Shown here: positions 1 to 64,000 of the stretch, one piece after another
Layout of the letters: each line of letters opens with the position of its first letter
How positions within the stretch are numbered: position 1 is the first letter of the stretch
IMG/VR virus record: IMGVR_UViG_3300049009_000874
Span: 64,001-128,000 of that record
Length of the DNA stretch: 64,000 nt
Direction: 5' to 3' (one strand)
Origin: a virus
Lineage: Duplodnaviria > Caudoviricetes
Position numbers and translations under genes: made by a program
The notes under the pieces: model-generated
What the model was told of the DNA's origin: nothing
The model's database searches: none
What the model saw: only the letters and a program-made list of their open reading frames with translations

Positions 1-4
1 TTTC

Positions 5-328
5 GTGGTCTGTGTCCGCGGGTTTGTCGACATCCTCGTCAATTGCTCCTACGAGGGTGTTGGCGAGAAGATGAACTCGATGGAAGGATGCCTGTCCATC
101 AAGGACTCGGAAGAAAAAATAAAGACGTTCGAGGTGAAAAGATTCCCGGCTATCAGGCTGGTGGGCAAAAGGCTCCTCGTTTCCGTCGATTCGTCTGAGC
201 CGATCGTCCTAAATGTGGATGAGCAGGTTTCCGGAATCAGGGCTGTCATATGCCAGCACGAGATAGACCACGCGTCTGGAATACTCATATCGGACATAGG
301 CAAACAGATATACATACAGAGGAACTGA
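5..328 (+). CDS. def: Peptide deformylase (5' part outside window)
   Basis: EGCLS and QHEIDHASG (QHExDH) motifs. Confidence 0.9.
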   Translation: MVCVRGFVDILVNCSYEGVGEKMNSMEGCLSIKDSEEKIKTFEVKRFPAIRLVGKRLLVSVDSSEPIVLNVDEQVSGIRAVICQHEIDHASGILISDIGKQIYIQRN

Positions 329-330
329 AA

Positions 331-615
331 ATGCTGAGTCTCAACCATGTCCGCAAATTTTGCTCTGGGGACATATCGAAGCCATCGACCAAGTGTAGGT
401 ATCTCGAGCATGACGATCTCGACACGTCAAAGCACTATTGCTTGAAGCTGGTGCCGTCAAAGAAATCCCTGATAGACAAGGAGGTTGCCGAATTCTCCCA
501 CAAAATGAGGCATAGGGGAGCAAGCCTGGGCTCTGAGATCATTGCGCCGCTTGGCGACAATTGCCTTGGCTACATCAAGTTGCGCAGCGTACCGCAGGGA
601 TTTGACGTCAAGTGA
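331..615 (+). CDS. Hypothetical Cys-containing protein
   Basis: ATG at 331 after GAGGA RBS, directly following def; frame of ORF 250..615. Confidence 0.65.
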   Translation: MLSLNHVRKFCSGDISKPSTKCRYLEHDDLDTSKHYCLKLVPSKKSLIDKEVAEFSHKMRHRGASLGSEIIAPLGDNCLGYIKLRSVPQGFDVK

Positions 616-617
616 CC

Positions 618-1115
618 CTACTTGCGTCTCGGAAGATTCTTCTTCATGATTTCCAGAATTGGCTTTTCGAGGGGCGTGAACCTGGCTGAACGCAATATGT
701 TGTCGTTGACCACCGGATCGTTCACCAGCATAACCTCTCCGGCGAGAATGTTCGCTATTTTTTCGTTTTTGTCGGATTTGTTCTTGTAGTAGAGAAGAAA
801 CATTCCAAGCGCAACTATCGAGAACACCATGATTAACGCTCCGTCGCCTTGAAGTATCTGAATTCCCTTGTTTTCGTTTCTGACCCCAGCCGCGTTGAGA
901 TTCAGAAACCCCTGCTGCACTTCGTTTAGCTGGCTGTTCTGTATTTCCGCTTGCTGCCTCAGCTTCCCGATTTCCAGCATGATGCCGTTCTGGTTGTTTT
1001 TGATTTCGTCAATTTTTCCATCTTTGTTATCTATCCTATTTTGAAGTCTGGGGCTGAAGTTTCCGCATCCAGCCAGAAATAAAACAAGAAAAAGATAAAA
1101 AAAGGCTATTCTCAT
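618..1115 (-). CDS. Lipoprotein with coiled coil and internal TM helix (u-spanin-like topology)
   Basis: Lipobox LAGC, Q/N-rich coiled coil, TM ALIMVFSIVALGMFLLYY; GGAGG RBS; CTAAATA motif upstream. Confidence 0.75.
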   Translation of the reverse strand: MRIAFFYLFLVLFLAGCGNFSPRLQNRIDNKDGKIDEIKNNQNGIMLEIGKLRQQAEIQNSQLNEVQQGFLNLNAAGVRNENKGIQILQGDGALIMVFSIVALGMFLLYYKNKSDKNEKIANILAGEVMLVNDPVVNDNILRSARFTPLEKPILEIMKKNLPRRK

Positions 1116-1186
1116 ATTGACCTCCGGGTAAAAGTATTTAGACTCTCAACTTCCATAATTTTGTTTTAACCGAAAAGGAGTTTGTA

Positions 1187-1633
1187 ATGCAAAATGAGTG
1201 GTTGGAAGAAGAAGACTTTGAAGGTGACATCAAGGATGAGTTCAACCATCTTGGTGACGAGCCGGTCGAGAACCTGAACGAGACGAACTCGAGGGAATTC
1301 GTCAGAAGTTGCATAGACAACTTTTTTGTCGGCAAGGTGATGCATTGCGGCGGCAAGATACCTAGATACATCTTGTGCAGCCCGAAGATGATAGACATGG
1401 TTGTTTCGACCAATTTGTTGGACAGCCTCGATATAGCTTACTCCTGCATGAAGGGCGTGGCTGTGGGCGACGACGAAGAGCGATTCAAGTTCACTGGCGA
1501 GGTGACCGACGACGTTAGGTTGGTCAATGAAACGCTCACTTTGCTGAGCCGGTCGGGAATACCCCAAAAATATGCTGGAGGTTTGATGTTGCTTTACTTG
1601 CGTTATGTCAAGGGCGTGAAGATTAATGTCTAG
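1187..1633 (+). CDS. Hypothetical protein
   Basis: AAGGAG RBS, acidic N-terminus, coupled to next ORF. Confidence 0.7.
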   Translation: MQNEWLEEEDFEGDIKDEFNHLGDEPVENLNETNSREFVRSCIDNFFVGKVMHCGGKIPRYILCSPKMIDMVVSTNLLDSLDIAYSCMKGVAVGDDEERFKFTGEVTDDVRLVNETLTLLSRSGIPQKYAGGLMLLYLRYVKGVKINV

Positions 1634-1943
1634 GATGGATGAGCTTCTCATATCTGGAGAACTATTCGACTACTCTTTCCCGAAGGAAAAGAGTTACTTG
1701 ATGAAATACTTCAAGACGGATGTGCAGAGGCATTTCATATCTTACCTTCTCTTGTTCGGCGATTACGCGAATTATGTCGATCATACCGGAGTCGCCTGCA
1801 AGAAGAGGTACATGCAATTCATGTATTCCCAATACAAGAAGATAGAGGAAGCCAGGGACAAGGCTAGGGCGGAATTCGACATAGAACTTCTCGCCAAGAT
1901 AGATTCAGGCGATTTTTCCATAAATTCATTTCCGAAAAGCTGA
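1626..1943 (+). CDS. Hypothetical protein
   Basis: Overlapping start/stop with upstream ORF. Confidence 0.7.
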   Translation: MSRMDELLISGELFDYSFPKEKSYLMKYFKTDVQRHFISYLLLFGDYANYVDHTGVACKKRYMQFMYSQYKKIEEARDKARAEFDIELLAKIDSGDFSINSFPKS

Positions 1944-2003
1944 AGTCGACCATTCTTTTTTTTGGCTGGAAATTTGTTGTCCGCCGACAATAGATAACAG
2001 CAT

Positions 2004-2528
2004 ATGATAAGATTTTCCGAATGGATGAAGATGAGGGAGTCCAGCCCGACGACCAGACTGAAGACTCAGGTCGCCCTAGGTTTGGCTCCGCCCACAGCCA
2101 GCATATTCAGCAGGTCGACCCCGCCCCCATGGCAGGTCGAAAGGCTTACGAAGGCTTTGAAGAAAAGCCACAAAAAAAAGAAACGCAAGCGCAAAAAGAA
2201 GAAATCGATGTCGGAGGGTTCGAAGCCGATGCCAATCCGCGGTGATTTCGCCGCGTTCATTTCCTCGGTGGAGTCTTTGGCGAAGGATCTCCTGGAACTC
2301 AAGACGCTGAAAAAGAAGAAGGATTCGGAGAGAAAGATCAAGTCGATCATGAAGAAGCATGGGGTCGAAGTCGATGGCGACTCGGACGAAAAGAAGGGCG
2401 ATGAGCTGGACTTGGAGAAAAACAAGGATGACGGCGAGGAAATTTCGGACAAGAAAGATAAAGACGGCGACAAGGATGGAAAATCCTCGGATTCCAAGGT
2501 CAAGACGCCAAAACGTTCGGGCAAGTGA
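2004..2528 (+). CDS. Putative head-internal polybasic protein
   Basis: N-term MIRFSEWMKMRE, KKSHKKKKRKRKKKK tract, K/D-rich tail; ATAGATA at 1990-1996. Confidence 0.7.
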   Translation: MIRFSEWMKMRESSPTTRLKTQVALGLAPPTASIFSRSTPPPWQVERLTKALKKSHKKKKRKRKKKKSMSEGSKPMPIRGDFAAFISSVESLAKDLLELKTLKKKKDSERKIKSIMKKHGVEVDGDSDEKKGDELDLEKNKDDGEEISDKKDKDGDKDGKSSDSKVKTPKRSGK

Positions 2529-2564
2529 GTTTGATTTTTTCTTCGCGGCGCATTAAAATAAGTC

Positions 2565-2966
2565 ATGGAGAAAAATCTCAAATCTATGACGGCAATGCAG
2601 AGGAAGGGCTTGAACATTTGTTTCGACCCGACCCAAAGAACCCATGTGGTCGCCGTTTTCCTTGATACCGACAACCAGAAGAACAAGTTGGTCAGCATAC
2701 CCTGCGTAGGCGTCACCGTCAACGGATACGCCTATGACTTCACCACCGACAGCTATGTCGTGGAATGCGTCGATTGGCTTGTTCTCGGGTTCATCGAAGC
2801 TTCTTGCCACATCAGAATCAACCAAAGCTACGACATCAAGATACCCATTTCCAACGATTGCTGTGAAAGACTGCTCAGCAAGCCACAGAGAAGGGAATTG
2901 AGGTCTTTCGCGAGGAGCAGGGGTTATGATGGTCTGCGGGTGGAATTCCTGCAAACGGTGTCCTGA
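2565..2966 (+). CDS. Hypothetical protein
   Basis: 133 aa ORF coupled by TGATG to next gene. Confidence 0.65.
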   Translation: MEKNLKSMTAMQRKGLNICFDPTQRTHVVAVFLDTDNQKNKLVSIPCVGVTVNGYAYDFTTDSYVVECVDWLVLGFIEASCHIRINQSYDIKIPISNDCCERLLSKPQRRELRSFARSRGYDGLRVEFLQTVS

Positions 2967-3400
2967 TGAGCCAAAGAAAGCCTTCGGATGATGATTTCCA
3001 TATGGGCATAGCATTCATGACCGCGAGCTTTTCGGATCATTTCAAGGCTGCGTTGCTTGTGGACCTCATGGGGAACATGCATGTCGGATTGGAGAAGCCG
3101 CCCCGGCAGGTAGCCCTTATGGAAAAACACATGTTGGATCCAGCCTTGAGCCTCTTGTCCTCCATGAGGGGTGGAGACCAAGTCGGAAGCCTATATCTCA
3201 CATACACGCCGTCTTACGATTGCTCCTTGATGATGGCGAATTATGCCGTCAAGAGGATCGTCTACCACGAAAGCGAGCCGTTGGACGATAAATCGGAGAA
3301 TATGTTCGCCAATTCCAGCATCGAGCTGAGAAAACACCAAGGAAACATGGGCTGGATCAAAGACCAAATTTTTTTGTTGCGATCCAGAGATATATTTTGA
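2966..3400 (+). CDS. dCMP deaminase-like protein, catalytic motifs degenerate
   Basis: SDDDFHMGIA N-helix, LYLTYTPSYDC (normally PCxxC), VKRIVY; no HAE motif. Confidence 0.7.
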   Translation: MSQRKPSDDDFHMGIAFMTASFSDHFKAALLVDLMGNMHVGLEKPPRQVALMEKHMLDPALSLLSSMRGGDQVGSLYLTYTPSYDCSLMMANYAVKRIVYHESEPLDDKSENMFANSSIELRKHQGNMGWIKDQIFLLRSRDIF

Positions 3401-3422
3401 CGCCCGGGATGATAAATAGTTC

Positions 3423-4175
3423 ATGGCATGTACATCAAACACATCAGGTTGCGTGGATCAATACAACTGCTTTGGCGGTTCCTGCCCTGATTTCAAAATA
3501 AGAAGGAACGACACCAAGCCCGAGTTGAAGGTCAAGATCCAGGATTGCGACGGGTCGCTAGACTTCACGGACCTCGTTCTCGAGGCTAGCATGTGGGCTA
3601 ACGGAAAACTCAAGTCGTCTATGTCCGACTCGATAGATTACCTTTCGCTGGCTGACAACATAGGGTTCAATCAGATCATGATAGGTGACGTCATCATCAT
3701 CAGCAGACCAAGACAGACCGAGCATTTGCTGGTCGTCGCCTTTGACGAGGACAACCGATACGTCAATGTGCATAGGGGATATCATGGCACGACCCCGCAG
3801 GCTTGGGCTAAGGGTCAGCAGCTCAAGATAATCAAGTTCATGAACGCGCAGGCGAACACAGAAATGGTTCTGCAGGACATATTGAACTTGGACGGGACTA
3901 CCACCAAGGACGTCCTGGTTGACAGCTATCTAGTATACCCGTGGAAGAACAACGACACGTGCTTGCCCGGATGCTACTTCCTGGAGTTCAAGCTCATGAA
4001 GATGGTCGCTCCCTTCAGGGTCGAGGCTGCGTCGGAAACACCGTCGTTCTCGGATCCTAGCCTCGTGGATTACCATTGCGGTCTGCCGGCTAGCATCGAG
4101 TGGATCAGGAGGTTTCCCGTGGATTCCGAAGGTTATTCCATAAAGATATACGACAGCCCAACATCGGAGATATGA
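3423..4175 (+). CDS. Putative virion structural protein (BppU-like Ig domain)
   Basis: IRRNDTKPELKVKIQD...LDFT and YPW..NDT..PG.Y.LEF patterns; ATAAATA at 3412-3418. Confidence 0.5.
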   Translation: MACTSNTSGCVDQYNCFGGSCPDFKIRRNDTKPELKVKIQDCDGSLDFTDLVLEASMWANGKLKSSMSDSIDYLSLADNIGFNQIMIGDVIIISRPRQTEHLLVVAFDEDNRYVNVHRGYHGTTPQAWAKGQQLKIIKFMNAQANTEMVLQDILNLDGTTTKDVLVDSYLVYPWKNNDTCLPGCYFLEFKLMKMVAPFRVEAASETPSFSDPSLVDYHCGLPASIEWIRRFPVDSEGYSIKIYDSPTSEI

Positions 4176-4261
4176 TTTTGATTTGGAAAAGATCATAGAT
4201 AAGTCTTTAAAATAAAAAGAACTTAGTCTTATATGTGTGAATTCAGACAAGGAACAACTTA

Positions 4262-4828
4262 ATGCATTTTCAAGGCAATAATTTTCGCAAGAGAGAAGAC
4301 AAGGATTTTTTGAAGCCGGGAGAAATGAGGACCAACTTCCAGATAAGGGTACCTCAGGTCAGGGTGATCAAGGATGACCAGCAGCTTGGAGTCATGTCGA
4401 CAGACAAGGCTCAGGCTATGGCGGAGGAGATCGGAATGGACCTCGTGGAGGTGGTGCCGACCGTCTCGCCCCCAATCTGCAAGATCATGGACTACGGCAA
4501 GTTCAGGTATGAGAAAAAGATAAAAGATAAGGAGTCGGCTCGAAAGCAGAGGGAGTCCAAGGTTCAATACAAGGAGATCAGGCTTCGCCCAGCCATAGCC
4601 CAGAATGACATGGAGACAAAGGCGAACATGGCGAAGAAGTTCCTGTCCGAAGGCTACAAGGTCCAGTTCATGCTCCAGTTCAGGGGCGGAAGGGAAATGT
4701 CGCACAAGGAGAACGGGATGAACGTGATGCAGAAAATCGTCGAGATCATGGGCGATCAAGTGTCCGTGGAAACGCAGCCAAGGTTTGAAGGAAACAAGAT
4801 AGTTTGTTGTGTCATTGCAAAGGTTTGA
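4262..4828 (+). CDS. infC: Translation initiation factor IF-3
   Basis: QIRVPQVRVI..QLGVM, DLVEV, PPICKIMDYGKFRYE, KEIRLRP, FRGGRE. Confidence 0.97.
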   Translation: MHFQGNNFRKREDKDFLKPGEMRTNFQIRVPQVRVIKDDQQLGVMSTDKAQAMAEEIGMDLVEVVPTVSPPICKIMDYGKFRYEKKIKDKESARKQRESKVQYKEIRLRPAIAQNDMETKANMAKKFLSEGYKVQFMLQFRGGREMSHKENGMNVMQKIVEIMGDQVSVETQPRFEGNKIVCCVIAKV

Positions 4829-6050
4829 CGAACAGATGGCTCAAAACCAAGATTTTAACATATCGCAGTTCTTCGAGGAATCCGTCAGGAGGATAGGATT
4901 GAGGTGTCCCGTCAAGAAAATTGGGCGAAAGTTCGCAAGGAAGATGTCCGCCTTGCCAGACGAGTTCCTGGAGTCTTGCCTTGGTCAGTTCGGCAAAAAG
5001 ATAAAGTCGTTCCTCAGGTCGATAGACATAGATCACCCGGACATGCCCAATTGCTATGATGGTTTTTTCCGAGATGACGGCGAGTTCGCCTCTTTCTTTT
5101 CCGAACTTGTGGACCATGTCAGGCTGTCGGCGAAAACCAAAAACTCGATGATGCTCGGCTACATTGGCGAATCCGCGGAAAAGCACATAATAGACAAGCA
5201 CAAAGCTGCGATTCACATGGATGTCCCGGAAAACAACAGGTGCAACGTAAGGCTCGTCAGGGACGAGGTGCTGAGGGGCGACATAAGAAGCAAGAAGAAG
5301 ATGCAGGTCATAGACCTCGACAGCGTCTACAAGAAGGGGTTAGGTTTCTACGAGAGCCACCCAGACAACTTCCTCAGCCACATGAGGTTCGACCTGTCGC
5401 TGGAGTCCGAGATATCGAAGCTTGAGGTCAAGGCTAGGAGATACGTGGAGATGGGATGCTCCGCGATGGCTGACGAGATAAACTCCAGCGTGGACTGCTA
5501 CAGGGAATACACCAAACAGACCTATTTCGGATTCAACCGCATCACGATGTCGGTCGCTTCCATCATACTCGCCAAGAGTCTCGGGTATGAAGCCAAGGTG
5601 GATCGTTGCCCGTTGTCCGGCGCGGAGACCTACGCGATCCGTGTTGGCAGCGGCTATTTCGGGGACTACCGTTTCGATCCTTCCAATTCCGAAAGCGGAT
5701 CCGAGGGGCATTACCCGTACGAGCCGAAGATTTACCCCATCGACTATTTCTCCGACATGATGACCGATGACACCCGGAGGGTTATCGGCATCTTGGATAA
5801 ATTCCACGATGCCGGGAAAAAGCCAATATTCGATTTCTTCGGGGTCATAGTTCCGTCGATTCGGTTCCCTTCGGTCCTGCATGAAGGCTCGTATTCTTTT
5901 TTGAACACGGACGGATTCCTGAGCGCGCACTACGACCTTGGCAGATGCGTGTCCGATTTCAACCGAAGCCTCGTGAAGAACAAAATTTTCAAGCCAATTA
6001 TAGTGGCGGAAAAAGACCATAAATGTTATTTTATCACTTACTGGATTTGA
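4809..6050 (+). CDS. Hypothetical protein
   Basis: 413 aa ORF filling the space between infC and next gene; start uncertain. Confidence 0.75.
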   Translation: MSLQRFDEQMAQNQDFNISQFFEESVRRIGLRCPVKKIGRKFARKMSALPDEFLESCLGQFGKKIKSFLRSIDIDHPDMPNCYDGFFRDDGEFASFFSELVDHVRLSAKTKNSMMLGYIGESAEKHIIDKHKAAIHMDVPENNRCNVRLVRDEVLRGDIRSKKKMQVIDLDSVYKKGLGFYESHPDNFLSHMRFDLSLESEISKLEVKARRYVEMGCSAMADEINSSVDCYREYTKQTYFGFNRITMSVASIILAKSLGYEAKVDRCPLSGAETYAIRVGSGYFGDYRFDPSNSESGSEGHYPYEPKIYPIDYFSDMMTDDTRRVIGILDKFHDAGKKPIFDFFGVIVPSIRFPSVLHEGSYSFLNTDGFLSAHYDLGRCVSDFNRSLVKNKIFKPIIVAEKDHKCYFITYWI

Positions 6051-6059
6051 GGTGTTTTT

Positions 6060-6380
6060 ATGATTGACGGCGAAAAGGTTTCGATGAGCAAGAACCAGTT
6101 GCTGGAATTCGCCAGGACTGTGTACAGCGACGCTTGCTATGGACATTTGGATTTGGCCGAGAATTACTGCGAGAAAGCAGTCGATGGCATCTTTCGATCG
6201 CTCGCGAGCCATTCGGTCGAAGGGAAAAAACCCGATGGGGTGTGGGTGTCAAATGATCTTGTTGGCGACTTCCCATCCGTCACCATGCCGCCGGCGCAGC
6301 AGCAGCAAAATTTGTTCGTCACCAGGCAAATTTTAACCAATGATGTTACTATAACAAATAACACAATCACAATTGTATAG
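6060..6380 (+). CDS. Hypothetical protein
   Basis: GAGGTG RBS. Confidence 0.65.
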   Translation: MIDGEKVSMSKNQLLEFARTVYSDACYGHLDLAENYCEKAVDGIFRSLASHSVEGKKPDGVWVSNDLVGDFPSVTMPPAQQQQNLFVTRQILTNDVTITNNTITIV

Positions 6381-6389
6381 GGGATTAAA

Positions 6390-6728
6390 ATGGCTAAGAA
6401 AATCGTTGGTATTGATGGAGAGGTTATCAGTTCCGTGGGTTCCGTGAAAAAGGTCAGCCCGTGCGGCAGCCAGATCTTGGTTGAGATTTTGACTCCGCAA
6501 GAGCTCATGAACACCAACCTCAAGCTCTCCGAGAATACCGACCTGAAGCTTCCCATGCAGGGATACATCAGGGCTGTTGGTCCGGCTCACAAGCCAGACT
6601 GGGGTTTCGATGTCGGAAGCCGCGTTCTGATCAGTGGTTCTGGCGTCATGGCTCCAAACATCGATGGCTCCCACCGTGACACCTTCCTTATGGAGCCTAG
6701 CGCCATCAGGGCTGTACTAGCCGAATAG
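6390..6728 (+). CDS. groES: GroES/Cpn10-like co-chaperonin
   Basis: VSPCGSQILVE, GYIRAVGP, VGSRVL, LM..SAIRAVL pattern; next to dnaJ. Confidence 0.7.
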   Translation: MAKKIVGIDGEVISSVGSVKKVSPCGSQILVEILTPQELMNTNLKLSENTDLKLPMQGYIRAVGPAHKPDWGFDVGSRVLISGSGVMAPNIDGSHRDTFLMEPSAIRAVLAE

Positions 6729-6738
6729 ATGATAAAAG

Positions 6739-7776
6739 ATGAACAAAGACCCATATGAAGTTCTCGGTGTTTCCAGGGATGCCTCGTCTGACGACATACA
6801 GAAGTCGTACAGGTCCAAGGCTAAGCTACACCATCCGGACAGGAACATCGGCAATCCAGAATCCGAGCAGATGTTCCGAGAAGTCCAGGAAGCCTATGAC
6901 ATATTGAGCGATCCTGAGAAGAAATCCAAATACGACAGGTTCGGATTATCGGCTTCCAAGTGGTCTTCGGAATCAATGCACAACATGCATGACATCTTCG
7001 GGAAATCCACATACAAGGGAAGAAGCATACAGGCAAAGGTGTCTCTGACGCTCGAGGAAGTGGCTTCCGGCTGCGTGAAGAAGGTCAGGTTCCACAGGAG
7101 CAAGATATGTTCAAGGTGTTATGGGTCTGGCTCTTCGAAATCGGAAAAGTGCAAGCATTGCGACGGTCTAGGCTATCAGGGCGTCCATCTGCAGCCTAAT
7201 TTCAGTTTCCAGACAGAATGCCAGGCTTGCCTTGGTTCTGGGGTTTCAATTTTGGAAAAATGCGCGGAATGCAACGGCGGATACGAATCCAGGCAAGAAC
7301 CTTCGGAGTTCGACGTCAATCTTCCTCCGGGAATCTCTTCGGGTCACTTGAGGATTCCAGAGCAGGGCGAGCCATGCAAGAGGTCCGGAGGGTCCAACGG
7401 AGACCTGATGGTTTTCGTGGAGGTTCAGCACCACGAGATGTTCAAGAGGTATGACAGCAACCTGATCCTGGAGATACCATGTTCATACTCCCAGCTCGTC
7501 AATGGTTTCGATGTCGAAGTTCCCACGGTGTACAACCATAAAATTGTGGTCAAGATACCCAAGGAGACCATGCCTAACACTCAAATCAGGGTTAAGGGCA
7601 AGGGTCTTCCAGGCGGCTACGATGGAATTGGCGACATGTTCGTAATACCAAAGCTTGACATACCCAAGAACATGCCGGAAGAGTATTATCAAGTGCTTGA
7701 AAGGCTGAGGGTCATCGAAGACGGCAACATTACTCCGAGAAGGAAAGAGTGGAACAGAAAGCTTTCCAAATATTGA
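6739..7776 (+). CDS. dnaJ: DnaJ chaperone with zinc finger
   Basis: J-domain HPD, CxxCxGxG repeats, C-terminal substrate domain. Confidence 0.95.
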   Translation: MNKDPYEVLGVSRDASSDDIQKSYRSKAKLHHPDRNIGNPESEQMFREVQEAYDILSDPEKKSKYDRFGLSASKWSSESMHNMHDIFGKSTYKGRSIQAKVSLTLEEVASGCVKKVRFHRSKICSRCYGSGSSKSEKCKHCDGLGYQGVHLQPNFSFQTECQACLGSGVSILEKCAECNGGYESRQEPSEFDVNLPPGISSGHLRIPEQGEPCKRSGGSNGDLMVFVEVQHHEMFKRYDSNLILEIPCSYSQLVNGFDVEVPTVYNHKIVVKIPKETMPNTQIRVKGKGLPGGYDGIGDMFVIPKLDIPKNMPEEYYQVLERLRVIEDGNITPRRKEWNRKLSKY

Positions 7777-7805
7777 TTTCCAAACATACATATTAAAGGT
7801 GAAAC

Positions 7806-8009
7806 ATGAACAAAATAGTAGAAAACAAGTTATTCGTTCCGGCTGTCTTGGCTGTCGTGTCTTTGTTGTTCTTCCTGCTCTGCAACAAGGTGATGGTCGA
7901 AAAGGTTGCTGACAGGGTCATACAAAAGCTCCAGAGGGATTATGCCCCATCTCCATTCGCCCCTGGGTTTGACCCAGACAAGATAGACTCGAACAGATTC
8001 AAGAAATGA
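7806..8009 (+). CDS. Small membrane protein
   Basis: Single TM, AAGGTG RBS, ATACATA upstream. Confidence 0.65.
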   Translation: MNKIVENKLFVPAVLAVVSLLFFLLCNKVMVEKVADRVIQKLQRDYAPSPFAPGFDPDKIDSNRFKK

Positions 8010-8352
8010 CCCTGAAAGACTTGAGTACCATCGGCTGCGTGTGTTCGATGTCCGGGCTTCCCATGAACCCGAATTCGACCATCTGACCTTTTTCTGGCTT
8101 TTTCGGCAACCTTCTGTACTGGTCGTAAGTGCAGAATATCTTGGATTTGTCCTCGAATTGGATCACTATTGGGTTCGTGTTGTACTTGATCATGTGTATC
8201 TTTGATTTCTTGATTATCATCGGCATGTCAACGTCGATTTTCGGCATGAAAGGAATGTATTCCTTGACCCAGTCAAAGTTTTCGGGAAAGAACAGATTAT
8301 GGTCCATCGATAGCTCTTTTATCTTCAGGAATCTTTCGAACTTGGTTTTCAT
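7999..8352 (-). CDS. Hypothetical protein with capsid-targeting-like N-terminus
   Basis: MKTKFERFLKIKE; ATAGATA 5 nt before ATG. Confidence 0.7.
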   Translation of the reverse strand: MKTKFERFLKIKELSMDHNLFFPENFDWVKEYIPFMPKIDVDMPMIIKKSKIHMIKYNTNPIVIQFEDKSKIFCTYDQYRRLPKKPEKGQMVEFGFMGSPDIEHTQPMVLKSFRVIS

Positions 8353-8372
8353 AAAAATATCTATGGGTCAAC

Positions 8373-8705
8373 ATGAAAATATCATCAATCAATTTGCTGG
8401 CAACTTTTGAGGTCGTCATCGCCGACGGGGACAAATCTAGCTCCCACTTGGTCTTCTACGACAACGAAAGCGAAAAAATCATAACCATGGTCGAAATGGA
8501 CGGGGACAAGAAGTCTCAAATAGAACTTGAGATTGCCGAATACTTCAAGGCGGAAGACATGGGCGACACTTCCATGACCAAGGATTTGTCCGATAGCATA
8601 AATCAAGCGAGAGATAGAAGCCGATCGATGCAAACGTACGCGTCGGAATCCAGCGAGTCAATAAGAGTGAAGAAAAACGAAAAAAACGGAGATGCCAATG
8701 TCTAG
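8373..8705 (+). CDS. Hypothetical protein
   Basis: 110 aa ORF, first of a + strand run. Confidence 0.65.
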   Translation: MKISSINLLATFEVVIADGDKSSSHLVFYDNESEKIITMVEMDGDKKSQIELEIAEYFKAEDMGDTSMTKDLSDSINQARDRSRSMQTYASESSESIRVKKNEKNGDANV

Positions 8706-9261
8706 AGAAGCGGAATCAATGAACTTCAACGTCAGCAACGGCGGCGAGGAAAAGAGCAGGAACAGGGACTGCAGGATCATAACCCTGAAAAAGGTTTTTG
8801 ACTTCATAGACAAGAAGGACTACGATGAGTCCGTCAAGAAGGAGCTGAAGAGGATAGTGAGCGGATACCCGCAAAACGCTTTCGAGTCATTCGGGAAGAA
8901 CTTCTCTAAACATCTTGCCTCCGCGCAAAAGGCTGCGCGAAAGAACCGACCCATGTTCATAGGCGAATTGGGGGAGGATTCATACAAGAGGCTGGAGTCG
9001 ATCGACGGGGAGTTCAAAGCGCCAGACAAAAACAAGAACTCCGTCGTCTCGTCGCTTCCGAAAAAGCCGACTTTGGACTTTGACGATTTGGAATTCTCGA
9101 AAATTGAAGAGGCGGCTTCCGAAGATGCGCAGGCGGCTTCCGAAGCTGACCGAGCGGTTGCTTCCGAGGCGGAGGCAGTTTCCGAAGAGGAAGAGACACC
9201 TTATGGTCTTAAGGAAATTAATGAATCAGAACCCGGTTCAAATTCAACCAACCCACACTAG
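8692..9261 (+). CDS. Hypothetical protein with acidic EAASE repeats
   Basis: 189 aa; degenerate ~21-bp repeats near 9109-9189. Confidence 0.7.
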   Translation: MPMSREAESMNFNVSNGGEEKSRNRDCRIITLKKVFDFIDKKDYDESVKKELKRIVSGYPQNAFESFGKNFSKHLASAQKAARKNRPMFIGELGEDSYKRLESIDGEFKAPDKNKNSVVSSLPKKPTLDFDDLEFSKIEEAASEDAQAASEADRAVASEAEAVSEEEETPYGLKEINESEPGSNSTNPH

Positions 9262-9269
9262 TATAAATC

Positions 9270-9482
9270 ATGGCTAAAATATTCGCGGTTATAAGTGTTG
9301 CTAGGCAGGTCGACGGGGAATATGTCGTCGTCAAGCCAGAAAAGGCTTTTTCCACGTCGGAAAAAGCCGAGACCCACGCAAAGGGTCTTGTGAAGCAATA
9401 CGCGGAAGTGATACAGTCTCCTACCGGACCGATAAAGTGCGTCTGCTCTAGGGGAATTTTCGAAATAGATGTAGAGGAATAA
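9270..9482 (+). CDS. Hypothetical protein
   Basis: 70 aa ORF in tight operon. Confidence 0.65.
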   Translation: MAKIFAVISVARQVDGEYVVVKPEKAFSTSEKAETHAKGLVKQYAEVIQSPTGPIKCVCSRGIFEIDVEE

Positions 9483-9485
9483 AAA

Positions 9486-10211
9486 ATGAGCGTAAACAAC
9501 CCGTTGGACAATACCAGATCAGAATTGACGGTGTCACTCAAGAATTACAGTGACGAGCAGATATCCATAATCATAGTCCACAAGGACAGACCGGAATACC
9601 TCAACCTGTGCCTCCAGAGCATATGCGTCACGTCCTTCAATTCGAACTACGAGATCATCGTGGTCGACAACGGAAGCGACAAGGAATCGCAGTCGTTCCT
9701 CGATGACGTCGAAGGCACGGTAAAGGTCATAAGGAACGAAAAGAACCTGTACTGGTCTGCCGCCTGCAACAAGGGCGCGAACGCCGCGGACAAGAACTCC
9801 AAGTACCTCATTTTCATGCATTGCGACATCGTCATCACGAACCCTTCGTGGCTTGACCTTCTCCTGAACGTTTCCGAATCGACATCGTCAGGGTTTATAG
9901 GTCTCGACACTCAGAACTACACGGTGGGCAACCAGGATGTCGGATTCATAACCGACCACATGATAATGATGACCAGGGACTGCTGGAGCGACATAGGACC
10001 TTGGCCAGAAGAGCTGCCGCAGATAGGCACAAGCTTCGTCATGACGATAAAATCCCAATCCAAGGGTCACAAGCCGCAGGTCATGAAGACCCCGATCCTC
10101 CATCACTACAAGATATTCAGCCTCGGCATAAACGAATACGAAAAACTTCAGGAAGAGGCTGTGTCCATACTGCCCCGCCTCGTAAGCCAGACCCAGTCAA
10201 GACCGGTCTAG
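9486..10211 (+). CDS. Glycosyltransferase family 2
   Basis: ISIIIVH, YEIIVVDNGS, N.Y.SAACNKG, FMHCD. Confidence 0.88.
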   Translation: MSVNNPLDNTRSELTVSLKNYSDEQISIIIVHKDRPEYLNLCLQSICVTSFNSNYEIIVVDNGSDKESQSFLDDVEGTVKVIRNEKNLYWSAACNKGANAADKNSKYLIFMHCDIVITNPSWLDLLLNVSESTSSGFIGLDTQNYTVGNQDVGFITDHMIMMTRDCWSDIGPWPEELPQIGTSFVMTIKSQSKGHKPQVMKTPILHHYKIFSLGINEYEKLQEEAVSILPRLVSQTQSRPV

Positions 10212-10690
10212 TTGGGTATCTTTTTTATGAATTCGTGCCATTTCGGATGCTCGAATTTCGTGATCTTGTTTTTGGCGTAGTGCTGCGCGTAAGCCATGCA
10301 GAAAAGTTCAAGGGGGTTCTCGTCTCGCAGATCCTTGTTCTTCTTCATGGAATCTTTGGCTATCTTGTTCCATTCCTTCCTCATGCCCGGATCGACCTTG
10401 TATTCCCAAACCATATGGGCTATCTCGTGCAGCGTGGTGAACTCCCTCCCGTAGTTCCATGGCGCCGCAACCACTATCTTCCTCTTGTGTATGGTTCCTA
10501 TGTGCTTCTTGTCGCCTTCGATGGTGTTGCCGTTGGTGTAGTTGATCTCGAACCCTCGGACTAGGTCTTTGTGGCTTTTCGGCAGCTTGTTCAGGGTCTT
10601 CTTTATGTCTTTTCTGGGAACGGTCTCGCAGTCGCACCTTTCCATGAAAGATTTGAAATTAAGTACATTGTGTCTTGTGATGTCATGCAT
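10208..10690 (-). CDS. Zincin-like metallopeptidase domain protein with capsid-targeting-like peptide
   Basis: TLHEIAH (HExxH), downstream ELFC..YAQHY; NFKSFME near N-terminus. Confidence 0.7.
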   Translation of the reverse strand: MHDITRHNVLNFKSFMERCDCETVPRKDIKKTLNKLPKSHKDLVRGFEINYTNGNTIEGDKKHIGTIHKRKIVVAAPWNYGREFTTLHEIAHMVWEYKVDPGMRKEWNKIAKDSMKKNKDLRDENPLELFCMAYAQHYAKNKITKFEHPKWHEFIKKIPN

Positions 10691-10741
10691 TTATGTCAAC
10701 TCCGCTGATATATAGAATCAGACAATCAATATTTAACCAGG

Positions 10742-11470
10742 ATGAACCATATGTCACGATCAAAGAAGAAAAAGGTGGAAAGAAAACCAACCGTAGTTCG
10801 GGAGGGGGCGAAGAAATCCGGCATATCTTCTGGCTTCCGTTTCGAGTTCCTCAATTCGGCTCAAAGGGCTGCGTGGGGCGCTTTCGACAAGCACGACGTG
10901 CTGTTCCTCCTTGGTCCGGCTGGCACCGGAAAGACGCAACTGGCTTGCGCGTTCGCCATGAGCGAGATATTGGCAAAAAAAAGGGAGAAGATAGTCCTGA
11001 CTAGACCGGTGGTCGAAGCGGGCGAAAGCCTCGGTTTCCTCCCTGGCACCATGGAGGAGAAGCTCAACCCATATATGATGCCGATGTACGATTGCATAGA
11101 CATGTGCGTCGGAAAGGAAAGTGTCGAGCGAGACATCATCAGCAAGAGCATAGAGATAGCCCCGATAGCCTACTGCCGCGGCAGAACCTTCCAGGAGTCA
11201 ATCTGCATATTCGACGAGGCTCAGAACGCCACCAAGACGCAGCTCAAGCTGTTCATGACCAGATTCGGCAAGAACAGCAAGCTGATCATAACCGGAGATC
11301 CCGAGCAATCGGATATCAGGGACGGCAACACGACGCTTCTCGAGGTCGCGAACAAGATGGAGGAGCTTCCCGGGGTGGGCGTCATAAGGTTCAAGGCTTG
11401 CTCGATCGTTAGGCACCCATTGATTGCCGGAATACTGGAGAAGTTTTCGGAGATTGAAAAGAAGGTGTGA
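10742..11470 (+). CDS. phoH: PhoH family ATPase
   Basis: GPAGTGKT, LTRPVVEAGESLGFLPG, RGRTF, DEAQN, ITGDPEQSD, VRHPL. Confidence 0.96.
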   Translation: MNHMSRSKKKKVERKPTVVREGAKKSGISSGFRFEFLNSAQRAAWGAFDKHDVLFLLGPAGTGKTQLACAFAMSEILAKKREKIVLTRPVVEAGESLGFLPGTMEEKLNPYMMPMYDCIDMCVGKESVERDIISKSIEIAPIAYCRGRTFQESICIFDEAQNATKTQLKLFMTRFGKNSKLIITGDPEQSDIRDGNTTLLEVANKMEELPGVGVIRFKACSIVRHPLIAGILEKFSEIEKKV

Positions 11471-11573
11471 TTTACAACTATGCCAACGCCAAGCCCAACT
11501 AATCAACCTAGTCCAAGACTGTCTCGAATAACATGTTATTTTAGAATAGTTGATCATATATAGGAGTTTTTAA

Positions 11574-13676
11574 ATGTCTAATGGAGGGATTACAGTATCT
11601 GGAAATGCTATTTGCAATTCAATAATTAGTTGTGTTGGAGATGGAGGGATTACAGTATCTGGAAATGCTATTTGCAATCCAATAATTAGTTGTGTTGGAG
11701 ATGGAGGGATAGTTTTAAGTCATATGACTTACGCAAATCCAATCATTTCTGTTTTTTTCAATTTTGACTTTAATTTCGACATTTACGCTTCGTTCGAATT
11801 CGGTCAAGACTTTAATTTCGATGTCGGCGAGTTGCCGTTGAGGACATTCAGGGTTGTCGGCGTCGAGTACTACAATTGCGACTACATACCTTTCTGCGCG
11901 ATACCAAACGGATTGAACAGGATGTTCCAGGAGATGGCGGCAAGAAATCTTTCGGAAGTATGCCAGTTCCTTTCCGACGTGAACTGGACTTGGCCGATAG
12001 CGGACATACAAAGGTCTGTTCACTCCATAGACTCTTTCATATCCGTGGGAAGTACTGGGCTCAACATAAACGGACTTCCGATTCCATCAACAAACGAGTT
12101 TGTCTCGGTGCCGTTCTCCCAGATACCAGAATGTCTCCAGTTCACCGTAGTTCCGACCCCCGCGGTAACCATGGGCATGTCTATGTACGTCGACACGTTG
12201 TTCTACATGGGTGGGTCCGGTTCGGTCGGTATTTCAGGATTCGCCAACACAGCAAGAAGGTTTGTGGCGTCTGGATCTTTGGCGATTGAAGGTTACGCCG
12301 ATTATCTCTCATCTTGTTTCTTTTACGAAGCGGGAGGGAGCGTCGAATTGAGTCCCGAATATGAACTCACGGCTTCAGATTTCTCGTTCGACTCCAATGG
12401 GGTTTTGTCGCTATACGGAGAATCTGCGGTCGTCAGCCAAAGATATGCCTATGCGACATCAGGGTCGTTGGTGTTTTCGGGCGATGCGGTTTCCCTGTTG
12501 AAGTTGAGACATTTTTCGTCCGGGGCTATTGTATTGGGAGGAAGTTCCGAGTATCCCATGTTGTATCAGGCAAATGGAACTATCCTTGTTTCCGGTTCGT
12601 CGATGGCGTCGAAAAAGATTTATGGTTATGTCGTAGAAGGCACGGTTTCAGTGTCTGGACAATCCTTGAATTTATCTCCATATTATGGGTATGAGCCTTC
12701 CGGGTCAGCCGTGGTGGATGGAAGCATAGTCGTGAGCAAGGCGTCTTTCAGGATAGACCCTGATTTCTCGTTTCCGATAAGCGTTTCCGGGCTGGCTCTG
12801 GAAAGGGACTCCATAAATGGAGAATTTTGGTATGTCCCTCTTATTTCCGACCTGCTTGTGGGCGATTCGGCGGAAAGTTCGGTCAAAGGAGTCTCGTACA
12901 AGTCTTTTGGGAACATCGGAGTTTCTGGAAGCATGGAGACAAGCATCTACCAGGACGAAGTCGCCATGGGATCATTTTGCGAGATTGATTTTATCGAAAT
13001 AATTTACAACGAGGATTTCGTCTCGAATTTGGCGCCCGTAGTCGGAACGGTCAACACGACATGCGGATCGTGCGACGCCATACCGCAGGAACTGTATTTG
13101 AGTCATAACCTGAAATACTCTGTCGTTTTCAAGGATTTTCTTCTCCGAAATGGATTTTCCATAGATGATTCAATCAAGTTCACTTATAGTCCCAAGTCTG
13201 ATTCGTGGCGAGCGTCGCTGCACTACATCGGGGCTGGGGCTGACATCAATGATTTGACCGAAATATGGCAGATAAACATGGATTGGTCTTGTGTCAGCAC
13301 GCTCGGGGAAGACCAGATTGGAAGTTCGCTCTGGAAGTTCGGCATATACGTAAACAGAAAGAACGTGGCTACGGATATAGACTACGATACCAGGCTGGTA
13401 TCCTTTTTCCCTTCCGAGGAGATATGTACTGAGGCTTCGCGCAGGGGGCTCGATTTTTCATTCGGGTTCAATTTTGCGAATAGTTATGTCACGAATAGTT
13501 TGGGTATTGTAATTGATAATTTTACAATTTATGATAACATAGGCATGTTCAAGGGAAGCTATTGGAGAGCAAATGACTTCTCTTGCAGGATTACGGCGGT
13601 AGATTTGATTTCCGACCTAATCGTCAACGATTTGACATACATAAAGCCATTGTCTCCTACGCAGTTTTACGTGTGA
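11574..13676 (+). CDS. Putative tail/virion structural protein with G/S-rich beta repeats
   Basis: 700 aa, repeated Y..sG.l.vsG.A units; ATATATA then GGAG upstream. Confidence 0.65.
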   Translation: MSNGGITVSGNAICNSIISCVGDGGITVSGNAICNPIISCVGDGGIVLSHMTYANPIISVFFNFDFNFDIYASFEFGQDFNFDVGELPLRTFRVVGVEYYNCDYIPFCAIPNGLNRMFQEMAARNLSEVCQFLSDVNWTWPIADIQRSVHSIDSFISVGSTGLNINGLPIPSTNEFVSVPFSQIPECLQFTVVPTPAVTMGMSMYVDTLFYMGGSGSVGISGFANTARRFVASGSLAIEGYADYLSSCFFYEAGGSVELSPEYELTASDFSFDSNGVLSLYGESAVVSQRYAYATSGSLVFSGDAVSLLKLRHFSSGAIVLGGSSEYPMLYQANGTILVSGSSMASKKIYGYVVEGTVSVSGQSLNLSPYYGYEPSGSAVVDGSIVVSKASFRIDPDFSFPISVSGLALERDSINGEFWYVPLISDLLVGDSAESSVKGVSYKSFGNIGVSGSMETSIYQDEVAMGSFCEIDFIEIIYNEDFVSNLAPVVGTVNTTCGSCDAIPQELYLSHNLKYSVVFKDFLLRNGFSIDDSIKFTYSPKSDSWRASLHYIGAGADINDLTEIWQINMDWSCVSTLGEDQIGSSLWKFGIYVNRKNVATDIDYDTRLVSFFPSEEICTEASRRGLDFSFGFNFANSYVTNSLGIVIDNFTIYDNIGMFKGSYWRANDFSCRITAVDLISDLIVNDLTYIKPLSPTQFYV
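11581..11710 (+). repeat. 60-bp tandem repeat (2 copies plus partial)
   Basis: 11581-11640 and 11641-11700 differ at one base; encodes GGITVSGNAICN[S/P]IISCVGD. Confidence 0.97.
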
Positions 13677-13680
13677 AAAA

Positions 13681-13971
13681 ATGAACATTTCAATCATCGA
13701 CTGTTGCATATTGGTTTTTCTCGTGATAAACACGATCATCATGATATACATTGGCGGTTTCGTGGTGAGGATGAGAGACGACCAAAAGGAATTCTTCTCC
13801 GACTTGGTCGATCTTTTTGGCAACATGAGGCTTCCAGAGGAAGCCAAGAAACTGCCGATTAAGTCCATGGTGGCAACAACAAAGACCTGGGACCAGAAAT
13901 ACGAGGAGGAACTTGACATGTTGTCGAGAAGGAGCAGGCAGGACAGCGGTCTGGTCGACCCAGACAAATAA
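13681..13971 (+). CDS. Membrane-anchored hypothetical protein
   Basis: N-terminal TM, in operon. Confidence 0.7.
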   Translation: MNISIIDCCILVFLVINTIIMIYIGGFVVRMRDDQKEFFSDLVDLFGNMRLPEEAKKLPIKSMVATTKTWDQKYEEELDMLSRRSRQDSGLVDPDK

Positions 13972-13973
13972 AA

Positions 13974-14948
13974 ATGAACATAAAATATAGAAAGTTGCCT
14001 ATATCAAGAAAGTTCGGCATAGAGCTCGAACTTTCAAATTCTTTTTCCAAAAAAAAGATCAAGGAAATTATTGAGTCTCACTCGAAAAGGCTTGTCAAGG
14101 TCACGCGGTACCAGCTTTCCTACAAGAACGATTTCTGGCACATAAAAAACGACAGCAGTTGCGGTCCCGCTGGACCCGGAGGTCCAGCGGGGGTGGAGAT
14201 AGCAACCTATGTCTGTTCTGGGTTGGCGGACTTGAATCACGTTGTCAAGGTAATTGGCGAGGTTCGCAAGGCTGGGGCTGTGGTGAACGAGCATTGCGGG
14301 CTTCACATTCATGTTGATGCCTGCGACCTTTCCGAGGCGGAAGTGTGCAGGATAGTGCTGCATTGGTTGCGGATAGAGCCTGTACTCCGTTATGCCATGC
14401 CGTTGAGGAGGAGGGACAACAAATACTGCAAGCTCATGGGTCCGACCATTCCGGGCGACTCGATTCTCAAGTACGCGTACGACATTGCCGGGTACAAGTC
14501 GATGATAGAGCTTTTCAAGCCAATAGACAGCCAAGGGCAGTTTTTCGACCATACTTACAAGAGAAAAACCCTGAACCTTCTCAATTATTTCGAGTCGTTG
14601 AGGACAGGACGTCAGGTTCGAAAAACCTTGGAATTCAGGTGGCCGGAGGGAACTTTGCGGTCCGAAGACATCAAAGGCTGGGTCTGTCTTTTCTTGTCTT
14701 TCATCGAGAAGTCGAAAAACAGGAGGTTTGTTTTCGACAGGAAGACTTGCAAATCCGATCTCCTGGAGGTTCTGGATGTTGTCGGCTTGGGGCAGAACAG
14801 GGTTTTCTCCATTTTCGACGAAAACCTGTCCGTCACGAGAAAATGGCTTCTCGACAGGTTCGTCGCCAACAGCGATGAATCCATGTGGAGCCAAAAAAAC
14901 ATTAAAAATGAGGCGCAAGCTCTATTAAATAGAATATACGGCTTTTAA
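13974..14948 (+). CDS. Putative amidoligase (COOH-NH2 ligase, Amidoligase_2-like)
   Basis: KFGIELE, WHIKNDSS, EIAT, CGLHIHV, TLEFR motifs. Confidence 0.85.
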   Translation: MNIKYRKLPISRKFGIELELSNSFSKKKIKEIIESHSKRLVKVTRYQLSYKNDFWHIKNDSSCGPAGPGGPAGVEIATYVCSGLADLNHVVKVIGEVRKAGAVVNEHCGLHIHVDACDLSEAEVCRIVLHWLRIEPVLRYAMPLRRRDNKYCKLMGPTIPGDSILKYAYDIAGYKSMIELFKPIDSQGQFFDHTYKRKTLNLLNYFESLRTGRQVRKTLEFRWPEGTLRSEDIKGWVCLFLSFIEKSKNRRFVFDRKTCKSDLLEVLDVVGLGQNRVFSIFDENLSVTRKWLLDRFVANSDESMWSQKNIKNEAQALLNRIYGF

Positions 14949-14958
14949 AGAGGTTATC

Positions 14959-15795
14959 ATGTATCAAATTGTCTTAATCATGTCATTGGCTTTTTGTTTC
15001 CCGCCACCAGAGGAGATACCCGAAATAAAGGGATTGGTATGGAACAGGTATGTCACCAACAACTTTACCATTCTGAGCATCGAGGACGAACAAGGTTATT
15101 GGATGAAGAATAACATCGAGGGCATCAAGTCGTGGTGTTTGAACAGGTGGGGTTTGCCAGACATAAAATTCTCCAGGGAGTGTAGGGTTTTTTGCGTTCC
15201 GGACTCGGCGATGCTGAAAAAGCTTTTTGACTTGGATGTCTCGAAAGTCGAGGTGAGGAGGAAGGGTTCTGATCTTGAGATAACCGCCATGTGGTTGGCT
15301 TTGGACGACAAGCCGTCGAAAATCATACCGTCGTATTTGAGTCAGGTCGCTCTGTCCGAGTTTGAGTCTATCAACAAAATAAAATTGCCGTTCTGGTGCA
15401 AGGTCGGAATGTCCCGGCTCAACAGGGGGATTGCCGAAATCAGGTCTGACTTGACATCCATTGACAAGGATAAGCTTTTTGACATCTCGACGCTCATGAA
15501 TACGAGCGAGGAACAGTTCTCGAAGTTAAGCGCGGAGAAAATGCGTGTCTTTTCTTCCCAATCAGAATTCCTTTGCCTTTTCATACGCAAGGAGTTTGGT
15601 GAGGTCAGGCTTCACAGTTTCATGAAAGAAAGCTTTAGGGTCGGTTCGGACAAGTCTGTGGCTTCGGTTCTTGGATTTGCTGGATACGAAGACATGGAGA
15701 AGACATACTTGCGGTATGTGAGGCGTCTCTCGGTTGACATAAAAAACAACATAACTCCGGATTCCTATCTGGAAATAAACAAGGTCGTGAGGTGA
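14959..15795 (+). CDS. Secreted peptidase MA-like protein lacking HExxH
   Basis: Signal peptide; TNNF, IIPSYLSQ at expected HExxH site, LPFWCKVGMS like P.W..EG. Confidence 0.5.
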   Translation: MYQIVLIMSLAFCFPPPEEIPEIKGLVWNRYVTNNFTILSIEDEQGYWMKNNIEGIKSWCLNRWGLPDIKFSRECRVFCVPDSAMLKKLFDLDVSKVEVRRKGSDLEITAMWLALDDKPSKIIPSYLSQVALSEFESINKIKLPFWCKVGMSRLNRGIAEIRSDLTSIDKDKLFDISTLMNTSEEQFSKLSAEKMRVFSSQSEFLCLFIRKEFGEVRLHSFMKESFRVGSDKSVASVLGFAGYEDMEKTYLRYVRRLSVDIKNNITPDSYLEINKVVR

Positions 15796-15798
15796 TTT

Positions 15799-16095
15799 AT
15801 GATTAGTTTGATTATATGGATTGTTTTCGGCTTGATAGTTGGATTCCTGGCTAGGTCCTTGCATCCCGGCAATGATCCGATTGGATGTCTTCCGACCATA
15901 GTCATAGGGGTTGCTGGATCTTTTGTGGGAGGGATCATCAACTGGACGATGAATGCCGGACAGGCTCCATATGAGCCATCTGGATTCCTGATGTCGATAC
16001 TTGGCGGCGTGATATCTTGCGCGGCATGGAGGTGGTATGTACTGAGAACATCTCCTTCCGGTCCAAAAAACTTCTTCACGGGAAAAACAAGATGA
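15799..16095 (+). CDS. GlsB/YeaQ/YmgE family membrane protein
   Basis: IIWIVFGLIVGFLAR..PG....G...TIVIGVAGSFVGG. Confidence 0.88.
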   Translation: MISLIIWIVFGLIVGFLARSLHPGNDPIGCLPTIVIGVAGSFVGGIINWTMNAGQAPYEPSGFLMSILGGVISCAAWRWYVLRTSPSGPKNFFTGKTR

Positions 16096-16316
16096 TAGAT
16101 GAAAAGGTGGTTGGGGCATTAAGATCGAAACATTCTTCCGTGCATCCCCTTCTTTTTCAGAGATCGGTCGAGCATGCCACCAGCGCCGGAAATCTTTTTG
16201 ACATCTTGGAGGATATGCCTTTGAAATATCCGATATATTGGAACGATGTCTTGAGGGTCTGGGCGCGGTGCGATGACGTCACGATGAGGGGAAATTTCTC
16301 GGAGGTAATGAAATGA
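16092..16316 (+). CDS. Hypothetical protein
   Basis: ATGA overlap with upstream gene. Confidence 0.65.
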   Translation: MIDEKVVGALRSKHSSVHPLLFQRSVEHATSAGNLFDILEDMPLKYPIYWNDVLRVWARCDDVTMRGNFSEVMK

Positions 16317-17026
16317 AGGAATGCGTTCTGTTGTTCGCCTGCTTGTTTTGTGGTTCGGAGCAGAGCAACAAGCTCCAGTACAGGTACTCTGTGGTCCATG
16401 ACAAGCCAATAGTGTCATACTCGGAAATCGTAGCGGTGATGCCCAACGCGGACAGGATTGTCATACCGCTTATAAACAACACCATCCCGGCAATAATTGT
16501 CAAGCCACGCAACGGACTCGATTGCGAACTTGTGCTCGATTACGAGGACAAGGACGCGGCTGCTGCTCTCCCGGACCAGAGGCAGATAATCTACGGCAAT
16601 GACGATGCCCCCAGAAAGAAAGACCAGAAAATCCAACCTGTTGCGGGGAAGCAGAAGGTCGACACGGAAAAGAAAATGGACGACAGGGTTTTGGAAACAT
16701 TTCTTTCAATCCAGAGGGAATTGCTGTTGTTCGACTTGATAAATATGAGAGACGACTCTGCGTCGGTTGAAGCCATAAATTCTCTGGCGAAAAAAGTAGA
16801 GGAGATCAAGAAGATGACAATAGAGACAAATTCAATCCTTGGTTCGATAGGAAGCAAGTCCATAGAAATTAAGGTCGAACTCAACGAGATAAAGAATATG
16901 CTTGGAGACATGAGAAAGGAACTCGTGAACATCAAGAACAGCATCGAGACAAAGGCTTCCGTGAAAAAAGATATAATCGAGCCATCCCTCCCGATTGTCG
17001 ACAAGGGAACCATTCCGAAAAAATGA
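16313..17026 (+). CDS. Secreted coiled-coil protein
   Basis: Hydrophobic N-terminus, heptad-rich C-half. Confidence 0.65.
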   Translation: MKECVLLFACLFCGSEQSNKLQYRYSVVHDKPIVSYSEIVAVMPNADRIVIPLINNTIPAIIVKPRNGLDCELVLDYEDKDAAAALPDQRQIIYGNDDAPRKKDQKIQPVAGKQKVDTEKKMDDRVLETFLSIQRELLLFDLINMRDDSASVEAINSLAKKVEEIKKMTIETNSILGSIGSKSIEIKVELNEIKNMLGDMRKELVNIKNSIETKASVKKDIIEPSLPIVDKGTIPKK

Positions 17027-17685
17027 AAATAGTAGAAGACTACATCAGGCGGAACAACTTGCAGGGAGTTCCAGTGGTGCAACACTGCGACAGTCTTTTT
17101 TTCATAGCCAGACCACGCTTGGTCGAGGACAACATTGGTTATTTGTACATGACTTCCAATTGGATCGACAGGAGCAAGGGACCTGGATCTTACATGGTTA
17201 AGTTCTTCTCCCCGCAGAAGGTAGGAAAGAACTGGATGAACAAGCTGAGGCATCAAATCTATGCCGACAAGAGCTTCATGTTCAAGGAGATCTCAACCCA
17301 TACTGTCGAGTACGAGGATTACGAGACTTTCATGTTCAATTGGATGGATATGGTTCATTCGTCTTCCGACAAATGGATTGTTTCCAAAAACAGGGATGAT
17401 GCTTTGCTCATGGTCTGGGAGTCTTTCGTTTACATTTTTGACGTCGTTTTGTCTGAATTCCCGGCAATGGCTAAGGTCGATTTGTGGGAGAGCCTAGATG
17501 CCGGCAATGGGGTGATTAAGAGGAAAGAGCACATGAGCAACACGTTGAGCCACATTTGCGCGATCTCGGACCAGATGCACAACGTGTGGCTTTCCGACAT
17601 ATGCCACCATATGGACTCCTACTGCGACTGGATGGGCGAGTGTTTCTCCAGAGGCAAGTCGGACAAACTTATCTCGGTCACATGA
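17023..17685 (+). CDS. Hypothetical protein
   Basis: ATGA overlap, 220 aa. Confidence 0.7.
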   Translation: MKIVEDYIRRNNLQGVPVVQHCDSLFFIARPRLVEDNIGYLYMTSNWIDRSKGPGSYMVKFFSPQKVGKNWMNKLRHQIYADKSFMFKEISTHTVEYEDYETFMFNWMDMVHSSSDKWIVSKNRDDALLMVWESFVYIFDVVLSEFPAMAKVDLWESLDAGNGVIKRKEHMSNTLSHICAISDQMHNVWLSDICHHMDSYCDWMGECFSRGKSDKLISVT

Positions 17686-17737
17686 TGGGGGACATGAAAT
17701 CAAACCTTTTTTCGGAAACAAAAAGAACATAGAGCTT

Positions 17738-18358
17738 TTGTACGCGAGTCCATCGTCCGGTCAGTTCGCCTTGGAGCAAGAGCCTCCAAAGACCATTTCT
17801 TGGGACAACTGCCGAGAGCAGTTTCTCGGGAAGATGTCGATGGACATGTGCGGCTTCTTTTTCACGCATCACGACGGCAAGGGCGATGATATCGCCTGCT
17901 TCCTCACGAAGATGGAGGAGGTGGTTTCGTTGTCCGGTCTTTCATTTGGCTTTTCTTCGTTCCGCAAAACAAGCAAGACGAACATAATCTGGGTGGAGCC
18001 GGGAGGGTTGTGGCGCAACGGCGTCATGTCCATGTCGCTCTTGACTCTCATGCTGAGGTCGTCCTTGAATTACGACATGGTTGCTGACAACTTCCAGGAC
18101 TGCCTTTTCGGCAATTTCCATGAAAACAGGATGATTCGGGAAACCAAGCAGGCTGTGCTGAGGTTCATGTTCGGATTCACGAAATATGTCGGAGAGTTGC
18201 CTCCGATGACGAATCCATCTTACAATTCAACACTGGTGAGACACGGATGGCATTCCGAGTTCAACTTTGCCGATCTTGTGGCTATCAAGAGAAAACTGGT
18301 TTCGACACACGAGGGAGCCCGAAGTGAAAAATTTGGGTTTGATTTCATATGGAATTGA
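17738..18358 (+). CDS. Hypothetical protein (start uncertain)
   Basis: 206 aa from TTG; frame open further upstream. Confidence 0.65.
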   Translation: MYASPSSGQFALEQEPPKTISWDNCREQFLGKMSMDMCGFFFTHHDGKGDDIACFLTKMEEVVSLSGLSFGFSSFRKTSKTNIIWVEPGGLWRNGVMSMSLLTLMLRSSLNYDMVADNFQDCLFGNFHENRMIRETKQAVLRFMFGFTKYVGELPPMTNPSYNSTLVRHGWHSEFNFADLVAIKRKLVSTHEGARSEKFGFDFIWN

Positions 18359-18624
18359 AGAACATATCGTCCGAGAACCTGAGCGACTTGAACTACGGCA
18401 AGTGGATCGTGGTTTTCTGGGTGCCGTGGGGAAAACCTTCGTTCAAGGAGATGAGATTGGCGCGGTCTTCGAAATCAAAGTCCAAGCTGGCTTGCGTCAA
18501 CGTGGAGGACAACCCGGACATAGCCGTGAAATTCAATGTTTCTTTCTTTCCGACCACGATACATTTTAATCAAGGCAGGGAAAGCAAGAGGGTCTTTGGA
18601 TTCTCTGGAAGGGGGAACTCCTGA
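18349..18624 (+). CDS. Thioredoxin-fold protein without CxxC
   Basis: VVFWVPWGKPS, VNVEDNPDIA.KFNV..FPT..F..G. Confidence 0.75.
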   Translation: MELKNISSENLSDLNYGKWIVVFWVPWGKPSFKEMRLARSSKSKSKLACVNVEDNPDIAVKFNVSFFPTTIHFNQGRESKRVFGFSGRGNS

Positions 18625-18625
18625 C

Positions 18626-19348
18626 ATGTGGTTTTTCACCGCCGACCTTCACCTGAATCACAACAACATAATAAAGTACTGCGAACGACCGTTCATGAAC
18701 ATTCTGGAGACTGGTCTGATGCAGATGGTCAAGTCCAAGATCATACCCGTTAACGAAGTGGCGATCAGCGACGAGTCGTCCGAGAAAATGACCAACTACA
18801 TCATTGATTCCATAAACCAAGTCGTTTCGGCAAATGACAACCTCGTCATTGCCGGTGATTTCTGCCACACGAGTAGTTCGGAAAGGGCTTCGGAGATAGC
18901 AAGGCTTCGAGCGATGATAAACTGCAAAAACGTATACCTCATAATTGGCAACCACGACGACAGGAACGCGATGTCCAAGAGCTTCACGTGCTTTGACCAA
19001 TATATGTTCAACGTAAACGGGCAGAACGTGTTCGTCTGCCACTATCCGTGTCGATCTTGGAATAAATCGTCTCGAGGTTCGTGGATGTTGTACGGTCATG
19101 TCCATGGCGGTTTTTCTCGAGAGGATTCCCTCGGGTTTTCGGAGAACGATGAGAGAACGTTGTTTTCTGGGTTCAAGGACATAGTCGGGGACGACGTCGT
19201 GTGCGCCAAGTTGGTCGAGGTCGCTAGGAAGTCGATGCCGCGAAGGCTCACCCTTGATATCGGCGTCGACAACAGGCGGGACGGGTTTAGGTTCGGGGCT
19301 CCGTGGAGTTTCGACGATATTCGCAAATATATGTCTTTATTGTCTTGA
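18626..19348 (+). CDS. Calcineurin-like metallophosphoesterase
   Basis: DLH, GDF, GNHD, CHYP, YGHVH, DIGVD. Confidence 0.9.
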   Translation: MWFFTADLHLNHNNIIKYCERPFMNILETGLMQMVKSKIIPVNEVAISDESSEKMTNYIIDSINQVVSANDNLVIAGDFCHTSSSERASEIARLRAMINCKNVYLIIGNHDDRNAMSKSFTCFDQYMFNVNGQNVFVCHYPCRSWNKSSRGSWMLYGHVHGGFSREDSLGFSENDERTLFSGFKDIVGDDVVCAKLVEVARKSMPRRLTLDIGVDNRRDGFRFGAPWSFDDIRKYMSLLS

Positions 19349-19380
19349 TGGTTTTTCATGTTTTTGATAGCATCCAAAAC

Positions 19381-19539
19381 ATGAAAATTCCAGTCGTGAG
19401 GAAATCGTGGTTTCTGTGTGACATGTGCGACGACTGGTATTGCTCGATCCACGACACGCACGTTTGCGACTGTCGTTGCCCTCCAATCGAGGAATGGGAC
19501 TACGACCCAAGGAACGGCGAAAACATGGGGAAGCCATGA
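19381..19539 (+). CDS. Small Cys/His-rich protein
   Basis: CDMC..WYC.IH..H..DC.CPP, 52 aa. Confidence 0.6.
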   Translation: MKIPVVRKSWFLCDMCDDWYCSIHDTHVCDCRCPPIEEWDYDPRNGENMGKP

Positions 19540-19727
19540 AAAAATCTACGATAGACAGAAGTGGGGTTGTCAGATGCCTGGGATGGTGCAACAAGAACTT
19601 CTTCAGCCTTGATAGGTTCTCCATCAGGTTCTGCAAGAAATGCACCGAGCGCAAGGAGGGTGAGATCAAGAAGTCTTGCATCAAATCCGGCAGACTGACA
19701 CTGGAAGACGACAATGCTGGTTCTTAG
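19536..19727 (+). CDS. Small zinc-ribbon protein
   Basis: CLGWC...CKKC; ATGA overlap. Confidence 0.6.
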   Translation: MKKSTIDRSGVVRCLGWCNKNFFSLDRFSIRFCKKCTERKEGEIKKSCIKSGRLTLEDDNAGS

Positions 19728-20097
19728 CCTGATGATGGCTCTGGTTGCACAGAAGGATTCTGGCGTCTTCATGCCGTTCATGAAGCCAGACGTCATAAGC
19801 TCGTCCCAGGTTCTAGTCCACTACAAGTGCATAAGCAAATGGGAAAAGTCGGCATCATACATACCAGTCTACGTGGGTTCGGAGATGGTAGGCGCCGGGA
19901 TTCTTTCTCACGTCGGCAAGGACGGTTGGGCTTACGCCAAAATATACTTCAAGTCTGAAGTCGATAAAAATTGTGATCTAAGGGCTAACCTCAAGGTTCA
20001 CAGTTGCAACTTCAAGCAGGATGGCTGCTATTGGCAAATCGAGGACGCTTCAATAACCAAATTCGTTTTGGTCAAAAACGGAGCAAAGTTTGACTGA
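19714..20097 (+). CDS. Hypothetical exported protein
   Basis: Hydrophobic N-terminus, operon position. Confidence 0.6.
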   Translation: MLVLSLMMALVAQKDSGVFMPFMKPDVISSSQVLVHYKCISKWEKSASYIPVYVGSEMVGAGILSHVGKDGWAYAKIYFKSEVDKNCDLRANLKVHSCNFKQDGCYWQIEDASITKFVLVKNGAKFD

Positions 20098-20957
20098 TGA
20101 TAAAAACAAGCGAAAAGTGCTGCGTCTACATATTAAACGAAAGCCCAATATACCATGCCATGTACTCGGTGTCCGTGAGGATGTTGAGGCTTCACAACCC
20201 GGACGTGAAGATAATACTGTACTATGTTCTCGATTCCAACTCAGACTCCTGGTCGGAGAGCAGCGGCTTGTACGGTCAGATAGATTCCGAGAACGCAAAG
20301 AAGTATATGCTTTTGACCAGATTGGAGATCGAGGAACTGTCGGCTAAAATGGGGGTGGAGGTCAGGGTCAGAACGTTGACGTACAGATCCCAGAACTACG
20401 CTCCCATACAGAGATCGCTTCTCTATGATCTGGAATTCACGGATGTCCTTCTTCTTGACGTTGACACCTTTTTTTTCGGAGACATCAGTCGGGTTTTTTC
20501 GTTACTCCCCGACAAGGATTTCATTGCCTGCCCGATGGCGGCTCTCAACAGGGCTGAAAACTCTATAGAAAATCAGAATATGATGTTCGTGTACAGGCGT
20601 CAAGATTCGGTCGTCAAAGAGGTGGTGAAGCCATTCAATTCTGGAGTCGTCCTGTGGAGGAGGTCTCTCTTGTCCGAATACGCTAGATCTGTTCTCGGCT
20701 ACTGCAATGAGTTGCTCCACAAGAAACACCCGATGTCCGACATGATGTATGCCCTCAGGGAAGATGGGCGGTCAAGAGAGGAAATCGCCTGCAATCTTTT
20801 TGTCTTGGAGAACGGGCTTTCGGCTTCCCTCTTTGATCCCAGTGACGTCGCCATAGCCGAATACAGCGAGAATCTATGCATTCTTCACTCATCCAGCTCT
20901 GGATTTCCCTATTTCTTCGCCAAATTCGCCCACGAAGGCAAGCTCGTGCCCAACTGA
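20097..20957 (+). CDS. GT-A fold glycosyltransferase (GT8-like)
   Basis: LLLDVDTFF (DxD), FNSGVV. Confidence 0.75.
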   Translation: MIKTSEKCCVYILNESPIYHAMYSVSVRMLRLHNPDVKIILYYVLDSNSDSWSESSGLYGQIDSENAKKYMLLTRLEIEELSAKMGVEVRVRTLTYRSQNYAPIQRSLLYDLEFTDVLLLDVDTFFFGDISRVFSLLPDKDFIACPMAALNRAENSIENQNMMFVYRRQDSVVKEVVKPFNSGVVLWRRSLLSEYARSVLGYCNELLHKKHPMSDMMYALREDGRSREEIACNLFVLENGLSASLFDPSDVAIAEYSENLCILHSSSSGFPYFFAKFAHEGKLVPN

Positions 20958-21047
20958 TTCTCACCGAATGACGCTAGTTGCGGGTTAAATTGCCGCAGAA
21001 ATGTTTATATATTTCAGTAGTTCTTTACTTTTGCAAAAGGAGAAATT

Positions 21048-21266
21048 ATGGCTACTTATACTGTAAATTTGTCACCAGCTTTGGTGAATTTGGGCACTGA
21101 AGGGTCTTTGGATACATCCGTTACCGGTGGTAACTCGATCCAAAGAACTGTTCATGGAATGTATTTTCATGAAAGCGGTGAATTTAAAATGGCAGGTCGC
21201 GTTTCAGATGGTGGAACTTTCACTGATACTGTCGCAACCGTTGCAGATCTTGATTTTATAGTTTAA
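21048..21266 (+). CDS. Small, probably abundant late/virion protein
   Basis: AAGGAG RBS, TATATA upstream, own terminator, T-ending codon bias. Confidence 0.75.
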   Translation: MATYTVNLSPALVNLGTEGSLDTSVTGGNSIQRTVHGMYFHESGEFKMAGRVSDGGTFTDTVATVADLDFIV

Positions 21267-21290
21267 TCTTAAATTTAAGATGAGGTTATC

Positions 21291-21325
21291 AAAAAAGCCA
21301 GGACATAAATGTCTCTGGCTTTTTT
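21291..21325 (+). terminator. Rho-independent terminator
   Basis: AAAAAAGCCAG..CTGGCTTTTTT hairpin. Confidence 0.8.
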
Positions 21326-21378
21326 CTTGCACATATGTGAGATTTGAGTCAGAATGTTCGTAACGGAGGATTTTACTT

Positions 21379-21612
21379 ATGCCAGAAAAAAATGATTTCA
21401 TGCAGGTCGCAGCCATATCGGTTGCGGTGATTTGCGTCGTTCTGATATACGCTTTTTTCCTGACTTTGCCGGTGTGGTGGTTGTGGAATTCGATTATCCC
21501 GGAAATAACCAATGGGAGGTTGAAGGAAATAACCTTCGTCCAGGCTTTGCAGCTAAACCTTTTGTTCGGCATAGTGTTCCGAATATGGATGCCGCACAAG
21601 TCCGCAAAGTGA
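21379..21612 (+). CDS. Small membrane protein
   Basis: GGAGGA RBS, two hydrophobic segments. Confidence 0.7.
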   Translation: MPEKNDFMQVAAISVAVICVVLIYAFFLTLPVWWLWNSIIPEITNGRLKEITFVQALQLNLLFGIVFRIWMPHKSAK

Positions 21613-21627
21613 GAAGCGTTCAATCAA

Positions 21628-22383
21628 ATGACATATGCCCAGACGTCACGTTTTTTGATGTTGAGGAGTGATGTCCACTTCGGTGATGTCCTCATAATTT
21701 TAAATGTAATCTACAACATTTCCATTCACGAAAAATCCAAGATACATCTGTTCTGCGACAACAGAAGGGGTCTGGTCGAGGAATTGATGTCGGTCTTCGA
21801 TTACGAAGGAAGAATAGAGCTGGTCGAACATATAGATTGCGAACTATGTGTCGACTTCAAGTTGGGCACATTCCTGAATACGGCTGAATATCCGAGTTGG
21901 TCCGGCGAATTTTTCGGGAAGTCCACGATTGATCCTTTTCCCCTGGAAAGGTTCGTGCTTCCCGGATTAAAAATGAAACTTTCCAAGATCGGACGATACA
22001 GGTGTTGCCAGCTTGACGGAAGGTCGCCGCAGGCTGAAAAGCCATTGATGACCGAACTTGAATTGGGTCGCATATTGGCGCGGTTCTGTAGGGGCGTGGT
22101 TTATCATGTTGGGGGGAAAGACCGCGTGTTCAAAATGAACGGCGTCCGCAACTATAACGGAAACCCCAAGGAACTGTCGCAATTCATATATGGGTGCGAC
22201 ATGTTCTTCGGTATAGACAGCGGGATGTCGCATCTGTCTGGGACCTTGGGGGTTGAATCGGAGGTGTTCATTCAGTCAAGGATCGAAGGTTACGCCTCAT
22301 CCGTGGAGGACGCGTACCGTTTCATGTATCCCACGGTCAGAACGCACAGGAGAGAGTCCATTTCCCACAATCTCCTTTTCTGA
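21628..22383 (+). CDS. GT9-like glycosyltransferase, paralog 1
   Basis: HFGDVL, FFGIDSGMSHLSGTLGV. Confidence 0.75.
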   Translation: MTYAQTSRFLMLRSDVHFGDVLIILNVIYNISIHEKSKIHLFCDNRRGLVEELMSVFDYEGRIELVEHIDCELCVDFKLGTFLNTAEYPSWSGEFFGKSTIDPFPLERFVLPGLKMKLSKIGRYRCCQLDGRSPQAEKPLMTELELGRILARFCRGVVYHVGGKDRVFKMNGVRNYNGNPKELSQFIYGCDMFFGIDSGMSHLSGTLGVESEVFIQSRIEGYASSVEDAYRFMYPTVRTHRRESISHNLLF

Positions 22384-22395
22384 AGAATATTGCTG

Positions 22396-22423
22396 TTGAC
22401 TTGGTTTTTTATTCTGATACAAT
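22396..22423 (+). promoter_or_regulatory. Sigma70-type promoter
   Basis: TTGACT-16 nt-TACAAT with TG extension. Confidence 0.6.
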
Positions 22424-22467
22424 GATTTTGGCTGATTTGTAGCCGATTTTTTTTTTCAAAGGAGTGA

Positions 22468-22734
22468 ATGATGAAGAAGTATCTTTTGGTTTTGGCTGTG
22501 GTTTCTTTTTTCAGTTTTGGTTCTGCCGAGGCAGGATGTCGTGGCGGACTGCTTAAGAGCAAGGCTCGTGCAGGTTCTTGTGGTTCCTCTTGCGGGGGAT
22601 CTAAGATTCTTCATGGTCAGATTCTAGGCTCCAGATCATCTGGTTGCGCTTCCGGGTCGTGTTCTGCGACCAAGGCTTCTGAGAGCAAAGGTTCTGAAAA
22701 GCCAAAGCCAGCCACGGTTCCAAGCACCAAGTAA
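22468..22734 (+). CDS. Secreted Cys/Gly/Ser-rich small protein
   Basis: AAGGAG RBS, signal peptide ending AEA, SCGSSCGG and GCASGSC. Confidence 0.8.
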   Translation: MMKKYLLVLAVVSFFSFGSAEAGCRGGLLKSKARAGSCGSSCGGSKILHGQILGSRSSGCASGSCSATKASESKGSEKPKPATVPSTK

Positions 22735-22769
22735 TCAATAAGTAAGCACGTTAAAATATTTGTCGAACC

Positions 22770-22797
22770 AAGGAGCGTTTAAAAGCGCTCCTTTTTT
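22770..22797 (+). terminator. Rho-independent terminator
   Basis: AAGGAGCG..CGCTCCTT plus T-tract. Confidence 0.8.
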
Positions 22798-22866
22798 GTT
22801 TGAATATAGCCGATGTTCTTGGCGGTTCGACCATCGAGTTTTGTTGCGGCAAAGCATATATATGTC

Positions 22867-23289
22867 ATGCGGAATATTTCGTTTAAGGACTGGATGTTGT
22901 TGCAGGAGGGGAAGACTTCTGGAAAGACCGTCCTGTATCCGATGGGATACGGCGGCATAGGTCTCTACCCATTGCAGACATATCTACCAGGTTCAGCCGA
23001 TGCCATACTTTACATATCCATAGATGACAGAGTCTACAAAAATGGCGATGGAGCCCCGTTTGACATAAGCCATCTTCCTGGACCGAAATGCTGGAAAAAC
23101 CCGAATTCCGGAACAAAAGCCCCGTTCGACATACGCCACATACCCGGTCCGGAGCCATACAAGAACCACAATGGGGCTGGAACCAAGGCTCCGTTCACGA
23201 TAAAGCACATCAATGGACCTGAGCCGCACAATAACCACAATGACGCCGAGGATGGGAGTCCTTTCCCCATAAAACATCTCAAAAAATAA
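22867..23289 (+). CDS. Repeat protein with capsid-targeting-like N-terminus
   Basis: MRNISFKDWMLLQEG; four PF.I.H[LI](.GP) repeats; ATATATA 4 nt before ATG. Confidence 0.75.
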   Translation: MRNISFKDWMLLQEGKTSGKTVLYPMGYGGIGLYPLQTYLPGSADAILYISIDDRVYKNGDGAPFDISHLPGPKCWKNPNSGTKAPFDIRHIPGPEPYKNHNGAGTKAPFTIKHINGPEPHNNHNDAEDGSPFPIKHLKK

Positions 23290-23343
23290 CCGTTTTCACG
23301 TTTCTATTTGAACTTCGATACTTAATTATAACGAGGTTTAAAA

Positions 23344-24306
23344 ATGAAAATATCGCATTCAAGGTGGAACAAGATCGACGAAAGCAAGAGGAGAATCGAT
23401 TACTCTTCCAACAAGAGGTTTATTTGGCTTGAGACAGAATCCGTCTGGAAGGAAGTTTCCCTCTCCAAGGTCGAGATATCTCCCATATATGGCGATCTAA
23501 CGGTCGATTCCCCATGGGAAGGCAATTGCGAGAAGAAGCCGTGGAACTACAAGGTGACGGCTGTAATACCTTGCCTGAACACGTCCGAGACGCTCAAGTG
23601 CTGCATAGAGCTATTGAGGTTGCAGACAGAGCGACCGTTCATAATGATCATAGACACTGGAAGCCAGCAGGACCATCTCGGGAAAACTCTGGATCTCCGG
23701 GACGAAGACGTCGAGGTCCACAGCATATCTCTCAACGGGGTGTTGCATCCTTCGGACTACCCGGCGATGGCTATGGATCTGGCTATGACCTTGTGCCGAT
23801 CGAAATTTATGTTTGCGACCCATGCGGATGTTTTCCTCAAGAGAAGGGATTTCCTTGAGCACCTTTCTGGGATTTGCGAGAAAGGTTTCCCTGTGGCTGG
23901 GTACGAGATCAGCCCAAGGGCTCACAGCGACTGGAAAGGTATGATATCCCATACCGCCACAATGTACGACATGAAGGTGATGGACAGGATCGGATTCGGA
24001 TGGAGCCTGAGAAGGCTGTGCAACGAGTACGACATTGTCGACTACAAGCCTGACCCCATGCGACCTAGCTGGCCAGACACGGAGATACTGGGGAACTACA
24101 TACTCAGGAAGAACAACGTTTTGACCAAAATCATAGGTCATGAGCAAAACCAGGAGAGGACGGACGACGAAAACATCGACCATTTTCGGAGTTACACCTC
24201 TGGCAAGATGTACAGTCCGCCGCATTTCAAGAAAACTAGAGCTTGGTTCGAGGACGCAATCTTGAAAGCAGAGAGAAGAATAGAATCTTGGAAGGGCGAA
24301 TCGTAG
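23344..24306 (+). CDS. Glycosyltransferase family 2
   Basis: VTAVIPCLN, IMIIDTGS, THADV. Confidence 0.8.
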   Translation: MKISHSRWNKIDESKRRIDYSSNKRFIWLETESVWKEVSLSKVEISPIYGDLTVDSPWEGNCEKKPWNYKVTAVIPCLNTSETLKCCIELLRLQTERPFIMIIDTGSQQDHLGKTLDLRDEDVEVHSISLNGVLHPSDYPAMAMDLAMTLCRSKFMFATHADVFLKRRDFLEHLSGICEKGFPVAGYEISPRAHSDWKGMISHTATMYDMKVMDRIGFGWSLRRLCNEYDIVDYKPDPMRPSWPDTEILGNYILRKNNVLTKIIGHEQNQERTDDENIDHFRSYTSGKMYSPPHFKKTRAWFEDAILKAERRIESWKGES

Positions 24307-24346
24307 GCATGGCTGGAAATTACAGTGTACAGCAGTAAATACCAAC

Positions 24347-24958
24347 ATGATAGAAAAGAAGAAGGTCTTGGTCCTCAACAAGTCTTGGATACCAGTTTCG
24401 GTCCTCAGTCTTGATAAGGCTCTCATCAAGCTTTTTTCGCAATACAGCGATGGTGTTCCTAAAGCTTTAATCGTAGATTGCGCAAATGATTTCAAGACCA
24501 TGCCGTGGTCTGAATGGTCGAAAATCACGCCTTCCGATGGCGAGGAAAGCTTGAGGTCGGTCAACGCAGCATTTAGAATCCCATCGGTTATACAGCTGAC
24601 CAAATACGATAAGACCCCAGTCTACAAGTCCAAATACTGCCGCAGGACGGTCTACAGGCGTGACGGGAATCAATGTCAGTATTGCGGGGAAAAGCCCGGA
24701 ATTCCGAAACTGACTATAGACCACGTGGTTCCCAGAAGCCAGGGAGGCATGACGACATGGGCGAATTGCGTGCTGGCATGCATCGGCTGCAACACGAGAA
24801 AGGGTGGCATGACTCCGGCTCAAGCCAAGATGAATTTGTTGAGACAGCCTAAAGTGCCAAAAATGAATTCTCTTAAGTGCGATGTGAAAGTTGAAGGGTG
24901 GGAGCCTTTCCTTGGTGTCGGCTATTGGATCGTGGAACTTGGATGCGACGAAGCTTAA
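24347..24958 (+). CDS. HNH endonuclease
   Basis: VLVLN, RD...CQYCG, TIDHVVPRSQGG, NCV.AC..CN..KG. Confidence 0.92.
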   Translation: MIEKKKVLVLNKSWIPVSVLSLDKALIKLFSQYSDGVPKALIVDCANDFKTMPWSEWSKITPSDGEESLRSVNAAFRIPSVIQLTKYDKTPVYKSKYCRRTVYRRDGNQCQYCGEKPGIPKLTIDHVVPRSQGGMTTWANCVLACIGCNTRKGGMTPAQAKMNLLRQPKVPKMNSLKCDVKVEGWEPFLGVGYWIVELGCDEA

Positions 24959-25869
24959 ACGCCAAGCTTTTGATGCTCTCTAGGCTTCAGTTCATAGTCG
25001 ATGTAGTTTGTTTCGATGATACTCAGAAGCCTGGAGCTGTCTTTCTGTGACAGACCGAGAGAGTTGCTCATTCTCCTCACGATTTTTTCGTTCTGCAAGA
25101 AGAACATCTCGACATCCCTCTTTTTTATGTCTTCCGAGACCACCCTAAGACCAGCTTCGTCGAACATCTTTTTGTATGTCGCAGAACCGTCCAATATCTT
25201 TCTTGTAGTCCTGCTAGAGATTCCGAGAGTAGACAGTTCTTTCTCCGAGAAAACAAGATGCAGAAATGCCTTGTTTATTTGCTCCGAAAGGTGCGTGCCG
25301 TTCCTGGACGTCATTGGGTGGCATCTGGCGTATATCTTGCCTTTGTTAGTCAGGGAGTTAAGTTGGCTCAACCAGTGAACTGGCTTCTCTAGGTGGTCGA
25401 TTATGTCGTTCAGTATGATCACGTCGAACGGAGCCCATTGCTTGACAAGCTTGAAGTTTTCGGTGTACAGCAGATTCTTCTCTGGTTCGCCCGTGTTGAT
25501 TCCTTGGCAAGCGTTGACGTCATAGGAGACCACATGTTTTGCTCCGAAATTTACTTTTATGGCTCTGGAGAAGTTGGGGTCGTGGCTTCCGAAGTCCAGA
25601 ACCGTCTTGTCCTCGACCGATTCTCGAACCAATTCCTTGATGGTCTGAGAAATAAACAGTTCTGGGGATTCCTCCCATGGTTCAGCTTCTGGCCAGTTTG
25701 GGCTTTTCACCTCCATTCTTAATTCTGTCAACTCCGATAGCCTTTCTTGGGCTGGGGCAGCCATGCCGGACGCCACACCAGATACTTGTCCGTCGAGCAT
25801 TTTGTTGAAGAACTTTATCATGTGTTCGCAGGCTTTTATGTATTCTTTGATTTGCTTCGAGGTGTTCAT
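24955..25869 (-). CDS. Class I SAM-dependent methyltransferase, paralog 1
   Basis: VLDFGS, FDVI..NDIIDH, RCHP; similar to 43036..43923. Confidence 0.75.
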   Translation of the reverse strand: MNTSKQIKEYIKACEHMIKFFNKMLDGQVSGVASGMAAPAQERLSELTELRMEVKSPNWPEAEPWEESPELFISQTIKELVRESVEDKTVLDFGSHDPNFSRAIKVNFGAKHVVSYDVNACQGINTGEPEKNLLYTENFKLVKQWAPFDVIILNDIIDHLEKPVHWLSQLNSLTNKGKIYARCHPMTSRNGTHLSEQINKAFLHLVFSEKELSTLGISSRTTRKILDGSATYKKMFDEAGLRVVSEDIKKRDVEMFFLQNEKIVRRMSNSLGLSQKDSSRLLSIIETNYIDYELKPREHQKLGV

Positions 25870-25915
25870 TTTTCGCCCTTTTTCAAGCAGTGAGACCTAA
25901 TTTCCATCCGACACA

Positions 25916-25936
25916 TTTGTTCCGAGTCGGAACAAA
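25916..25936. promoter_or_regulatory. Perfect palindrome, candidate operator or parS-like site
   Basis: TTTGTTCCGA-G-TCGGAACAAA between divergent genes. Confidence 0.5.
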
Positions 25937-26017
25937 ATTATTCGCGCAAGGCTGGGGAATTTTTGCTTTTATGAGCAAATCCTTCTCCTCTAGTAGATAG
26001 AGTTAAAGGGGTGAAAA

Positions 26018-26554
26018 ATGATAACGGGATTCGACAAGCCAATCATGGTTGGCTTGGTTTTCGACATGGATGATTTTAAGATCGGCAGTAGTTTCGCACA
26101 CAAGGAAGTGAAGCGTTCGTTGATCAAATTTGCTCAAAAAATAGGGATGAACTGTAGGATGTATGTCTCCGGCAACGAAAAATTGCCAAGCACTTGCGGG
26201 GAGACAGTCCAGCAGATATTTTCCTATCAATCGTCGAAAGACATGGGCAAATTTGGAAAAAAGATGTCTGACTGCCTAAGCGAAGTCGGTTTCGCCGAAG
26301 AATCCAGCAAGTACATATTCGTCCTGACAAACAGGTATGTGAAATCGGAGATGTACCAGTACAAGAAGAGCCTCAAGCTTAACGAAGACAAAAGCCTTGG
26401 TTGCAAGTTTGTTTTCTTCGAGATGGGACGGCACACCGTGGAACTTCAGGAACTTGTTGGGGCATACGAAAGCGCGGAATACCACCCCGTCAACAGCATG
26501 GAATATTTTGATCTAATCATAAAAAAAATACTCGAGGAGACCGGAAATGGATGA
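26018..26554 (+). CDS. Hypothetical protein (possible degenerate vWA fold)
   Basis: Alternating beta/alpha pattern GLVFD, YIFVLTN, FVFFE. Confidence 0.6.
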   Translation: MITGFDKPIMVGLVFDMDDFKIGSSFAHKEVKRSLIKFAQKIGMNCRMYVSGNEKLPSTCGETVQQIFSYQSSKDMGKFGKKMSDCLSEVGFAEESSKYIFVLTNRYVKSEMYQYKKSLKLNEDKSLGCKFVFFEMGRHTVELQELVGAYESAEYHPVNSMEYFDLIIKKILEETGNG

Positions 26555-27344
26555 AAAAGTTTTGAAGAATTCAAATTTGAATTTTAACGGATTCAGCAGC
26601 ACAAATCCAAACTACATGGCTGCCGTAGAGATCATAGTTCCGTTTTATGGTCAATACAACAAGATTTCTAGGCTCATAGATTCCATCTTCAATACGGTGA
26701 ACAACAACAGGTATCAACTGACCCTGGTCGACGATGGATCTCCAAACGAAGGGTTCATAGAGCAAATCAAGGAAAAGGCTATGCCTGGTCTGCACTGTTT
26801 GAGGTTGAAGAAAAACTCCGGGTTCGGCGCGGCTGTCAACTACGCCTTGGAGAACTGCATCAATGACTGGATACCATTCGTGTGCATAATGCACTCCGAC
26901 ACGATGCCAGTCGATTCATCTTGGCTTTCCCAGCTTGGGTCTTTCTTGAATCAAGTCAAGAAAGACAACATCAAGATGGTGTCTCCAAGAAGCGGGGTCT
27001 TCAACGATGAAATGAAGCATCTCCAGACGGAAAGGTCTGTCAAGTCGGAAGACCGAATACTTTCCAGCGAAGAGTATCTGCCGATGTTCTGCTCCCTTGC
27101 CCACAGGGATTTGTTCAAGCATGTCGGCAGGTTTCAGGAATTTCCTTTGGCTGGATGCGAGTCGATGGAATACGCCATGAGGATGAATTCCATGGGATTC
27201 AAACAGGCTGTGTCGGGCAAGAGCTGGGTGGAGCACGAGGGCAGAGGAACCATCGACAGTCTTGACGGCAAAATGAAAGAAATGTTGCGAAAGACCCATG
27301 ATGAGTTCGTCGCGTCCTTGAATACTACGGTTTCGAAAGTATAG
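26547..27344 (+). CDS. Glycosyltransferase family 2
   Basis: IIVPFY, LVDDGS, NSGFGAAVN, IMHSD, VEHEG. Confidence 0.85.
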   Translation: MDEKVLKNSNLNFNGFSSTNPNYMAAVEIIVPFYGQYNKISRLIDSIFNTVNNNRYQLTLVDDGSPNEGFIEQIKEKAMPGLHCLRLKKNSGFGAAVNYALENCINDWIPFVCIMHSDTMPVDSSWLSQLGSFLNQVKKDNIKMVSPRSGVFNDEMKHLQTERSVKSEDRILSSEEYLPMFCSLAHRDLFKHVGRFQEFPLAGCESMEYAMRMNSMGFKQAVSGKSWVEHEGRGTIDSLDGKMKEMLRKTHDEFVASLNTTVSKV

Positions 27345-27383
27345 ATACTTGTAGTTCCATGCTCTTTTCAACAAGGAGGAAAA

Positions 27384-27530
27384 ATGCGCTGTAAAAAAAC
27401 AAACGGATCTTACACTACAGTAACCTGGAGATACTTCTATCCGCAGTGTCCGAAGCTTAATGTCTTGTGTTCGTCCACACGTGGCGCTTATGTTGCCGCG
27501 ATCACAGTTTGCACTCAGGCTCTTCTATAA
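27384..27530 (+). CDS. Unannotated 48-aa Cys-containing peptide
   Basis: AGGAGG RBS; MRCKKTNGSYTTVTWRYFYPQCPKLNVLCSSTRGAYVAAITVCTQALL; ATAGATA upstream, terminator downstream. Confidence 0.7.
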   Translation: MRCKKTNGSYTTVTWRYFYPQCPKLNVLCSSTRGAYVAAITVCTQALL

Positions 27531-27545
27531 CTGATTGGGCAAAAC

Positions 27546-27580
27546 AAAAAGGCAACAGGTTTATCCTGTTGCCTTTTTTT
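27546..27580 (+). terminator. Rho-independent terminator
   Basis: GGCAACAGG/CCTGTTGCC stem with T7. Confidence 0.85.
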
Positions 27581-27642
27581 CGTAATTGCATTACTATGAT
27601 TGAAGGTTAAAATTCCAATGTTTTTTAGGGATGGAAAACAAA

Positions 27643-27825
27643 ATGCTAATTTTGTCGCGCAAGCTCAACGAAACGATAGTGATCAACGACAACATAAAGG
27701 TGACCTTGGTCGAGTCATCGAACGGAAAAGTCCGGCTCGGAATAGACGCCCCGCCAGAAGTACCAGTTTATAGGCAAGAGATATACGATGCTATCCAGTC
27801 AGGGAAAAAAATCGTTAAAGGCTAA
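27643..27825 (+). CDS. csrA: Carbon storage regulator CsrA, copy 1
   Basis: MLILSRK.NE.I.I.DNI, VRLGIDAP.EVPVYRQEIY. Confidence 0.95.
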   Translation: MLILSRKLNETIVINDNIKVTLVESSNGKVRLGIDAPPEVPVYRQEIYDAIQSGKKIVKG

Positions 27826-28018
27826 GAGTTGCCCGAGCTGTAAGGCTTTTGTCGGAGAAAAATTCTTTTTCGACTCTGAACTCAACATGATATGTGGGTT
27901 TTGCGACAATTTCGTCTTCTCGATGAGTGAGCAAAGCCCGCAAGACCAATCCTGCAAGGCAAGACATTCCGAAAGAAGAAATTTTGAAAACAAAGAAAAT
28001 CTGAAGCACATTCCTTAA
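27788..28018 (+). CDS. Small zinc-ribbon protein
   Basis: CPSC...CGFC. Confidence 0.5.
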   Translation: MLSSQGKKSLKAKSCPSCKAFVGEKFFFDSELNMICGFCDNFVFSMSEQSPQDQSCKARHSERRNFENKENLKHIP

Positions 28019-28249
28019 CTTTTGTTTACGAATCTTATTTCTGTAATAAGATTGTTGCATGAAGTTCATCTGTTTTCCAAAATCCAAGTTCAAGACAACT
28101 TCAAATCGGCTTCCTTTTCGTGAGGAAGCCAGAAAGTGAATTGTTCCAACGGACATGGAAGGAAGGCAGTTGACATGGGATACTGTTTTTGATAGTTTTC
28201 CCTCTGGCTTAGACATGAGGTCGATTTTTTACTTTAAAGGAGTTTTGTC

Positions 28250-29461
28250 ATGGCGTTCGAGTTTTCAAAGAGAATTAAGCATCTTTATGGAGCTTTGCAC
28301 CTTGTTCCGTTCGAAATGATTGAAGTTTCGGATCCGAATGTGGGTTCGGAGGGATACCAGTTTTCGAATCCAAGACTAATGACTGAACAGGGTCAGACCG
28401 ATTTGATGGATCTGGAAATGTCTTCCGTCTTGAGAGAAGACATCAAGAACAAGACCTTGATAGCACCTTTGATTTGCAGGGTCGAAGGGGAAAAAATACA
28501 GCTTGTGGGCGGGGAGAGAAGATACCGATCGCTTTCTTACTTGATTGACAAAAACGAGTTTGTCAAGGATCCGTCCTCCGTCAACGTAGACAGCAAGGGC
28601 AAAAAGGAATACAGCTATAAATTGGCTGGCGAGGTCTACAAGGATGTGCTTTGCCAGATTTACAACACTGAAAGCGACATCGAGGCTTTGGCTTACTCGT
28701 ACAGCGAGAACGCCTGTCGCAAGAATCTGAACGATGGTCACGATGTGGCGATCCTGATGGAGCTGAGGCGTCACAAAGCTACCGATGACCAGATAATATC
28801 TGTCTTGCAGAAGAACAAGATGTGGCTTCGGGACACGGACAAACTCGTAAAGAAGTTGGACCCAGCCACGCTCAACGAACTCCTCGAGGGGAGAATAACC
28901 AGACAGGCTGCAGCCAAGCTTTCCGAAATAGAAGACATCGATGACAGGACTGAGATAAGGGAAAAGGCTGAGGCTGTATCCGACAAGAGAAATTCCAGAA
29001 ACATGGGCATCAACCAGAATAGGATCGAAAGGGCTACTAAAGATCAGAATATAGCCCAGATAAACCTTAGGGTTGCCGAGACTCTTGACTCCATGGGAGA
29101 GGATCATTGCGACATCGACAAGGTCACGGAAGAATTGAAGTTGGCGAACACCAATGTCGCTGACGCCTTTTCCAGGCAGAATGATGGTGTAAAGCCGATG
29201 TTGGTCCAAGATATAGAAAAGGTAATGGTTTCCAGCGACAATCCGATTTCAAAATTCATGAAACGAGACAGAATCAAGCATTGTTACCTTGATTTCCTCG
29301 CAAAAATATGCAAGACGGGATCATCCGACGACGGATCGTTCACTGTTCCCAGCACCATGGCTGGAAGGGACGCCATTCGACTGGCGATGCGGATAGCCAA
29401 AGGCATTCATGACGGCGACGAGAATTGCCTCAGAATAGTAAAGAAGTCCTTCAAGAAATGA
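28250..29461 (+). CDS. ParB/Spo0J-like protein
   Basis: NPR, LIAPLICR, LVGGERRYRS, SEN..RKNL, following HTH-like region. Confidence 0.8.
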   Translation: MAFEFSKRIKHLYGALHLVPFEMIEVSDPNVGSEGYQFSNPRLMTEQGQTDLMDLEMSSVLREDIKNKTLIAPLICRVEGEKIQLVGGERRYRSLSYLIDKNEFVKDPSSVNVDSKGKKEYSYKLAGEVYKDVLCQIYNTESDIEALAYSYSENACRKNLNDGHDVAILMELRRHKATDDQIISVLQKNKMWLRDTDKLVKKLDPATLNELLEGRITRQAAAKLSEIEDIDDRTEIREKAEAVSDKRNSRNMGINQNRIERATKDQNIAQINLRVAETLDSMGEDHCDIDKVTEELKLANTNVADAFSRQNDGVKPMLVQDIEKVMVSSDNPISKFMKRDRIKHCYLDFLAKICKTGSSDDGSFTVPSTMAGRDAIRLAMRIAKGIHDGDENCLRIVKKSFKK

Positions 29462-29472
29462 GACTGGCTATT

Positions 29473-29514
29473 CAAAAACAAAAACCCCGCAATGCTGCGG
29501 GGTTTTTGTTTTTG
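29473..29514. terminator. Bidirectional terminator
   Basis: CAAAAACAAAAACCCCGCA..TGCGGGGTTTTTGTTTTTG. Confidence 0.85.
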
Positions 29515-29531
29515 TAGGCATAAATAGTTTA

Positions 29532-29828
29532 ATGATATATGTTTGTCCATACTGCGGCAACTCACTAACTCAACCTTTGAGCGATGGAATTTGCATATGC
29601 ACGAATTGCAAGGCATTGTTCGACTCAAGCCCCCAAAGCCGTCTTCTTTCCGCAGCCTGGATCGCCAGGAAAAAAAACATGACTATGGAAAAGCTGGTTG
29701 GGAAATTCGGCTTGTCTTATGATGAGGCTAAAATCATAGAGGACAAGGTTTTGGTGGGCGGCTACACACACGATGAGTTTCTGAAATTCCTCAACGAAGA
29801 GAAAGTACCTAATCGTTGCTACATATGA
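29532..29828 (+). CDS. Zinc-ribbon protein
   Basis: CPYCG...CTNC; ATAAATA 5 nt before ATG. Confidence 0.7.
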   Translation: MIYVCPYCGNSLTQPLSDGICICTNCKALFDSSPQSRLLSAAWIARKKNMTMEKLVGKFGLSYDEAKIIEDKVLVGGYTHDEFLKFLNEEKVPNRCYI

Positions 29829-29991
29829 CGGAATCAAGTTCCGAACGAAGCACAGTGATTTCCTTGTCGGCTTCGATTCCTATGCGGACTTTATTCTTGT
29901 TGTCTATTCTGACGATCGTGATCATTATGTCTCGCATGTCTGGCACTTTCAGAATGATCTTTTCGTCTTTTTTCCTGGATAGTACTAACAT
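29809..29991 (-). CDS. csrA: CsrA, divergent copy 2
   Basis: MLVLSRKKDEKI..VRIGIEA..ITVLRSEL, 60 aa; AAGGA RBS. Confidence 0.88.
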   Translation of the reverse strand: MLVLSRKKDEKIILKVPDMRDIMITIVRIDNKNKVRIGIEADKEITVLRSELDSVICSND

Positions 29992-30334
29992 TTTAAATTC
30001 CTTTATTTGTATGTGATTGTGAACTTCCATTTGAAATGGCTTCACTTTTAGTTCGACATTAATATAGTGTGAAGGTTTTTTTATTGCCAAACTCCGATTC
30101 CGATAGTGTAGTTTTTCGTGGAATTCATTTGGTTCTGCAATATCATGATGCAATAAAGAGGTTCATATCTAGCGTCGCTTCAAGAAATATGAAGCTATAT
30201 TTTTATTTCAATAATTATTTTTGTAGTTTACTTGATTGTTTTTTCTTGTATATTTAATTTGTACCTTAAGCGCAAGGTGATTTATGTCATTGTATCCTTG
30301 GCTTTTATCCAAAATGACGAATGTGGAGAATTTT

Positions 30335-30826
30335 ATGAGCAATTCTGTGATCGAGCAGAAGATAGTCGCGTTGAAGCGACAGCAGCAGCTTATTTTCGAA
30401 CTTATAGGAAAGCTTGAGGACGTGGCGTCGTTGGAGACCCAGATGTCTTCTGGTTCGGAACCGAATCTTGCCACTCGGCATGTCGTTCCGGCGCAGGCTT
30501 CCGATACTGTAGGCGGGGTACGGGGCATAGCGAAGAGCGCTGCGAGCGCGTACAAGGCTGCGTATAGGGCAAAGTTGAAGGCTAAGGCGAAGTTTTCTGG
30601 TGACGGTAAGCCCGTTTCTTTGCGTTCCGTGGTCAAGCACATAGTCATGCAATCTAAGACCCCGCTTTCCTACCCTGAGGTAGCCGAAAAAGCCATCGCG
30701 TCCGGATACAAGACTATAGCTAAGGACTTCGGTAACAACGTGTACCAGAGCCTCAACAAGTTGGTTCGCGACAAGGAACTAAAGCAACGCAAAGAGAACA
30801 ACGTGGTTCTCTTTGAGGCGGCATAG
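30335..30826 (+). CDS. Coiled-coil plus winged-helix DNA-binding protein
   Basis: GGAG RBS; SLRSVV..PLSYPEVAEKAI.SGYKT..KDF.NNVYQSL. Confidence 0.7.
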   Translation: MSNSVIEQKIVALKRQQQLIFELIGKLEDVASLETQMSSGSEPNLATRHVVPAQASDTVGGVRGIAKSAASAYKAAYRAKLKAKAKFSGDGKPVSLRSVVKHIVMQSKTPLSYPEVAEKAIASGYKTIAKDFGNNVYQSLNKLVRDKELKQRKENNVVLFEAA

Positions 30827-30827
30827 C

Positions 30828-31133
30828 ATGGAAAGAAAAACCAAGGAAAACGTTTCCAAGTTGGTGAGAGATATCCTTGGCGAGGTTGGCGCTATCACCA
30901 AGCATCCTCCAAAGGACTGGAAGCGTCAAGTCGAGGAAAGGCTGACAAGCCTTAATATCGACATTGAAAAGGTCAACATCTACGCAGTCAGAAGCAAGAT
31001 CCTCAAGGAAGTTCCATGCGACCTAAACTCGTATGCCAGCATCCTGATAAAGCTGCGAGAGTTGTCGAAGTCAGCGGGTGGGATAGACAAGCTTTACGAG
31101 TGCGTCAGCCTGCTCAAGGAACTGAAAATCTAG
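30828..31133 (+). CDS. Hypothetical protein
   Basis: Follows wHTH gene by 1 nt. Confidence 0.65.
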   Translation: MERKTKENVSKLVRDILGEVGAITKHPPKDWKRQVEERLTSLNIDIEKVNIYAVRSKILKEVPCDLNSYASILIKLRELSKSAGGIDKLYECVSLLKELKI

Positions 31134-31165
31134 TGATGCTTAATTGACGTCCATATGCTATCATA

Positions 31166-31241
31166 AGCCGAAGGTTGCTTTGCAACCTTTCGCTCTAGGC
31201 TCAGAACCCCATTCCCTTGCCAAAAGGGAATGGGGTTTTTT
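31166..31241 (+). ncRNA. Candidate small structured RNA ending in a terminator
   Basis: TGcTATCAT -10 just upstream; hairpin AAGGTTGC/GCAACCTT inside AGCC/GGCT; terminator AACCCCATTCCCTT/AAGGGAATGGGGTT. Confidence 0.4.
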
Positions 31242-31243
31242 CG

Positions 31244-31272
31244 TTGAAAAACAAAAAAATATAACTTAAAAT
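31244..31272 (+). promoter_or_regulatory. Sigma70-type promoter
   Basis: TTGAAA-17 nt-TAAAAT, 5 nt before ATG 31278. Confidence 0.55.
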
Positions 31273-31277
31273 ATGGC

Positions 31278-32042
31278 ATGAGTGATGTTTTTTTCAGGAT
31301 GTCTGAATATCCCAGACAAATTATTGACGAGCTTTTTTGCGCCTCAAGGTATGAGCCGGCGGAAAAAGACATAATAATAGTCGTGCACAACCAGCTGGAT
31401 TACCTGGTTAAGTGCATTGATTCCATAAGGAGCAACACCGAGAGGTACAAAATCTATGTTTGGGACAACAACTCTGACGAAGATACTGCGAGATGGCTTT
31501 CCTCCCAGAGCGACATAAGGTGCGTCAGACATCACGAAAACATAGGTTTTATAAAGCCAAACAATGAATTGATACGTCTCGGCGACAGCGCATACGTGAT
31601 CTGTCTCAACTCCGACACGGAAGTGGTTAAAGGTTGGGATTCGGCTATGATTTCCCAAATACAGCAAAACGGTTTCAGCCAGGTTGGCTACATAGGCGGC
31701 AGGCTGAACTCAAAGGGCAAGGGATACCAATTTGGTTTCGGGGAAAACATCGACTACATTCCTGGTTGGTGTTTCTGCATTCCCCGGCTTGTGTACGAAC
31801 GATACGGTCTGTTCGATGAGGACAACCTCTTTTTCGCCTACTGCGAGGACAGCGATTTCTCGATGAGGATCACGGAGTCCGGCGGCAGGATCTACGCCTT
31901 GCACCTAGGGCTGGTAATTCACCACGAAAACAAGACCATCAAAGAGGTCATGAAAACTACTGACTGCAACCCGACATACGAGAAGAACCACGATTTCATT
32001 GCGAGGAGGTGGAGTCACAAAATAGGCGGCAAATTATCGTAA
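31278..32042 (+). CDS. Glycosyltransferase family 2
   Basis: DIIIVVHN, WDNNS, ENIGF..NN, LNSD, EDSDFS. Confidence 0.9.
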   Translation: MSDVFFRMSEYPRQIIDELFCASRYEPAEKDIIIVVHNQLDYLVKCIDSIRSNTERYKIYVWDNNSDEDTARWLSSQSDIRCVRHHENIGFIKPNNELIRLGDSAYVICLNSDTEVVKGWDSAMISQIQQNGFSQVGYIGGRLNSKGKGYQFGFGENIDYIPGWCFCIPRLVYERYGLFDEDNLFFAYCEDSDFSMRITESGGRIYALHLGLVIHHENKTIKEVMKTTDCNPTYEKNHDFIARRWSHKIGGKLS

Positions 32043-32113
32043 TGTACGTATTGTTTTTTTTCTTGGTTTGTGTTAACTTCCGCGCTTAACTCGACATGGA
32101 CCAAGGAGTGCAA

Positions 32114-33418
32114 ATGTCAAAAGTAAAAAACGTGTTTCACTGTGATTTCTGCGAGAAGAAAAGCGACGCCAACAACGAAAAGATCGTAATAGAGAGCGCG
32201 CCGACGTTAAGGGTGAGAAACGGCAAGCCGATAGGCTCGAAATCGTACATCTGCAACGACTGCATAGCGATGATCCACGAGACCGTGAGTCAGGAGGACT
32301 TCGGGAAGCCAGGAAAGAAACCACGTGTCGACACGGCGGATCGACCCATCTTGTCCGTTGATCCAAGGGACATAGTAAAGCATCTCGACCTCCACATAGT
32401 CGGGCAGGACAACGCGAAGAAGAAGTTGGCTATATCCGTCGCGAACCATTACAAGAGGATAAACCCTCGGATCATCACGAAGAAGCTTCCGAAGGGTATG
32501 GAGGATGTCAGAATTGAGAAATCTAACATACTAATGATCGGTCCGACAGGTTGCGGCAAGACCCTTTTGGCTAAGACGTTGGCGTCACATCTCGATGTCC
32601 CTTTTGCGATAGGAGACGCGACAGTCCTGACTCAAGCTGGCTATGTAGGCGAGGATGTCGAAAACCTCATAGTCAAGCTCCTCCACCAGACGAATTTCGA
32701 TGTCGCCAAGGCTGAGCGGGGAATAGTCTACATAGATGAGGTCGACAAGATAGCGAAGACCTCGAAAAACATGTCGATAACCAGAGACGTGAGCGGAGAA
32801 GGGGTGCAGCAGTCGCTCCTGAAGATTCTCGAGGGCACGGTTTGCAACGTGCCGCCACAGGGCGGTCGAAAGCACCCGGAGCAGAAGTTCATACAGGTCG
32901 ACACCTCAAATATATTGTTCATATGCGGAGGCACCTTTACCGGGATACAGAACATAGTTTCTCGGAGGATTGGAGGCGGAAGCATCGGCTTTAACGGCAA
33001 TGACCACAAGAATTATTCAGAAACTGACATACTTAACTCGATTATTGACGAGGATATAATCGAGTTCGGAATGATACCCGAGTTTGTCGGAAGGCTTCCG
33101 GTACATGTTGCCGTGAGCCCGATGGACGAGAAGGCTCTTGTTTCCGTGCTTATGTGCCCTAAGAACGCGATACTCAAGCAGTACCAGAAAATATTGCTCT
33201 GCGACAACGTAGACTTGAATTTCTCGGATGGGGCTGTAAGGGAAATGGCCAGAGTCGCAATCAAGAAGGGAACTGGGGCAAGGGCTCTTAGGTCGGTGGT
33301 CGAATCGGTGATGACGGACATAATGTTCACGGCGTCAGACCACGCTGGGAAAAAGATAACAGTAGACGAAAAAACAGTCAAGAAGGTTTTCGATGACACA
33401 AACTACACAGCAGCCTGA
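32114..33418 (+). CDS. clpX: ATP-dependent Clp protease ATPase ClpX
   Basis: CDFC..ICNDC Zn domain, [33 protein letters not shown] loop, TGARALR. Confidence 0.97.
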
Positions 33419-33959
33419 AAAACAAGTGGTGTTCATTCCTCTGGATCACGGGAAGGTTGACGAGACAGTTTCATTTGCCGACAAACTCGAGGATCTAGGA
33501 TTGACTTGCTTTGTCGTGTCAGCCGACCCAAGCGAAGACGAAAAGGAAATGTTCAAAGGCAAAAAGTTCATTGAAGGCGACATAATAGCCGTAATACATC
33601 AATTCAATTTTCCCTTCTCGACGTTCGCCAGGTTGTCGACCAACCCTGATTCAGTCGATCCCAAGCCAAATTCGGCAGTTTTTCTTTCGGTTCTGGAAGA
33701 AACCTATCAAGTCGTAACGCCGATAAGCAGCATACCAATGAGAGTCAAGTTTTCCTCTCTATTCGACAAGGGAAGGATTTATGGGGTCGACCTAGTATGC
33801 GCCAGTAGCGAATTCTGGCAAAAGGCGCTCAGCGTACATGTCAGATGGAGATCGGAGGGGTTCGCGAGTCAGAACGCGACCTATTTCGAGTTGCTGTTCA
33901 ATTTCTGCGTTTCAATTTACGATATAGATGTTTCAATCGCGGGGTCAACCAATGCATAG
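33393..33959 (+). CDS. Hypothetical protein
   Basis: 188 aa, operon position. Confidence 0.65.
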
Positions 33960-34368
33960 ACTTTTGTTCGTGTACGGGACGTTAAAGCAGGGGCATCCAA
34001 GGTGCAAGCACCTTTCCGGGCAAAGATACCTTGGAACAGCCAGGACATCCCAGTCCTACTCGATGTACAAGGTTTCGAACTCCTTTCCGGGATTGGTCGA
34101 AGCCTTCACGAGCCATCCAGCCCAGAGGATATATGGCGAGATATACGAGGTCGACGAGAATTGTCTGGGAATCCTGGACGAGATCGAGGGCGTCAGCGAA
34201 GGGATCTACAAGCGAATGGACATAATGGTCGAAGATATAAATATGTCGAATTTGCCTATATTCTCGGACACTTTTCTTCAAGTCCACAGAAATACGGCAG
34301 AATGCTACATATATCAGGGCGACGTGTCCAATTTCAAGAATTGTGGCTTTATATGGCTTATGGATTAA
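33952..34368 (+). CDS. Gamma-glutamylcyclotransferase (AIG2-like)
   Basis: LFVYGTLK.G, GEIYEV, LDEIEG, Y.R. Confidence 0.9.
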   Translation: MHRLLFVYGTLKQGHPRCKHLSGQRYLGTARTSQSYSMYKVSNSFPGLVEAFTSHPAQRIYGEIYEVDENCLGILDEIEGVSEGIYKRMDIMVEDINMSNLPIFSDTFLQVHRNTAECYIYQGDVSNFKNCGFIWLMD

Positions 34369-34370
34369 AC

Positions 34371-34715
34371 ATGGAAATCATCATATTCGCAATTGTTTGT
34401 TTCTCCTTGCTGGTTTTTTCCATCATGTATCTGGCTATATCATCATTGGTTCTCGAAAACCAGAAGATGAGATCGCTCCAAAGCAGCACATTGTCCGAAT
34501 ATCTTGATCTGGCGACTATGGACCAGCTTTTCGAGGAGATAAAGAAGAGGGACCAGTCCCCCATCATATTGGTAAAGAAAACCTCAAGCGGCATACTCGT
34601 AGATTGCTTCAACATCACGCCAGTCATATCCGTGCAGATACTTGAATCTTCTGCCATCCTGGTCCGTGAAAAGATAAAGAGATCTATGGAGACGGGTTTG
34701 GACGGCATAGATTAG
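34371..34715 (+). CDS. Membrane-anchored hypothetical protein
   Basis: N-terminal TM MEIIIFAIVCFSLLVF. Confidence 0.65.
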   Translation: MEIIIFAIVCFSLLVFSIMYLAISSLVLENQKMRSLQSSTLSEYLDLATMDQLFEEIKKRDQSPIILVKKTSSGILVDCFNITPVISVQILESSAILVREKIKRSMETGLDGID

Positions 34716-34729
34716 ATTTCACATTTGTG

Positions 34730-34758
34730 TTGCAAATGTTTATTTTATAAATTAAAAT
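34730..34758 (+). promoter_or_regulatory. Sigma70-type promoter of sigma gene
   Basis: TTGCAA-17 nt-TAAAAT. Confidence 0.6.
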
Positions 34759-34792
34759 GACTTTCGGATATAAATTATAAGAGGAACCATTA

Positions 34793-35710
34793 ATGGTTAA
34801 TTTCTCCGAAAGGTTGGAGTTCGTTCATAGTTTCAATCATAGATTCTTCTACCATGTAGATTTCGAGAAAAGAAGAAAAGTAAAGACGATAGTGTCCGAC
34901 ATACCAGACAAGGGCAAGTTGGACGACGAAAGGGTCAAGGTCGCCAGCCTAAGGGTTGGCAACAAAAGCCCTGAGATGCGACCATGCTACGAAGAACCGC
35001 TCCTCACGAAAGACCAGGAATACCATTTGTTCCGAAAGATGAACTATTTCAAGTTCAAGCTCAAGAAGATGAAGGCTAGGATGCCAATAAAGCCATCGTT
35101 GAAGCATGTCGAGAAGATGGAGCTTTTGATAAAGGAAATATCTTTTTTGAGAAACCAAATAGCCAGCAGCAATTTCCGACTGGCTACGCACATATTGAAG
35201 ACCGAGTACCGTGGTTATGTGGACTCGATAGAGGCATGCATTTCGAACGCCTATATGGATGTAATAAAGAGCGTCGATTACTTCAACTACACGAAGGGGT
35301 TCAAGTTCTCAACCTATTGCGTCTGGGTACTCAAGAAAAACTTTTTCAGGTCGGCTAAGCTCAGAAGCATGAAGAAGCACGACGTTTTTTGCCTGGACGA
35401 GCTGCCGGAAGATGGCGTGGACGGCTTGAACAAACTCGACAACAACACTGAACTGCATCAAAGGGAGAACGAGTTGCTCGTGAAAAAGATAATAGACCAG
35501 ACAAAGAAAAGCATCAGGACCGTCGACGTGGAAAGGCAAATAATGATAATCGAACATTATTATGGAATAAACGGCAAACAAAGGAAGAACCTCCATGAGA
35601 TAAGCTGTATCCTCAACATAACGAAGGAAAGGGTGCGGCAACTCAAGGAGAAGTTCCTCAAGGAAATGCGCAACATAGTCGAACTAATGGGGTGTAGGGA
35701 TGTCATATAA
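34793..35710 (+). CDS. RNA polymerase sigma-70 family factor
   Basis: LLTKDQE (r1.2), NFRLA, FNYTKGFKFSTY (r2), LHEIS..LNITKERVRQL (r4). Confidence 0.92.
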   Translation: MVNFSERLEFVHSFNHRFFYHVDFEKRRKVKTIVSDIPDKGKLDDERVKVASLRVGNKSPEMRPCYEEPLLTKDQEYHLFRKMNYFKFKLKKMKARMPIKPSLKHVEKMELLIKEISFLRNQIASSNFRLATHILKTEYRGYVDSIEACISNAYMDVIKSVDYFNYTKGFKFSTYCVWVLKKNFFRSAKLRSMKKHDVFCLDELPEDGVDGLNKLDNNTELHQRENELLVKKIIDQTKKSIRTVDVERQIMIIEHYYGINGKQRKNLHEISCILNITKERVRQLKEKFLKEMRNIVELMGCRDVI

Positions 35711-36557
35711 GGTTCTGTTTGACGGGACATATTACGAGTGCCAGATGGCTTGGAGCGAAGGCTGCACTTTCCAGATCAAGGATTCGGAGATAAATTACCG
35801 AAAAGACCGTTCTATGCTGCAAAAGATCGATACGGAAAACAGGTTCATGTTCGCCTCCCTGTGTCCCGCGCCGGAAAACATCGACGTCACAGATGTTTTC
35901 GTTCTCGGAAAATGGCAAAGACCAAAGGTCTGGATGGTCGGCAGAGGTAAATCCGTAGGGGAAGCCGAGTCTGCCGCCTTCGAGCAATATGCCAAGGCTG
36001 CAAGGTGCGACCATAAATTCGCCAACAAGGACGACTCCGATTTGTCCGGCGACGGGGTATGCAAGATGTGCGGTACTTTCGTCACGGAACTTTTCCTCCA
36101 TCCCAACATCAGGAGCGCGAAATACAAAGCCTTGGCTCGCCATGACAACCAAATCCTGTTCGGCGACGTGATGCTGAAAAACCATTTGATGTCGATGACT
36201 CAGGAGATGGTTTTCGACCCGCACCTGTCACCGGCTAAGAAAGTCGACTTCATTTGCGCCGGGTGGCTTCACCACACGAACGGAGACATAAACTCCACGG
36301 ACAACGTCGACCAGATACTGAAGTTCTTTCATCTCGACCCAAGCACAAAACAAGAGTCGATGATACTACAGTATTACGATATAGTTGACACCATCAAGTA
36401 TTTATTGGTCGATCAAAATCAATCCTTGCTGGAAAAAACATTACAGGAATCAAAGGACCTATTGATTAGTTTCGATCGATACTCCATGCCGCACGCGCAC
36501 TTCCTTACCAGCTACATCTTGATGTGCGAACAAGCGATTCTAGTCGCAAGTTCTTGA
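35700..36557 (+). CDS. Hypothetical protein with Zn motif and degenerate HD-like region
   Basis: CDH..CKMC; ARHDNQ...H...ICAGWLHHT. Confidence 0.55.
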   Translation: MSYKVLFDGTYYECQMAWSEGCTFQIKDSEINYRKDRSMLQKIDTENRFMFASLCPAPENIDVTDVFVLGKWQRPKVWMVGRGKSVGEAESAAFEQYAKAARCDHKFANKDDSDLSGDGVCKMCGTFVTELFLHPNIRSAKYKALARHDNQILFGDVMLKNHLMSMTQEMVFDPHLSPAKKVDFICAGWLHHTNGDINSTDNVDQILKFFHLDPSTKQESMILQYYDIVDTIKYLLVDQNQSLLEKTLQESKDLLISFDRYSMPHAHFLTSYILMCEQAILVASS

Positions 36558-36686
36558 TAGCCATAGGCTTAAAAAATATAATTTTTGGTTGTTTACTTCT
36601 GTATTTTTTCCTATATCCTTATCATAGCAAACGACATAGGGTCGTTTCGAAAAAATGGATTAGATACAGAAAGGTTTGGAATAGTT

Positions 36687-37559
36687 ATGGCAAAAAAGTC
36701 AAAATCGGAAGGCACGCAAGTGACCCAGAGCGTGACGGATGTCTTGGGAGGTCTCATGGCTTCTCTGCCCTTTGTAGCGCAGAAGGACAACAAGGACAAG
36801 AAGTGGCAGATCAGCCTGAACGCCGAAGACCAAACGGCTTTCACGAGATGGATCGAAGCCAAAGTCGTAAGCGAACCCGTCATGCAGCGACTGGAGAACG
36901 CGAAAGACCAGCTCAACGAGATATGCCTGCGGGAATTCGTTGGGGTGTTTTTCGAAAACAGGAGTCGTCCAAGCAACCCTCAGATAGTCGTGGCGAAGGG
37001 CGTCGTCGTAGACCACCAGGCGACATGGATGATGACCGACAAATTCAAAATACGTCTCCCGGATGTGCCGGATCATCAGGACGCCAAGACTGTATATGTC
37101 GCCGCGTTTGTCGCCGCTGGCATCCATCCTAACGACGCGGAAAACTTGGTAAGCAACGAGTTGCTGATAAATCCAGTCATTGGAGTCCGACCGATCAACG
37201 ACCTTCTCACCGGTCATTACGGTTCCGGAAGGGAATTCGTCCCGGCTACCGACACGGAGAAATCCGCGGGAAGAAAGCTTGCCGCGTTTCTCTCGGCATC
37301 ATCGCAGGTTACCCTTGACGCTCTGACCAACGAAGAGAAGTTGGTTCTGATCAGCAGGGACAGCGGTGTGAGCGTGAGATACGGATTTCTGGAAAGGGTG
37401 ACGAACTACGCGAAGTCAGCCGATGATCTTCTGTCCATTTTTCGCCTGATATCACCCGTCGTTTACCCGGCGTATCCAAAGTATGCCGTGAGCGACACGC
37501 CGGTTGACCAGAGCAAACGCAAGGTTTTGGCTGCAGCCGACATAATCGGAGCAAATTAG
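36687..37559 (+). CDS. Hypothetical protein
   Basis: MAKKSK start, TTAGATA upstream, hairpin downstream. Confidence 0.75.
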   Translation: MAKKSKSEGTQVTQSVTDVLGGLMASLPFVAQKDNKDKKWQISLNAEDQTAFTRWIEAKVVSEPVMQRLENAKDQLNEICLREFVGVFFENRSRPSNPQIVVAKGVVVDHQATWMMTDKFKIRLPDVPDHQDAKTVYVAAFVAAGIHPNDAENLVSNELLINPVIGVRPINDLLTGHYGSGREFVPATDTEKSAGRKLAAFLSASSQVTLDALTNEEKLVLISRDSGVSVRYGFLERVTNYAKSADDLLSIFRLISPVVYPAYPKYAVSDTPVDQSKRKVLAAADIIGAN

Positions 37560-37570
37560 TTGAGAAATCG

Positions 37571-37594
37571 GACTCGGGAGTGAACTCCCGAGTT
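37571..37594 (+). other. Strong intergenic hairpin without U-tract
   Basis: GACTCGGGAG-TGAA-CTCCCGAGTT. Confidence 0.65.
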
Positions 37595-37634
37595 CAATTG
37601 ATAGGAAATCATTTTATTTTAGGAGTCTTTTTTC

Positions 37635-38537
37635 ATGAGTCACAGTATAGATCGTAATGAAATATTTATATCCTCGATCAGTGAAGCGCTGAAGTCGCTG
37701 CCAGAAACGCTACAGGAGGCGTTCCGAGCCGCGAGAAAGAAGGTCATGGACCAAACGCTCCTGAACCTGATCGAAATATCGGATGTCGACCAGCAGCTTG
37801 TGTACAACCACAAAGTCATGAGGCTGATGGAAATTTTGCGAATTAAGTCCAAGGACATAATCGAAGACCTCGATTCCAACTTTCAGTCATGGATCACGTC
37901 GCCAGATTGTTTTGGTGACAGCTATAGCCCTAGTGCGGACATGATCGTTCCGACCGCAAATCCAAATGACAACCAGGTGTTCGCGGCTATCAAGAAGAAT
38001 AAGCTCTACGTCACCAAGTTTTTCACGGATGACACAAATACATTCGAATATCTTCTGTCGTTCCTTATACATGATGGGAAATACGTGGCGAACAAGAGCT
38101 ACATCCAGATGGATCTTGTTCGTGAGTTCTGGAGATTCCTGTGCGACTATGTCGCCAGAAACAACTATCACGGAAGGTTTTGTTTCTCGCGAATCGAGAA
38201 GGCGATCAAGATTAGCTGGAAGAAAAACGAAGACAGGTACATCGGTGCCGACGGCGGTCACAAGGTGCCGAAGATGAGCACGACAAAGGCGAGGAACATC
38301 TTCAATTTCTTTAAGCGCTACAAATTGATCGAGAAGGTTTTGTGGACCGTTCTTGAGGAAAATCCAGAAAAACTTGGCAAAAAGAGACCTGGCTACAACT
38401 ATAGGCTTCTGGAGACAACCCCGGACGCGATTGAAAACACAATCTCCAGCCTTATCTGCCCTTCGGATCAATTGCTGTTTGGAGGCGAAACCATCACGCA
38501 CCCCAATATTGGTTCGAAAAATTCTGAAGTGATATAA
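37635..38537 (+). CDS. Hypothetical protein
   Basis: AGGAG RBS, 300 aa. Confidence 0.75.
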   Translation: MSHSIDRNEIFISSISEALKSLPETLQEAFRAARKKVMDQTLLNLIEISDVDQQLVYNHKVMRLMEILRIKSKDIIEDLDSNFQSWITSPDCFGDSYSPSADMIVPTANPNDNQVFAAIKKNKLYVTKFFTDDTNTFEYLLSFLIHDGKYVANKSYIQMDLVREFWRFLCDYVARNNYHGRFCFSRIEKAIKISWKKNEDRYIGADGGHKVPKMSTTKARNIFNFFKRYKLIEKVLWTVLEENPEKLGKKRPGYNYRLLETTPDAIENTISSLICPSDQLLFGGETITHPNIGSKNSEVI

Positions 38538-38567
38538 TTCGGATGGTTTTCGTAAATTAACTTGTTC

Positions 38568-38602
38568 TAAAAAACCGCAACATTTTTTGTTGCGGTTTTT
38601 TA
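38568..38602. terminator. Bidirectional terminator between convergent genes
   Basis: TAAAAAACCGCAACA..TGTTGCGGTTTTTTA. Confidence 0.85.
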
Positions 38603-38611
38603 TTTGTCTTT

Positions 38612-38962
38612 TCACTGATTGTGTTTGTAGCCCTGATTGAAATGTTCTATCCTATGGCAGTTGGCGCAGAGGATCCTGCACTTTTCTATTTCGTTCATTA
38701 TGGACTCGAGGCTGTATCCGTCCGAGGACATCGTGCTTATGTTTAATCTCTTTTTTCCCACATGATGGAAATCCAAGGCTCTTGGATGGCTTTCCTCGCA
38801 CAGCTCGCATTTTTTCGTCGACTTGTATTCCAGAAACTGATCCTTGATGACGCGTTCCCTTTTTTTTATTTCTGCGAACCTTTCGACTTTGTTGTTGGCG
38901 TACCATTTTTTGTGGTATTTTTTTTGGTATTTTTTTCTTTCCGATTTGTCTTTATAGGGCAT
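38612..38962 (-). CDS. Small HNH-like endonuclease
   Basis: CELC.ESHP.ALDFHH, EIEKC.ILCANCHR..H; GAGG RBS. Confidence 0.85.
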   Translation of the reverse strand: MPYKDKSERKKYQKKYHKKWYANNKVERFAEIKKRERVIKDQFLEYKSTKKCELCEESHPRALDFHHVGKKRLNISTMSSDGYSLESIMNEIEKCRILCANCHRIEHFNQGYKHNQ

Positions 38963-39189
38963 AGGACCTCGCCGTAATGTAGTTTACGATGGCAGTTGGC
39001 GCAGATTGGATCGCATTTCTTTATTTCTTCCATGATTTTTGCTTTCCCTGGAATGCTAGATATATCCTTATACTTTTCGCTTGGGTCTCTATGGTGAAAG
39101 TCTATGATTGCAGGATGGCTTTTCTCGCAATAGATGCAAGACAGCGATGATTTGATTTCGAAAAGCCATTCTCGCCTGCTTTTTCTCAT
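38866..39189 (-). CDS. Small HNH-like endonuclease, tandem paralog
   Basis: CIYC..SHP..IDFHH, EIKKC..ICANCHR.LH. Confidence 0.75.
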   Translation of the reverse strand: MRKSRREWLFEIKSSLSCIYCEKSHPAIIDFHHRDPSEKYKDISSIPGKAKIMEEIKKCDPICANCHRKLHYGEVLCPIKTNRKEKNTKKNTTKNGTPTTKSKGSQK

Positions 39190-39285
39190 ACATAATCATA
39201 AGATTCATTTAAAAATAAAACAAATGCAAATAATGTTTTTTCGAATTCTCTTATATTTTGTGTTTGAATAAATGAGGACGAATAA

Positions 39286-39996
39286 ATGATGAAGGTTTCC
39301 CAGAGAGTCAATTTCGCTGTCAGAATAGTGACATATCCAAGACCGGATGGCAAAACTCCCCTATTGTTGAGGGAAACCATAAAGTCGCTGAATAGGCAGA
39401 CATATGACAGGTGGACAGCCTATGTCGTCGGCGACATGTATACGCCGAACGAAGAGTTCGATTCTTTTGCCGAACTTTTCCCCAAAGGCAAGGCTAAACT
39501 CAAGAATGTCTGTATAGATCCAGAAAGGATGAAGTTCAATGACGACAGGAGAAGTTTCTTCGGAGGCATAAATGCCATAAATTTCTGCCTGGACTGGATA
39601 GCGGAAGACAACATGAAGCATGTCGCAATATTGGATCACGACGACATATGGCGAGACAACCATCTCGAGTCTCTTGCCGAAGCTTACCACAGATACGAGG
39701 ATCTGGCTTTCGCCTACACATCCGGAATACATGAAACCATCGGGGTCTTGCCAAGGCAGAGGTGCCCGACGATGGAATACGACAACCTGAAGCCGACGGA
39801 GGAGAACATGATCCACTCTTCCGCGTCTTGGAGGGTCGACCTTCTCCCCCTGCGTTATAGATACAACTACAGAGCTGACGGAAAACCGGTTTACGGAGAC
39901 ATGACGATGTGGGGAGACATGCGTTCAGCCATGAAGGAAAATGGGCTCAAGTGTATGTATATTGACAGAAATACCGTTTACCATGATGGGGTGTGA
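39286..39996 (+). CDS. Glycosyltransferase family 2
   Basis: SLNRQTY..W, VVGD, ILDHDD.W..NHL. Confidence 0.85.
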   Translation: MMKVSQRVNFAVRIVTYPRPDGKTPLLLRETIKSLNRQTYDRWTAYVVGDMYTPNEEFDSFAELFPKGKAKLKNVCIDPERMKFNDDRRSFFGGINAINFCLDWIAEDNMKHVAILDHDDIWRDNHLESLAEAYHRYEDLAFAYTSGIHETIGVLPRQRCPTMEYDNLKPTEENMIHSSASWRVDLLPLRYRYNYRADGKPVYGDMTMWGDMRSAMKENGLKCMYIDRNTVYHDGV

Positions 39997-40541
39997 TGCT
40001 CAAGTCTATTTCGTATCAGATATCAGTTATCGTAGTTTGCCGCAACGGATTCGATTCGTTTCTCGGCTCCATAAATTCGGTCAGGAGAAACATCGGATTC
40101 GCCAAAAGCGAGATCATTGCGGTGAATGTCAACGACTGGAATGGGGAAAGGCAAAAGTTCGAGGGATTGCTAGGAAGCGGATGCTATTCCGGCATAAGGG
40201 TGTTTGAGTTCAATGAGGAAATTGAAAAAGTTACTCCATATTCCAAAGGCGTCAGCATTTCAAAATACAAGAATGTATTGCTGATGGATGACGATATGAT
40301 CGTCGTCACGCCAAATTTTGGGGAAAAAGTCATACACTCGATTCTCCAAAACAAGATCGTTAATTTGAGCCTCAAAGGAGGAGACTTCGATCCCGAGCGC
40401 TCGTTTGTCGATTGTCCATCGGGGGCATATGCAATGAGCAGGATGTTCTGGAACTATGACTACAAAACTACTCTCGAGTATTCCAAGCAAGGAATCAAGA
40501 CGTTTGTCGATCCCCACGTCAGTTTCTCCAGAATGGCTTGA
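39993..40541 (+). CDS. Short glycosyltransferase family 2-like protein
   Basis: ISVIVV, EIIAV, LLMDDD. Confidence 0.6.
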   Translation: MMLKSISYQISVIVVCRNGFDSFLGSINSVRRNIGFAKSEIIAVNVNDWNGERQKFEGLLGSGCYSGIRVFEFNEEIEKVTPYSKGVSISKYKNVLLMDDDMIVVTPNFGEKVIHSILQNKIVNLSLKGGDFDPERSFVDCPSGAYAMSRMFWNYDYKTTLEYSKQGIKTFVDPHVSFSRMA

Positions 40542-41795
40542 TCAAACGAAAACAATGGATCCAAACTCAAAGATGTCCGGGGATAAAACCAGGCATTTGC
40601 CGTTTGACCCGATTCTCTCGTTGAAGCTGTCGTCCACAAGTATGCTGTCACTGTCGACGATTATCGATTTGCTTTCTTCCTTGCCAATGTGCATTATCTC
40701 GTCGAATATCCCTAGGACGCCAAGTTTCCTCATCTTGTCCTTCAAGTCTCCCGAATGCTTGCTCAGAACGTTGACCCGCATGCCTCTGTTCCTGCATTCG
40801 AACACGAACTTGATCAGGTTCGCGTTCACATTGCCGTTAACGCACAGGCAGTCATCGAAATCGACATAAAGTATTTTGTACCTGGATTCCAAAACCCAAA
40901 CATTAGAAAGAAACTTTGACTGCGTCTGACTCTTGCGCTTGTTTTCGTAAATCGAGCAATCTTCTCCCATGTGGTCAAACAGAGCCAGCAGGGACAGGTT
41001 GACCCCTCTCATCCTGGTGAGCGACGAGCATGACGCGATCCTCGTGTTCACCTCCAAAAGAACATGATTCCCAGACTCGTTCTTCTTGGTCTGGAAAAAC
41101 CACGGTCCGCGAAAGTCCAGTTTCCCGTTTATGATAGAAGCCATGTCTTGTAGCCGTATGTCTCCCGATTCGGAGGTTTCCACCGCCATTCCAGAACTTG
41201 TCTCGATTCTGGATCTCCCGAAAGAAACCAGAAGCTTCCCGTTCCTGTCGGTGAAACAGTCGACCGTGAATTCCTCCCCAGGAAGGTATTCGCAAGCCAC
41301 ATGTTCCGGGAATCGGTCTGACAAAACCTTAAGTTCGGAATCCGACCAGACCAGATGGCAGTTTTTTGAGCCGCTGCCCCTGTCAGGCTTGAAGAACAAC
41401 GGGAATTTCGGTTTTTCCTTGAATGAACTCGGAACTGGGATGTGGTCTCCGAGAACGGAGTAGGTCATGGATTTCGACCTCAACATCTCGTTCGTTTTGT
41501 GGTTTGATCCGATTGTCTTCCCGCGCAGCTTGCTCTTGCTCAGCGCAAGCTGCGCGTCATCGTTGGCTGCGTATATCACATCGATGGACTTCGTTTCCAC
41601 TATGTCCGCAATGGATTTGACGAAACCTCGTTCGAAAACATTCTTGCCGCCAACAACAAAATCGTCGAACAGGCAGCCCGACTTGTCGGGCTTCGATGAG
41701 CAGCCGATAAGGCTTATGTTCTTCTGCCTTATGAGGCTGTTCCGAATTTCCAGAGCGACTTGGCTTCCGCACGGAAACACCATCACTTTAGGCAT
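40542..41795 (-). CDS. ATP-grasp domain protein fused to C-terminal HAD-like domain
   Basis: FPLFFKP..GSGS, EYLPGEEFTVD, LEVNTR; YVDFDD..VDDSFNER. Confidence 0.85.
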   Translation of the reverse strand: MPKVMVFPCGSQVALEIRNSLIRQKNISLIGCSSKPDKSGCLFDDFVVGGKNVFERGFVKSIADIVETKSIDVIYAANDDAQLALSKSKLRGKTIGSNHKTNEMLRSKSMTYSVLGDHIPVPSSFKEKPKFPLFFKPDRGSGSKNCHLVWSDSELKVLSDRFPEHVACEYLPGEEFTVDCFTDRNGKLLVSFGRSRIETSSGMAVETSESGDIRLQDMASIINGKLDFRGPWFFQTKKNESGNHVLLEVNTRIASCSSLTRMRGVNLSLLALFDHMGEDCSIYENKRKSQTQSKFLSNVWVLESRYKILYVDFDDCLCVNGNVNANLIKFVFECRNRGMRVNVLSKHSGDLKDKMRKLGVLGIFDEIMHIGKEESKSIIVDSDSILVDDSFNERIGSNGKCLVLSPDIFEFGSIVFV

Positions 41796-42882
41796 TGAAG
41801 AACCTCTGTACAAGCATCACGATCTTCTTGACCTCGCCATGGCTCAGTCTCGGGTGGATCGGAAGGTTAAGACCCCGCGACTCTAGCTTGTCGCAGCCGG
41901 AGTAGCGACCAGACCTGTATTTGCTGAAAATCTTGTAGCGATGGAGGGGATGAAACCTTAATGTCGTGTAAACAAGCTCCGAGAGCAGTTCTTTGGCGAG
42001 CTGATCCCTCTTGTCGGTCTGTATGAGATACGTGAAATAAGAATGCCTGTATGCATCGCTTGTCTTGGGCGTATCTATCGGGAGACCCTTGAACGATTCC
42101 GTGTAGAAATCCCATATTTCCCGGCGCTTTGTTTGGTTTTCCCGAAGCTTGATCAGGCTTGTAATCGCGAAACAGGCTGCTATGTCGTTGGGCGTGTATT
42201 TCGGGAAAGTAGCCGTTATCTGCCCGACCCACCACCTGCCCCCGTGAGAAGACGCGTTCAGACCAGTCGAAGAGATACCGAGGTCTCGGAGGCATCTCGC
42301 CTCCTCCACCAGGTTCTCGCTCACGCACACGCCGCCGGCGTCTGGGGTCGGAAGGTTCTTGATTGGATCAAAGCTGAAAGCCCCAAAATCACCAATCGAC
42401 CCACAATGCTCATCTCCGATCATGGTGTCGACGGCATGGGCTGCATCCTCTACCAGTGGCACCCCGAACTCCTTGAGGCTTTCCATGTCGCACGGCTTCC
42501 CGGCGTAATGAACCGGCATTATGGCTTTCACTCCGCGAACCCATTTTTTCCTGACAGTATCCGCCGTGATATTTCCATCCTCGGGGTCTACGTCTATCAA
42601 AACAGGTTCAAGACCTTCGAGGAGGATGGCGTTTATGCAGGCTGCGTACGTGAATGATGGTAGCATCACCTTGCTTCCCTTCTTCAGGTGAAGAAGCCTT
42701 ATTGCAAGATGCAGGGCGTTGGACCCACTGTTCACCATCACGAATGGCTTTTTCACCTTTTTCTCGAATTCCTTCTCGAAAAGCCTTACTTTAGGTCCTA
42801 TTCCGAGCCATCCAGACGCGATCGATTCCCTAAGAGATTCCAGTTCCATTTCATCGAATGACGACCCGAATACGTTTATCAT
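41788..42882 (-). CDS. DegT/DnrJ/EryC1/StrS PLP sugar aminotransferase
   Basis: VNSGSNALHLA, PVHYAG, EDAAHA, FSFDPIKNL, LPIHP. Confidence 0.95.
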   Translation of the reverse strand: MINVFGSSFDEMELESLRESIASGWLGIGPKVRLFEKEFEKKVKKPFVMVNSGSNALHLAIRLLHLKKGSKVMLPSFTYAACINAILLEGLEPVLIDVDPEDGNITADTVRKKWVRGVKAIMPVHYAGKPCDMESLKEFGVPLVEDAAHAVDTMIGDEHCGSIGDFGAFSFDPIKNLPTPDAGGVCVSENLVEEARCLRDLGISSTGLNASSHGGRWWVGQITATFPKYTPNDIAACFAITSLIKLRENQTKRREIWDFYTESFKGLPIDTPKTSDAYRHSYFTYLIQTDKRDQLAKELLSELVYTTLRFHPLHRYKIFSKYRSGRYSGCDKLESRGLNLPIHPRLSHGEVKKIVMLVQRFFNA

Positions 42883-43035
42883 GATTGTCCGATCGCAATG
42901 TTGAATTCTGCTTGAAAACCTGATTTTCAATCATACCAGTTGTCGAGAAAACAAGCAATAACGGTTGCGCTGCCACAAATAATTTCAGGTCTTTATCTAT
43001 TATATAGATGGAACATTTTCAACCCGGAGACAGTT

Positions 43036-43923
43036 ATGAATTTGGAAAACATCATCAAGAGCCTTGAGAACATCGTCGATTTGCTTAAGAAGGAGAACGT
43101 CAAGCCCCCAGTCCAAGAAACCAAGACCCCAGAGGCGGTCCCAGAAAAGCCTTCCGACTTTGCCGAGCTGAAAGCCCTCCTCGAATCTCCGGAATGGCCA
43201 CAGGCAGCCCCTGACTTCCTCATTTGCGAGGAAACGGAAAAGGACAAGATGGAACGCGCCGAAGGCATAGTCTCCTACCTCGGTCAGGAATTCAAGGAAC
43301 AGAAGTTCCTGGATTTCGGCTGCGGGGAAGGTCATGTCGTCAAGCACGTGTCCGGATTGGGAGCCGCAAAATCGACGGGATACGACATCAAGACGTCTGG
43401 ACCTTTTGCTTGGAACCAAGAAGAAGGTAATTCTATGCTGACCACCGACTTCGAGTACCTGAAGTCCAACGCCCCCTATGACTACGTTCTGATCTACGAC
43501 GTCCTTGATCATGCCGAGAACCCAGTCGCCCTTCTCAAGATGGTTTCTGGTCTGATCAACGAAAAATCAAAGATATTCGTTCGTTGCCATCCTTGGTCTG
43601 CGCGACATTCGACGCACCAGTACAGGAAACTCAACAAGGCTTACATCCAGCTCGTGTTCACCGAAGACGAGATCAAGAGCCTCGGCTTGCAAAACGACAT
43701 AGTCCAAAAGACCCACTTCCCGGTGAACGAAAACAACAAGTGGTTCGCGGAAGCCGGGCTCGATGTCGTCACGCACGACCAGGTGAAGACCGAGATCGAG
43801 GAGTTCTTCAAGAAGACCAAAGTAGTCGCCGACAGGATAAGGAAAGAACCTTACGACAAGAACTTCCCCGACCACCAGATGCAGCAGGTTTTCAACGATT
43901 ATGTTTTGAAAAACAAGAAATAG
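43036..43923 (+). CDS. Class I SAM-dependent methyltransferase, paralog 2
   Basis: FLDFGCGEG, YDYV..YDVLDH, RCHP; GGAG RBS. Confidence 0.85.
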   Translation: MNLENIIKSLENIVDLLKKENVKPPVQETKTPEAVPEKPSDFAELKALLESPEWPQAAPDFLICEETEKDKMERAEGIVSYLGQEFKEQKFLDFGCGEGHVVKHVSGLGAAKSTGYDIKTSGPFAWNQEEGNSMLTTDFEYLKSNAPYDYVLIYDVLDHAENPVALLKMVSGLINEKSKIFVRCHPWSARHSTHQYRKLNKAYIQLVFTEDEIKSLGLQNDIVQKTHFPVNENNKWFAEAGLDVVTHDQVKTEIEEFFKKTKVVADRIRKEPYDKNFPDHQMQQVFNDYVLKNKK

Positions 43924-43931
43924 GAAAAATC

Positions 43932-44189
43932 ATGAACAATTATCTTCCGGTGGTCAAAAAAGAAACCACGTATTCACTCATGGGCAATCTCGAGAACGCC
44001 GACGACTACGAATACATCGAGAACAGGCTCAGGGAAATCGAGGAAGTCAACCCGGTCATAAGCAGTTGGATCAAGAGCTTTTCCAAAGTCGGCAAAAGCA
44101 AGCTGGTGACCGCCTACTGCGGTCTGATGGTCTACGAGCTTCTCCATAGCCAGGCAGAAGCCGATTACATGAACAAAGAGTACACATGA
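43932..44189 (+). CDS. Hypothetical protein
   Basis: AGGA RBS, 85 aa. Confidence 0.65.
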   Translation: MNNYLPVVKKETTYSLMGNLENADDYEYIENRLREIEEVNPVISSWIKSFSKVGKSKLVTAYCGLMVYELLHSQAEADYMNKEYT

Positions 44190-45091
44190 AGTTCGAAGTG
44201 AGAGCCAGGGTAAGGTGGAAGGTCAATTCCAACACCACCGAGCAAGAGTTGAGGGACAAGTCCTTCCGCGACATAGTGAAAGTGTTCCAGGACTGCAATC
44301 TTCCAAAGCTCGACGTCTCGGTCAGCGTCATCAGGATCAAAGACCCCAACGAAACAATCAAGATCAAATCGTTCCATTGGGATCATATAGTCGAAGAGAT
44401 ACGCAGGACCAAGAACAACTTCAGGTGTTCCCACAATGGTGTCGATTATGTCGCCAAAATGAACTCACAGAGGTATTTCCTGTTCCGGGAGAACAATCGC
44501 TGCGTCTGTTGCGGCATAGTCGGGAACAAGGTCTACCTGGAGAAGTCGCCAAATGACGTCTCCCCCCACTTCAACCTGTACGGAGAGAGGGACAATCAGT
44601 TGATCCTCCTGACGAAAGACCACATCAAGCCAAAAAGCCTCGGAGGCAAGGACAAGCATTCGAACTACCAAACCATGTGCTCCATATGCAACAGCCTCAA
44701 GGGGCACGCCAACATCAGCGTCCACAACCTTTCGAAGCTCCGTTCGATATACGACAAGAACCGCGGGGCGGACAAGAGGCATCTGCATGATATCATAGAG
44801 AATAACAAGGCGAGGATGTCCAGCAAGAAAAGGCAGCCAACCAGAAAGAGATCCGTAAAATTTAACAGAAATGACAAGAAAACAGTATGCGACATCTCCG
44901 TATATAGATTGAATGACGGATCTCTCGTCGGAATGTCGATTTATGAAGACCAAGGCAAGGACATGAAATACATAGGCAACGTTCGCAGGGGAACCAGCGT
45001 CAGGCTGTTGTCCTCGCGGCGAAGGATGTCCGAATGCCAGTCAAGTGGAGGTCCGCCAGTTTGGTACAACAAGTCGTTGCTGAGAAAATGA
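44186..45091 (+). CDS. HNH endonuclease domain protein
   Basis: CVCCG, TKDHIKPKSLGG..SNYQTMC..CN..KG. Confidence 0.85.
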   Translation: MKFEVRARVRWKVNSNTTEQELRDKSFRDIVKVFQDCNLPKLDVSVSVIRIKDPNETIKIKSFHWDHIVEEIRRTKNNFRCSHNGVDYVAKMNSQRYFLFRENNRCVCCGIVGNKVYLEKSPNDVSPHFNLYGERDNQLILLTKDHIKPKSLGGKDKHSNYQTMCSICNSLKGHANISVHNLSKLRSIYDKNRGADKRHLHDIIENNKARMSSKKRQPTRKRSVKFNRNDKKTVCDISVYRLNDGSLVGMSIYEDQGKDMKYIGNVRRGTSVRLLSSRRRMSECQSSGGPPVWYNKSLLRK

Positions 45092-45106
45092 AACCATGGG
45101 GGACAT

Positions 45107-45565
45107 ATGGAATCTTGGGAAACGGATCTGGAAAATCAAATTTCGAATCATGGAGCCAAAGTTAAATCCAAGCCGGGAGGGAGAAAAAAACTCTTGTTGT
45201 CCGTGGCTGTTTTGTCTCTTTTGTTGTCTTTCGTTTTCTCGTACAAGACAAGATCCGATTTCAGGTCTTGGGTCCAAAGCCATTTCAGGATGCAAGAGGC
45301 TTTGGGGTCAAAAAAACCGGGAGCGGTCGAGCCAGAACCCAAAAAGAAAGACGAGCCTGACCGGGATGAGACATTGAGCAAGCTGATCAAGAAGATGAAC
45401 ATCATCGGGATAGTCATGAATGAAAATTTTTCCATCCTGCAAAAAAGGGATCCGGGGTCGAATTTCATCTTCATCAACCATGACTGGACGTTAAGCAGGA
45501 TGCCGGAAAATATCGAGATAAAAAAGGAAGACCTCGGATTCGTCGAAGACAACGTCCGTCAATAG
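45107..45565 (+). CDS. Membrane-anchored hypothetical protein
   Basis: TM LLLSVAVLSLLLSFVF. Confidence 0.7.
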   Translation: MESWETDLENQISNHGAKVKSKPGGRKKLLLSVAVLSLLLSFVFSYKTRSDFRSWVQSHFRMQEALGSKKPGAVEPEPKKKDEPDRDETLSKLIKKMNIIGIVMNENFSILQKRDPGSNFIFINHDWTLSRMPENIEIKKEDLGFVEDNVRQ

Positions 45566-46248
45566 CTCTTGAAGCTCTCGGTCGCCGTGAAGCTTGAGGC
45601 GTTCATCGTTTCGAGGGCGCAAGTGGCGATATAGTCGCTTATGAGTATGCTCATGTCGAAGTCCGACCTTAATTCGTGCACGATCTCTATCTGAAGGCTC
45701 TGGACGCTTTGGTCGGGATACCACTTCCTGTACAGCTGGTTCATGTTCGACTTGCTCCAGCCGCTCATGTTGCCGCCACTCTTCCCCTCGAACACGTTCA
45801 CGCCGAGGTCTCTCATCTTCTGCATGAAAAAATTCTTCCGCCATATGTCCATCGAATGGCTTTCTGGATCCCCGGCTCCGTATCCGACGACCATGTCTAT
45901 CTTTTCGCCTGAAATTATTCGGTGCCTGTCGCTCATGCCGTGTATCGTGTACAGGAACACGGTTTCTCCCCATTTCTTAGCCTTTTTGACGGTCCTCATC
46001 AGCGGATCAAGTATTTCTTCCCTGACGACGTCCTCGTGGCAATGGTACACGTTGTTGCAGTCAGCCTTGTCGTTGTTCGCGTCGACGTTCGCGGATCTTT
46101 CCCATCCCTTGTTTACGACGCTGTAGGACTTTATCTGGTTGGCTACGGTGTCGGCTATCAACGAGGTGTTCTCGTCGTTGCCCTGAAAACCGTGCGGTGC
46201 GAACATCACGATCGGCGTTCTGCCGTCTCTTACGCTTACTCTTTCCAT
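45559..46248 (-). CDS. Zn-dependent amidohydrolase (N-formylglutamate amidohydrolase / poly-gamma-glutamate hydrolase-like)
   Basis: APHG, D.NT, IHG, SLQIEI; GAGGTG RBS. Confidence 0.65.
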   Translation of the reverse strand: MERVSVRDGRTPIVMFAPHGFQGNDENTSLIADTVANQIKSYSVVNKGWERSANVDANNDKADCNNVYHCHEDVVREEILDPLMRTVKKAKKWGETVFLYTIHGMSDRHRIISGEKIDMVVGYGAGDPESHSMDIWRKNFFMQKMRDLGVNVFEGKSGGNMSGWSKSNMNQLYRKWYPDQSVQSLQIEIVHELRSDFDMSILISDYIATCALETMNASSFTATESFKSY

Positions 46249-46249
46249 T

Positions 46250-46648
46250 TCACCTCGAAGTTACTTTGATTCCAACCACCCCGTGCATGTTAGCCGATTT
46301 CAACTCTTCCTCCTTGTCGTCATAGTGCTTGACGACCTGAAGTCTGGCTAGGACTGGTCCTTTCGGCGCGTGGTCGGTAAAATAGACCTTCTTCACGGGA
46401 AGACCATGAGCCTGGATGAAATGCTGCACCGGAATCCTCTGCGGCTCGTTTTCCTTGATCCAGCTCTCTTCCTCGTGCGACAGGTTTCTCGCCGTGACTA
46501 TGATGCATTCGTAGCCGTTGTCATGGTGGCTCTTCAGAATACTCATCATTTTCGTGTTCGGGGTTCCGTCCTGCCAGCACAACGTGTCGTCAAAGTCGAA
46601 GCTTACGACATCTGAATCGGTCCATTCTATGAGGTGAATGATGTTCAT
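46250..46648 (-). CDS. HAD-superfamily hydrolase
   Basis: SFDFDDTL, IVTAR, K, HYDD. Confidence 0.85.
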   Translation of the reverse strand: MNIIHLIEWTDSDVVSFDFDDTLCWQDGTPNTKMMSILKSHHDNGYECIIVTARNLSHEEESWIKENEPQRIPVQHFIQAHGLPVKKVYFTDHAPKGPVLARLQVVKHYDDKEEELKSANMHGVVGIKVTSR

Positions 46649-46725
46649 CGGTTAATCCTAGACTATATTGCCCAATTAAACAACCTTATCTATCGTTCTC
46701 GTGACTTTTTTTGTGGTTTTCGGCT

Positions 46726-46839
46726 AGCCGTTCGCCGGACACCTGGCACCCTATGGTCGCGAATCGAGAAAAACTTGGAAATTTCCATGGTCGCCAGGCG
46801 AATAAAGGTTGTGAGCCGTTCGCCAGACACCTGGCACCC
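46726..46839. repeat. Two 26-bp direct repeats in divergent intergenic region
   Basis: AGCCGTTCGCC[G/A]GACACCTGGCACCC at 46726-46751 and 46814-46839. Confidence 0.95.
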
Positions 46840-46881
46840 CAAGTGAGGATGGTTGGTCACTCAAACGAAAGAGAGAATGTG

Positions 46882-47790
46882 ATGCTTATCAATGTCGATT
46901 ACAGACCGATGACAAAAGAACAGAAGTTTTTTTTGGCAAACATACTTACGACCAGCAGCAGGCTTCTAGGGAAGTGGGTCGCTTTGTCTGGGGTAAAGAA
47001 GCGCGGCGCGTTCCGCCACGGCATCTTGACCGGCAATCCAGACCTGTCAGTCATCCCGGAAGACATGCGGAAGGAGTTCCTGGGCGACGTGGAGACGATT
47101 CTCGTTCCCAAAAGAACGGTTTTTTCCGAACTTGGAGGAAGAAGCGTGGAGACCGCCGTCGTCGAGGGCTACATCCCTCTTCTGGTCAAATGGTCCAGGG
47201 GCGACGACGAATACCTATCCGAGTTGATATGCAAGGTATTGCAGAACATATACTACTTTGACGTTTCCAAAGCCAACCTGTCGACCTATATCGGGATGAT
47301 CAACAAAACCCTCAAGAAGACTTTTGCCGCCAACAACAGCATCGTCAGAACCCCGCTTGAATGGGGCGTCATAAACTACAACTTCGACCGGGCTGCCGAG
47401 CATGACGACGGAACCAGCTATGACGATTTGATCAAAAAGCTTGGGATCACGAAGAGGCAGAAGGAAAGCATGGACAGCTTCAAGAGGTTTTCCGGCATGA
47501 AGCGAATAAGCGAGATGTTAGGGGAAATCGAGGAGAAATCCGCCGACATGCCACAAGGATCACTCGCGATGCCGCCAGAATTCAACCTGGATGACGTGAA
47601 AGGACTCTCCGCGATACAGACGGAATGCGTGAAGGCTTTCATGAACGGGAAAAAAGGATGGCAGAGCGAGCTTTCAAGGCGACTTATAAACCCGAAGACG
47701 AAAAAACCGTACAGCAAGATGTTTATCGGCGTTTCGTTCAGGAAGGCTATAGAGAACATAAAGAAATCAATAGGAGATTCAAATGAATAG
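46882..47790 (+). CDS. Highly divergent sigma-factor-like protein
   Basis: YFDVSKANLSTYI (r2-like), IVRTP, C-terminal LS..Q..C...QSELS...KAIENIK (r4-like). Confidence 0.55.
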   Translation: MLINVDYRPMTKEQKFFLANILTTSSRLLGKWVALSGVKKRGAFRHGILTGNPDLSVIPEDMRKEFLGDVETILVPKRTVFSELGGRSVETAVVEGYIPLLVKWSRGDDEYLSELICKVLQNIYYFDVSKANLSTYIGMINKTLKKTFAANNSIVRTPLEWGVINYNFDRAAEHDDGTSYDDLIKKLGITKRQKESMDSFKRFSGMKRISEMLGEIEEKSADMPQGSLAMPPEFNLDDVKGLSAIQTECVKAFMNGKKGWQSELSRRLINPKTKKPYSKMFIGVSFRKAIENIKKSIGDSNE

Positions 47791-48118
47791 TCTTGCAGTC
47801 ATACCGATAGGCAAGTCAGGCGACCGAAATTTCTTCGCCGAATGGGATTTGCCGGCGGACGATATTGTGGGCAATCTTGTTGATTTTTTGGGTTCGCCGT
47901 GCGATAATGGTTTTGTTATCGTGGTCTCGGCTTTGCCATTGCCGATAACGGACTTAGTCTGCACTCACGCGGGAAGCGATTCCGAGAGCCATGTGTACAA
48001 AAGCGGCGGCAGAACGTTAAGGTTCCCGCCACAGTTCTCCGGCAAAGTAGGCGTTCCGGGAAGCCTGTACGTAGCGGTGAAAGTTCCAGGGAAGATACAT
48101 GTTCAAACTGACATATGA
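47783..48118 (+). CDS. Hypothetical protein
   Basis: AGGAG RBS. Confidence 0.65.
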   Translation: MNSLAVIPIGKSGDRNFFAEWDLPADDIVGNLVDFLGSPCDNGFVIVVSALPLPITDLVCTHAGSDSESHVYKSGGRTLRFPPQFSGKVGVPGSLYVAVKVPGKIHVQTDI

Positions 48119-48926
48119 GTCCGAAGCCAACGTTTTTGCTTTCGCAAAGAAAGTCAAGGAGTTCTGGAGCGAGAAGAGCGAATCCGCCTCAATGCCTGCT
48201 TATGTCGTCCTCCGACGCCTCGACGCAGTGGTGTCGGTGCTCATCTGCAAGAGGGAGGAGATTCTTCTTGATGTCGTCAAGGCTTGCAGGATAGGGGCTG
48301 GGATCGACGGCGTTTCCATATGCATCGACAGGAACATTGAACCCGAAGGGCTATCGCTACTGGTGTCCGGCGTAAGCCAGACCGGCATAGCTGCAAGGAA
48401 AATCCGTTACAGCATCGACGATAGACGTGAGATACATTGGGGAGAAGAGCTTGACTCAAGCCCGGGAGTCTGGCGTCCGTTCGAGGCAGCCATGTCGCGG
48501 GAACTGTCGTTCGACGAGATCAGGAGAATAGGAGCCGGCTTGGGTTTCTCGTTGGATCGGCAATTTTTCCACTCCATACGCCAGGTTTTTTCCTACCTTT
48601 CCCACAACGAGGACATATACGTGATCGATCTTGTGTCCCCGCGACACCCGGAATGGGTGGAGGCGGAAAGCAAGCTCTCGAAACTGTGCGAAAGCCTTGT
48701 TTCGAAAGGGATCATAACCATGGCGTGCCGTGACGAACTTATCTCCGCCGGGGAATACCTCGGTAAAATGGCTTTTTTGGACGAGGTCGAGCAAATCGTC
48801 GCCAGGAATATCGGCGGTCTCGACGCCTCGGTCGTGTCGAACCCCAAGGATTTCGCGGAGAGGCTACACCAGAAGATTTTCGACTTCAGGTTCGACCTGC
48901 ATAATTCCGAAATGATTCACTGGTGA
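48099..48926 (+). CDS. Hypothetical protein
   Basis: 275 aa, operon position. Confidence 0.7.
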   Translation: MFKLTYESEANVFAFAKKVKEFWSEKSESASMPAYVVLRRLDAVVSVLICKREEILLDVVKACRIGAGIDGVSICIDRNIEPEGLSLLVSGVSQTGIAARKIRYSIDDRREIHWGEELDSSPGVWRPFEAAMSRELSFDEIRRIGAGLGFSLDRQFFHSIRQVFSYLSHNEDIYVIDLVSPRHPEWVEAESKLSKLCESLVSKGIITMACRDELISAGEYLGKMAFLDEVEQIVARNIGGLDASVVSNPKDFAERLHQKIFDFRFDLHNSEMIHW

Positions 48927-49004
48927 TGTTTACTTGGTTTTCTACATCTGTATAATGTATCTAGAGCGTTTATCTCATCCAACTCGGCAACTGGGGCTCG
49001 CAAG

Positions 49005-49232
49005 ATGCGCAGGCAATTTGAGCACAAACGGAAGATAATAGACTATCTTCATTCCATAATGAAGTCGGCGTCTTCGTCCAAAGACGATGAGGTCAACACT
49101 CTGATGGATCTGGCGATGCTGACTTTCGAGTTCATGGACGAAGGCGAAAGGCAGAAGATACTGGATGCCATAGGCAAGGAATACAAGATGATGCCGCCAA
49201 CCATTTACCACATAGAAGAACTACCCTTTTAA
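49005..49232 (+). CDS. Hypothetical protein
   Basis: Follows TTTACT-16-TATAAT promoter at 48929-48956. Confidence 0.6.
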   Translation: MRRQFEHKRKIIDYLHSIMKSASSSKDDEVNTLMDLAMLTFEFMDEGERQKILDAIGKEYKMMPPTIYHIEELPF

Positions 49233-49243
49233 AGGAGCGACAA

Positions 49244-49672
49244 GTGAAACCGAAATTAGCGCACAAAAGCATTTTGTCTCTTATCAAGAAATGCTGGAAG
49301 ATAGACAAGAAAGTCAAGAACTTCAACGACTCCGAGGAGCAGATAGGCTATTCCCTCAGCAAGTCGGACGGACACACCTACATGAGCGTCTGCCCTACCA
49401 AGATGGAAGTCATCGGAGGCTCGGACGACGGCAAGCTCGTGTGGAACAAGTACGTGTTCGACATTGGAGGGTTCATAAGCAATCTCGTCGAGATGAAGGT
49501 GAGTGTCGACAATGTCGCCCTGGCGACCAAGACCAAGCCGTCGATCGAATGCGACCAGCTTCTGTTCTTGCTGAGCCACAAAAAAGAGAAGATATGCCTG
49601 AGCGTCTTCACCAGACCAGCCAACGATCTTGAGCCAAGCAAGAAATCCACCCATATCCAGGAGAGCGAATGA
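49244..49672 (+). CDS. Hypothetical protein
   Basis: AAGGAG RBS, GTG start. Confidence 0.7.
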   Translation: MKPKLAHKSILSLIKKCWKIDKKVKNFNDSEEQIGYSLSKSDGHTYMSVCPTKMEVIGGSDDGKLVWNKYVFDIGGFISNLVEMKVSVDNVALATKTKPSIECDQLLFLLSHKKEKICLSVFTRPANDLEPSKKSTHIQESE

Positions 49673-50136
49673 GCATTTTCGAAAGCTCTGAACCAACGGG
49701 GAAAAGCGAACTCGAACGCATGGATATAAACACCTTCGTCGTCAAGAAAAGCAACGGCAACTGGGTGTTCGAGAAGGACGGGTCTTTCTACAGCTTCGCG
49801 CCCCCGATGTTCGCCGAGATGACTCTTTCCCCGGTTATATTCGGCGCAGACAAGTTGATAAACTACGGATGCAAATTCAAGGGCATGGTGGGATACGAGG
49901 ACGGGTTCAACCTTTTGGTCTCGTCTTCCTACTTCCCGGCGTGCGACATCAGGCTGACGTATGCCGAGCCATTCTATGACGGCTGGATATATGAAGTCGA
50001 CGGCGAGAACCTTAAGGGCTTCATGGAACAGCAGAAGACATGGATGTGTCCCTACCTCAAAATGTACTACGACAAGCCGCCGTTGAAGCTGTACCTCAAG
50101 ATGGAGTCAATCCCCGAAAACGGCGCACCAGTATAG
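49669..50136 (+). CDS. DUF6717-like protein
   Basis: WVF, GAD, GF.L..S..FP, GW.Y, WMCP.L.MYY..PP..LY. Confidence 0.6.
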   Translation: MSIFESSEPTGKSELERMDINTFVVKKSNGNWVFEKDGSFYSFAPPMFAEMTLSPVIFGADKLINYGCKFKGMVGYEDGFNLLVSSSYFPACDIRLTYAEPFYDGWIYEVDGENLKGFMEQQKTWMCPYLKMYYDKPPLKLYLKMESIPENGAPV

Positions 50137-50610
50137 GCTTCCGTCGGAGGCTTTGGAGACCCCGAAGCCAACCCTTCCGAAACTCCGGTTCATTATGTTT
50201 TCCCTGTGACCCTTTGAGTTCATCCAGGATTCCGTAACCTCATTTTCGTCTTCCTGGTTCCACGCTATGTTCTCGCCTACGGTGTGGAACTTCCCCAGAA
50301 GAACCCCTATATCCGAATGCTTCAGGTTTTTCTTCCGAGCCATCCAGTCCGAGTGATCCTGCGCGTAGCCCACAAGCGTCTTGTCCAGCTTTAGACCTGT
50401 CCTTCCCTTGTATTCCCTTTCCCTGTTGTGCGTCGCTAGTAGGTTGGTGTTTGTCGCCGAGAACTCGCTATCCGGGGCAGGAGGCGCCGGTATCGCTTCG
50501 TGATTCTTCGGAACTATGTCGGTCCACACGTCGACGTCTCTGGATGGGCATCCGGAGAGAAGAAGAATCACCAGTAAAAACCTAAACGTGCTTTTTAGCC
50601 GAATCGACAT
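50107..50610 (-). CDS. CAP (SCP) domain lipoprotein
   Basis: LLSGC lipobox; HN..R, AQ.HS..MA, GENIA, WMNS.GHR.NI, G.G. Confidence 0.9.
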   Translation of the reverse strand: MSIRLKSTFRFLLVILLLSGCPSRDVDVWTDIVPKNHEAIPAPPAPDSEFSATNTNLLATHNREREYKGRTGLKLDKTLVGYAQDHSDWMARKKNLKHSDIGVLLGKFHTVGENIAWNQEDENEVTESWMNSKGHRENIMNRSFGRVGFGVSKASDGSLYWCAVFGD

Positions 50611-50728
50611 GGACTTCCCGTTCCTTTTTCGACTCGAACGCAATATTCGTCGAATCTCATGTATGTCGCCCTTATTTGTTTCCGACAACATATATACATT
50701 TGCGTAAATCTTTTAGCACGGTGACAAA

Positions 50729-51124
50729 ATGGAATTCAAGAGTTTTTTAGAGTACGACATATCGAACGCCATCAAGAACATAGCCAAAACGTTCCGCTAC
50801 GGAACCTACTGCGGTCCGAACAAGACCGGGGATATAGTGTCCAAGCCCTGCAACGTGCACGACAGCGGCGATCCCCTGAAACCGCCAAAGGACAAGCTTG
50901 ATTCGCTTTGCATGAGCCATGACGTCGACTACTGCAAGTGCGGCGACGAATGGACCGCCGGACTATTGGGAAACAAGGGATCGGAATGCAGCCGGGAGGC
51001 GGACAAGAAGTTTATCGGCGACATACGCCAGAACATTGATTCCATGAGCCCCAAGGAGAAATTCGTAGCGAACCTCATATTGGCTTATTTCAGGATGCAC
51101 GGAAACCTGCAGAAAATCATCTAA
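50729..51124 (+). CDS. Phospholipase A2-like protein with capsid-targeting-like N-terminus
   Basis: YGTYCGP Ca-loop, DKLDSLCMSHDVDY catalytic HD, ADKKF; MEFKSFLE. Confidence 0.8.
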   Translation: MEFKSFLEYDISNAIKNIAKTFRYGTYCGPNKTGDIVSKPCNVHDSGDPLKPPKDKLDSLCMSHDVDYCKCGDEWTAGLLGNKGSECSREADKKFIGDIRQNIDSMSPKEKFVANLILAYFRMHGNLQKII

Positions 51125-51152
51125 ACGCGGCGAATGGCTGCTATGTTAATTC

Positions 51153-51917
51153 ATGTCGATTCAAAACGATACATATGGCAGCCACCAGAAAGCCTACATA
51201 AAAATGGATCGGCACCTGGGCGATTCCCTGGTGTGCCTCAACCTCATCTACAGTTACCACGTCAAGAACAATGTCGGCGTGCGTGTCTTCGGCTCCGGCA
51301 CCGTCAAGGATCTTTTCGACCTGTTCGATTTCGGGGGGATGACCTTCGGGGGAGGCTGGTCCGATTCCGTTGAGCCAGAGATTTGCATCAACGAGTTCCT
51401 CTCGAGGGGGGCGAACCCGGAATCGACTTTTCTGAGGAATCGTCATATGCGGTTCGATAAAAAATTGGGGTTCGACCCGAAATGGATAGTTCTCCCCAAG
51501 TGCAGGATAAAACGATTCGGGTGCAACCACAACGTCTATTTCCAGTTCGACTCCAGGTCGCCGAGAAACCACGGGAAGAAACCGTTGACGCCGACCGAAT
51601 GTCGCATGATCCTGAGCCAGAGGTCCACGAGGAATCCGATAGCCATAGGCGGCAAGGACACAAGGATATACCTAGGAGGCTATATGTACCACCTCGGCGA
51701 CCTTTTCGGAATCTCGAAAAAACTCCTCGGCTGCAGGAAGTTCATAGGGGTTGACAGCGGCATGTCGCATTTGGCTGGCACTCTCGGGGTGAAGTCGGAA
51801 ATAATAAACATGCACAACATCAGATCTGTCGAGCGCGAACTCATGGATTTCTACCGGGAAATGTACCCTTCGACGGTCTCCTTCAGAAGGCAGGATCTGC
51901 TCTCCAAATTGATTTGA
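51153..51917 (+). CDS. GT9-like glycosyltransferase, paralog 2
   Basis: HLGDSL, FIGVDSGMSHLAGTLGV. Confidence 0.75.
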   Translation: MSIQNDTYGSHQKAYIKMDRHLGDSLVCLNLIYSYHVKNNVGVRVFGSGTVKDLFDLFDFGGMTFGGGWSDSVEPEICINEFLSRGANPESTFLRNRHMRFDKKLGFDPKWIVLPKCRIKRFGCNHNVYFQFDSRSPRNHGKKPLTPTECRMILSQRSTRNPIAIGGKDTRIYLGGYMYHLGDLFGISKKLLGCRKFIGVDSGMSHLAGTLGVKSEIINMHNIRSVERELMDFYREMYPSTVSFRRQDLLSKLI

Positions 51918-51942
51918 CACGTAATCGACCTTTTGCTACCAT
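51914..51942 (+). promoter_or_regulatory. Sigma70-type promoter
   Basis: TTGACA-17 nt-TACCAT with TG extension. Confidence 0.65.
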
Positions 51943-51974
51943 TATTCGGAATTCAAACCCGAACGGAGCTGTTT

Positions 51975-52424
51975 ATGCATTGCATCGCTTTGATACTTTT
52001 TCTCGCCTCAAACCAAACTGCCGACGAGGTAGCCACGAAAAACTTCTGGATAAATTTCAACGACATAATACACAAGTTCAACAAGACGGTTAACTCCAAT
52101 CCCTCGAAAGCCTCGGTCGAGATAAAGGAGACAATCGCGAAGATACGCTGCCTCCCGACCAAAAACGTCGACATGCTTGTCTTGAAGTACTCAGAGAAAA
52201 GAATAACGCTAGCCGTGGAATACGCCGATTTCATCGACTCCCTGAAGATCCCGGAAGACATACAGTTCTACAAGACCGAGTTCCCGATCAAGAGCCAGAG
52301 GGACAAATTCAGGGACAAGCAGAAGTACTACGACAGACTCCAGGAAAGGTACAAGGACATGGATTCCGAACAGAAGGTGCTGATAGCCTACCTTGATGAA
52401 AAGTACAAGATGAAGAGCAACTGA
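51975..52424 (+). CDS. Secreted helical protein
   Basis: GGAG RBS, signal-like MHCIALILFLA. Confidence 0.65.
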   Translation: MHCIALILFLASNQTADEVATKNFWINFNDIIHKFNKTVNSNPSKASVEIKETIAKIRCLPTKNVDMLVLKYSEKRITLAVEYADFIDSLKIPEDIQFYKTEFPIKSQRDKFRDKQKYYDRLQERYKDMDSEQKVLIAYLDEKYKMKSN

Positions 52425-52430
52425 TCACGG

Positions 52431-53252
52431 TCACTGGTCAAGGAAGACGGGACTCCTTATAATGTTCTCCCCGGTTCCTCCGCTTGTTTTATCTCCGATG
52501 TGTTGCACCAGAGACTCGACCGGCGAGAATATCATGCAATCGTTCATCATCGACCATTCCTTGACTATCATGTCGTAGGCGTTCAGAAAGTCGGGGCAAC
52601 TTGGCTCGACCTGCGTGGAACTCACCGAGTTGGTCACCTCCTCCATGAAATTCCTTATGTCTCTCAGAACCGACTTGGGATAGAATACCGCCTGGGTGCC
52701 AGCCCACGTCATCTTGGGAACCTGGAAGTAGTTCTTCGAAGACCTGCATTTGTTGTGCGACAGCAGGCTGAATATGTATTTTTCGTAACCGTCGTTCTCG
52801 ATCTCGTTCAGGCACACCAGCATCTTGCGGAACCAGTCGTTCTGGAAAACCACGTCATCCTCGAACACCAGGCTGTTCTCGTAATCCGAAACGCTCAGGC
52901 ATTTGATGTAATTGTAGCTAGCCATGAACTTCCTCGGGAATAACTTGAGGTTCGACCAGTTCTCCCTGTCCCAGCAGATTATACGGAGGTTCTTGTGGTG
53001 CTTGTATTTTTCGAGGTATCCCGACTGGTCGGAGGACACTATCAGGTTGATAAGGTAGTTGTTTGGCATGCCGCCGAGAAGCATGCTCGCTAGCGTGCTG
53101 TGGACATATCCTTCCGGTCTGTCTACTGTCGAGACCACCACGTTCATCCTCAATTGGGACGACAAGGACTTTGGCGTGAAGTCGGCGTCAGCCAATCCTT
53201 CCGGAAGGCTGACCCTGACCTTGCAATCCATCCTCTTAGGTTTGATCAACAT
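52431..53252 (-). CDS. GT-A glycosyltransferase (GT25/GT54-like)
   Basis: STV.R..Y...TL.S, VFEDDV, SLVQHIG. Confidence 0.7.
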   Translation of the reverse strand: MLIKPKRMDCKVRVSLPEGLADADFTPKSLSSQLRMNVVVSTVDRPEGYVHSTLASMLLGGMPNNYLINLIVSSDQSGYLEKYKHHKNLRIICWDRENWSNLKLFPRKFMASYNYIKCLSVSDYENSLVFEDDVVFQNDWFRKMLVCLNEIENDGYEKYIFSLLSHNKCRSSKNYFQVPKMTWAGTQAVFYPKSVLRDIRNFMEEVTNSVSSTQVEPSCPDFLNAYDMIVKEWSMMNDCMIFSPVESLVQHIGDKTSGGTGENIIRSPVFLDQ

Positions 53253-53269
53253 GCATATAATCTAGTCAG

Positions 53270-53656
53270 TTACTTGAGGTTTTTGAGCTTGTAAATGGTT
53301 TGGTAGGTCAAAGCCATAATCTCGTCGAGTATGTTGTGGAGGTGGGTGTCGTCTTGGTCGAGTCTTTTCCTTCCATCCTTGACGCTGTCGGCGAAACCTT
53401 CCATGTATTCCAGTATGTCCTTGGACTCGAGGATGCAAGAGTTATAGCCGGAAATGATGCCGTACTGACCCTGGTACGTCTCCACGAAGGTGTCCGCGAG
53501 ACCAAGGATCCCATCGTAGAAAGAGCCAAGAGCATTGTGCTCCGCGTAGCTCTTGGTCTGAAGGTGAGCCACGTGAGCCACGTTTCTGGCTTCGAAAAAC
53601 TTTGCCACAAGGTCTTTGACCTTGCTTCCCGACCTGAACTCGTTGATGCTTTTCAT
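53270..53656 (-). CDS. Ferritin-like DUF5856-type protein
   Basis: HVAHLQT.SYAEH.AL..FYD...D.FVE.YQG, L.NI.DE...YKL..L; ATACATA upstream. Confidence 0.8.
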   Translation of the reverse strand: MKSINEFRSGSKVKDLVAKFFEARNVAHVAHLQTKSYAEHNALGSFYDGILGLADTFVETYQGQYGIISGYNSCILESKDILEYMEGFADSVKDGRKRLDQDDTHLHNILDEIMALTYQTIYKLKNLK

Positions 53657-53721
53657 GTTGATTTTTCCTCGGTTTGGATTTAATGTATGTATTCGTCCAC
53701 GAATTTTTTTTAGGGGCAAAC

Positions 53722-54825
53722 ATGAACTGGATAGCGCCAATATTGACCGTTGTTGGCTTGGGCGTCGGATTTTGGGCTGTGGTGAGGTACATAGTCCTTT
53801 TCGACCTAAGGGTCGACAACAACACTTTCAGGACGATATACGAGTTGATCGAGAAGGAGGGGCAGTTCGTCATCGAGGAGGAGTTCTTCTCGGAGAAAAG
53901 GCATCCCGTGGTCTACAAGTCCATATGCTTCATGGAAGGAGTGCCGTGGTTCTACATCGCTCACTCCGAGAGGCTCTTGCAAGCCGGCTTCCAGGGCAAA
54001 GACCTTGTCACATCCATAACCTGCTTCAGGTGGAACCACTCGAAAATCAAGCGTTTCCTGTCCGAAAAACTGAAGTCCATGCAGCTCTCCACGTTCGGAG
54101 TCCCGGTCAGGGTCGCTTCGCCATGGCAGACAGACAAGATCGGCTCGATAAAGACCGCCGACAATCCAGTCGTCGACGAGTCTCTGTGGCTTGATTTCTG
54201 CGAGGAGGTCGGGGAGGTGGCAAGGGGAGTATTGCCGAAGACCGGGGCGATACTCTACGGCGACCCCGGCAACGGAAAGACTTCTCTGGTCAAGTATCTC
54301 GCGGTGAAATACCAGATGCCCATAACGATAATAACGTTCGTGCCGGAATTCACGAACATGGACATCATGTTCATGTTCTCGCAGATAGGAAACAACTGCA
54401 TCGTGCTTCTGGAGGATTTCGACAACTACTTCGACAAGAGAAGGTGCATAATAGGCGAGAGCGGGCAGGGCGGCAACAACATGGGCATAAAATTCACATT
54501 CGATTCTATACTCAATTGCCTGGACGGGGTCTACAACAACTATGAGGGCGTCGTCTTCATCATGACCGCCAACGACATAGGCAAGATAGACGACTCGCTC
54601 AAGAACAGACCCAGCAGATTCAAGTACGTGAGGAACTTCTCCAACCCGTCGCCAGTCGTGAGGGAGAATCTCATAGGGGAATGGTCTCGGCATTTCGGCG
54701 GGTTGAACCTGGACCAGATCATGAGGGTGAGGGAATGCAAGACCAACGGCATGACGGTCAACGAAGCCAAGTCGAAGATCAATTTCGAGGCGGTCCAAGA
54801 CCGTGAGGTCACGAGTGAGACCTAG
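53722..54825 (+). CDS. Membrane-anchored BCS1-like AAA ATPase
   Basis: N-terminal TM; GDPGNGKTS, LLEDFD, LNCLDG, MTAN, RPSRF. Confidence 0.85.
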   Translation: MNWIAPILTVVGLGVGFWAVVRYIVLFDLRVDNNTFRTIYELIEKEGQFVIEEEFFSEKRHPVVYKSICFMEGVPWFYIAHSERLLQAGFQGKDLVTSITCFRWNHSKIKRFLSEKLKSMQLSTFGVPVRVASPWQTDKIGSIKTADNPVVDESLWLDFCEEVGEVARGVLPKTGAILYGDPGNGKTSLVKYLAVKYQMPITIITFVPEFTNMDIMFMFSQIGNNCIVLLEDFDNYFDKRRCIIGESGQGGNNMGIKFTFDSILNCLDGVYNNYEGVVFIMTANDIGKIDDSLKNRPSRFKYVRNFSNPSPVVRENLIGEWSRHFGGLNLDQIMRVRECKTNGMTVNEAKSKINFEAVQDREVTSET

Positions 54826-56621
54826 CGGATCGTCCTTTCCTTTCGGCGGACGAAACTCTCGTACGTGTACATGTTCTCGTCAGGGCTAGCGCTCTTGCTT
54901 GTTTTAGCCGGCGCTTGACGCTTCTGTTCTTTCCCGGACTTGTCGCCGGAAGCTGCACCAGCGACCGCCCCTCCTATAGCCCCGCCGGTGGCGGCTGAGT
55001 GAACGATGATTTTGGTGTCCAATTCGATGGGCTTGTCAGGATAGTATCCGATGTCTTTGAAATATTTTATTTGATCGAATTTCTCGATTTCTGCCGTTAG
55101 TCCTTGGTTTTTGAGTTCGGCGGATAGATCCGCGTATGCCTTGTCCATCATTTCCTTGACCGACAGTTGGGTGCCGTCGACATCGACAGGACTCATCGTC
55201 GCGTGAAACTTTATAAAGAGCGTGTCTGGTCCGAGCGTCTTGTCCACCAGCTTGTTGAGAGAGACGCTGGTGAATGTGTCCTTGAACACCAATTGGTCGC
55301 TTATCTTGTCGAGCGTTGCCTGCGATACGTCAGAATGAGAGAAAACCGCAGCCGGATCGGTTTTTCCGACCCAATCATCAGGAACTCCCTCTTGGTCGTG
55401 AGTGTGAGTTTTAGAATAAGCGAACGTCGAGGCTGGAACCTCGTCTCCTACTTCGCCACGCCAAGGTTTGTCTCCGGTGTTGCTGTAGTGGTTGTCTCCA
55501 TGAAAATGGTAATTTCCGTCCTCGTCCTTGACGTAATCCATCTTGAAGTTCTTGTGAATCCAATCCATGTCCTCCTGGGGGGCGACTTCTTTAACGGTGT
55601 TCGCAGCCATCGCGTCGACGCCCTTCCCTATGCCATATCCTATCAGAGAGCCCACGCCCATGAGGAACAGGACTTTTCCTATCTTTAATTTGTTCTCGTT
55701 TGCGAACTTGGACATGGACCCGAATGATTTGCTGATCAGGTTCTTGGTGTTCACCGTGTAATTGGTCGCCTTCCCGGCTACCGAACCGAGAGCCTTTCCG
55801 AATCTCTCCCCGGACCTTTTCAGTCCTCCCTCTTGAGCCCATTTCTTCGCCTGGCTCGCCTTTTTGCCTATGTACTCTTCACCCGATGACACCTTGTTCC
55901 CTAGCCAGTTCCCAGCCTGCTTCACCTTGTCTCCGAAATAACCCTCTTGGATGTCTCGCATGTCACTGTATGAAGAGAAGTCCGTCCAAGCGAGCTGCGG
56001 CGTTGGCGTCGCTGCGTTCTGGGTCGCCCCAGTCTGGTTCGCGCCCTTCATCGCGTTCTGGACCATCCCGGCGCCCTTCTGAGCCATTTCGACGCCCTTG
56101 TCGTAAACGTTGCCGGCGATCTTGTTGACTGGCTTCCTCACGAAGTACATGAGCGCAGCCATCGGCACGGCTGCGGGTCCGCCAACCATGCCAGCCAGAA
56201 GGATGGATGTAGCCAGGGGAATCGATATCCCGAGCTTTGTTGCGTAATCAGCGGCAGCCTTCCTAGCCTTTTCCATGTGCGGCGTGACTTTGCCGCTGTA
56301 TTTCTCCAGAGTGTCTTTCAAGAGGTTGTCGTTGTTTTTGTTTCTGGTATCGGAGTAACCTTGTTGCGCCCCGGAAACAGCGGACTTCCCGAAGTCCATG
56401 ATGCCCTTGCCGATCCCAGAAGCGACGGAGCCGATCCCAGAAGCGACGGACTTGGCTTTTTTCCACCAGTCGCCTATGGCTTCGTTGACCACCTCGTCGT
56501 TTCCGAATTTCGAGTATACCTCGAACAACAGCTCATCGCTCAATCCCACGCCTCTGCGCTCAAGATATGAAATGACATTGTTCCTTTTGATTCCGTTGAT
56601 ATGTTCCATGAATGTATTCAT
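54822..56621 (-). CDS. Large putative head-internal/ejected protein with hydrophobic hairpins
   Basis: MNTFMEH start, A/G/K-rich amphipathic helices, two hydrophobic segments, GGAIGGAVAG zipper; ATAGATA upstream. Confidence 0.6.
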   Translation of the reverse strand: MNTFMEHINGIKRNNVISYLERRGVGLSDELLFEVYSKFGNDEVVNEAIGDWWKKAKSVASGIGSVASGIGKGIMDFGKSAVSGAQQGYSDTRNKNNDNLLKDTLEKYSGKVTPHMEKARKAAADYATKLGISIPLATSILLAGMVGGPAAVPMAALMYFVRKPVNKIAGNVYDKGVEMAQKGAGMVQNAMKGANQTGATQNAATPTPQLAWTDFSSYSDMRDIQEGYFGDKVKQAGNWLGNKVSSGEEYIGKKASQAKKWAQEGGLKRSGERFGKALGSVAGKATNYTVNTKNLISKSFGSMSKFANENKLKIGKVLFLMGVGSLIGYGIGKGVDAMAANTVKEVAPQEDMDWIHKNFKMDYVKDEDGNYHFHGDNHYSNTGDKPWRGEVGDEVPASTFAYSKTHTHDQEGVPDDWVGKTDPAAVFSHSDVSQATLDKISDQLVFKDTFTSVSLNKLVDKTLGPDTLFIKFHATMSPVDVDGTQLSVKEMMDKAYADLSAELKNQGLTAEIEKFDQIKYFKDIGYYPDKPIELDTKIIVHSAATGGAIGGAVAGAASGDKSGKEQKRQAPAKTSKSASPDENMYTYESFVRRKERTIR

Positions 56622-56671
56622 TTTTTTTCCCAGTTAAACTGTTTTCGATATCTATGTTTCAATTATTGCAT

Positions 56672-57535
56672 TTATATGCCATTTCCGCCGTTATTGAAGC
56701 CGCTGCCCCCACCGAACTGACCGCCAAAGCCACCTTGCACTCCAGTTCTGCCGCCCATGCCATATCCGACCAGACCGCCAAAGCCACCACCTTGTCCATA
56801 ACCGCCGAACTGACTGAAGCCACCGCCCTGACCGTAGCCGCCACTTTGAAACGCTGAACCGCCCACACCAGATATGATGCCTTGCATTGCCATTTGATAA
56901 AATGGATTGTCCATGCCGATAGCTTGTCCGCCAGTTCCGCTGCCCTGACCAAATCCACCGCCACCAAAGGTTATATTTACACCGCCACCGCCTTGTCCGA
57001 AACCACCGCCTTGTCCGAAACCACCGCCTTGTCCGAAACCACCGCCTTGTCCGAAACCACCGCCTTGTCCGAAGCCACCGCCTTGTCCGAAGCCACCGCC
57101 TTGTCCGAAGCCACCGCCTTGTCCGAAGCCACCACCCTGACCGAAGCCGCCGCCTTGTCCGAAGCCACCGCCTTGTCCGAAGCCGCCGCCACCTGTAGAA
57201 AGTGGAATTTGATAAAGTTGCGAGATTTGCATTCCGGGAGCGTTGTTTTGGGTGTATTGTGCGGTACCTTGAATTCCCCCGGTACTTTGTTGGAAACCGC
57301 CACCGTACTGACCGCCGCCACTAGAACTGCTTCCTGTGTTGAAATTTACATTTTGGTTGGCGATCTGAGGTTGAACTGTATTGTTCAGCGCCGGAGGCTG
57401 TTGCGGTCTTGCCGGCAAAATGACTCTGTATTTTTGCGCCGAAGATTCAGAGGTCGCAAAAAAGATTACAAAAATGGCTAGGAACGAATTTTTCCTTGTA
57501 ATTAGTCTCATGTGTTTTCCTTTGTAATTACTCAT
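56672..57535 (-). CDS. Secreted Gly/Gln/Phe-rich low-complexity protein
   Basis: Signal peptide then Q/N-rich segment and (GGGFGQ)n. Confidence 0.75.
   Translation of the reverse strand: MSNYKGKHMRLITRKNSFLAIFVIFFATSESSAQKYRVILPARPQQPPALNNTVQPQIANQNVNFNTGSSSSGGGQYGGGFQQSTGGIQGTAQYTQNNAPGMQISQLYQIPLSTGGGGFGQGGGFGQGGGFGQGGGFGQGGGFGQGGGFGQGGGFGQGGGFGQGGGFGQGGGFGQGGGFGQGGGGVNITFGGGGFGQGSGTGGQAIGMDNPFYQMAMQGIISGVGGSAFQSGGYGQGGGFSQFGGYGQGGGFGGLVGYGMGGRTGVQGGFGGQFGGGSGFNNGGNGI
56985..57182 (-). repeat. 18-bp tandem repeat x11
   Basis: CCACCGCCTTGTCCGAAR units, encoding GGGFGQ on - strand. Confidence 0.97.
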
Positions 57536-57619
57536 TTGTATATATGTTCAAAAACAATAAATCCGTCACAATGAGAGATGTCTTTTGCTCGTCTTCTATT
57601 GTGATGTGGGGATAATGTC

Positions 57620-58324
57620 ATGTCAGAAGAAACAAAAGACGATTTTCTGGTCTACGGACTTCCCAGGAGCGGAACAAACTATCTTGAGTTCATGCTGACA
57701 AGAAACTTGAATGTTTCTTGTCCGACAAACATGTACGAATGGAAGCACGGACCCATAGAGCAGAATAGATGCAAGTTCTTCATCATATACAAAGACCCGT
57801 TCTCTTGGATTAACTCCATGTATGTATACAACCAGAAATATGACCTTTGTCTCAATAAACATCGAAGCATTTCCAGCTTCATACGCGGCGAGATGGTATT
57901 GGACGAGAGGGCGTTCAATTCGAGATGGTACATCAAAGGGAATCCAGTAAGAATATACAACGACATGATCGGTCATTATGCCAGCAACTCGAGCGGCTTG
58001 AACTGCGGCGTATTGAACTACGAGAGTTTCATGGTCGATTCTTTCGATTCCATGCGCAAAGTATGCTCGGCAGCCAACGCCGAGATGCCAAGCAGCCTGG
58101 TTTACCCGAAAGATCCTATATTCAATGAACTTGTTGGAATCGACGCCGTAAACCATGAGTTTTACGAGAATAAAAATTTCTACACCAACAGGTCCTACAT
58201 GATGCATTTCGGCAAGGATGACGTCAAGTTCGTTTCAAGAAGGATAAACAGAGAGAATCTGAGGAAGATAAGGTCGCTCGCGGTAAACCTGAAGCTCGAG
58301 TCCAAGAATTTGCTCAAAAGTTAA
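57620..58324 (+). CDS. Sulfotransferase-like protein
   Basis: GLPRSGTNY (5'-PSB), KH, KDP.SW..S (3'-PB), YE. Confidence 0.75.
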   Translation: MSEETKDDFLVYGLPRSGTNYLEFMLTRNLNVSCPTNMYEWKHGPIEQNRCKFFIIYKDPFSWINSMYVYNQKYDLCLNKHRSISSFIRGEMVLDERAFNSRWYIKGNPVRIYNDMIGHYASNSSGLNCGVLNYESFMVDSFDSMRKVCSAANAEMPSSLVYPKDPIFNELVGIDAVNHEFYENKNFYTNRSYMMHFGKDDVKFVSRRINRENLRKIRSLAVNLKLESKNLLKS

Positions 58325-58327
58325 GGT

Positions 58328-58642
58328 TCATGTCCAGATGATGTAGTAGAGAAGAAAGAGCTGGAACATCAGAAGGGCGCTGCCGACGACGAACCCCTTG
58401 GTTGCGTTCGACAGGAATATCTTCTTCCATATCATCAGCGACAAGCAGGTCCCGAACATCTTCGCCGCCGAGAACAACGCTATCGATCCGTTGTCCATCT
58501 CTATCAGCCAAACCCCTATCGGATTCTTTTCCTCATTTATTATGACTTGCTGGAATCTTATTATCAGATATAGGTCTACCGCACCGATCGAAAGTATTGC
58601 GATGAAGACGAACCAGAAAAATGAGTTTTGTATCTTTGACAT
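58328..58642 (-). CDS. DUF5658-like membrane protein
   Basis: D.YL.....E.NP.G.WL..K motif with 3 TMs; GTAGATA 5 nt before ATG. Confidence 0.65.
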   Translation of the reverse strand: MSKIQNSFFWFVFIAILSIGAVDLYLIIRFQQVIINEEKNPIGVWLIEMDNGSIALFSAAKMFGTCLSLMIWKKIFLSNATKGFVVGSALLMFQLFLLYYIIWT

Positions 58643-58710
58643 TCTTTTATCTACTTTGAAAAACTAAATATTTGAGGTTAAAGTTTGATTTATATTTCGC
58701 AAGGCTGAAA

Positions 58711-59469
58711 ATGAAGTATGGAAGCAGAATAAAAGCTTGGGTAGACGACACGCATCATCTTGGCGACGTGATCATGGCTCTCAACGTGCTGTACAACATA
58801 GCGAGGGAGAGGGGCGAGACGATCAACGTCAGGGTCGCAAACAAGCATCTTGCGAGCCAGTTGTGCTCGATATTCGACTACGAGAAGAATCTCGAGTTCA
58901 CCAGCAGCAACGGCGGCAAATTCGTTCATTTCTGCGTGGCGAGACACATAGGCATCAAAGACGTCAGCGCGAGGTTTTGCCACATGTCTCTGGGGGGTAT
59001 ATCCGACATCGACTACGGTATGGTAAATGGCTTCGAACTCCCGAAATGCATCATAAAGCCAGAGCGCAACTTGGACGAGCGCTGTTTCCAGATGGACGGA
59101 CGGTCTCCCTGGAGCGGGAAGCCAAGGATGAGACGCTTCGAGATGATGCAGATCATCCAGATGTTCGGCAAGGGCAAAGCCACCTGCATAGGCGGACCAG
59201 GGACAAGCAGATACGTGGACCATCCCGATTTATACGTGTCCGACCTGATCGGTCTGTCCAGAAGGATCTTGGGGAGCAACGGGTTTTTCGGGGCAGACAG
59301 CGGAATGTCGCACCTGGCTGGAACGCTGCAGGTTCCGGGAGATATCGTGGTCCAGTCGACCGACGAAGATCTGAGATACAGCGAATGCGTCCATCGAGTG
59401 TACAACAGTATATATCCGACGCTGAGGACTCATAAAAGAACGATAATCAAGCATTTTCCTTTACTTTGA
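58711..59469 (+). CDS. GT9-like glycosyltransferase, paralog 3
   Basis: HLGDVI, FFGADSGMSHLAGTL. Confidence 0.75.
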   Translation: MKYGSRIKAWVDDTHHLGDVIMALNVLYNIARERGETINVRVANKHLASQLCSIFDYEKNLEFTSSNGGKFVHFCVARHIGIKDVSARFCHMSLGGISDIDYGMVNGFELPKCIIKPERNLDERCFQMDGRSPWSGKPRMRRFEMMQIIQMFGKGKATCIGGPGTSRYVDHPDLYVSDLIGLSRRILGSNGFFGADSGMSHLAGTLQVPGDIVVQSTDEDLRYSECVHRVYNSIYPTLRTHKRTIIKHFPLL

Positions 59470-59596
59470 CCTGAAAGTTTGTATCATTTAATTTTTAAAT
59501 GAAATGCGAAGGTGTTCGTATCGTCCGTTTTCGTTAACTGTGAAATTTTTGACAACCAAGCATCAAGGACGATGGCAACACACACCGAGGGATCGA

Positions 59597-60652
59597 ATGC
59601 GAAAACTGGTAGCTCTTGACCTCTTCTCCGGCGCCGGAGGACTGTCTTTCGGTCTAAAGTCAGCCGGCATAGACGTGGCTATGGCAAACGAGTTCAATTC
59701 CGTTTTCTGCGACACGTACGCAGCCAACCACCCAAGTACGAAACTATTGAGGTCGGACATACGTGAACTGAACTTCAGGGAAGAGATCCGAAACATCGGA
59801 CTGGAATCGGTCGACCTCGTGTGCGGGGGACCCCCATGCCAAGGGTTCAGCACGGTGGGCAAGAAGGACTTCCACGACGACAGGAATTCCCTGTTCCGTG
59901 AGTTCCTGCGAGCAGTAAGAGAGACAAGCCCGAGTTTCGTCGTGTTCGAGAACGTCTCCGGCTTCATGACGATGTACGGCGGCTTCGCCTACAGCGCCCT
60001 GACCTCCGAACTGGGGGCGATGGGATACAATCTGTCGTCGTCGGTCTTGGACATAGCCGACTACGGTCTCCCCCAAAGGAGGAAAAGGACCATCGTGCTA
60101 GGTTGCAGGGATTCCGTTTGCGGCATCCCGACTCCGACCCACGGCAAGCACCTCACCATCATGGACGCCATAGGAGACATGCCGCCGCTAGCCCCGGGGG
60201 AATCGAGCGACAAATACCTCTGCGCCCCGCAGAACGAATACCAATCCGAGATGAGGATCGGGACGCCCGGTCTGACCGAGCACAACGCCTCCGAGTATGG
60301 CGCGAAGATGGTCGAGATACTGGCGAGCATACCAGCCGGAGGGTCCTTGTCCGACCTCCCCGCCCATCTCAGACCGAATTCCGCTTTCGCCAACACCTAC
60401 GCGAGGCTCTTTCCTGACAAGCCGTCGCCGACCATAACGAGGAACTTCGGAACGCCGTCCTCATCCAGGTGTGTCCACCCTTACGGGAACAGGGCTCTTT
60501 CCACCAGGGAGGGAGCCAGGCTGCAGGGATTCCCCGACCGCTACATTTTCTGCGGCGGCAAGACGAGCAAGAACCTCCAGATAGGAAACTCCGTCCCCCC
60601 GATCCTCGGAAGGGTCATTGGGGAGGCTATAACATCTCATTGTTCGGTTTGA
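59597..60652 (+). CDS. DNA (cytosine-5) methyltransferase
   Basis: DLFSGAGG, GPPCQGFS, ENV, Q.R.R, RLQGFPD, IGNSV. Confidence 0.95.
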   Translation: MRKLVALDLFSGAGGLSFGLKSAGIDVAMANEFNSVFCDTYAANHPSTKLLRSDIRELNFREEIRNIGLESVDLVCGGPPCQGFSTVGKKDFHDDRNSLFREFLRAVRETSPSFVVFENVSGFMTMYGGFAYSALTSELGAMGYNLSSSVLDIADYGLPQRRKRTIVLGCRDSVCGIPTPTHGKHLTIMDAIGDMPPLAPGESSDKYLCAPQNEYQSEMRIGTPGLTEHNASEYGAKMVEILASIPAGGSLSDLPAHLRPNSAFANTYARLFPDKPSPTITRNFGTPSSSRCVHPYGNRALSTREGARLQGFPDRYIFCGGKTSKNLQIGNSVPPILGRVIGEAITSHCSV

Positions 60653-60713
60653 CATAGACGTACAATCTTTTTTAAATTAAAATGCCACGACCTTAATTCA
60701 AAGAGAGATTATC

Positions 60714-61841
60714 ATGGATCAAATCAGGGTCGTCAGTCTTTTCAGCGGGATCGGGGCTTTCGAGAAGGCTCTGACGAGGATAGGCAAGAAATACGAAGTC
60801 GTCAACTTCTGCGAGATCGACAAGAACGCCTCGAAGTCGTACTGCGCGATACATGGGGAGCCGGAGTCCAAGAACCTCGGCGACATCAGCAAGGTCGACG
60901 AGACGAAACTCCCGGACTTCGACCTCATGACTTGGGGATTCCCATGCCAAGACATATCCATAGCGGGAAAGCTGAAGGGCATCGAGGTAGGAACGAGGTC
61001 GGGTCTATACTACGAGGGTCTTCGCATACTGAACCACAAGAAGCCGACCTACAGCATCATAGAGAACGTCAAGAACCTGGTCGGATCGAAGTTCAAGGCT
61101 CAGTTCCAGCAGATACTGGACGACCTTGACGCCGCCGGCTACAATTCGTACTGGAAGGTGATGAACGCCAAGAACTACGGGATTCCGCAGAGCAGGGAGA
61201 GGGTCTTCATCGTGAGTGTCAGAAAGGACGCCGACAAGGGGTTCGAGTTCCCGAAGGAGTTCGACAGCGGAGTGAGGCTCAAGGATTTCATCGAGAAGGA
61301 CGTCCCAGCGAAGTACACCATCAATCCAGTCAAGACAGCCAAGTTCCTCGAGAGCATCGACGGGAAAAAGATAGAGGTCGGAGGCATCATGGTTTCGAGG
61401 AAGGGCGAGAAGTTCGACCGCGTCACGGAATGCGCCAACACCCTCATGGCTAGGGACTACAAGGGTTTCGGCAACCAGTCCATGAACGCCGTTCTGGAGT
61501 CCATACCGAACGAAATATCCGACAACTCGCTGATACAGCTCGGATGCCTCTCAGGAAGCAACTCGCAGGCGAACAGGGTGTACAGCACGGACGGCGTGTC
61601 TGCGACCCTGTGCGGCATCAGCGGGGGATGGGGAGCGAAGACGGGTCTCTACGTCGAGCAGACCAGGGTCAGGAGGCTTTGCCCCAAGGAATGCTTCAGG
61701 CTGATGGGTTTCGACGACGCCGACTACGAGAAGGTCGTAGCCGCCGGCATCGTAAGCGACACCCAGCTGTACAAGCAGGCTGGGAACAGCATCGTCGTCA
61801 ATGTTCTGGAATGCATATTCAAGAGCATTTTCGGAAATTGA
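60714..61841 (+). CDS. DNA (cytosine-5) methyltransferase, phage type
   Basis: SLFSGIG, GFPCQD, ENV, Q.RER, RLMGF, AGNSI; long variable region. Confidence 0.95.
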   Translation: MDQIRVVSLFSGIGAFEKALTRIGKKYEVVNFCEIDKNASKSYCAIHGEPESKNLGDISKVDETKLPDFDLMTWGFPCQDISIAGKLKGIEVGTRSGLYYEGLRILNHKKPTYSIIENVKNLVGSKFKAQFQQILDDLDAAGYNSYWKVMNAKNYGIPQSRERVFIVSVRKDADKGFEFPKEFDSGVRLKDFIEKDVPAKYTINPVKTAKFLESIDGKKIEVGGIMVSRKGEKFDRVTECANTLMARDYKGFGNQSMNAVLESIPNEISDNSLIQLGCLSGSNSQANRVYSTDGVSATLCGISGGWGAKTGLYVEQTRVRRLCPKECFRLMGFDDADYEKVVAAGIVSDTQLYKQAGNSIVVNVLECIFKSIFGN

Positions 61842-61877
61842 CAAGAGGTTCCAGATCCAAAAAACATACATATGTTC

Positions 61878-62591
61878 ATGGATTTCAAGCAATTCCTGTA
61901 TACCGAGTCCTCGAAGCCAGCCATGTTGGGCAAATACCGCATCACGTACATAGACTCCAATAAATTCAGGAAGAAATCACTTCTGAACGTCGAGTTCTGC
62001 ACCGCCGCGGTCCACGACGATTTCCCCAGACACATAAAGAAGGACGAGATATGGATTGACGACAGCATCAAGCCGAAGGAGATACCAACCATCCTCAAGG
62101 GTTTGTCTGTCAGGCTGTCGGAAATCGAGAATGGCGGGAAGAACCCGTACGAGAAGGGAATCGCCGCGGAGAAAAAAGAAAGGAACGAACACAGGGAAAA
62201 GCTGAAGAAGAAGAAGCACATGACCATAAAGGACTACAGCGGCGAAATCGAAGTGTATCTGGTCAGCGGCAAGGCTGTCAGGGACAACTACAAGACGGAT
62301 TTCTCGCAGGGGGGTCACGGCTACGTCTACGACTGGATACCGAAGAACGAGATATGGATAGAGGACGAGGAGAAGGACGAGATTGCTCCGATCCTTGCCC
62401 ACGAGTACATCGAGATGGTCCTCATGAAGGAGAGCGGCTGGAAGTATCCCAAAGCCCACGAGATGGCTTCCGACATAGAGCAGCAACTCAGGAAGAAAAA
62501 CCTGACGATGAAGGGGATCGACAAGGTTGTCAAGAACATATCGATACTTGTGCCGGAAGTAAACAAGCCAAGATCCAAGAGAAAAAGCTAA
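61878..62591 (+). CDS. Duplicated-domain putative metalloprotein with capsid-targeting-like N-terminus
   Basis: MDFKQFLYTE; two EIWI[DE]D repeats; HEYIE..AH; ATACATA 5 nt before ATG. Confidence 0.7.
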   Translation: MDFKQFLYTESSKPAMLGKYRITYIDSNKFRKKSLLNVEFCTAAVHDDFPRHIKKDEIWIDDSIKPKEIPTILKGLSVRLSEIENGGKNPYEKGIAAEKKERNEHREKLKKKKHMTIKDYSGEIEVYLVSGKAVRDNYKTDFSQGGHGYVYDWIPKNEIWIEDEEKDEIAPILAHEYIEMVLMKESGWKYPKAHEMASDIEQQLRKKNLTMKGIDKVVKNISILVPEVNKPRSKRKS

Positions 62592-62593
62592 GC

Positions 62594-63229
62594 CTATCTC
62601 GCCACGGACCTCTCCACAGCCTTGTCGAAAAGGCTGAGGAACTTCGACATCGGCTTCAGTTCTGGGTACGGTATCTCGTAGTTCCTGTGGTTTCCCCTCC
62701 TGGCGCAGACTATAGGTCGGGAGACTATCTTCTCCCTGGTCTGGTATCCGATATACGATATGACCGCTTCCCCCGCAGCCTTGTCCTCGCTCTCGACGTA
62801 GGCGAACGCGTATATGTCGGACCCCAACTCCTGCCTTTTCCCGTATTCGTCTATGCACCTTATCAAAGCGAGACCGTAGTTCCTAGCCGCCGTCTTCACG
62901 TCGAGACCATAGGAGAAGACGTCGAAGTCGGTGACGTTCCCGAACTCCTTGTACCCGAGGTTCACCGGCATCCCAGTCATCATGCCGAAAGCCATCTCCC
63001 CCAGTATCCCGACCCTCTCGGTCTTCCTCGGGTCGGAGGAGCTGTTGAGCATGCCCGGATTCCAGCCGCCTCCCACCTTGTTCTTCGTCCACCACGCGCT
63101 CGAAGCCGTCTCGCAAGCCTCGTAGTCCGAGCCTCTGACGACTATCTTGTGGACGTCCAGCTCCACTCCGTTGAACCATTCCCTGTGCACGTTCGGACCG
63201 ACCCTCGTCGGGAAATAAAGATCATCCAT
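62594..63229 (-). CDS. Putative PD-(D/E)xK nuclease
   Basis: GILGEMAF...DFD...DVKT; directly downstream of adenine methylase. Confidence 0.5.
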   Translation of the reverse strand: MDDLYFPTRVGPNVHREWFNGVELDVHKIVVRGSDYEACETASSAWWTKNKVGGGWNPGMLNSSSDPRKTERVGILGEMAFGMMTGMPVNLGYKEFGNVTDFDVFSYGLDVKTAARNYGLALIRCIDEYGKRQELGSDIYAFAYVESEDKAAGEAVISYIGYQTREKIVSRPIVCARRGNHRNYEIPYPELKPMSKFLSLFDKAVERSVAR

Positions 63230-63231
63230 TT

Positions 63232-64000
63232 TCACGCCTCGCAGTTGGATATTATGAGTTCGCCCTTTCTGTTGGAAAGCCTTTTCCCGCTGTCCTTGTC
63301 CTTGTTCGCGTTGATGCTGTAGTTGACGTCGATCTCCTTCACGCAAGCCCAGGAGTATATGTCCCTTATCTCCCTGCAGTCGTCGTAGGACAGGACCCAC
63401 CTGTGGCTCGTCTTCCTGAGCATCTTCGACAGGCGGAGGTGGTCGAACGAAGTCATCCCGCACTGGTACAGTTCGTTGCCCTTGATGTAGTACGGAGGGT
63501 CTATGTACAAGAGGACGTCCGACCCGCCCTCGAGCACCAGGGTCTCGAAATCGTGGACCGAGCATGATTCCTTGCGAACCTTGACGCCCGACAAGACATG
63601 GTGTATCTTGTCTATCTTCGAGCATATGTTCTTCGGGTTCCACCTGCACCCGATCTTGTATTCCGAAGCCTGGCTCATTCCGCCTAGCGGACCGCCTGAC
63701 ATGGTCCCGAGACCAGAGTACGAAGTCTGGTGTATCGCCATCTTCTTGAAGCCGACCGCAACGATCCCGTCGATGACCTCCGGAACGCGGTCGATGGCGG
63801 AAAGTTCAGCCTTCATGTCGCAGAACGATACTACGGATGGCGTGAACGAACGAACCATGTCCTTCAGTTGCTCGTGGTGCGATATGACGGAAGTCCACAG
63901 GCATGATATGCCGACGTCGCGGTCGTTCACCCACAAGTCCCTGACTCCAAGGCTGACCATGTGGAGACCTATGCTGCCTCCTCCGAAGAAAGGCTCTCGG
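63232..64000 (-). CDS. DNA adenine methylase, Dam/D12 class (5' end outside window)
   Basis: EPFFGGGS at window edge, VND, YIDPPY, WVLSYDD. Confidence 0.92.
   Translation of the reverse strand, partial: REPFFGGGSIGLHMVSLGVRDLWVNDRDVGISCLWTSVISHHEQLKDMVRSFTPSVVSFCDMKAELSAIDRVPEVIDGIVAVGFKKMAIHQTSYSGLGTMSGGPLGGMSQASEYKIGCRWNPKNICSKIDKIHHVLSGVKVRKESCSVHDFETLVLEGGSDVLLYIDPPYYIKGNELYQCGMTSFDHLRLSKMLRKTSHRWVLSYDDCREIRDIYSWACVKEIDVNYSINANKDKDSGKRLSNRKGELIISNCEA

Follow-up and report, generated by a model that had tools for sequence, protein, structure and literature searches.

The window analysed here, a stretch of 64,000 nucleotides (positions 64,001 to 128,000 of the IMG/VR record IMGVR_UViG_3300049009_000874), is part of a 189-kb fragment, ~39% complete, of an uncultured huge phage. 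A first-pass annotation singled out eight of its genes, named here by the position and strand of their start codons, as encoding otherwise unrelated proteins that begin with a shared peptide similar to the capsid-targeting sequence (CTS) of phage T4. All eight N-termini are present at the coordinates below, and the sharing of the tag is real and stronger than first claimed. The genes, their promoter-like elements and the relevant context genes are as follows (tag scores in bits).

1991..1996, plus strand: TAGATA promoter-like element, ending 7 nt before ATG 2004
2004..2528, plus strand: tagged polybasic protein, 174 aa, MIRFSEWMKMRE...; 19.0 bits, pI 10.0, 48 K+R
7999..8352, minus strand: tagged protein, 117 aa, MKTKFERFLKIKE...; 11.4 bits, pI 9.3
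8358..8363, minus strand: TAGATA element, ending 5 nt before ATG 8352
10208..10690, minus strand: HExxH zincin-like protein, 160 aa (invariant HExxH, model, Foldseek)
10709..10714, minus strand: TATATA element, 18 nt before ATG 10690, followed by a GGAG Shine-Dalgarno site
22857..22862, plus strand: TATATA element, ending 4 nt before ATG 22867
22867..23289, plus strand: tagged protein, 140 aa, MRNISFKDWMLLQE...; 17.6 bits
32114..33418, plus strand: ClpX-like AAA+ unfoldase, context gene
34793..35710, plus strand: phage sigma-70-family factor (regions 2 and 4), context gene
50691..50696, plus strand: TATATA element, 32 nt before ATG 50729
50729..51124, plus strand: tagged phospholipase-A2-like protein, 131 aa, MEFKSFLE...; weak PLA2 profile matches
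53270..53656, minus strand: DUF5856/Dps-like protein, 128 aa, outside the tagged set; -2.5 bits
53683..54825, plus strand: AAA ATPase, N-terminus hydrophobic; context gene, flanked by the genes of the untagged DUF5856 protein and the 599-aa protein
54822..56621, minus strand: decayed-tag protein, 599 aa, MNTFMEH; 3.3 bits
56649..56654, minus strand: TAGATA element, 27 nt before ATG 56621
61867..61872, plus strand: TACATA element, ending 5 nt before ATG 61878
61878..62591, plus strand: tagged HExxE protein, 237 aa, MDFKQFLYTE-SSKP... (alignment and model)

The eight genes are not equivalent as carriers of the tag. It stands at the N-terminus of 2004+ (about codons 1-12, 2004-2039), 8352-, 22867+, 50729+ and 61878+, the first aromatic being residue 3-6 in each, and the start codons at 22867 and 61878 are supported by the TANATA element that ends 4-5 nt upstream. 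In 10690- the tag is shifted: LNFKSFME occupies about residues 10-18 (~10640-10663), behind an extension of 8-9 residues, and 106 of the best 120 homologues carry the tag at their true N-terminus. The 599-aa product of 56621- keeps only a decayed form and is not a full member of the set, and the ferritin-like protein 53656-, also proposed as a member, is untagged; the latter matches PF19174 (E 8.2e-22, over profile positions 1-94 of 94) and phrog_858 (1.3e-26), and a phmmer match makes it homologous to T4 rI.-1. Outside the tag the proteins are indeed unrelated, the sole similar pair being the 599-aa protein, whose first 184 residues are paralogous to those of a tagged 567-aa protein, and that protein itself, at 65092 in window numbering. 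The 599-aa protein also has one strongly hydrophobic segment and Gly-rich stretches.

The functional labels originally given to the cargo hold in part. The 10690- protein belongs to a family very common in huge-phage metagenomes, in which H88, E89 and H92 are invariant (40 sequences); its model (pLDDT 80) has the M34 Pro-Pro endopeptidase PPEP-3 as best Foldseek match (E 0.02, TM 0.52), so that an invariant HExxH and a weakly M34-like fold stand behind the zincin label. For 50729+, the PF08398 (E 0.045) and PF00068 (E 0.071) matches are both under the curated Pfam cut-offs and phrog_11353 is matched at 4.8e-5; a YCGP loop (Ca-binding YCG) and SHD-x-DYC (His-Asp dyad) are readable in the sequence, and all three homologues of this protein are tagged. 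In 61878+, H175, E176, E179 and H194 are invariant in the family alignment, and the model (pLDDT 90, with residues 1-10 at ~50) shows a body of two zincin-like halves; Foldseek gave no solved structure for this high-confidence model, and a wide structural search reached Z 5.5 at best, to small zincins, which leaves the HExxE protein with a weak tandem zincin-like fold. The 22867+ protein contains the repeat APF-x-I-x-H-[IL]-x-G-P three times, plus a partial fourth copy. No Pfam family matched the 2004+ or the 10690- protein, most tagged proteins are without a family in PHROGs and Pfam, and a 700-aa protein of the window has no match in the phage collection.

The core of the tag reads M-x(1-3)-F-[KR]-[EQD]-[WFY]-[LVFIM], then Glu, and its logo shows F/Y at position 0, W/F/Y at +3 and L/V/F/I/M at +4. 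Over the whole 189-kb contig, this pattern as a regular expression matches 31 of 225 predicted N-termini versus 5.2 +/- 2.1 in shuffles, an enrichment whose absence the first-pass annotation had taken as counting against its proposal. A position matrix trained solely on the relative LR756511.1 (595 kb) assigns 8 bits or more to 19 contig N-termini, against 0.59 expected from internal windows, and 58 of 900 N-termini are tagged in LR756511.1 itself versus 14. A frame-blind scan of the window (1,112 ATG ORFs of at least 40 aa) returns few matches, among them 2004, 8352-, 22867, 50729 and 61878. Tagged genes are scattered over the whole contig, with one additional nine-gene array, and about one in ten proteins of the fragment bears the tag. 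We found no published account of such tags for huge phages in the literature.

The likeness to the T4 CTS, proposed on the basis of the letters alone, is borne out by the matrix built from huge-phage tags, which picks out the T4 internal-protein genes: among 234 T4 N-termini, ipII ranks 3rd, ipI 5th and ipIII 6th, ranks whose chance we put by our own arithmetic at ~1e-5. The top T4 match is gp61.1, a hypothetical protein not annotated as a virion protein in the T4 record, so that a protein may score well for the tag without being packaged. In T4, the CTS is present on IPI, IPII, IPIII and Alt and is cleaved off by the prohead protease gp21 (see the reviews PMC9026906 and PMC3012670); mutagenesis shows that residues 4 and 7 matter for targeting, and residues 8 and 10 for processing (PMC9026906). 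The conserved positions of the huge-phage tag correspond to T4 CTS residues 4, 7 and 8. A Glu follows the core, at +5 to +9, in 50 of 65 tags (77%) versus 356 of 1006 untagged N-termini (35%, p 5e-11), and a hydrophobic-x-Glu site is found in 75% of tags versus 25% of untagged proteins (p 4e-16). The strict form [LIVM]-x-E occurs in only 37% of tags, the T4 prohead-protease site being L/I-x-E. Where the capsid protein of the relative aligns with the maturation site of T4 gp23, it reads L-F-N-E.

TANATA lies at most 60 nt upstream of each of the eight genes, as first reported, and is a real upstream element, preceding 59 of 225 contig genes versus ~7 expected. Its co-occurrence with the tag, which the first-pass annotation had put forward as a check, is confirmed both at the heads of transcription units of the contig (10/11 tagged versus 39/130 untagged, p 1e-4) and in LR756511.1 (39/53 versus 134/847, p 6e-19). 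The element ends 3-9 nt before the ATG in 30 of 39 tagged versus 42 of 134 untagged genes of LR756511.1 (p 6.5e-7), and in 5 of 11 versus 7 of 48 on the contig; the gap of 7 nt before ATG 2004 leaves no room for a Shine-Dalgarno site, and a hairpin plus T-run terminator stands just upstream of the TATATA at 22857. Ordinary Shine-Dalgarno leaders precede 10690- and the nine tagged genes of the array. In LR756511.1, TANATA also stands before the capsid and terminase genes, and it is only from this that we infer that the tagged genes may be late genes. The sigma-70-family factor encoded at 34793..35710 is a possible reader of the phage promoters.

The tag behaves as a portable add-on, and the proteins that bear it are hypervariable, basic and modular. 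For only 3 of 24 tagged proteins does the relative encode a homologue, versus 83 of 225 proteins overall, and tagged proteins are more basic (pI 8.2 versus 6.2, p 2e-4). Their bodies share no similarity and include different folds and domains; an untagged AAA_33 kinase homologue begins at the domain, tagless family members begin just after the tag position, and the tag is a detached low-confidence helix in both the HExxE and the HExxH models. At tag positions the codons track each genome's own usage, with Leu written with six or more codons, which shows that the constraint on the tag acts at the protein level.

Neither an S77/gp21-like protease nor any head gene was found on the contig, a 39%-complete fragment, or on its two closest IMG/VR relatives by DnaE (69% identity), which are fragments as well. 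LR756511.1 encodes gp23-, gp22-position, gp21- (95.9 bits), gp20- and gp17-like genes, with three tagged genes immediately following its capsid gene. Of five near-complete genomes in which the tagged HExxH family occurs, all encode a T4-type capsid protein and three encode S77 (2/3 of those at least 90% complete); one near-complete genome combines a tagged member of the family with a T4-type capsid protein, but S77 was not detected in it. The S77-bearing relatives that link tag to protease share 49% DnaE identity or less with this phage, contigs whose sole matches to the HExxE family are distant and C-terminal differ as to S77 and carry little weight, and two other S77-positive huge phages lack the exact tag and have variant forms only. 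Among genomes without T4-type head genes, taken as negative controls, phiKZ has 0 tags (0.59 expected), 0305phi8-36 has 0, and a 424-kb IMG/VR genome has 1 (0.84 expected). XacN1, a T4-type jumbo phage that is in culture and has had its virion proteome determined, has ~5 tags; its virion-borne chitinase and lipase are untagged, and the main text of the XacN1 paper makes no mention of ORF270, which is one of its tagged ORFs.

Based on the above data, we consider it reasonably likely that the N-terminal tag is a capsid-targeting propeptide of the T4 type, employed far more widely than in T4. Since the tag closely matches the head-loading signal of T4, the phage probably packs, clips and injects a large, fast-changing set of enzymes together with its DNA. 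We infer docking, cleavage, packaging and injection of the tagged proteins along the following lines. The first ~8-12 residues would form a short amphipathic helix, aromatic at positions i and i+3 and aliphatic at i+4, which would dock the protein on the scaffolding core during prohead building. A gp21-type (Peptidase_S77) prohead protease would then cut after the Glu behind the helix, and the mature, mostly basic protein would stay in the head with the DNA, to be ejected into the next host. The tagged genes would be switched on together with the head genes from the TANATA promoter-like element, often abutting the start codon. In its most complete form, which we hold to be somewhat less likely than not, the proposal is that huge phages with T4-type capsids carry a set of injected proteins recognisable from sequence: in each genome, a single short N-terminal helix would direct dozens of unrelated enzymes and binding proteins into the head, where they would be cut after Glu to enter the host along with the DNA, their genes forming a TANATA regulon with leaderless or near-leaderless messages and their loading possibly being helped by phage AAA+ unfoldases.

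In T4, three to five proteins are loaded into the head by a 10-residue tag, that of the internal proteins reportedly having been treated by Mullaney and Black in 1996, and at least one of these proteins, IPI, inactivates a restriction enzyme of the host. The huge-phage tag shares with the T4 CTS its place at the extreme N-terminus, the succession of two aromatics at a spacing of three, an aliphatic residue and a Glu, and its presence on unrelated, fast-evolving, mostly basic proteins; relatives such as LR756511.1 encode T4-type capsid, scaffold, portal and S77 protease. It differs in scale (at least 24-28 tagged genes over the 189 kb of the contig, ~55 over the 595 kb of LR756511.1); in its preference for Trp at the second aromatic and in the position of the Glu, mostly +5, +7 or +8 from the first aromatic residue rather than +6; and in a cargo that includes enzymes, such as zincin-like, PLA2-like, kinase and hydrolase proteins, as well as ankyrin proteins. 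It is, unlike the T4 tag, tightly coupled to TANATA, which often leaves no leader, and it is known from sequence alone. The polymorphic ip loci of T-even phages likewise combine a conserved tag with hypervariable basic cargo, a variability read as an arms race with host defences (cited in PMC9026906), but the ip genes are clustered in a few loci, whereas the tagged genes are dispersed here. In phiKZ-like phages, the gp21-related proteases gp175 of phiKZ and gp245 of SPN3US process many head-internal proteins, among them ejection and inner-body proteins, after Glu; the propeptides are believed to direct their proteins to the prohead, and the heads hold ~50 protein species (PMC5694885, PMC10052503). 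These propeptides differ in being long (often >100 residues) and without a common short tag, and phiKZ, whose head genes are not detectably T4-like, shows no match to the huge-phage tag.

A docking helix for a late hub outside the head interior, such as the tail or baseplate, a membrane-bound assembly site with an AAA ATPase, or a cytoplasmic complex, is a rather unlikely alternative. Co-regulation with structural genes would suit any late hub, and the AAA ATPase with a hydrophobic N-terminus sits among the candidate genes; Iyer et al. 2021 raise the speculative idea that proteins later present in heads are moved by BCS1-like ATPases (PMC7824862). The specific match to the head-core signal of T4, the enrichment in Glu, the basic cargo and the neighbourhood of capsid, scaffold and protease genes nevertheless point to the head.

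Another reader of N-terminal tags is available, as this clade encodes ClpX and the relative also ClpP. ClpX reads short N-terminal motifs, and the tag could be a signal for the phage's own ClpX-like unfoldase rather than a capsid address, leading to timed degradation with ClpP or to unfolding and remodelling alone. The gene at 32114-33418 and, in the relative, a 48%-identical ClpX and a ClpP with some tagged genes near them favour this reading, which we nonetheless judge improbable: the proven T4 CTS fits the same matrix although T4 is without ClpXP, three tagged genes adjoin the capsid gene and have its promoter element, the acidic residue after the basic one misfits the published ClpX N-motifs, and a degron on ~10% of the proteome, late-made enzymes included, is hard to explain.

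Because a promoter-like element abuts the ATG, and does so more commonly in tagged genes, the conserved N-terminus could also be the by-product of a nucleic-acid signal, which would lie in the initially transcribed region or serve the translation of leaderless mRNA. This is very unlikely, since the conserved residues are written with codons that follow the usage of the genome as a whole, the ground on which we rejected a DNA-level motif as the origin of the tag, the array genes and 10690- have the ordinary leaders described above, and the tag is kept as an amino-acid pattern in families down to 45-55% identity. A leader peptide for a dedicated modifying enzyme, for example a radical-SAM maturase, is scarcely credible, as searches of the contig and of all 595 kb of the relative returned no Radical_SAM domain, the control being found in 14/14 genomes. 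Chance, or descent from one ancient paralogous family, can be given next to no weight: the nine tandem paralogues do inflate the raw counts, and the 54822/65092 pair is paralogous, but the enrichment persists after collapsing paralogues, the bodies are dissimilar with different folds, and tagless homologues exist.

If the capsid-targeting reading is true, the tag would suffice to predict, in metagenomes, which proteins any such phage packages, and the T4 precedent suggests that it may serve as a handle for loading foreign proteins into large capsids. Hundreds of orphan genes would become testable as anti-defence or host-takeover factors. If this address is used on 6-12% of huge-phage genes, much unexplained coding capacity may be first-strike cargo, which would be delivered before any phage gene expression and would help to explain the large genomes of these phages.

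All eight N-termini that the first-pass annotation had grouped under one shared peptide are encoded where it placed them, and the tag (M-x(1-3)-F-[KR]-[EQD]-[WFY]-[LVFIM], then Glu) is spread across the whole 189,229-bp contig, beyond the window, and includes a tandem array of nine genes past the window end (genes are named here by their start in window coordinates, with a minus sign for the minus strand). The anticipated enrichment over shuffled N-termini was recovered: a loose regular expression matches 31 of the 225 N-termini from our own frame-aware gene calls on the contig, as opposed to 5.2 ± 2.1 after shuffling and an internal-window background of 4.3. The 595-kb uncultured phage LR756511.1 gives 58 matches in 900 genes (14 ± 3.6), and a matrix built from LR756511.1 only places 19 contig N-termini at or above 8 bits, where 0.59 are expected. 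When 70 tags from the two sources are aligned on the first aromatic residue (column 0), Met lies at -3 or -2, K/L at -2 and T/N/S/D at -1, followed by a core of F at 0, K/R at +1, E/Q/D at +2, W/F/Y at +3 and L/V/F/I/M at +4, with Glu enriched at +5, +7 and +8; several of these preferences are not imposed by the regular expression. The window covers bases 64001-128000 of this single IMG/VR virus contig, which comes from freshwater; CheckV rates the contig 39% complete, which implies an entire genome of about 480 kb. LR756511.1 has a homologue for 83 of the 225 proteins and is the best match, at 49% identity, of a DnaE-type polymerase piece; the contig also carries the T4 homologues UvsW, gp41, UvsX and dCMP deaminase.

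Genes 2004, 8352-, 50729 and 61872/61878 score 11-19 bits with the matrix, and 22867 scores 17.6 bits. When all ATG ORFs of at least 40 aa were scanned in the six frames of the window, five clearly tagged genes were recovered (2004, 8352-, 22867, 50729 and 61878). The only extra matches were a Met inside the 2004 gene, two opposite-strand ORFs at 18942 and 29004/29010 that are absent from the gene calls, and a partial match at 1187 that is borderline. The latter belongs to an acidic 148-aa protein (1187-1633, +; 7.8 bits with the independent matrix) whose N-terminus, MQNEWLEEED, looks like a tag minus its first aromatic residue. In the HExxH protein 10690- the tag occupies residues 11-18, with no in-frame start ahead of it; among its best 120 homologues 106 are tagged, nearly always at the true N-terminus, and three tagless relatives start directly after the tag or at the domain. 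The looser resemblance proposed for the 599-aa protein 56621- is upheld by kinship, its first 184 residues sharing 35% identity with a tagged 567-aa protein that lies shortly past the window, and not by its own score of only 3.3 bits; judged by sequence, this is a decayed tag. The ferritin-like 53656- drops out of the set, being an untagged, full-length DUF5856 protein homologous to T4 rI.-1. Past the window, 116391 and 117107 (both minus strand) acquire a perfect tag (MDSFREWLLLAE, MSGFRAWLESS) if an internal ATG, not the start of the longest ORF, initiates translation; they encode an ankyrin-repeat protein and a protein with a weak resemblance to alpha/beta hydrolases.

Upstream of genes on the contig, the 7-mers with the strongest enrichment are TAGATAA, TATATAG and ATAGATA, and 59 of the 225 genes have TANATA in the 60 nt before their start (about 7 expected). 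The proposed association of TANATA with the tag is borne out at the heads of transcription units on the contig (10/11 tagged versus 39/130 untagged, p = 1e-4) and in LR756511.1 (39/53 tagged versus 134/847 untagged genes, p = 6e-19). Among the LR756511.1 genes having the element, the gap between it and the ATG is 3-9 nt in 30 of 39 tagged and 42 of 134 untagged cases. The same spacing is found at 2004, 8352-, 22867 and 61878 (4-5 nt at 22867 and 61878), where no room is left for a Shine-Dalgarno sequence:

1991-2006 (+): TANATA and start codon of tagged gene 2004
8350-8363 (-): TANATA and start codon of tagged gene 8352-
22857-22869 (+): TANATA and start codon of tagged gene 22867
61867-61880 (+): TANATA and start codon of tagged gene 61878

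This spacing suggests that the tagged genes include a class of mRNAs with little or no leader, and many tagged-gene messages may be leaderless. TANATA also precedes the capsid and terminase genes of LR756511.1 and resembles the T4 late promoter, TATAAATA; from this sharing and this likeness we infer the late timing of the tagged genes. The window also encodes a sigma-70-family factor (34793-35710, +), in which regions 2 and 4 are present. The tag itself is unlikely to be the by-product of a nucleic-acid signal, since codons at its conserved residues track the bias of each genome (TTC on the contig, TTT in LR756511.1, Leu by at least six codons) and the constraint therefore acts on the peptide.

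When T4 genes were called by the same script and their 234 N-termini ranked with the huge-phage tag matrix, the internal proteins ipII, ipI and ipIII came 3rd, 5th and 6th. The top match, at 12.7 bits and above these known internal proteins, is the hypothetical 54-aa gp61.1 (NC_000866.4, 18966-19130; MKTFKEFIKE), which may be an unrecognised protein bearing a capsid targeting sequence (CTS), or else a caution against taking the tag by itself as proof of packaging. In T4, the first 10 residues of IPIII are enough for packaging, CTS residues 4 and 7 serve targeting and 8 and 10 processing, and gp21 cleaves after L/I-x-E (PMC9026906). T4 residues 4, 7 and 8 correspond to the conserved columns 0, +3 and +4. 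With tags defined by their core only, 50 of 65 have a Glu somewhere from +5 to +9, compared with 356 of the 1006 untagged N-termini (p = 5e-11), and 75% versus 25% have a hydrophobic-x-Glu site. The register is unlike that of T4, the commonest P1 positions being +5 (W-L-E) and +7/+8. In the HExxE and HExxH families, Ser/Ala/Asn comes next after the Glu, and a variable-length linker then leads to the conserved domain, as expected of a removable propeptide, for which cleavage is predicted.

That the tag would instead be a recognition signal for ClpX is improbable: the window encodes a ClpX-like unfoldase whose N-terminus has a zinc finger (32114-33418, +), and LR756511.1 has both ClpX and ClpP (ClpP at 584618-585130), yet T4 lacks both and the same tag serves its heads. 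A radical-SAM leader peptide is ruled out: neither the contig nor the complete LR756511.1 has the domain.

A T4-type capsid-targeting propeptide calls for a prohead protease and a T4-type head. LR756511.1 has a Peptidase_S77 (S77) protein (95.9 bits) in a module in T4 order, comprising terminase, portal, protease, scaffold-position gene and gp23-type capsid protein (290 bits). On the minus strand of LR756511.1 the protease gene spans 525953-526621 and the scaffold-position gene 525018-525950. The capsid protein reads L-F-N-E/I where the T4 gp23 maturation site (L-T-E/A) aligns, and three tagged genes (MLTWTEFLE, MDFKEWYFINE and MEFREWFRSAE) are among the next genes downstream. The 39%-complete contig itself has no gene for a capsid protein, portal, terminase or prohead protease. 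A T4-type capsid protein is present in all five genomes checked that carry the tagged HExxH family (three IMG/VR contigs at least 90% complete, one at 85%, and LR756511.1), and S77 in two of the three most complete contigs and in LR756511.1. Genomes without T4-type head genes yield no tags in phiKZ (0.59 expected) and 0305phi8-36 (0.21), and one in a 424-kb IMG/VR genome (0.84); T4 and XacN1 have a handful each. Two further S77-positive huge phages, LR756508.1 (484 kb) and IMG/VR G005 (405 kb), show variant N-termini only, so the exact tag is clade-specific. These variants, MRFKxLLxE on a set of ~250-270-aa proteins and MKFxxYxxWLNE, may represent lineage-specific forms of one common address.

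Only 3 of 24 tagged contig proteins have an LR756511.1 homologue; two of these homologues are tagged, and the third, an AAA_33 kinase, begins exactly at the domain start. Tagged proteins tend to be basic, with a median pI of 8.2 versus 6.2 for the others (p = 2e-4; on the contig 8.5 versus 6.8, p = 0.09). Their domains on the contig include kinase, ankyrin repeats, alpha/beta hydrolase (weak), GP88 and 2OG oxygenase (weak tag). The HExxE protein (61878-62591, +) has 57 homologues, on contigs up to 303 kb, with H175, E176, E179 and H194 invariant. Its predicted model (pLDDT 90, pTM 0.84) sets the tag apart as a separate helix (pLDDT ~50); Foldseek found no match in the PDB, and both halves match small zincins weakly (Z ≤ 5.5), so that the modelled protein looks like two tandem, strongly reduced zincin-like domains. 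The HExxH family model (pLDDT 80) has a weak likeness to M34 peptidases. For 50729, the putative PLA2 label draws on sub-threshold Pfam matches together with motifs readable in the sequence. The tagged 140-aa protein at 22867-23289 (+) has three to four tandem APF-x-I-x-H-[IL]-x-G-P-E-P units of ~22 residues each; a terminator-like GC-rich hairpin with a T-run lies just upstream of its gene, at ~22775-22800.

In full-text searches the CTS appears solely for T4, T-even ip loci, T4 engineering and, by analogy, phiKZ-like phages; among the papers listed, none that deals with phages called jumbo, huge, mega- or giant uses the term, and 'internal protein' and 'prohead protease' are absent from a large comparative jumbo-phage paper. 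Based on the above data, we propose that the mechanism is that of T4, here predicted from sequence for huge phages, and that what would be new is its scale, its cargo and its coupling to a promoter.

Follow-up and report, generated by a model that had tools for sequence, protein, structure and literature searches.

Can a tailed phage bring a phospholipase to its host, as parvoviruses do? Virion-borne lipases are established for parvoviruses, and the entry of tailed phages is thought to use tail machines and wall-degrading enzymes; we know of no tailed phage for which a virion-borne lipase has been established. The question is raised by a short open reading frame in a 64,000-nucleotide stretch of an IMG/VR virus record (hereafter the window), which the initial annotation had read as a phospholipase A2 (PLA2) preceded by a capsid-targeting-like peptide instead of a signal peptide, and as the putative capsid-borne lipase of a tailed phage. 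The full record comprises 189,229 bp and is estimated by CheckV to be 39% complete. Since its large ORFs gave phage polymerase and helicase matches, and since the nearest relative of its DnaE-type polymerase belongs to a 595-kb uncultured huge phage (49%), we regard it as a fragment of a huge phage.

The ORF was confirmed at 131 amino acids, and every motif that had been listed for it could be read from the translation (Table 1). Its close homologues form three clusters of 76–81% identity and 131–139 amino acids, and its own 90% cluster holds 13 variants from about 100 contigs, none of which carries a functional name. Comparison with a 76%-identical homologue gave a pN of 0.14 and a pS of 0.92, at which synonymous sites are saturated; between two closer copies of the gene dN/dS was 0.18. 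The ORF is thus a real gene under purifying selection.

Table 1. Features of the PLA2-like locus, numbered from the first nucleotide of the window.
Feature	Position	Strand	Basis
CAP-domain lipoprotein gene, divergent neighbour and at most a possible partner	50107..50610	-	PF00188, E 7.7e-18
Divergent intergenic region between the CAP lipoprotein and PLA2 genes, 118 nt	50611..50728	.	Sequence; CAP start from homologues
ATATATA, one copy of the promoter-like motif ATA[GT]ATA	50690..50696	+	39 nt upstream of the ATG
PLA2-like gene, 131 codons and stop	50729..51124	+	ORF list; relatives at E 1.5e-23; purifying selection; model pLDDT 82.5
Tag MEFKSFLEYD (residues 1–10), shared detachable peptide	50729..50758	+	About 21 of 33 family representatives carry it; genome enrichment
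Linker (residues 11–22), low-confidence predicted helix	50759..50794	+	Conserved in the closest clade only; pLDDT 55–61 (residues 1–20)
Calcium-binding-loop motif Y24-G-T-Y-C-G-P-N-K32	50798..50824	+	Y24, G25, C28, G29 and P30 invariant
Catalytic helix L57-D58..C61..H64-D65..Y68-C69-K-C71	50897..50941	+	D58, C61, H64, D65 and Y68 invariant
Second core helix (residues 86–105) with C87, A91, D92 and F95	50984..51043	+	D92 invariant, A91 nearly so

To define the family to which this gene belongs, 1.84 billion representatives were searched exhaustively with HMMER. The search returned 35 clusters at E ≤ 1e-3, of which 21 remain at E ≤ 1e-10, with the best relatives at E 1.5e-23. All 24 aligned members match PF08398, the parvovirus-type PLA2-like family Phospholip_A2_4 (best E 2.9e-8), and eight of the ten members tested, at 25–34 bits, exceed its gathering cut-off of 23.9 bits. 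The window protein itself stays below that cut-off (14.5 bits, E 0.045; 12.9 bits in a genome-wide search) and also below the 32.1-bit cut-off of the secreted PLA2 family PF00068, against which it scores 14.1 bits. A main reason for its low Pfam score is that GPNK replaces the GPGP of the family, and its clade forms a divergent branch. Because relatives found at E 1.5e-23 to 1e-10 do pass the cut-off, we assign the window protein to the PF08398 superfamily by transitive homology.

A tblastn search of 50,697 GenBank phages with the window protein and with the consensus-like member P0009 gave no match, and the sole match among phage protein families was phrog_11353, whose function is not known. 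Single-sequence and profile searches of the PDB sequences retrieved no significant PLA2, a rice enzyme appearing at E of about 4, and our literature search found no paper that ties PLA2 to jumbo or huge phages.

We built an AlphaFold2 model from the family alignment; its mean pLDDT is 82.5 and its pTM 0.76, with pLDDT values above 90 in the two core helices (including the helix of residues 56–71) and of 55–61 at residues 1–20. Foldseek found nothing in the PDB at E ≤ 0.001; secreted PLA2s nonetheless top its list. An independent search of 48,161 chains placed a rice secreted PLA2 first (Z 7.0, r.m.s.d. 2.9 Å over 87 residues, 28% identity), ahead of unrelated helical proteins at 3–13% identity, and a second structural comparison put three rice PLA2 entries at Z 7.3–7.9, some three units clear of the next unrelated entries. 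Overall, the matches to the rice enzyme (PDB 2wg7, 2wg8 and 2wg9) span Z 7.0–7.9 at 26–28% identity, and snake PLA2s reach about 30% identity over 68–70 aligned residues of the model. In a library of viral models, parvovirus and densovirus VP1 proteins account for most of the named matches in the top 50, the best of them at a probability of 0.9–1.0. A structural Z below 8 is modest taken alone; it is the modest Z together with the high aligned identity and the invariant catalytic motifs that supports a PLA2 fold for the modelled protein. The proposed relationship to PLA2 was thereby borne out by profile matches, fold and catalytic residues alike, the likeness being specifically to PF08398.

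Twelve positions are invariant in the 24-sequence alignment: Y24, G25, C28, G29, P30, D58, C61, H64, D65, Y68, D92 and F121. Apart from F121, they make up the calcium loop of the PLA2 mechanism with its His-Asp pair, Tyr and distal Asp, together with D58 and the cysteine pair that connects loop and helix. All three motifs on which the PLA2 reading had been founded are present, namely the YGxYCGP loop, the LD..C..HD..Y helix (L57-D58-S-L-C61-M-S-H64-D65-V-D-Y68 in the translation) and AD..F (A91-D92-K-K-F95), with the catalytic HD, Y68 and D92 unchanged in the 24 sequences. The one departure concerns the end of the calcium loop. The family consensus is YGNYCGPGP, and where a YxGxG loop reads YCGPG in the family it reads Y27-C-G-P-N31 in the window protein; the Tyr, Gly and Pro of the loop are invariant, and the last Gly has become Asn in the clade of the window.

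This substitution, and the scores of the window protein below both PLA2 Pfam cut-offs, would fit a PLA2-like module that is catalytically weak or inactive and acts as a lipid- or membrane-binding protein; the Lys49 snake PLA2 homologues are inactive yet membrane-active. However, the catalytic residues H64, D65, Y68 and D92, like the remainder of the loop, have stayed invariant across a family whose members share 30–45% identity, and the VP1 of AAV2 is active with a residue other than Gly at the same loop position. We consider an inactive module very unlikely. In our best reading, the gene encodes a small calcium-dependent PLA2-type lipid hydrolase; its activity, packaging and cleavage, and the time and place of its action, are what we infer.

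The cysteines point to where such an enzyme could mature. C28 and C61 are invariant across the PLA2 family and occupy what we take to be the positions of the conserved C29–C45 bridge of secreted PLA2s. The other two pairs are kept or lost together: C41 and C69 are both present in 21 of the 24 sequences and both lost in two, the single discordant sequence having a cysteine four residues away, and C71 and C87 are both present in 20 and both lost in four, with no discordant case. Since cysteines that are lost in pairs behave as disulfide partners, these patterns imply three disulfide bonds in the window protein (C28–C61, C41–C69 and C71–C87). Given the predicted disulfides and the calcium loop, the enzyme would not be expected to mature in a cytoplasm that is reducing and low in calcium. 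Residues 1–23 are, by inspection, polar and amphipathic and lack the hydrophobic core of a signal peptide, so that a disulfide-bonded enzyme must reach an oxidizing place by another route. Candidate places are the virion itself, in oxygenated water after release, and the periplasm once the envelope has been opened.

What, then, is the function of the N-terminal peptide? The family alignment of the PLA2 domain begins only at about residue 21–23. When homologues were checked for the residues in front of it, about 21 of 33 representatives proved to keep the peptide, followed by a variable linker of 4–55 residues, in a pattern that can be written M-x-F-[KRS]-x-[WFY]-[LIF] or, in summary, M-x-F-K-x-[WF]-L. 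In minimal members, the Glu that closes the tag stands only 2–3 residues before the Tyr of the calcium loop (for example, …FKEWLQANE-NWYGTYCGP). The tag is also found far beyond this family. It begins 12 of 234 crude gene calls in the source genome, against 0.55 expected from its internal frequency (about 22-fold); some five more genes have it at what is probably an alternative start, and the same genome holds a tagged array of nine paralogues. Around the homologue in L012, a 381-kb phage, 9 of 24 genes are tagged, including a poly(A)-polymerase-type nucleotidyltransferase and a P-loop kinase. Other tagged proteins include an ankyrin protein, a GP88 protein and a RelA/SpoT-like protein whose Pfam score lies below the cut-off; a Pfam search of ten tagged proteins recognized GP88 and ankyrin domains only, and in tblastn the GP88 protein matched unannotated phage genes only. 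Because the tag codons vary synonymously, selection acts on the peptide. Judged by its distribution in these sequences, the N-terminal peptide is a separate module, common to many unrelated proteins of the same phages.

We entertained the possibility that the N-terminal 23 residues are instead the first helix of the secreted-PLA2 fold. The Tyr of the calcium loop stands at residue 24, compared with 25 in group I/II enzymes; residues 16–45 fall on profile positions 15–47 in the sub-threshold match to PF00068; and the model predicts a helix at residues 3–21. That helix is of low confidence, however, several homologues leave no more than 2–3 residues between the tag Glu and the loop, and unrelated proteins start with the same peptide. 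Since in homologues this peptide lies 4–55 residues from the domain, we rejected the first-helix assignment, which we regard as highly improbable.

A known peptide of comparable design is the capsid-targeting sequence (CTS) of phage T4, formed by residues 1–10 of IPIII. Targeting is directed by residues 4 and 7 and processing by residues 8 and 10; with Asp at position 10, targeting persists while processing is blocked (PMC9026906). Like the T4 sequences (on IPI–III and Alt), the phage tag is an N-terminal peptide of about 10 residues borne by unrelated proteins, and it has two aromatics three apart, an aliphatic residue and then, in most cases, hydrophobic-x-Glu, as at gp21 sites. It differs in its consensus, F-K-x-W-L, and in the far larger number of genes that carry it. 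Most tags do continue to a hydrophobic-x-Glu ending (VNE, LQE, LAE, IKE or IDE). The tag of the window protein, F6-L7-E8-Y9-D10, lacks this usual cleavage-type site (L/I/V/M-x-E), and by analogy with T4 the window's own PLA2 may be targeted without being processed, or may be cut at E8. The suggestion of a capsid-targeting-like peptide in place of a signal peptide was thus sustained in part: the peptide is modular, recurrent and CTS-like, with no signal core, but the cleavage-type site expected of such a peptide is absent from this copy.

Packaging of accessory proteins on a large scale has precedent, as the giant phages SPN3US and phiKZ pack many ejection proteins, which are processed at A/S-x-Glu (PMC5694885), and by this analogy head packaging of the window PLA2 is plausible. 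We propose that an active, calcium-dependent, disulfide-stabilized PLA2 is loaded into the head by means of its tag and ejected to cut host envelope phospholipids, and we put the chance that this is correct at slightly less than even. The tag would load the enzyme into the assembling head, as the T4 sequence does; the three disulfides would stabilize an enzyme able to mature only outside the reducing, low-calcium cytoplasm; and the PLA2 would be released together with the ejected proteins at infection, where its attack on phospholipids of the host envelope could help genome delivery or early takeover.

The number of tagged genes is a difficulty for loading into the head. If about one gene in ten is tagged, the implied head cargo would be very large, which counts against such a role. 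A tag on at least 12 of 234 genes here, and at the density seen around the L012 homologue, exceeds known head cargo sets, and would suit a sorting or regulatory label unconnected with the capsid, one that serves a phage-made compartment, phage-specific export or controlled turnover and so takes the PLA2 to membranes. The relatives P0022, P0029 and P0023 could be understood in the same way, as their tag follows the PLA2 domain or, in one of them, lies between the PLA2 and a NUDIX domain, and our searches linked no head genes to the tag. Such displaced tags would fit polyprotein-type cutting, yet they are also a caution; polyprotein-style processing in the head accounts for internal tags just as well. 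Moreover, the pattern of the tag, its position and its hydrophobic-x-Glu ending match the logic of the T4 sequence, and the peptide is too polar for Sec or Tat export. We judge a non-capsid label to be unlikely.

Our searches for head genes were of limited reach. No terminase (PF03237) was found in the source fragment. Neither the prohead protease PF03420 nor the gp23 family PF07068 was detected in this 39%-complete fragment, and both models were silent in control genomes too; PF03420 likewise gave nothing in the 381-kb (79%-complete) or a 173-kb relative, this model having been silent in the controls.

We next considered the neighbour of the PLA2 gene, which the initial annotation had presented as a divergent CAP-domain lipoprotein. 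Its product opens with a lipobox signal peptide, MSIRLKSTFRFLLVILLLSGC (…LLLSGC), and its start is most likely 50610 and not 50691, because the homologues of two other phages start with the signal peptide. The divergent arrangement was confirmed, whereas the link between the two genes proved weak, the pair recurring in one other huge phage and being absent from three contexts. L012 keeps the divergent pair, with a CAP protein 42% identical (E 3e-41) and a PLA2 41% identical. An obligate pairing was rejected: the genes adjoin in G000 and L012 only, are not paired in the L009, L013/L031 and L027 groups, and are unlinked in G002, where 140 kb separate them. The link is at best facultative.

Two readings give the lipoprotein a part. 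One extends the proposal of tag-dependent head loading: a portable tag would load the disulfide-locked PLA2, the enzyme would be ejected onto host envelope lipids, and the conserved CAP lipoprotein would act as a periplasmic guard. We hold this combined scheme to be rather doubtful. Were it true, the CAP guard would give self-protection or superinfection exclusion, the enzyme would be a parallel, in a bacterial virus, to the VP1 lipase of parvoviruses, and the phage's set of injected enzymes, this one included, could be read from sequence.

The other reading places the enzyme at the end of the infection cycle. A reduced, calcium-starved PLA2 would lie idle until holin and endolysin act, and would then oxidize in the periplasm and degrade outer-membrane phospholipids to complete lysis, perhaps with the neighbouring lipoprotein. 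Release at lysis would suit equally well a protein that has no signal peptide yet requires disulfides and calcium, a lipoprotein gene diverges from the PLA2 gene both here and in L012, and enzymatic activity has been demonstrated for TtaP, a prophage-related PLA2 that has no signal sequence (PMC11525133). The genomic setting speaks otherwise, as neither a lysozyme (PF00959) nor an amidase (PF01510) was found in the source fragment, and none was recognized among the scanned neighbours in related contexts. The tag, too, is common to nucleotide-directed enzymes that have no lysis role; the CAP gene is transcribed divergently and in G002 lies far away from the PLA2 gene; and the window protein is not a member of DUF1353, the family of TtaP. 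An envelope-breaking role late in infection therefore seems improbable to us, and we retain delivery from the head as the preferred reading.

The wider surroundings of the gene are equally variable. In L013 and L031, the PLA2 gene lies between a conserved gene of 186 residues and a DnaB-type helicase, a place taken in the source genome by a different gene of 288 codons. In the L009 group it stands beside HNH/AP2 endonuclease arrays, and in L027 it occupies yet another setting. Its presence at different sites in related phages indicates a movable gene of accessory character. Next to it we recognized neither structural nor lysis genes in the contexts examined, the neighbours being accessory or replication genes, and this placement counts against its being head cargo.

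The PLA2 domain is also found in quite different architectures. In the relative P0033 it is fused (27.4 bits) to a Phage_Mu_F head-protein domain (E 3.6e-14), which is absent from the window protein and was found in this relative only. MuF proteins, which reside at the portal within the capsid, are known to carry toxin domains (PMC5576092), and P0033 shares the capsid-borne, swappable-toxin architecture of the MuF polymorphic toxins of temperate phages. A PLA2 payload is undescribed in that paper, in which 'phospholipase' occurs in the reference list only and 'PLA2' or 'lipase' nowhere. P0036 and P0038 have Pfam matches to the RHS family, and P0037 has an Rhs-core motif recognized by eye only. 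In small viral contigs, the PLA2 domain lies at the N terminus of capsid-like proteins and, in one, after an RdRp-like region. Sequence similarity within the family thus connects phage proteins, MuF fusions and Rhs toxin tips with the capsid proteins of small viruses, which suggests a membrane-attacking module exchanged between very different delivery systems. By analogy, the PLA2 module of these other systems reaches its target membrane on a carrier, which is consistent with a delivered lipase here.

We were interested in how the window protein compares with characterized PLA2 enzymes. With the VP1 domains of parvoviruses and densoviruses it shares the YxGPx loop, the helix P-x-[ND]-x-x-D-x-x-[AC]-x-x-H-D-x-x-Y and the distal Asp and, as predicted from its sequence, it is likewise a virus-encoded enzyme of a membrane-cutting type that has no signal peptide. 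In contrast to VP1, it is a free-standing protein of 131 residues encoded by a huge tailed phage and not part of a capsid protein, its location in the virion is putative, and it carries a detachable N-terminal tag and three probable disulfides; to our knowledge, parvoviral PLA2 domains are without these three disulfides. With the plant (rice) and animal group I/II secreted enzymes it has in common the YCG loop, the HD..Y motif and the position of C28–C61, but it differs from them in having no signal peptide, three predicted disulfides compared with five to eight, and a longer loop leading from the calcium-binding site to the catalytic helix.

Phage ancestry, small size and the lack of a signal sequence are features that the window protein shares with TtaP and the DUF1353 PLA2 proteins of prophages, for which TtaP activity has been shown (PMC11525133). 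TtaP belongs to a different family, however, is without the cysteines and has no N-terminal tag described for it, and DUF1353 (PF07087) gave no match to the window protein at E values up to 1. On sequence grounds, we place the window PLA2 outside both the canonical secreted PLA2s and the DUF1353/TtaP proteins. Being small, easily expressed and tagged, it provides a test case for whether the recurrent tag of huge phages means packing into the head, and equally for lipid hydrolysis at phage entry.

The ATATATA motif noted upstream of the PLA2 gene was also located. Of the 51 copies of ATA[GT]ATA in the genome, 22 precede a same-strand gene start by no more than 60 nt, and these often stand 6–12 nt from the ATG without a Shine–Dalgarno sequence. 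Eight of the 22 start-proximal copies precede tag-like N termini, as scored by a looser pattern than that behind the count of 12 in 234. From this distribution, the element looks like a phage promoter that is not specific to tagged genes.

The ATA[GT]ATA element occurs in 51 copies across the whole 189,229-bp record that contains the window (G000). For 22 of them, a same-strand gene starts at most 60 nt downstream. Among these 22, the ATG is frequently only 6-12 nt away, without a Shine-Dalgarno sequence. The element looks like a phage-specific promoter that yields near-leaderless transcripts. The CAP-domain lipoprotein, encoded divergently from the PLA2 gene in the window, is kept in three huge phages (the window phage, the 381-kb phage L012 and L033), with 42% identity for two of the three.

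Features in the window and on related sequences
Feature	Sequence	Position or size	Strand
ATA[GT]ATA copy	window	50690-50696	
ATA[GT]ATA copy	window	8364-8358	-
ATA[GT]ATA copy	window	57545-57539	-
CAP-domain lipoprotein gene	window	50107-50610	-
CAP-domain lipoprotein gene	L012	7215-7694	-
CAP-domain lipoprotein gene	L033	1492-1917	-
Tandem HNH/AP2-type endonuclease paralogues	L009	10670-12535	-
Tandem HNH/AP2-type endonuclease paralogues	L024	5923-7040	-
Lipoprotein with peptidase C39 domain (E 6e-13)	L009	6782-7462	-
P0033	3.1-kb contig	808 aa	

In the window, the PLA2 gene is flanked by genes at 51153-51917(+), 52431-53252(-) and 53270-53740(-). Their products gave weak matches (E about 0.02) to GT9-like and GT25-like glycosyltransferases and include one ferritin/Dps-like protein of the DUF5856 family (E 1.2e-21); a GT25 gene adjoins the CAP gene in L012, too. 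The closest relatives, on contigs L009 and L024, carry the HNH/AP2-type tandem immediately downstream of the PLA2 gene, and these paralogues are homologous to an array at 181.9-184.2 kb of G000. The peptidase C39 lipoprotein gene of L009 lies 2.5 kb upstream of its PLA2 homologue.

Three metagenomic relatives (P0022, P0023 and P0029) have the FKEWL-type tag C-terminal to the PLA2 domain; in P0023 a single reading frame runs from the PLA2 domain through the tag to a NUDIX domain. This placement suggests either cargo chained together in the manner of a polyprotein or separate genes that were called as one. In another relative, P0033, the PLA2 domain and additional regions come after a Phage_Mu_F head domain, with three copies of DCGTGAGGFKPGNTCAKGG as separators between the parts; the protein looks like a multi-payload head protein.

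PLA2-like domains were also found on other viral contigs. Matching proteins of 830-960 residues on four contigs of 39-180 kb (L015, L017, L020 and L022; near 8001-8213) have a signal peptide and long Pro/Ala/Lys repeats. Their core is rich in cysteine and resembles secreted PLA2, a coiled coil lies at the C-terminus, and they are distinct from the phage PLA2 family of the window. Five small viral contigs (L014, L018, L019, L021 and L023) encode capsid-like proteins with an N-terminal PLA2 domain, which in L021 is immediately preceded by an RdRp-like region.
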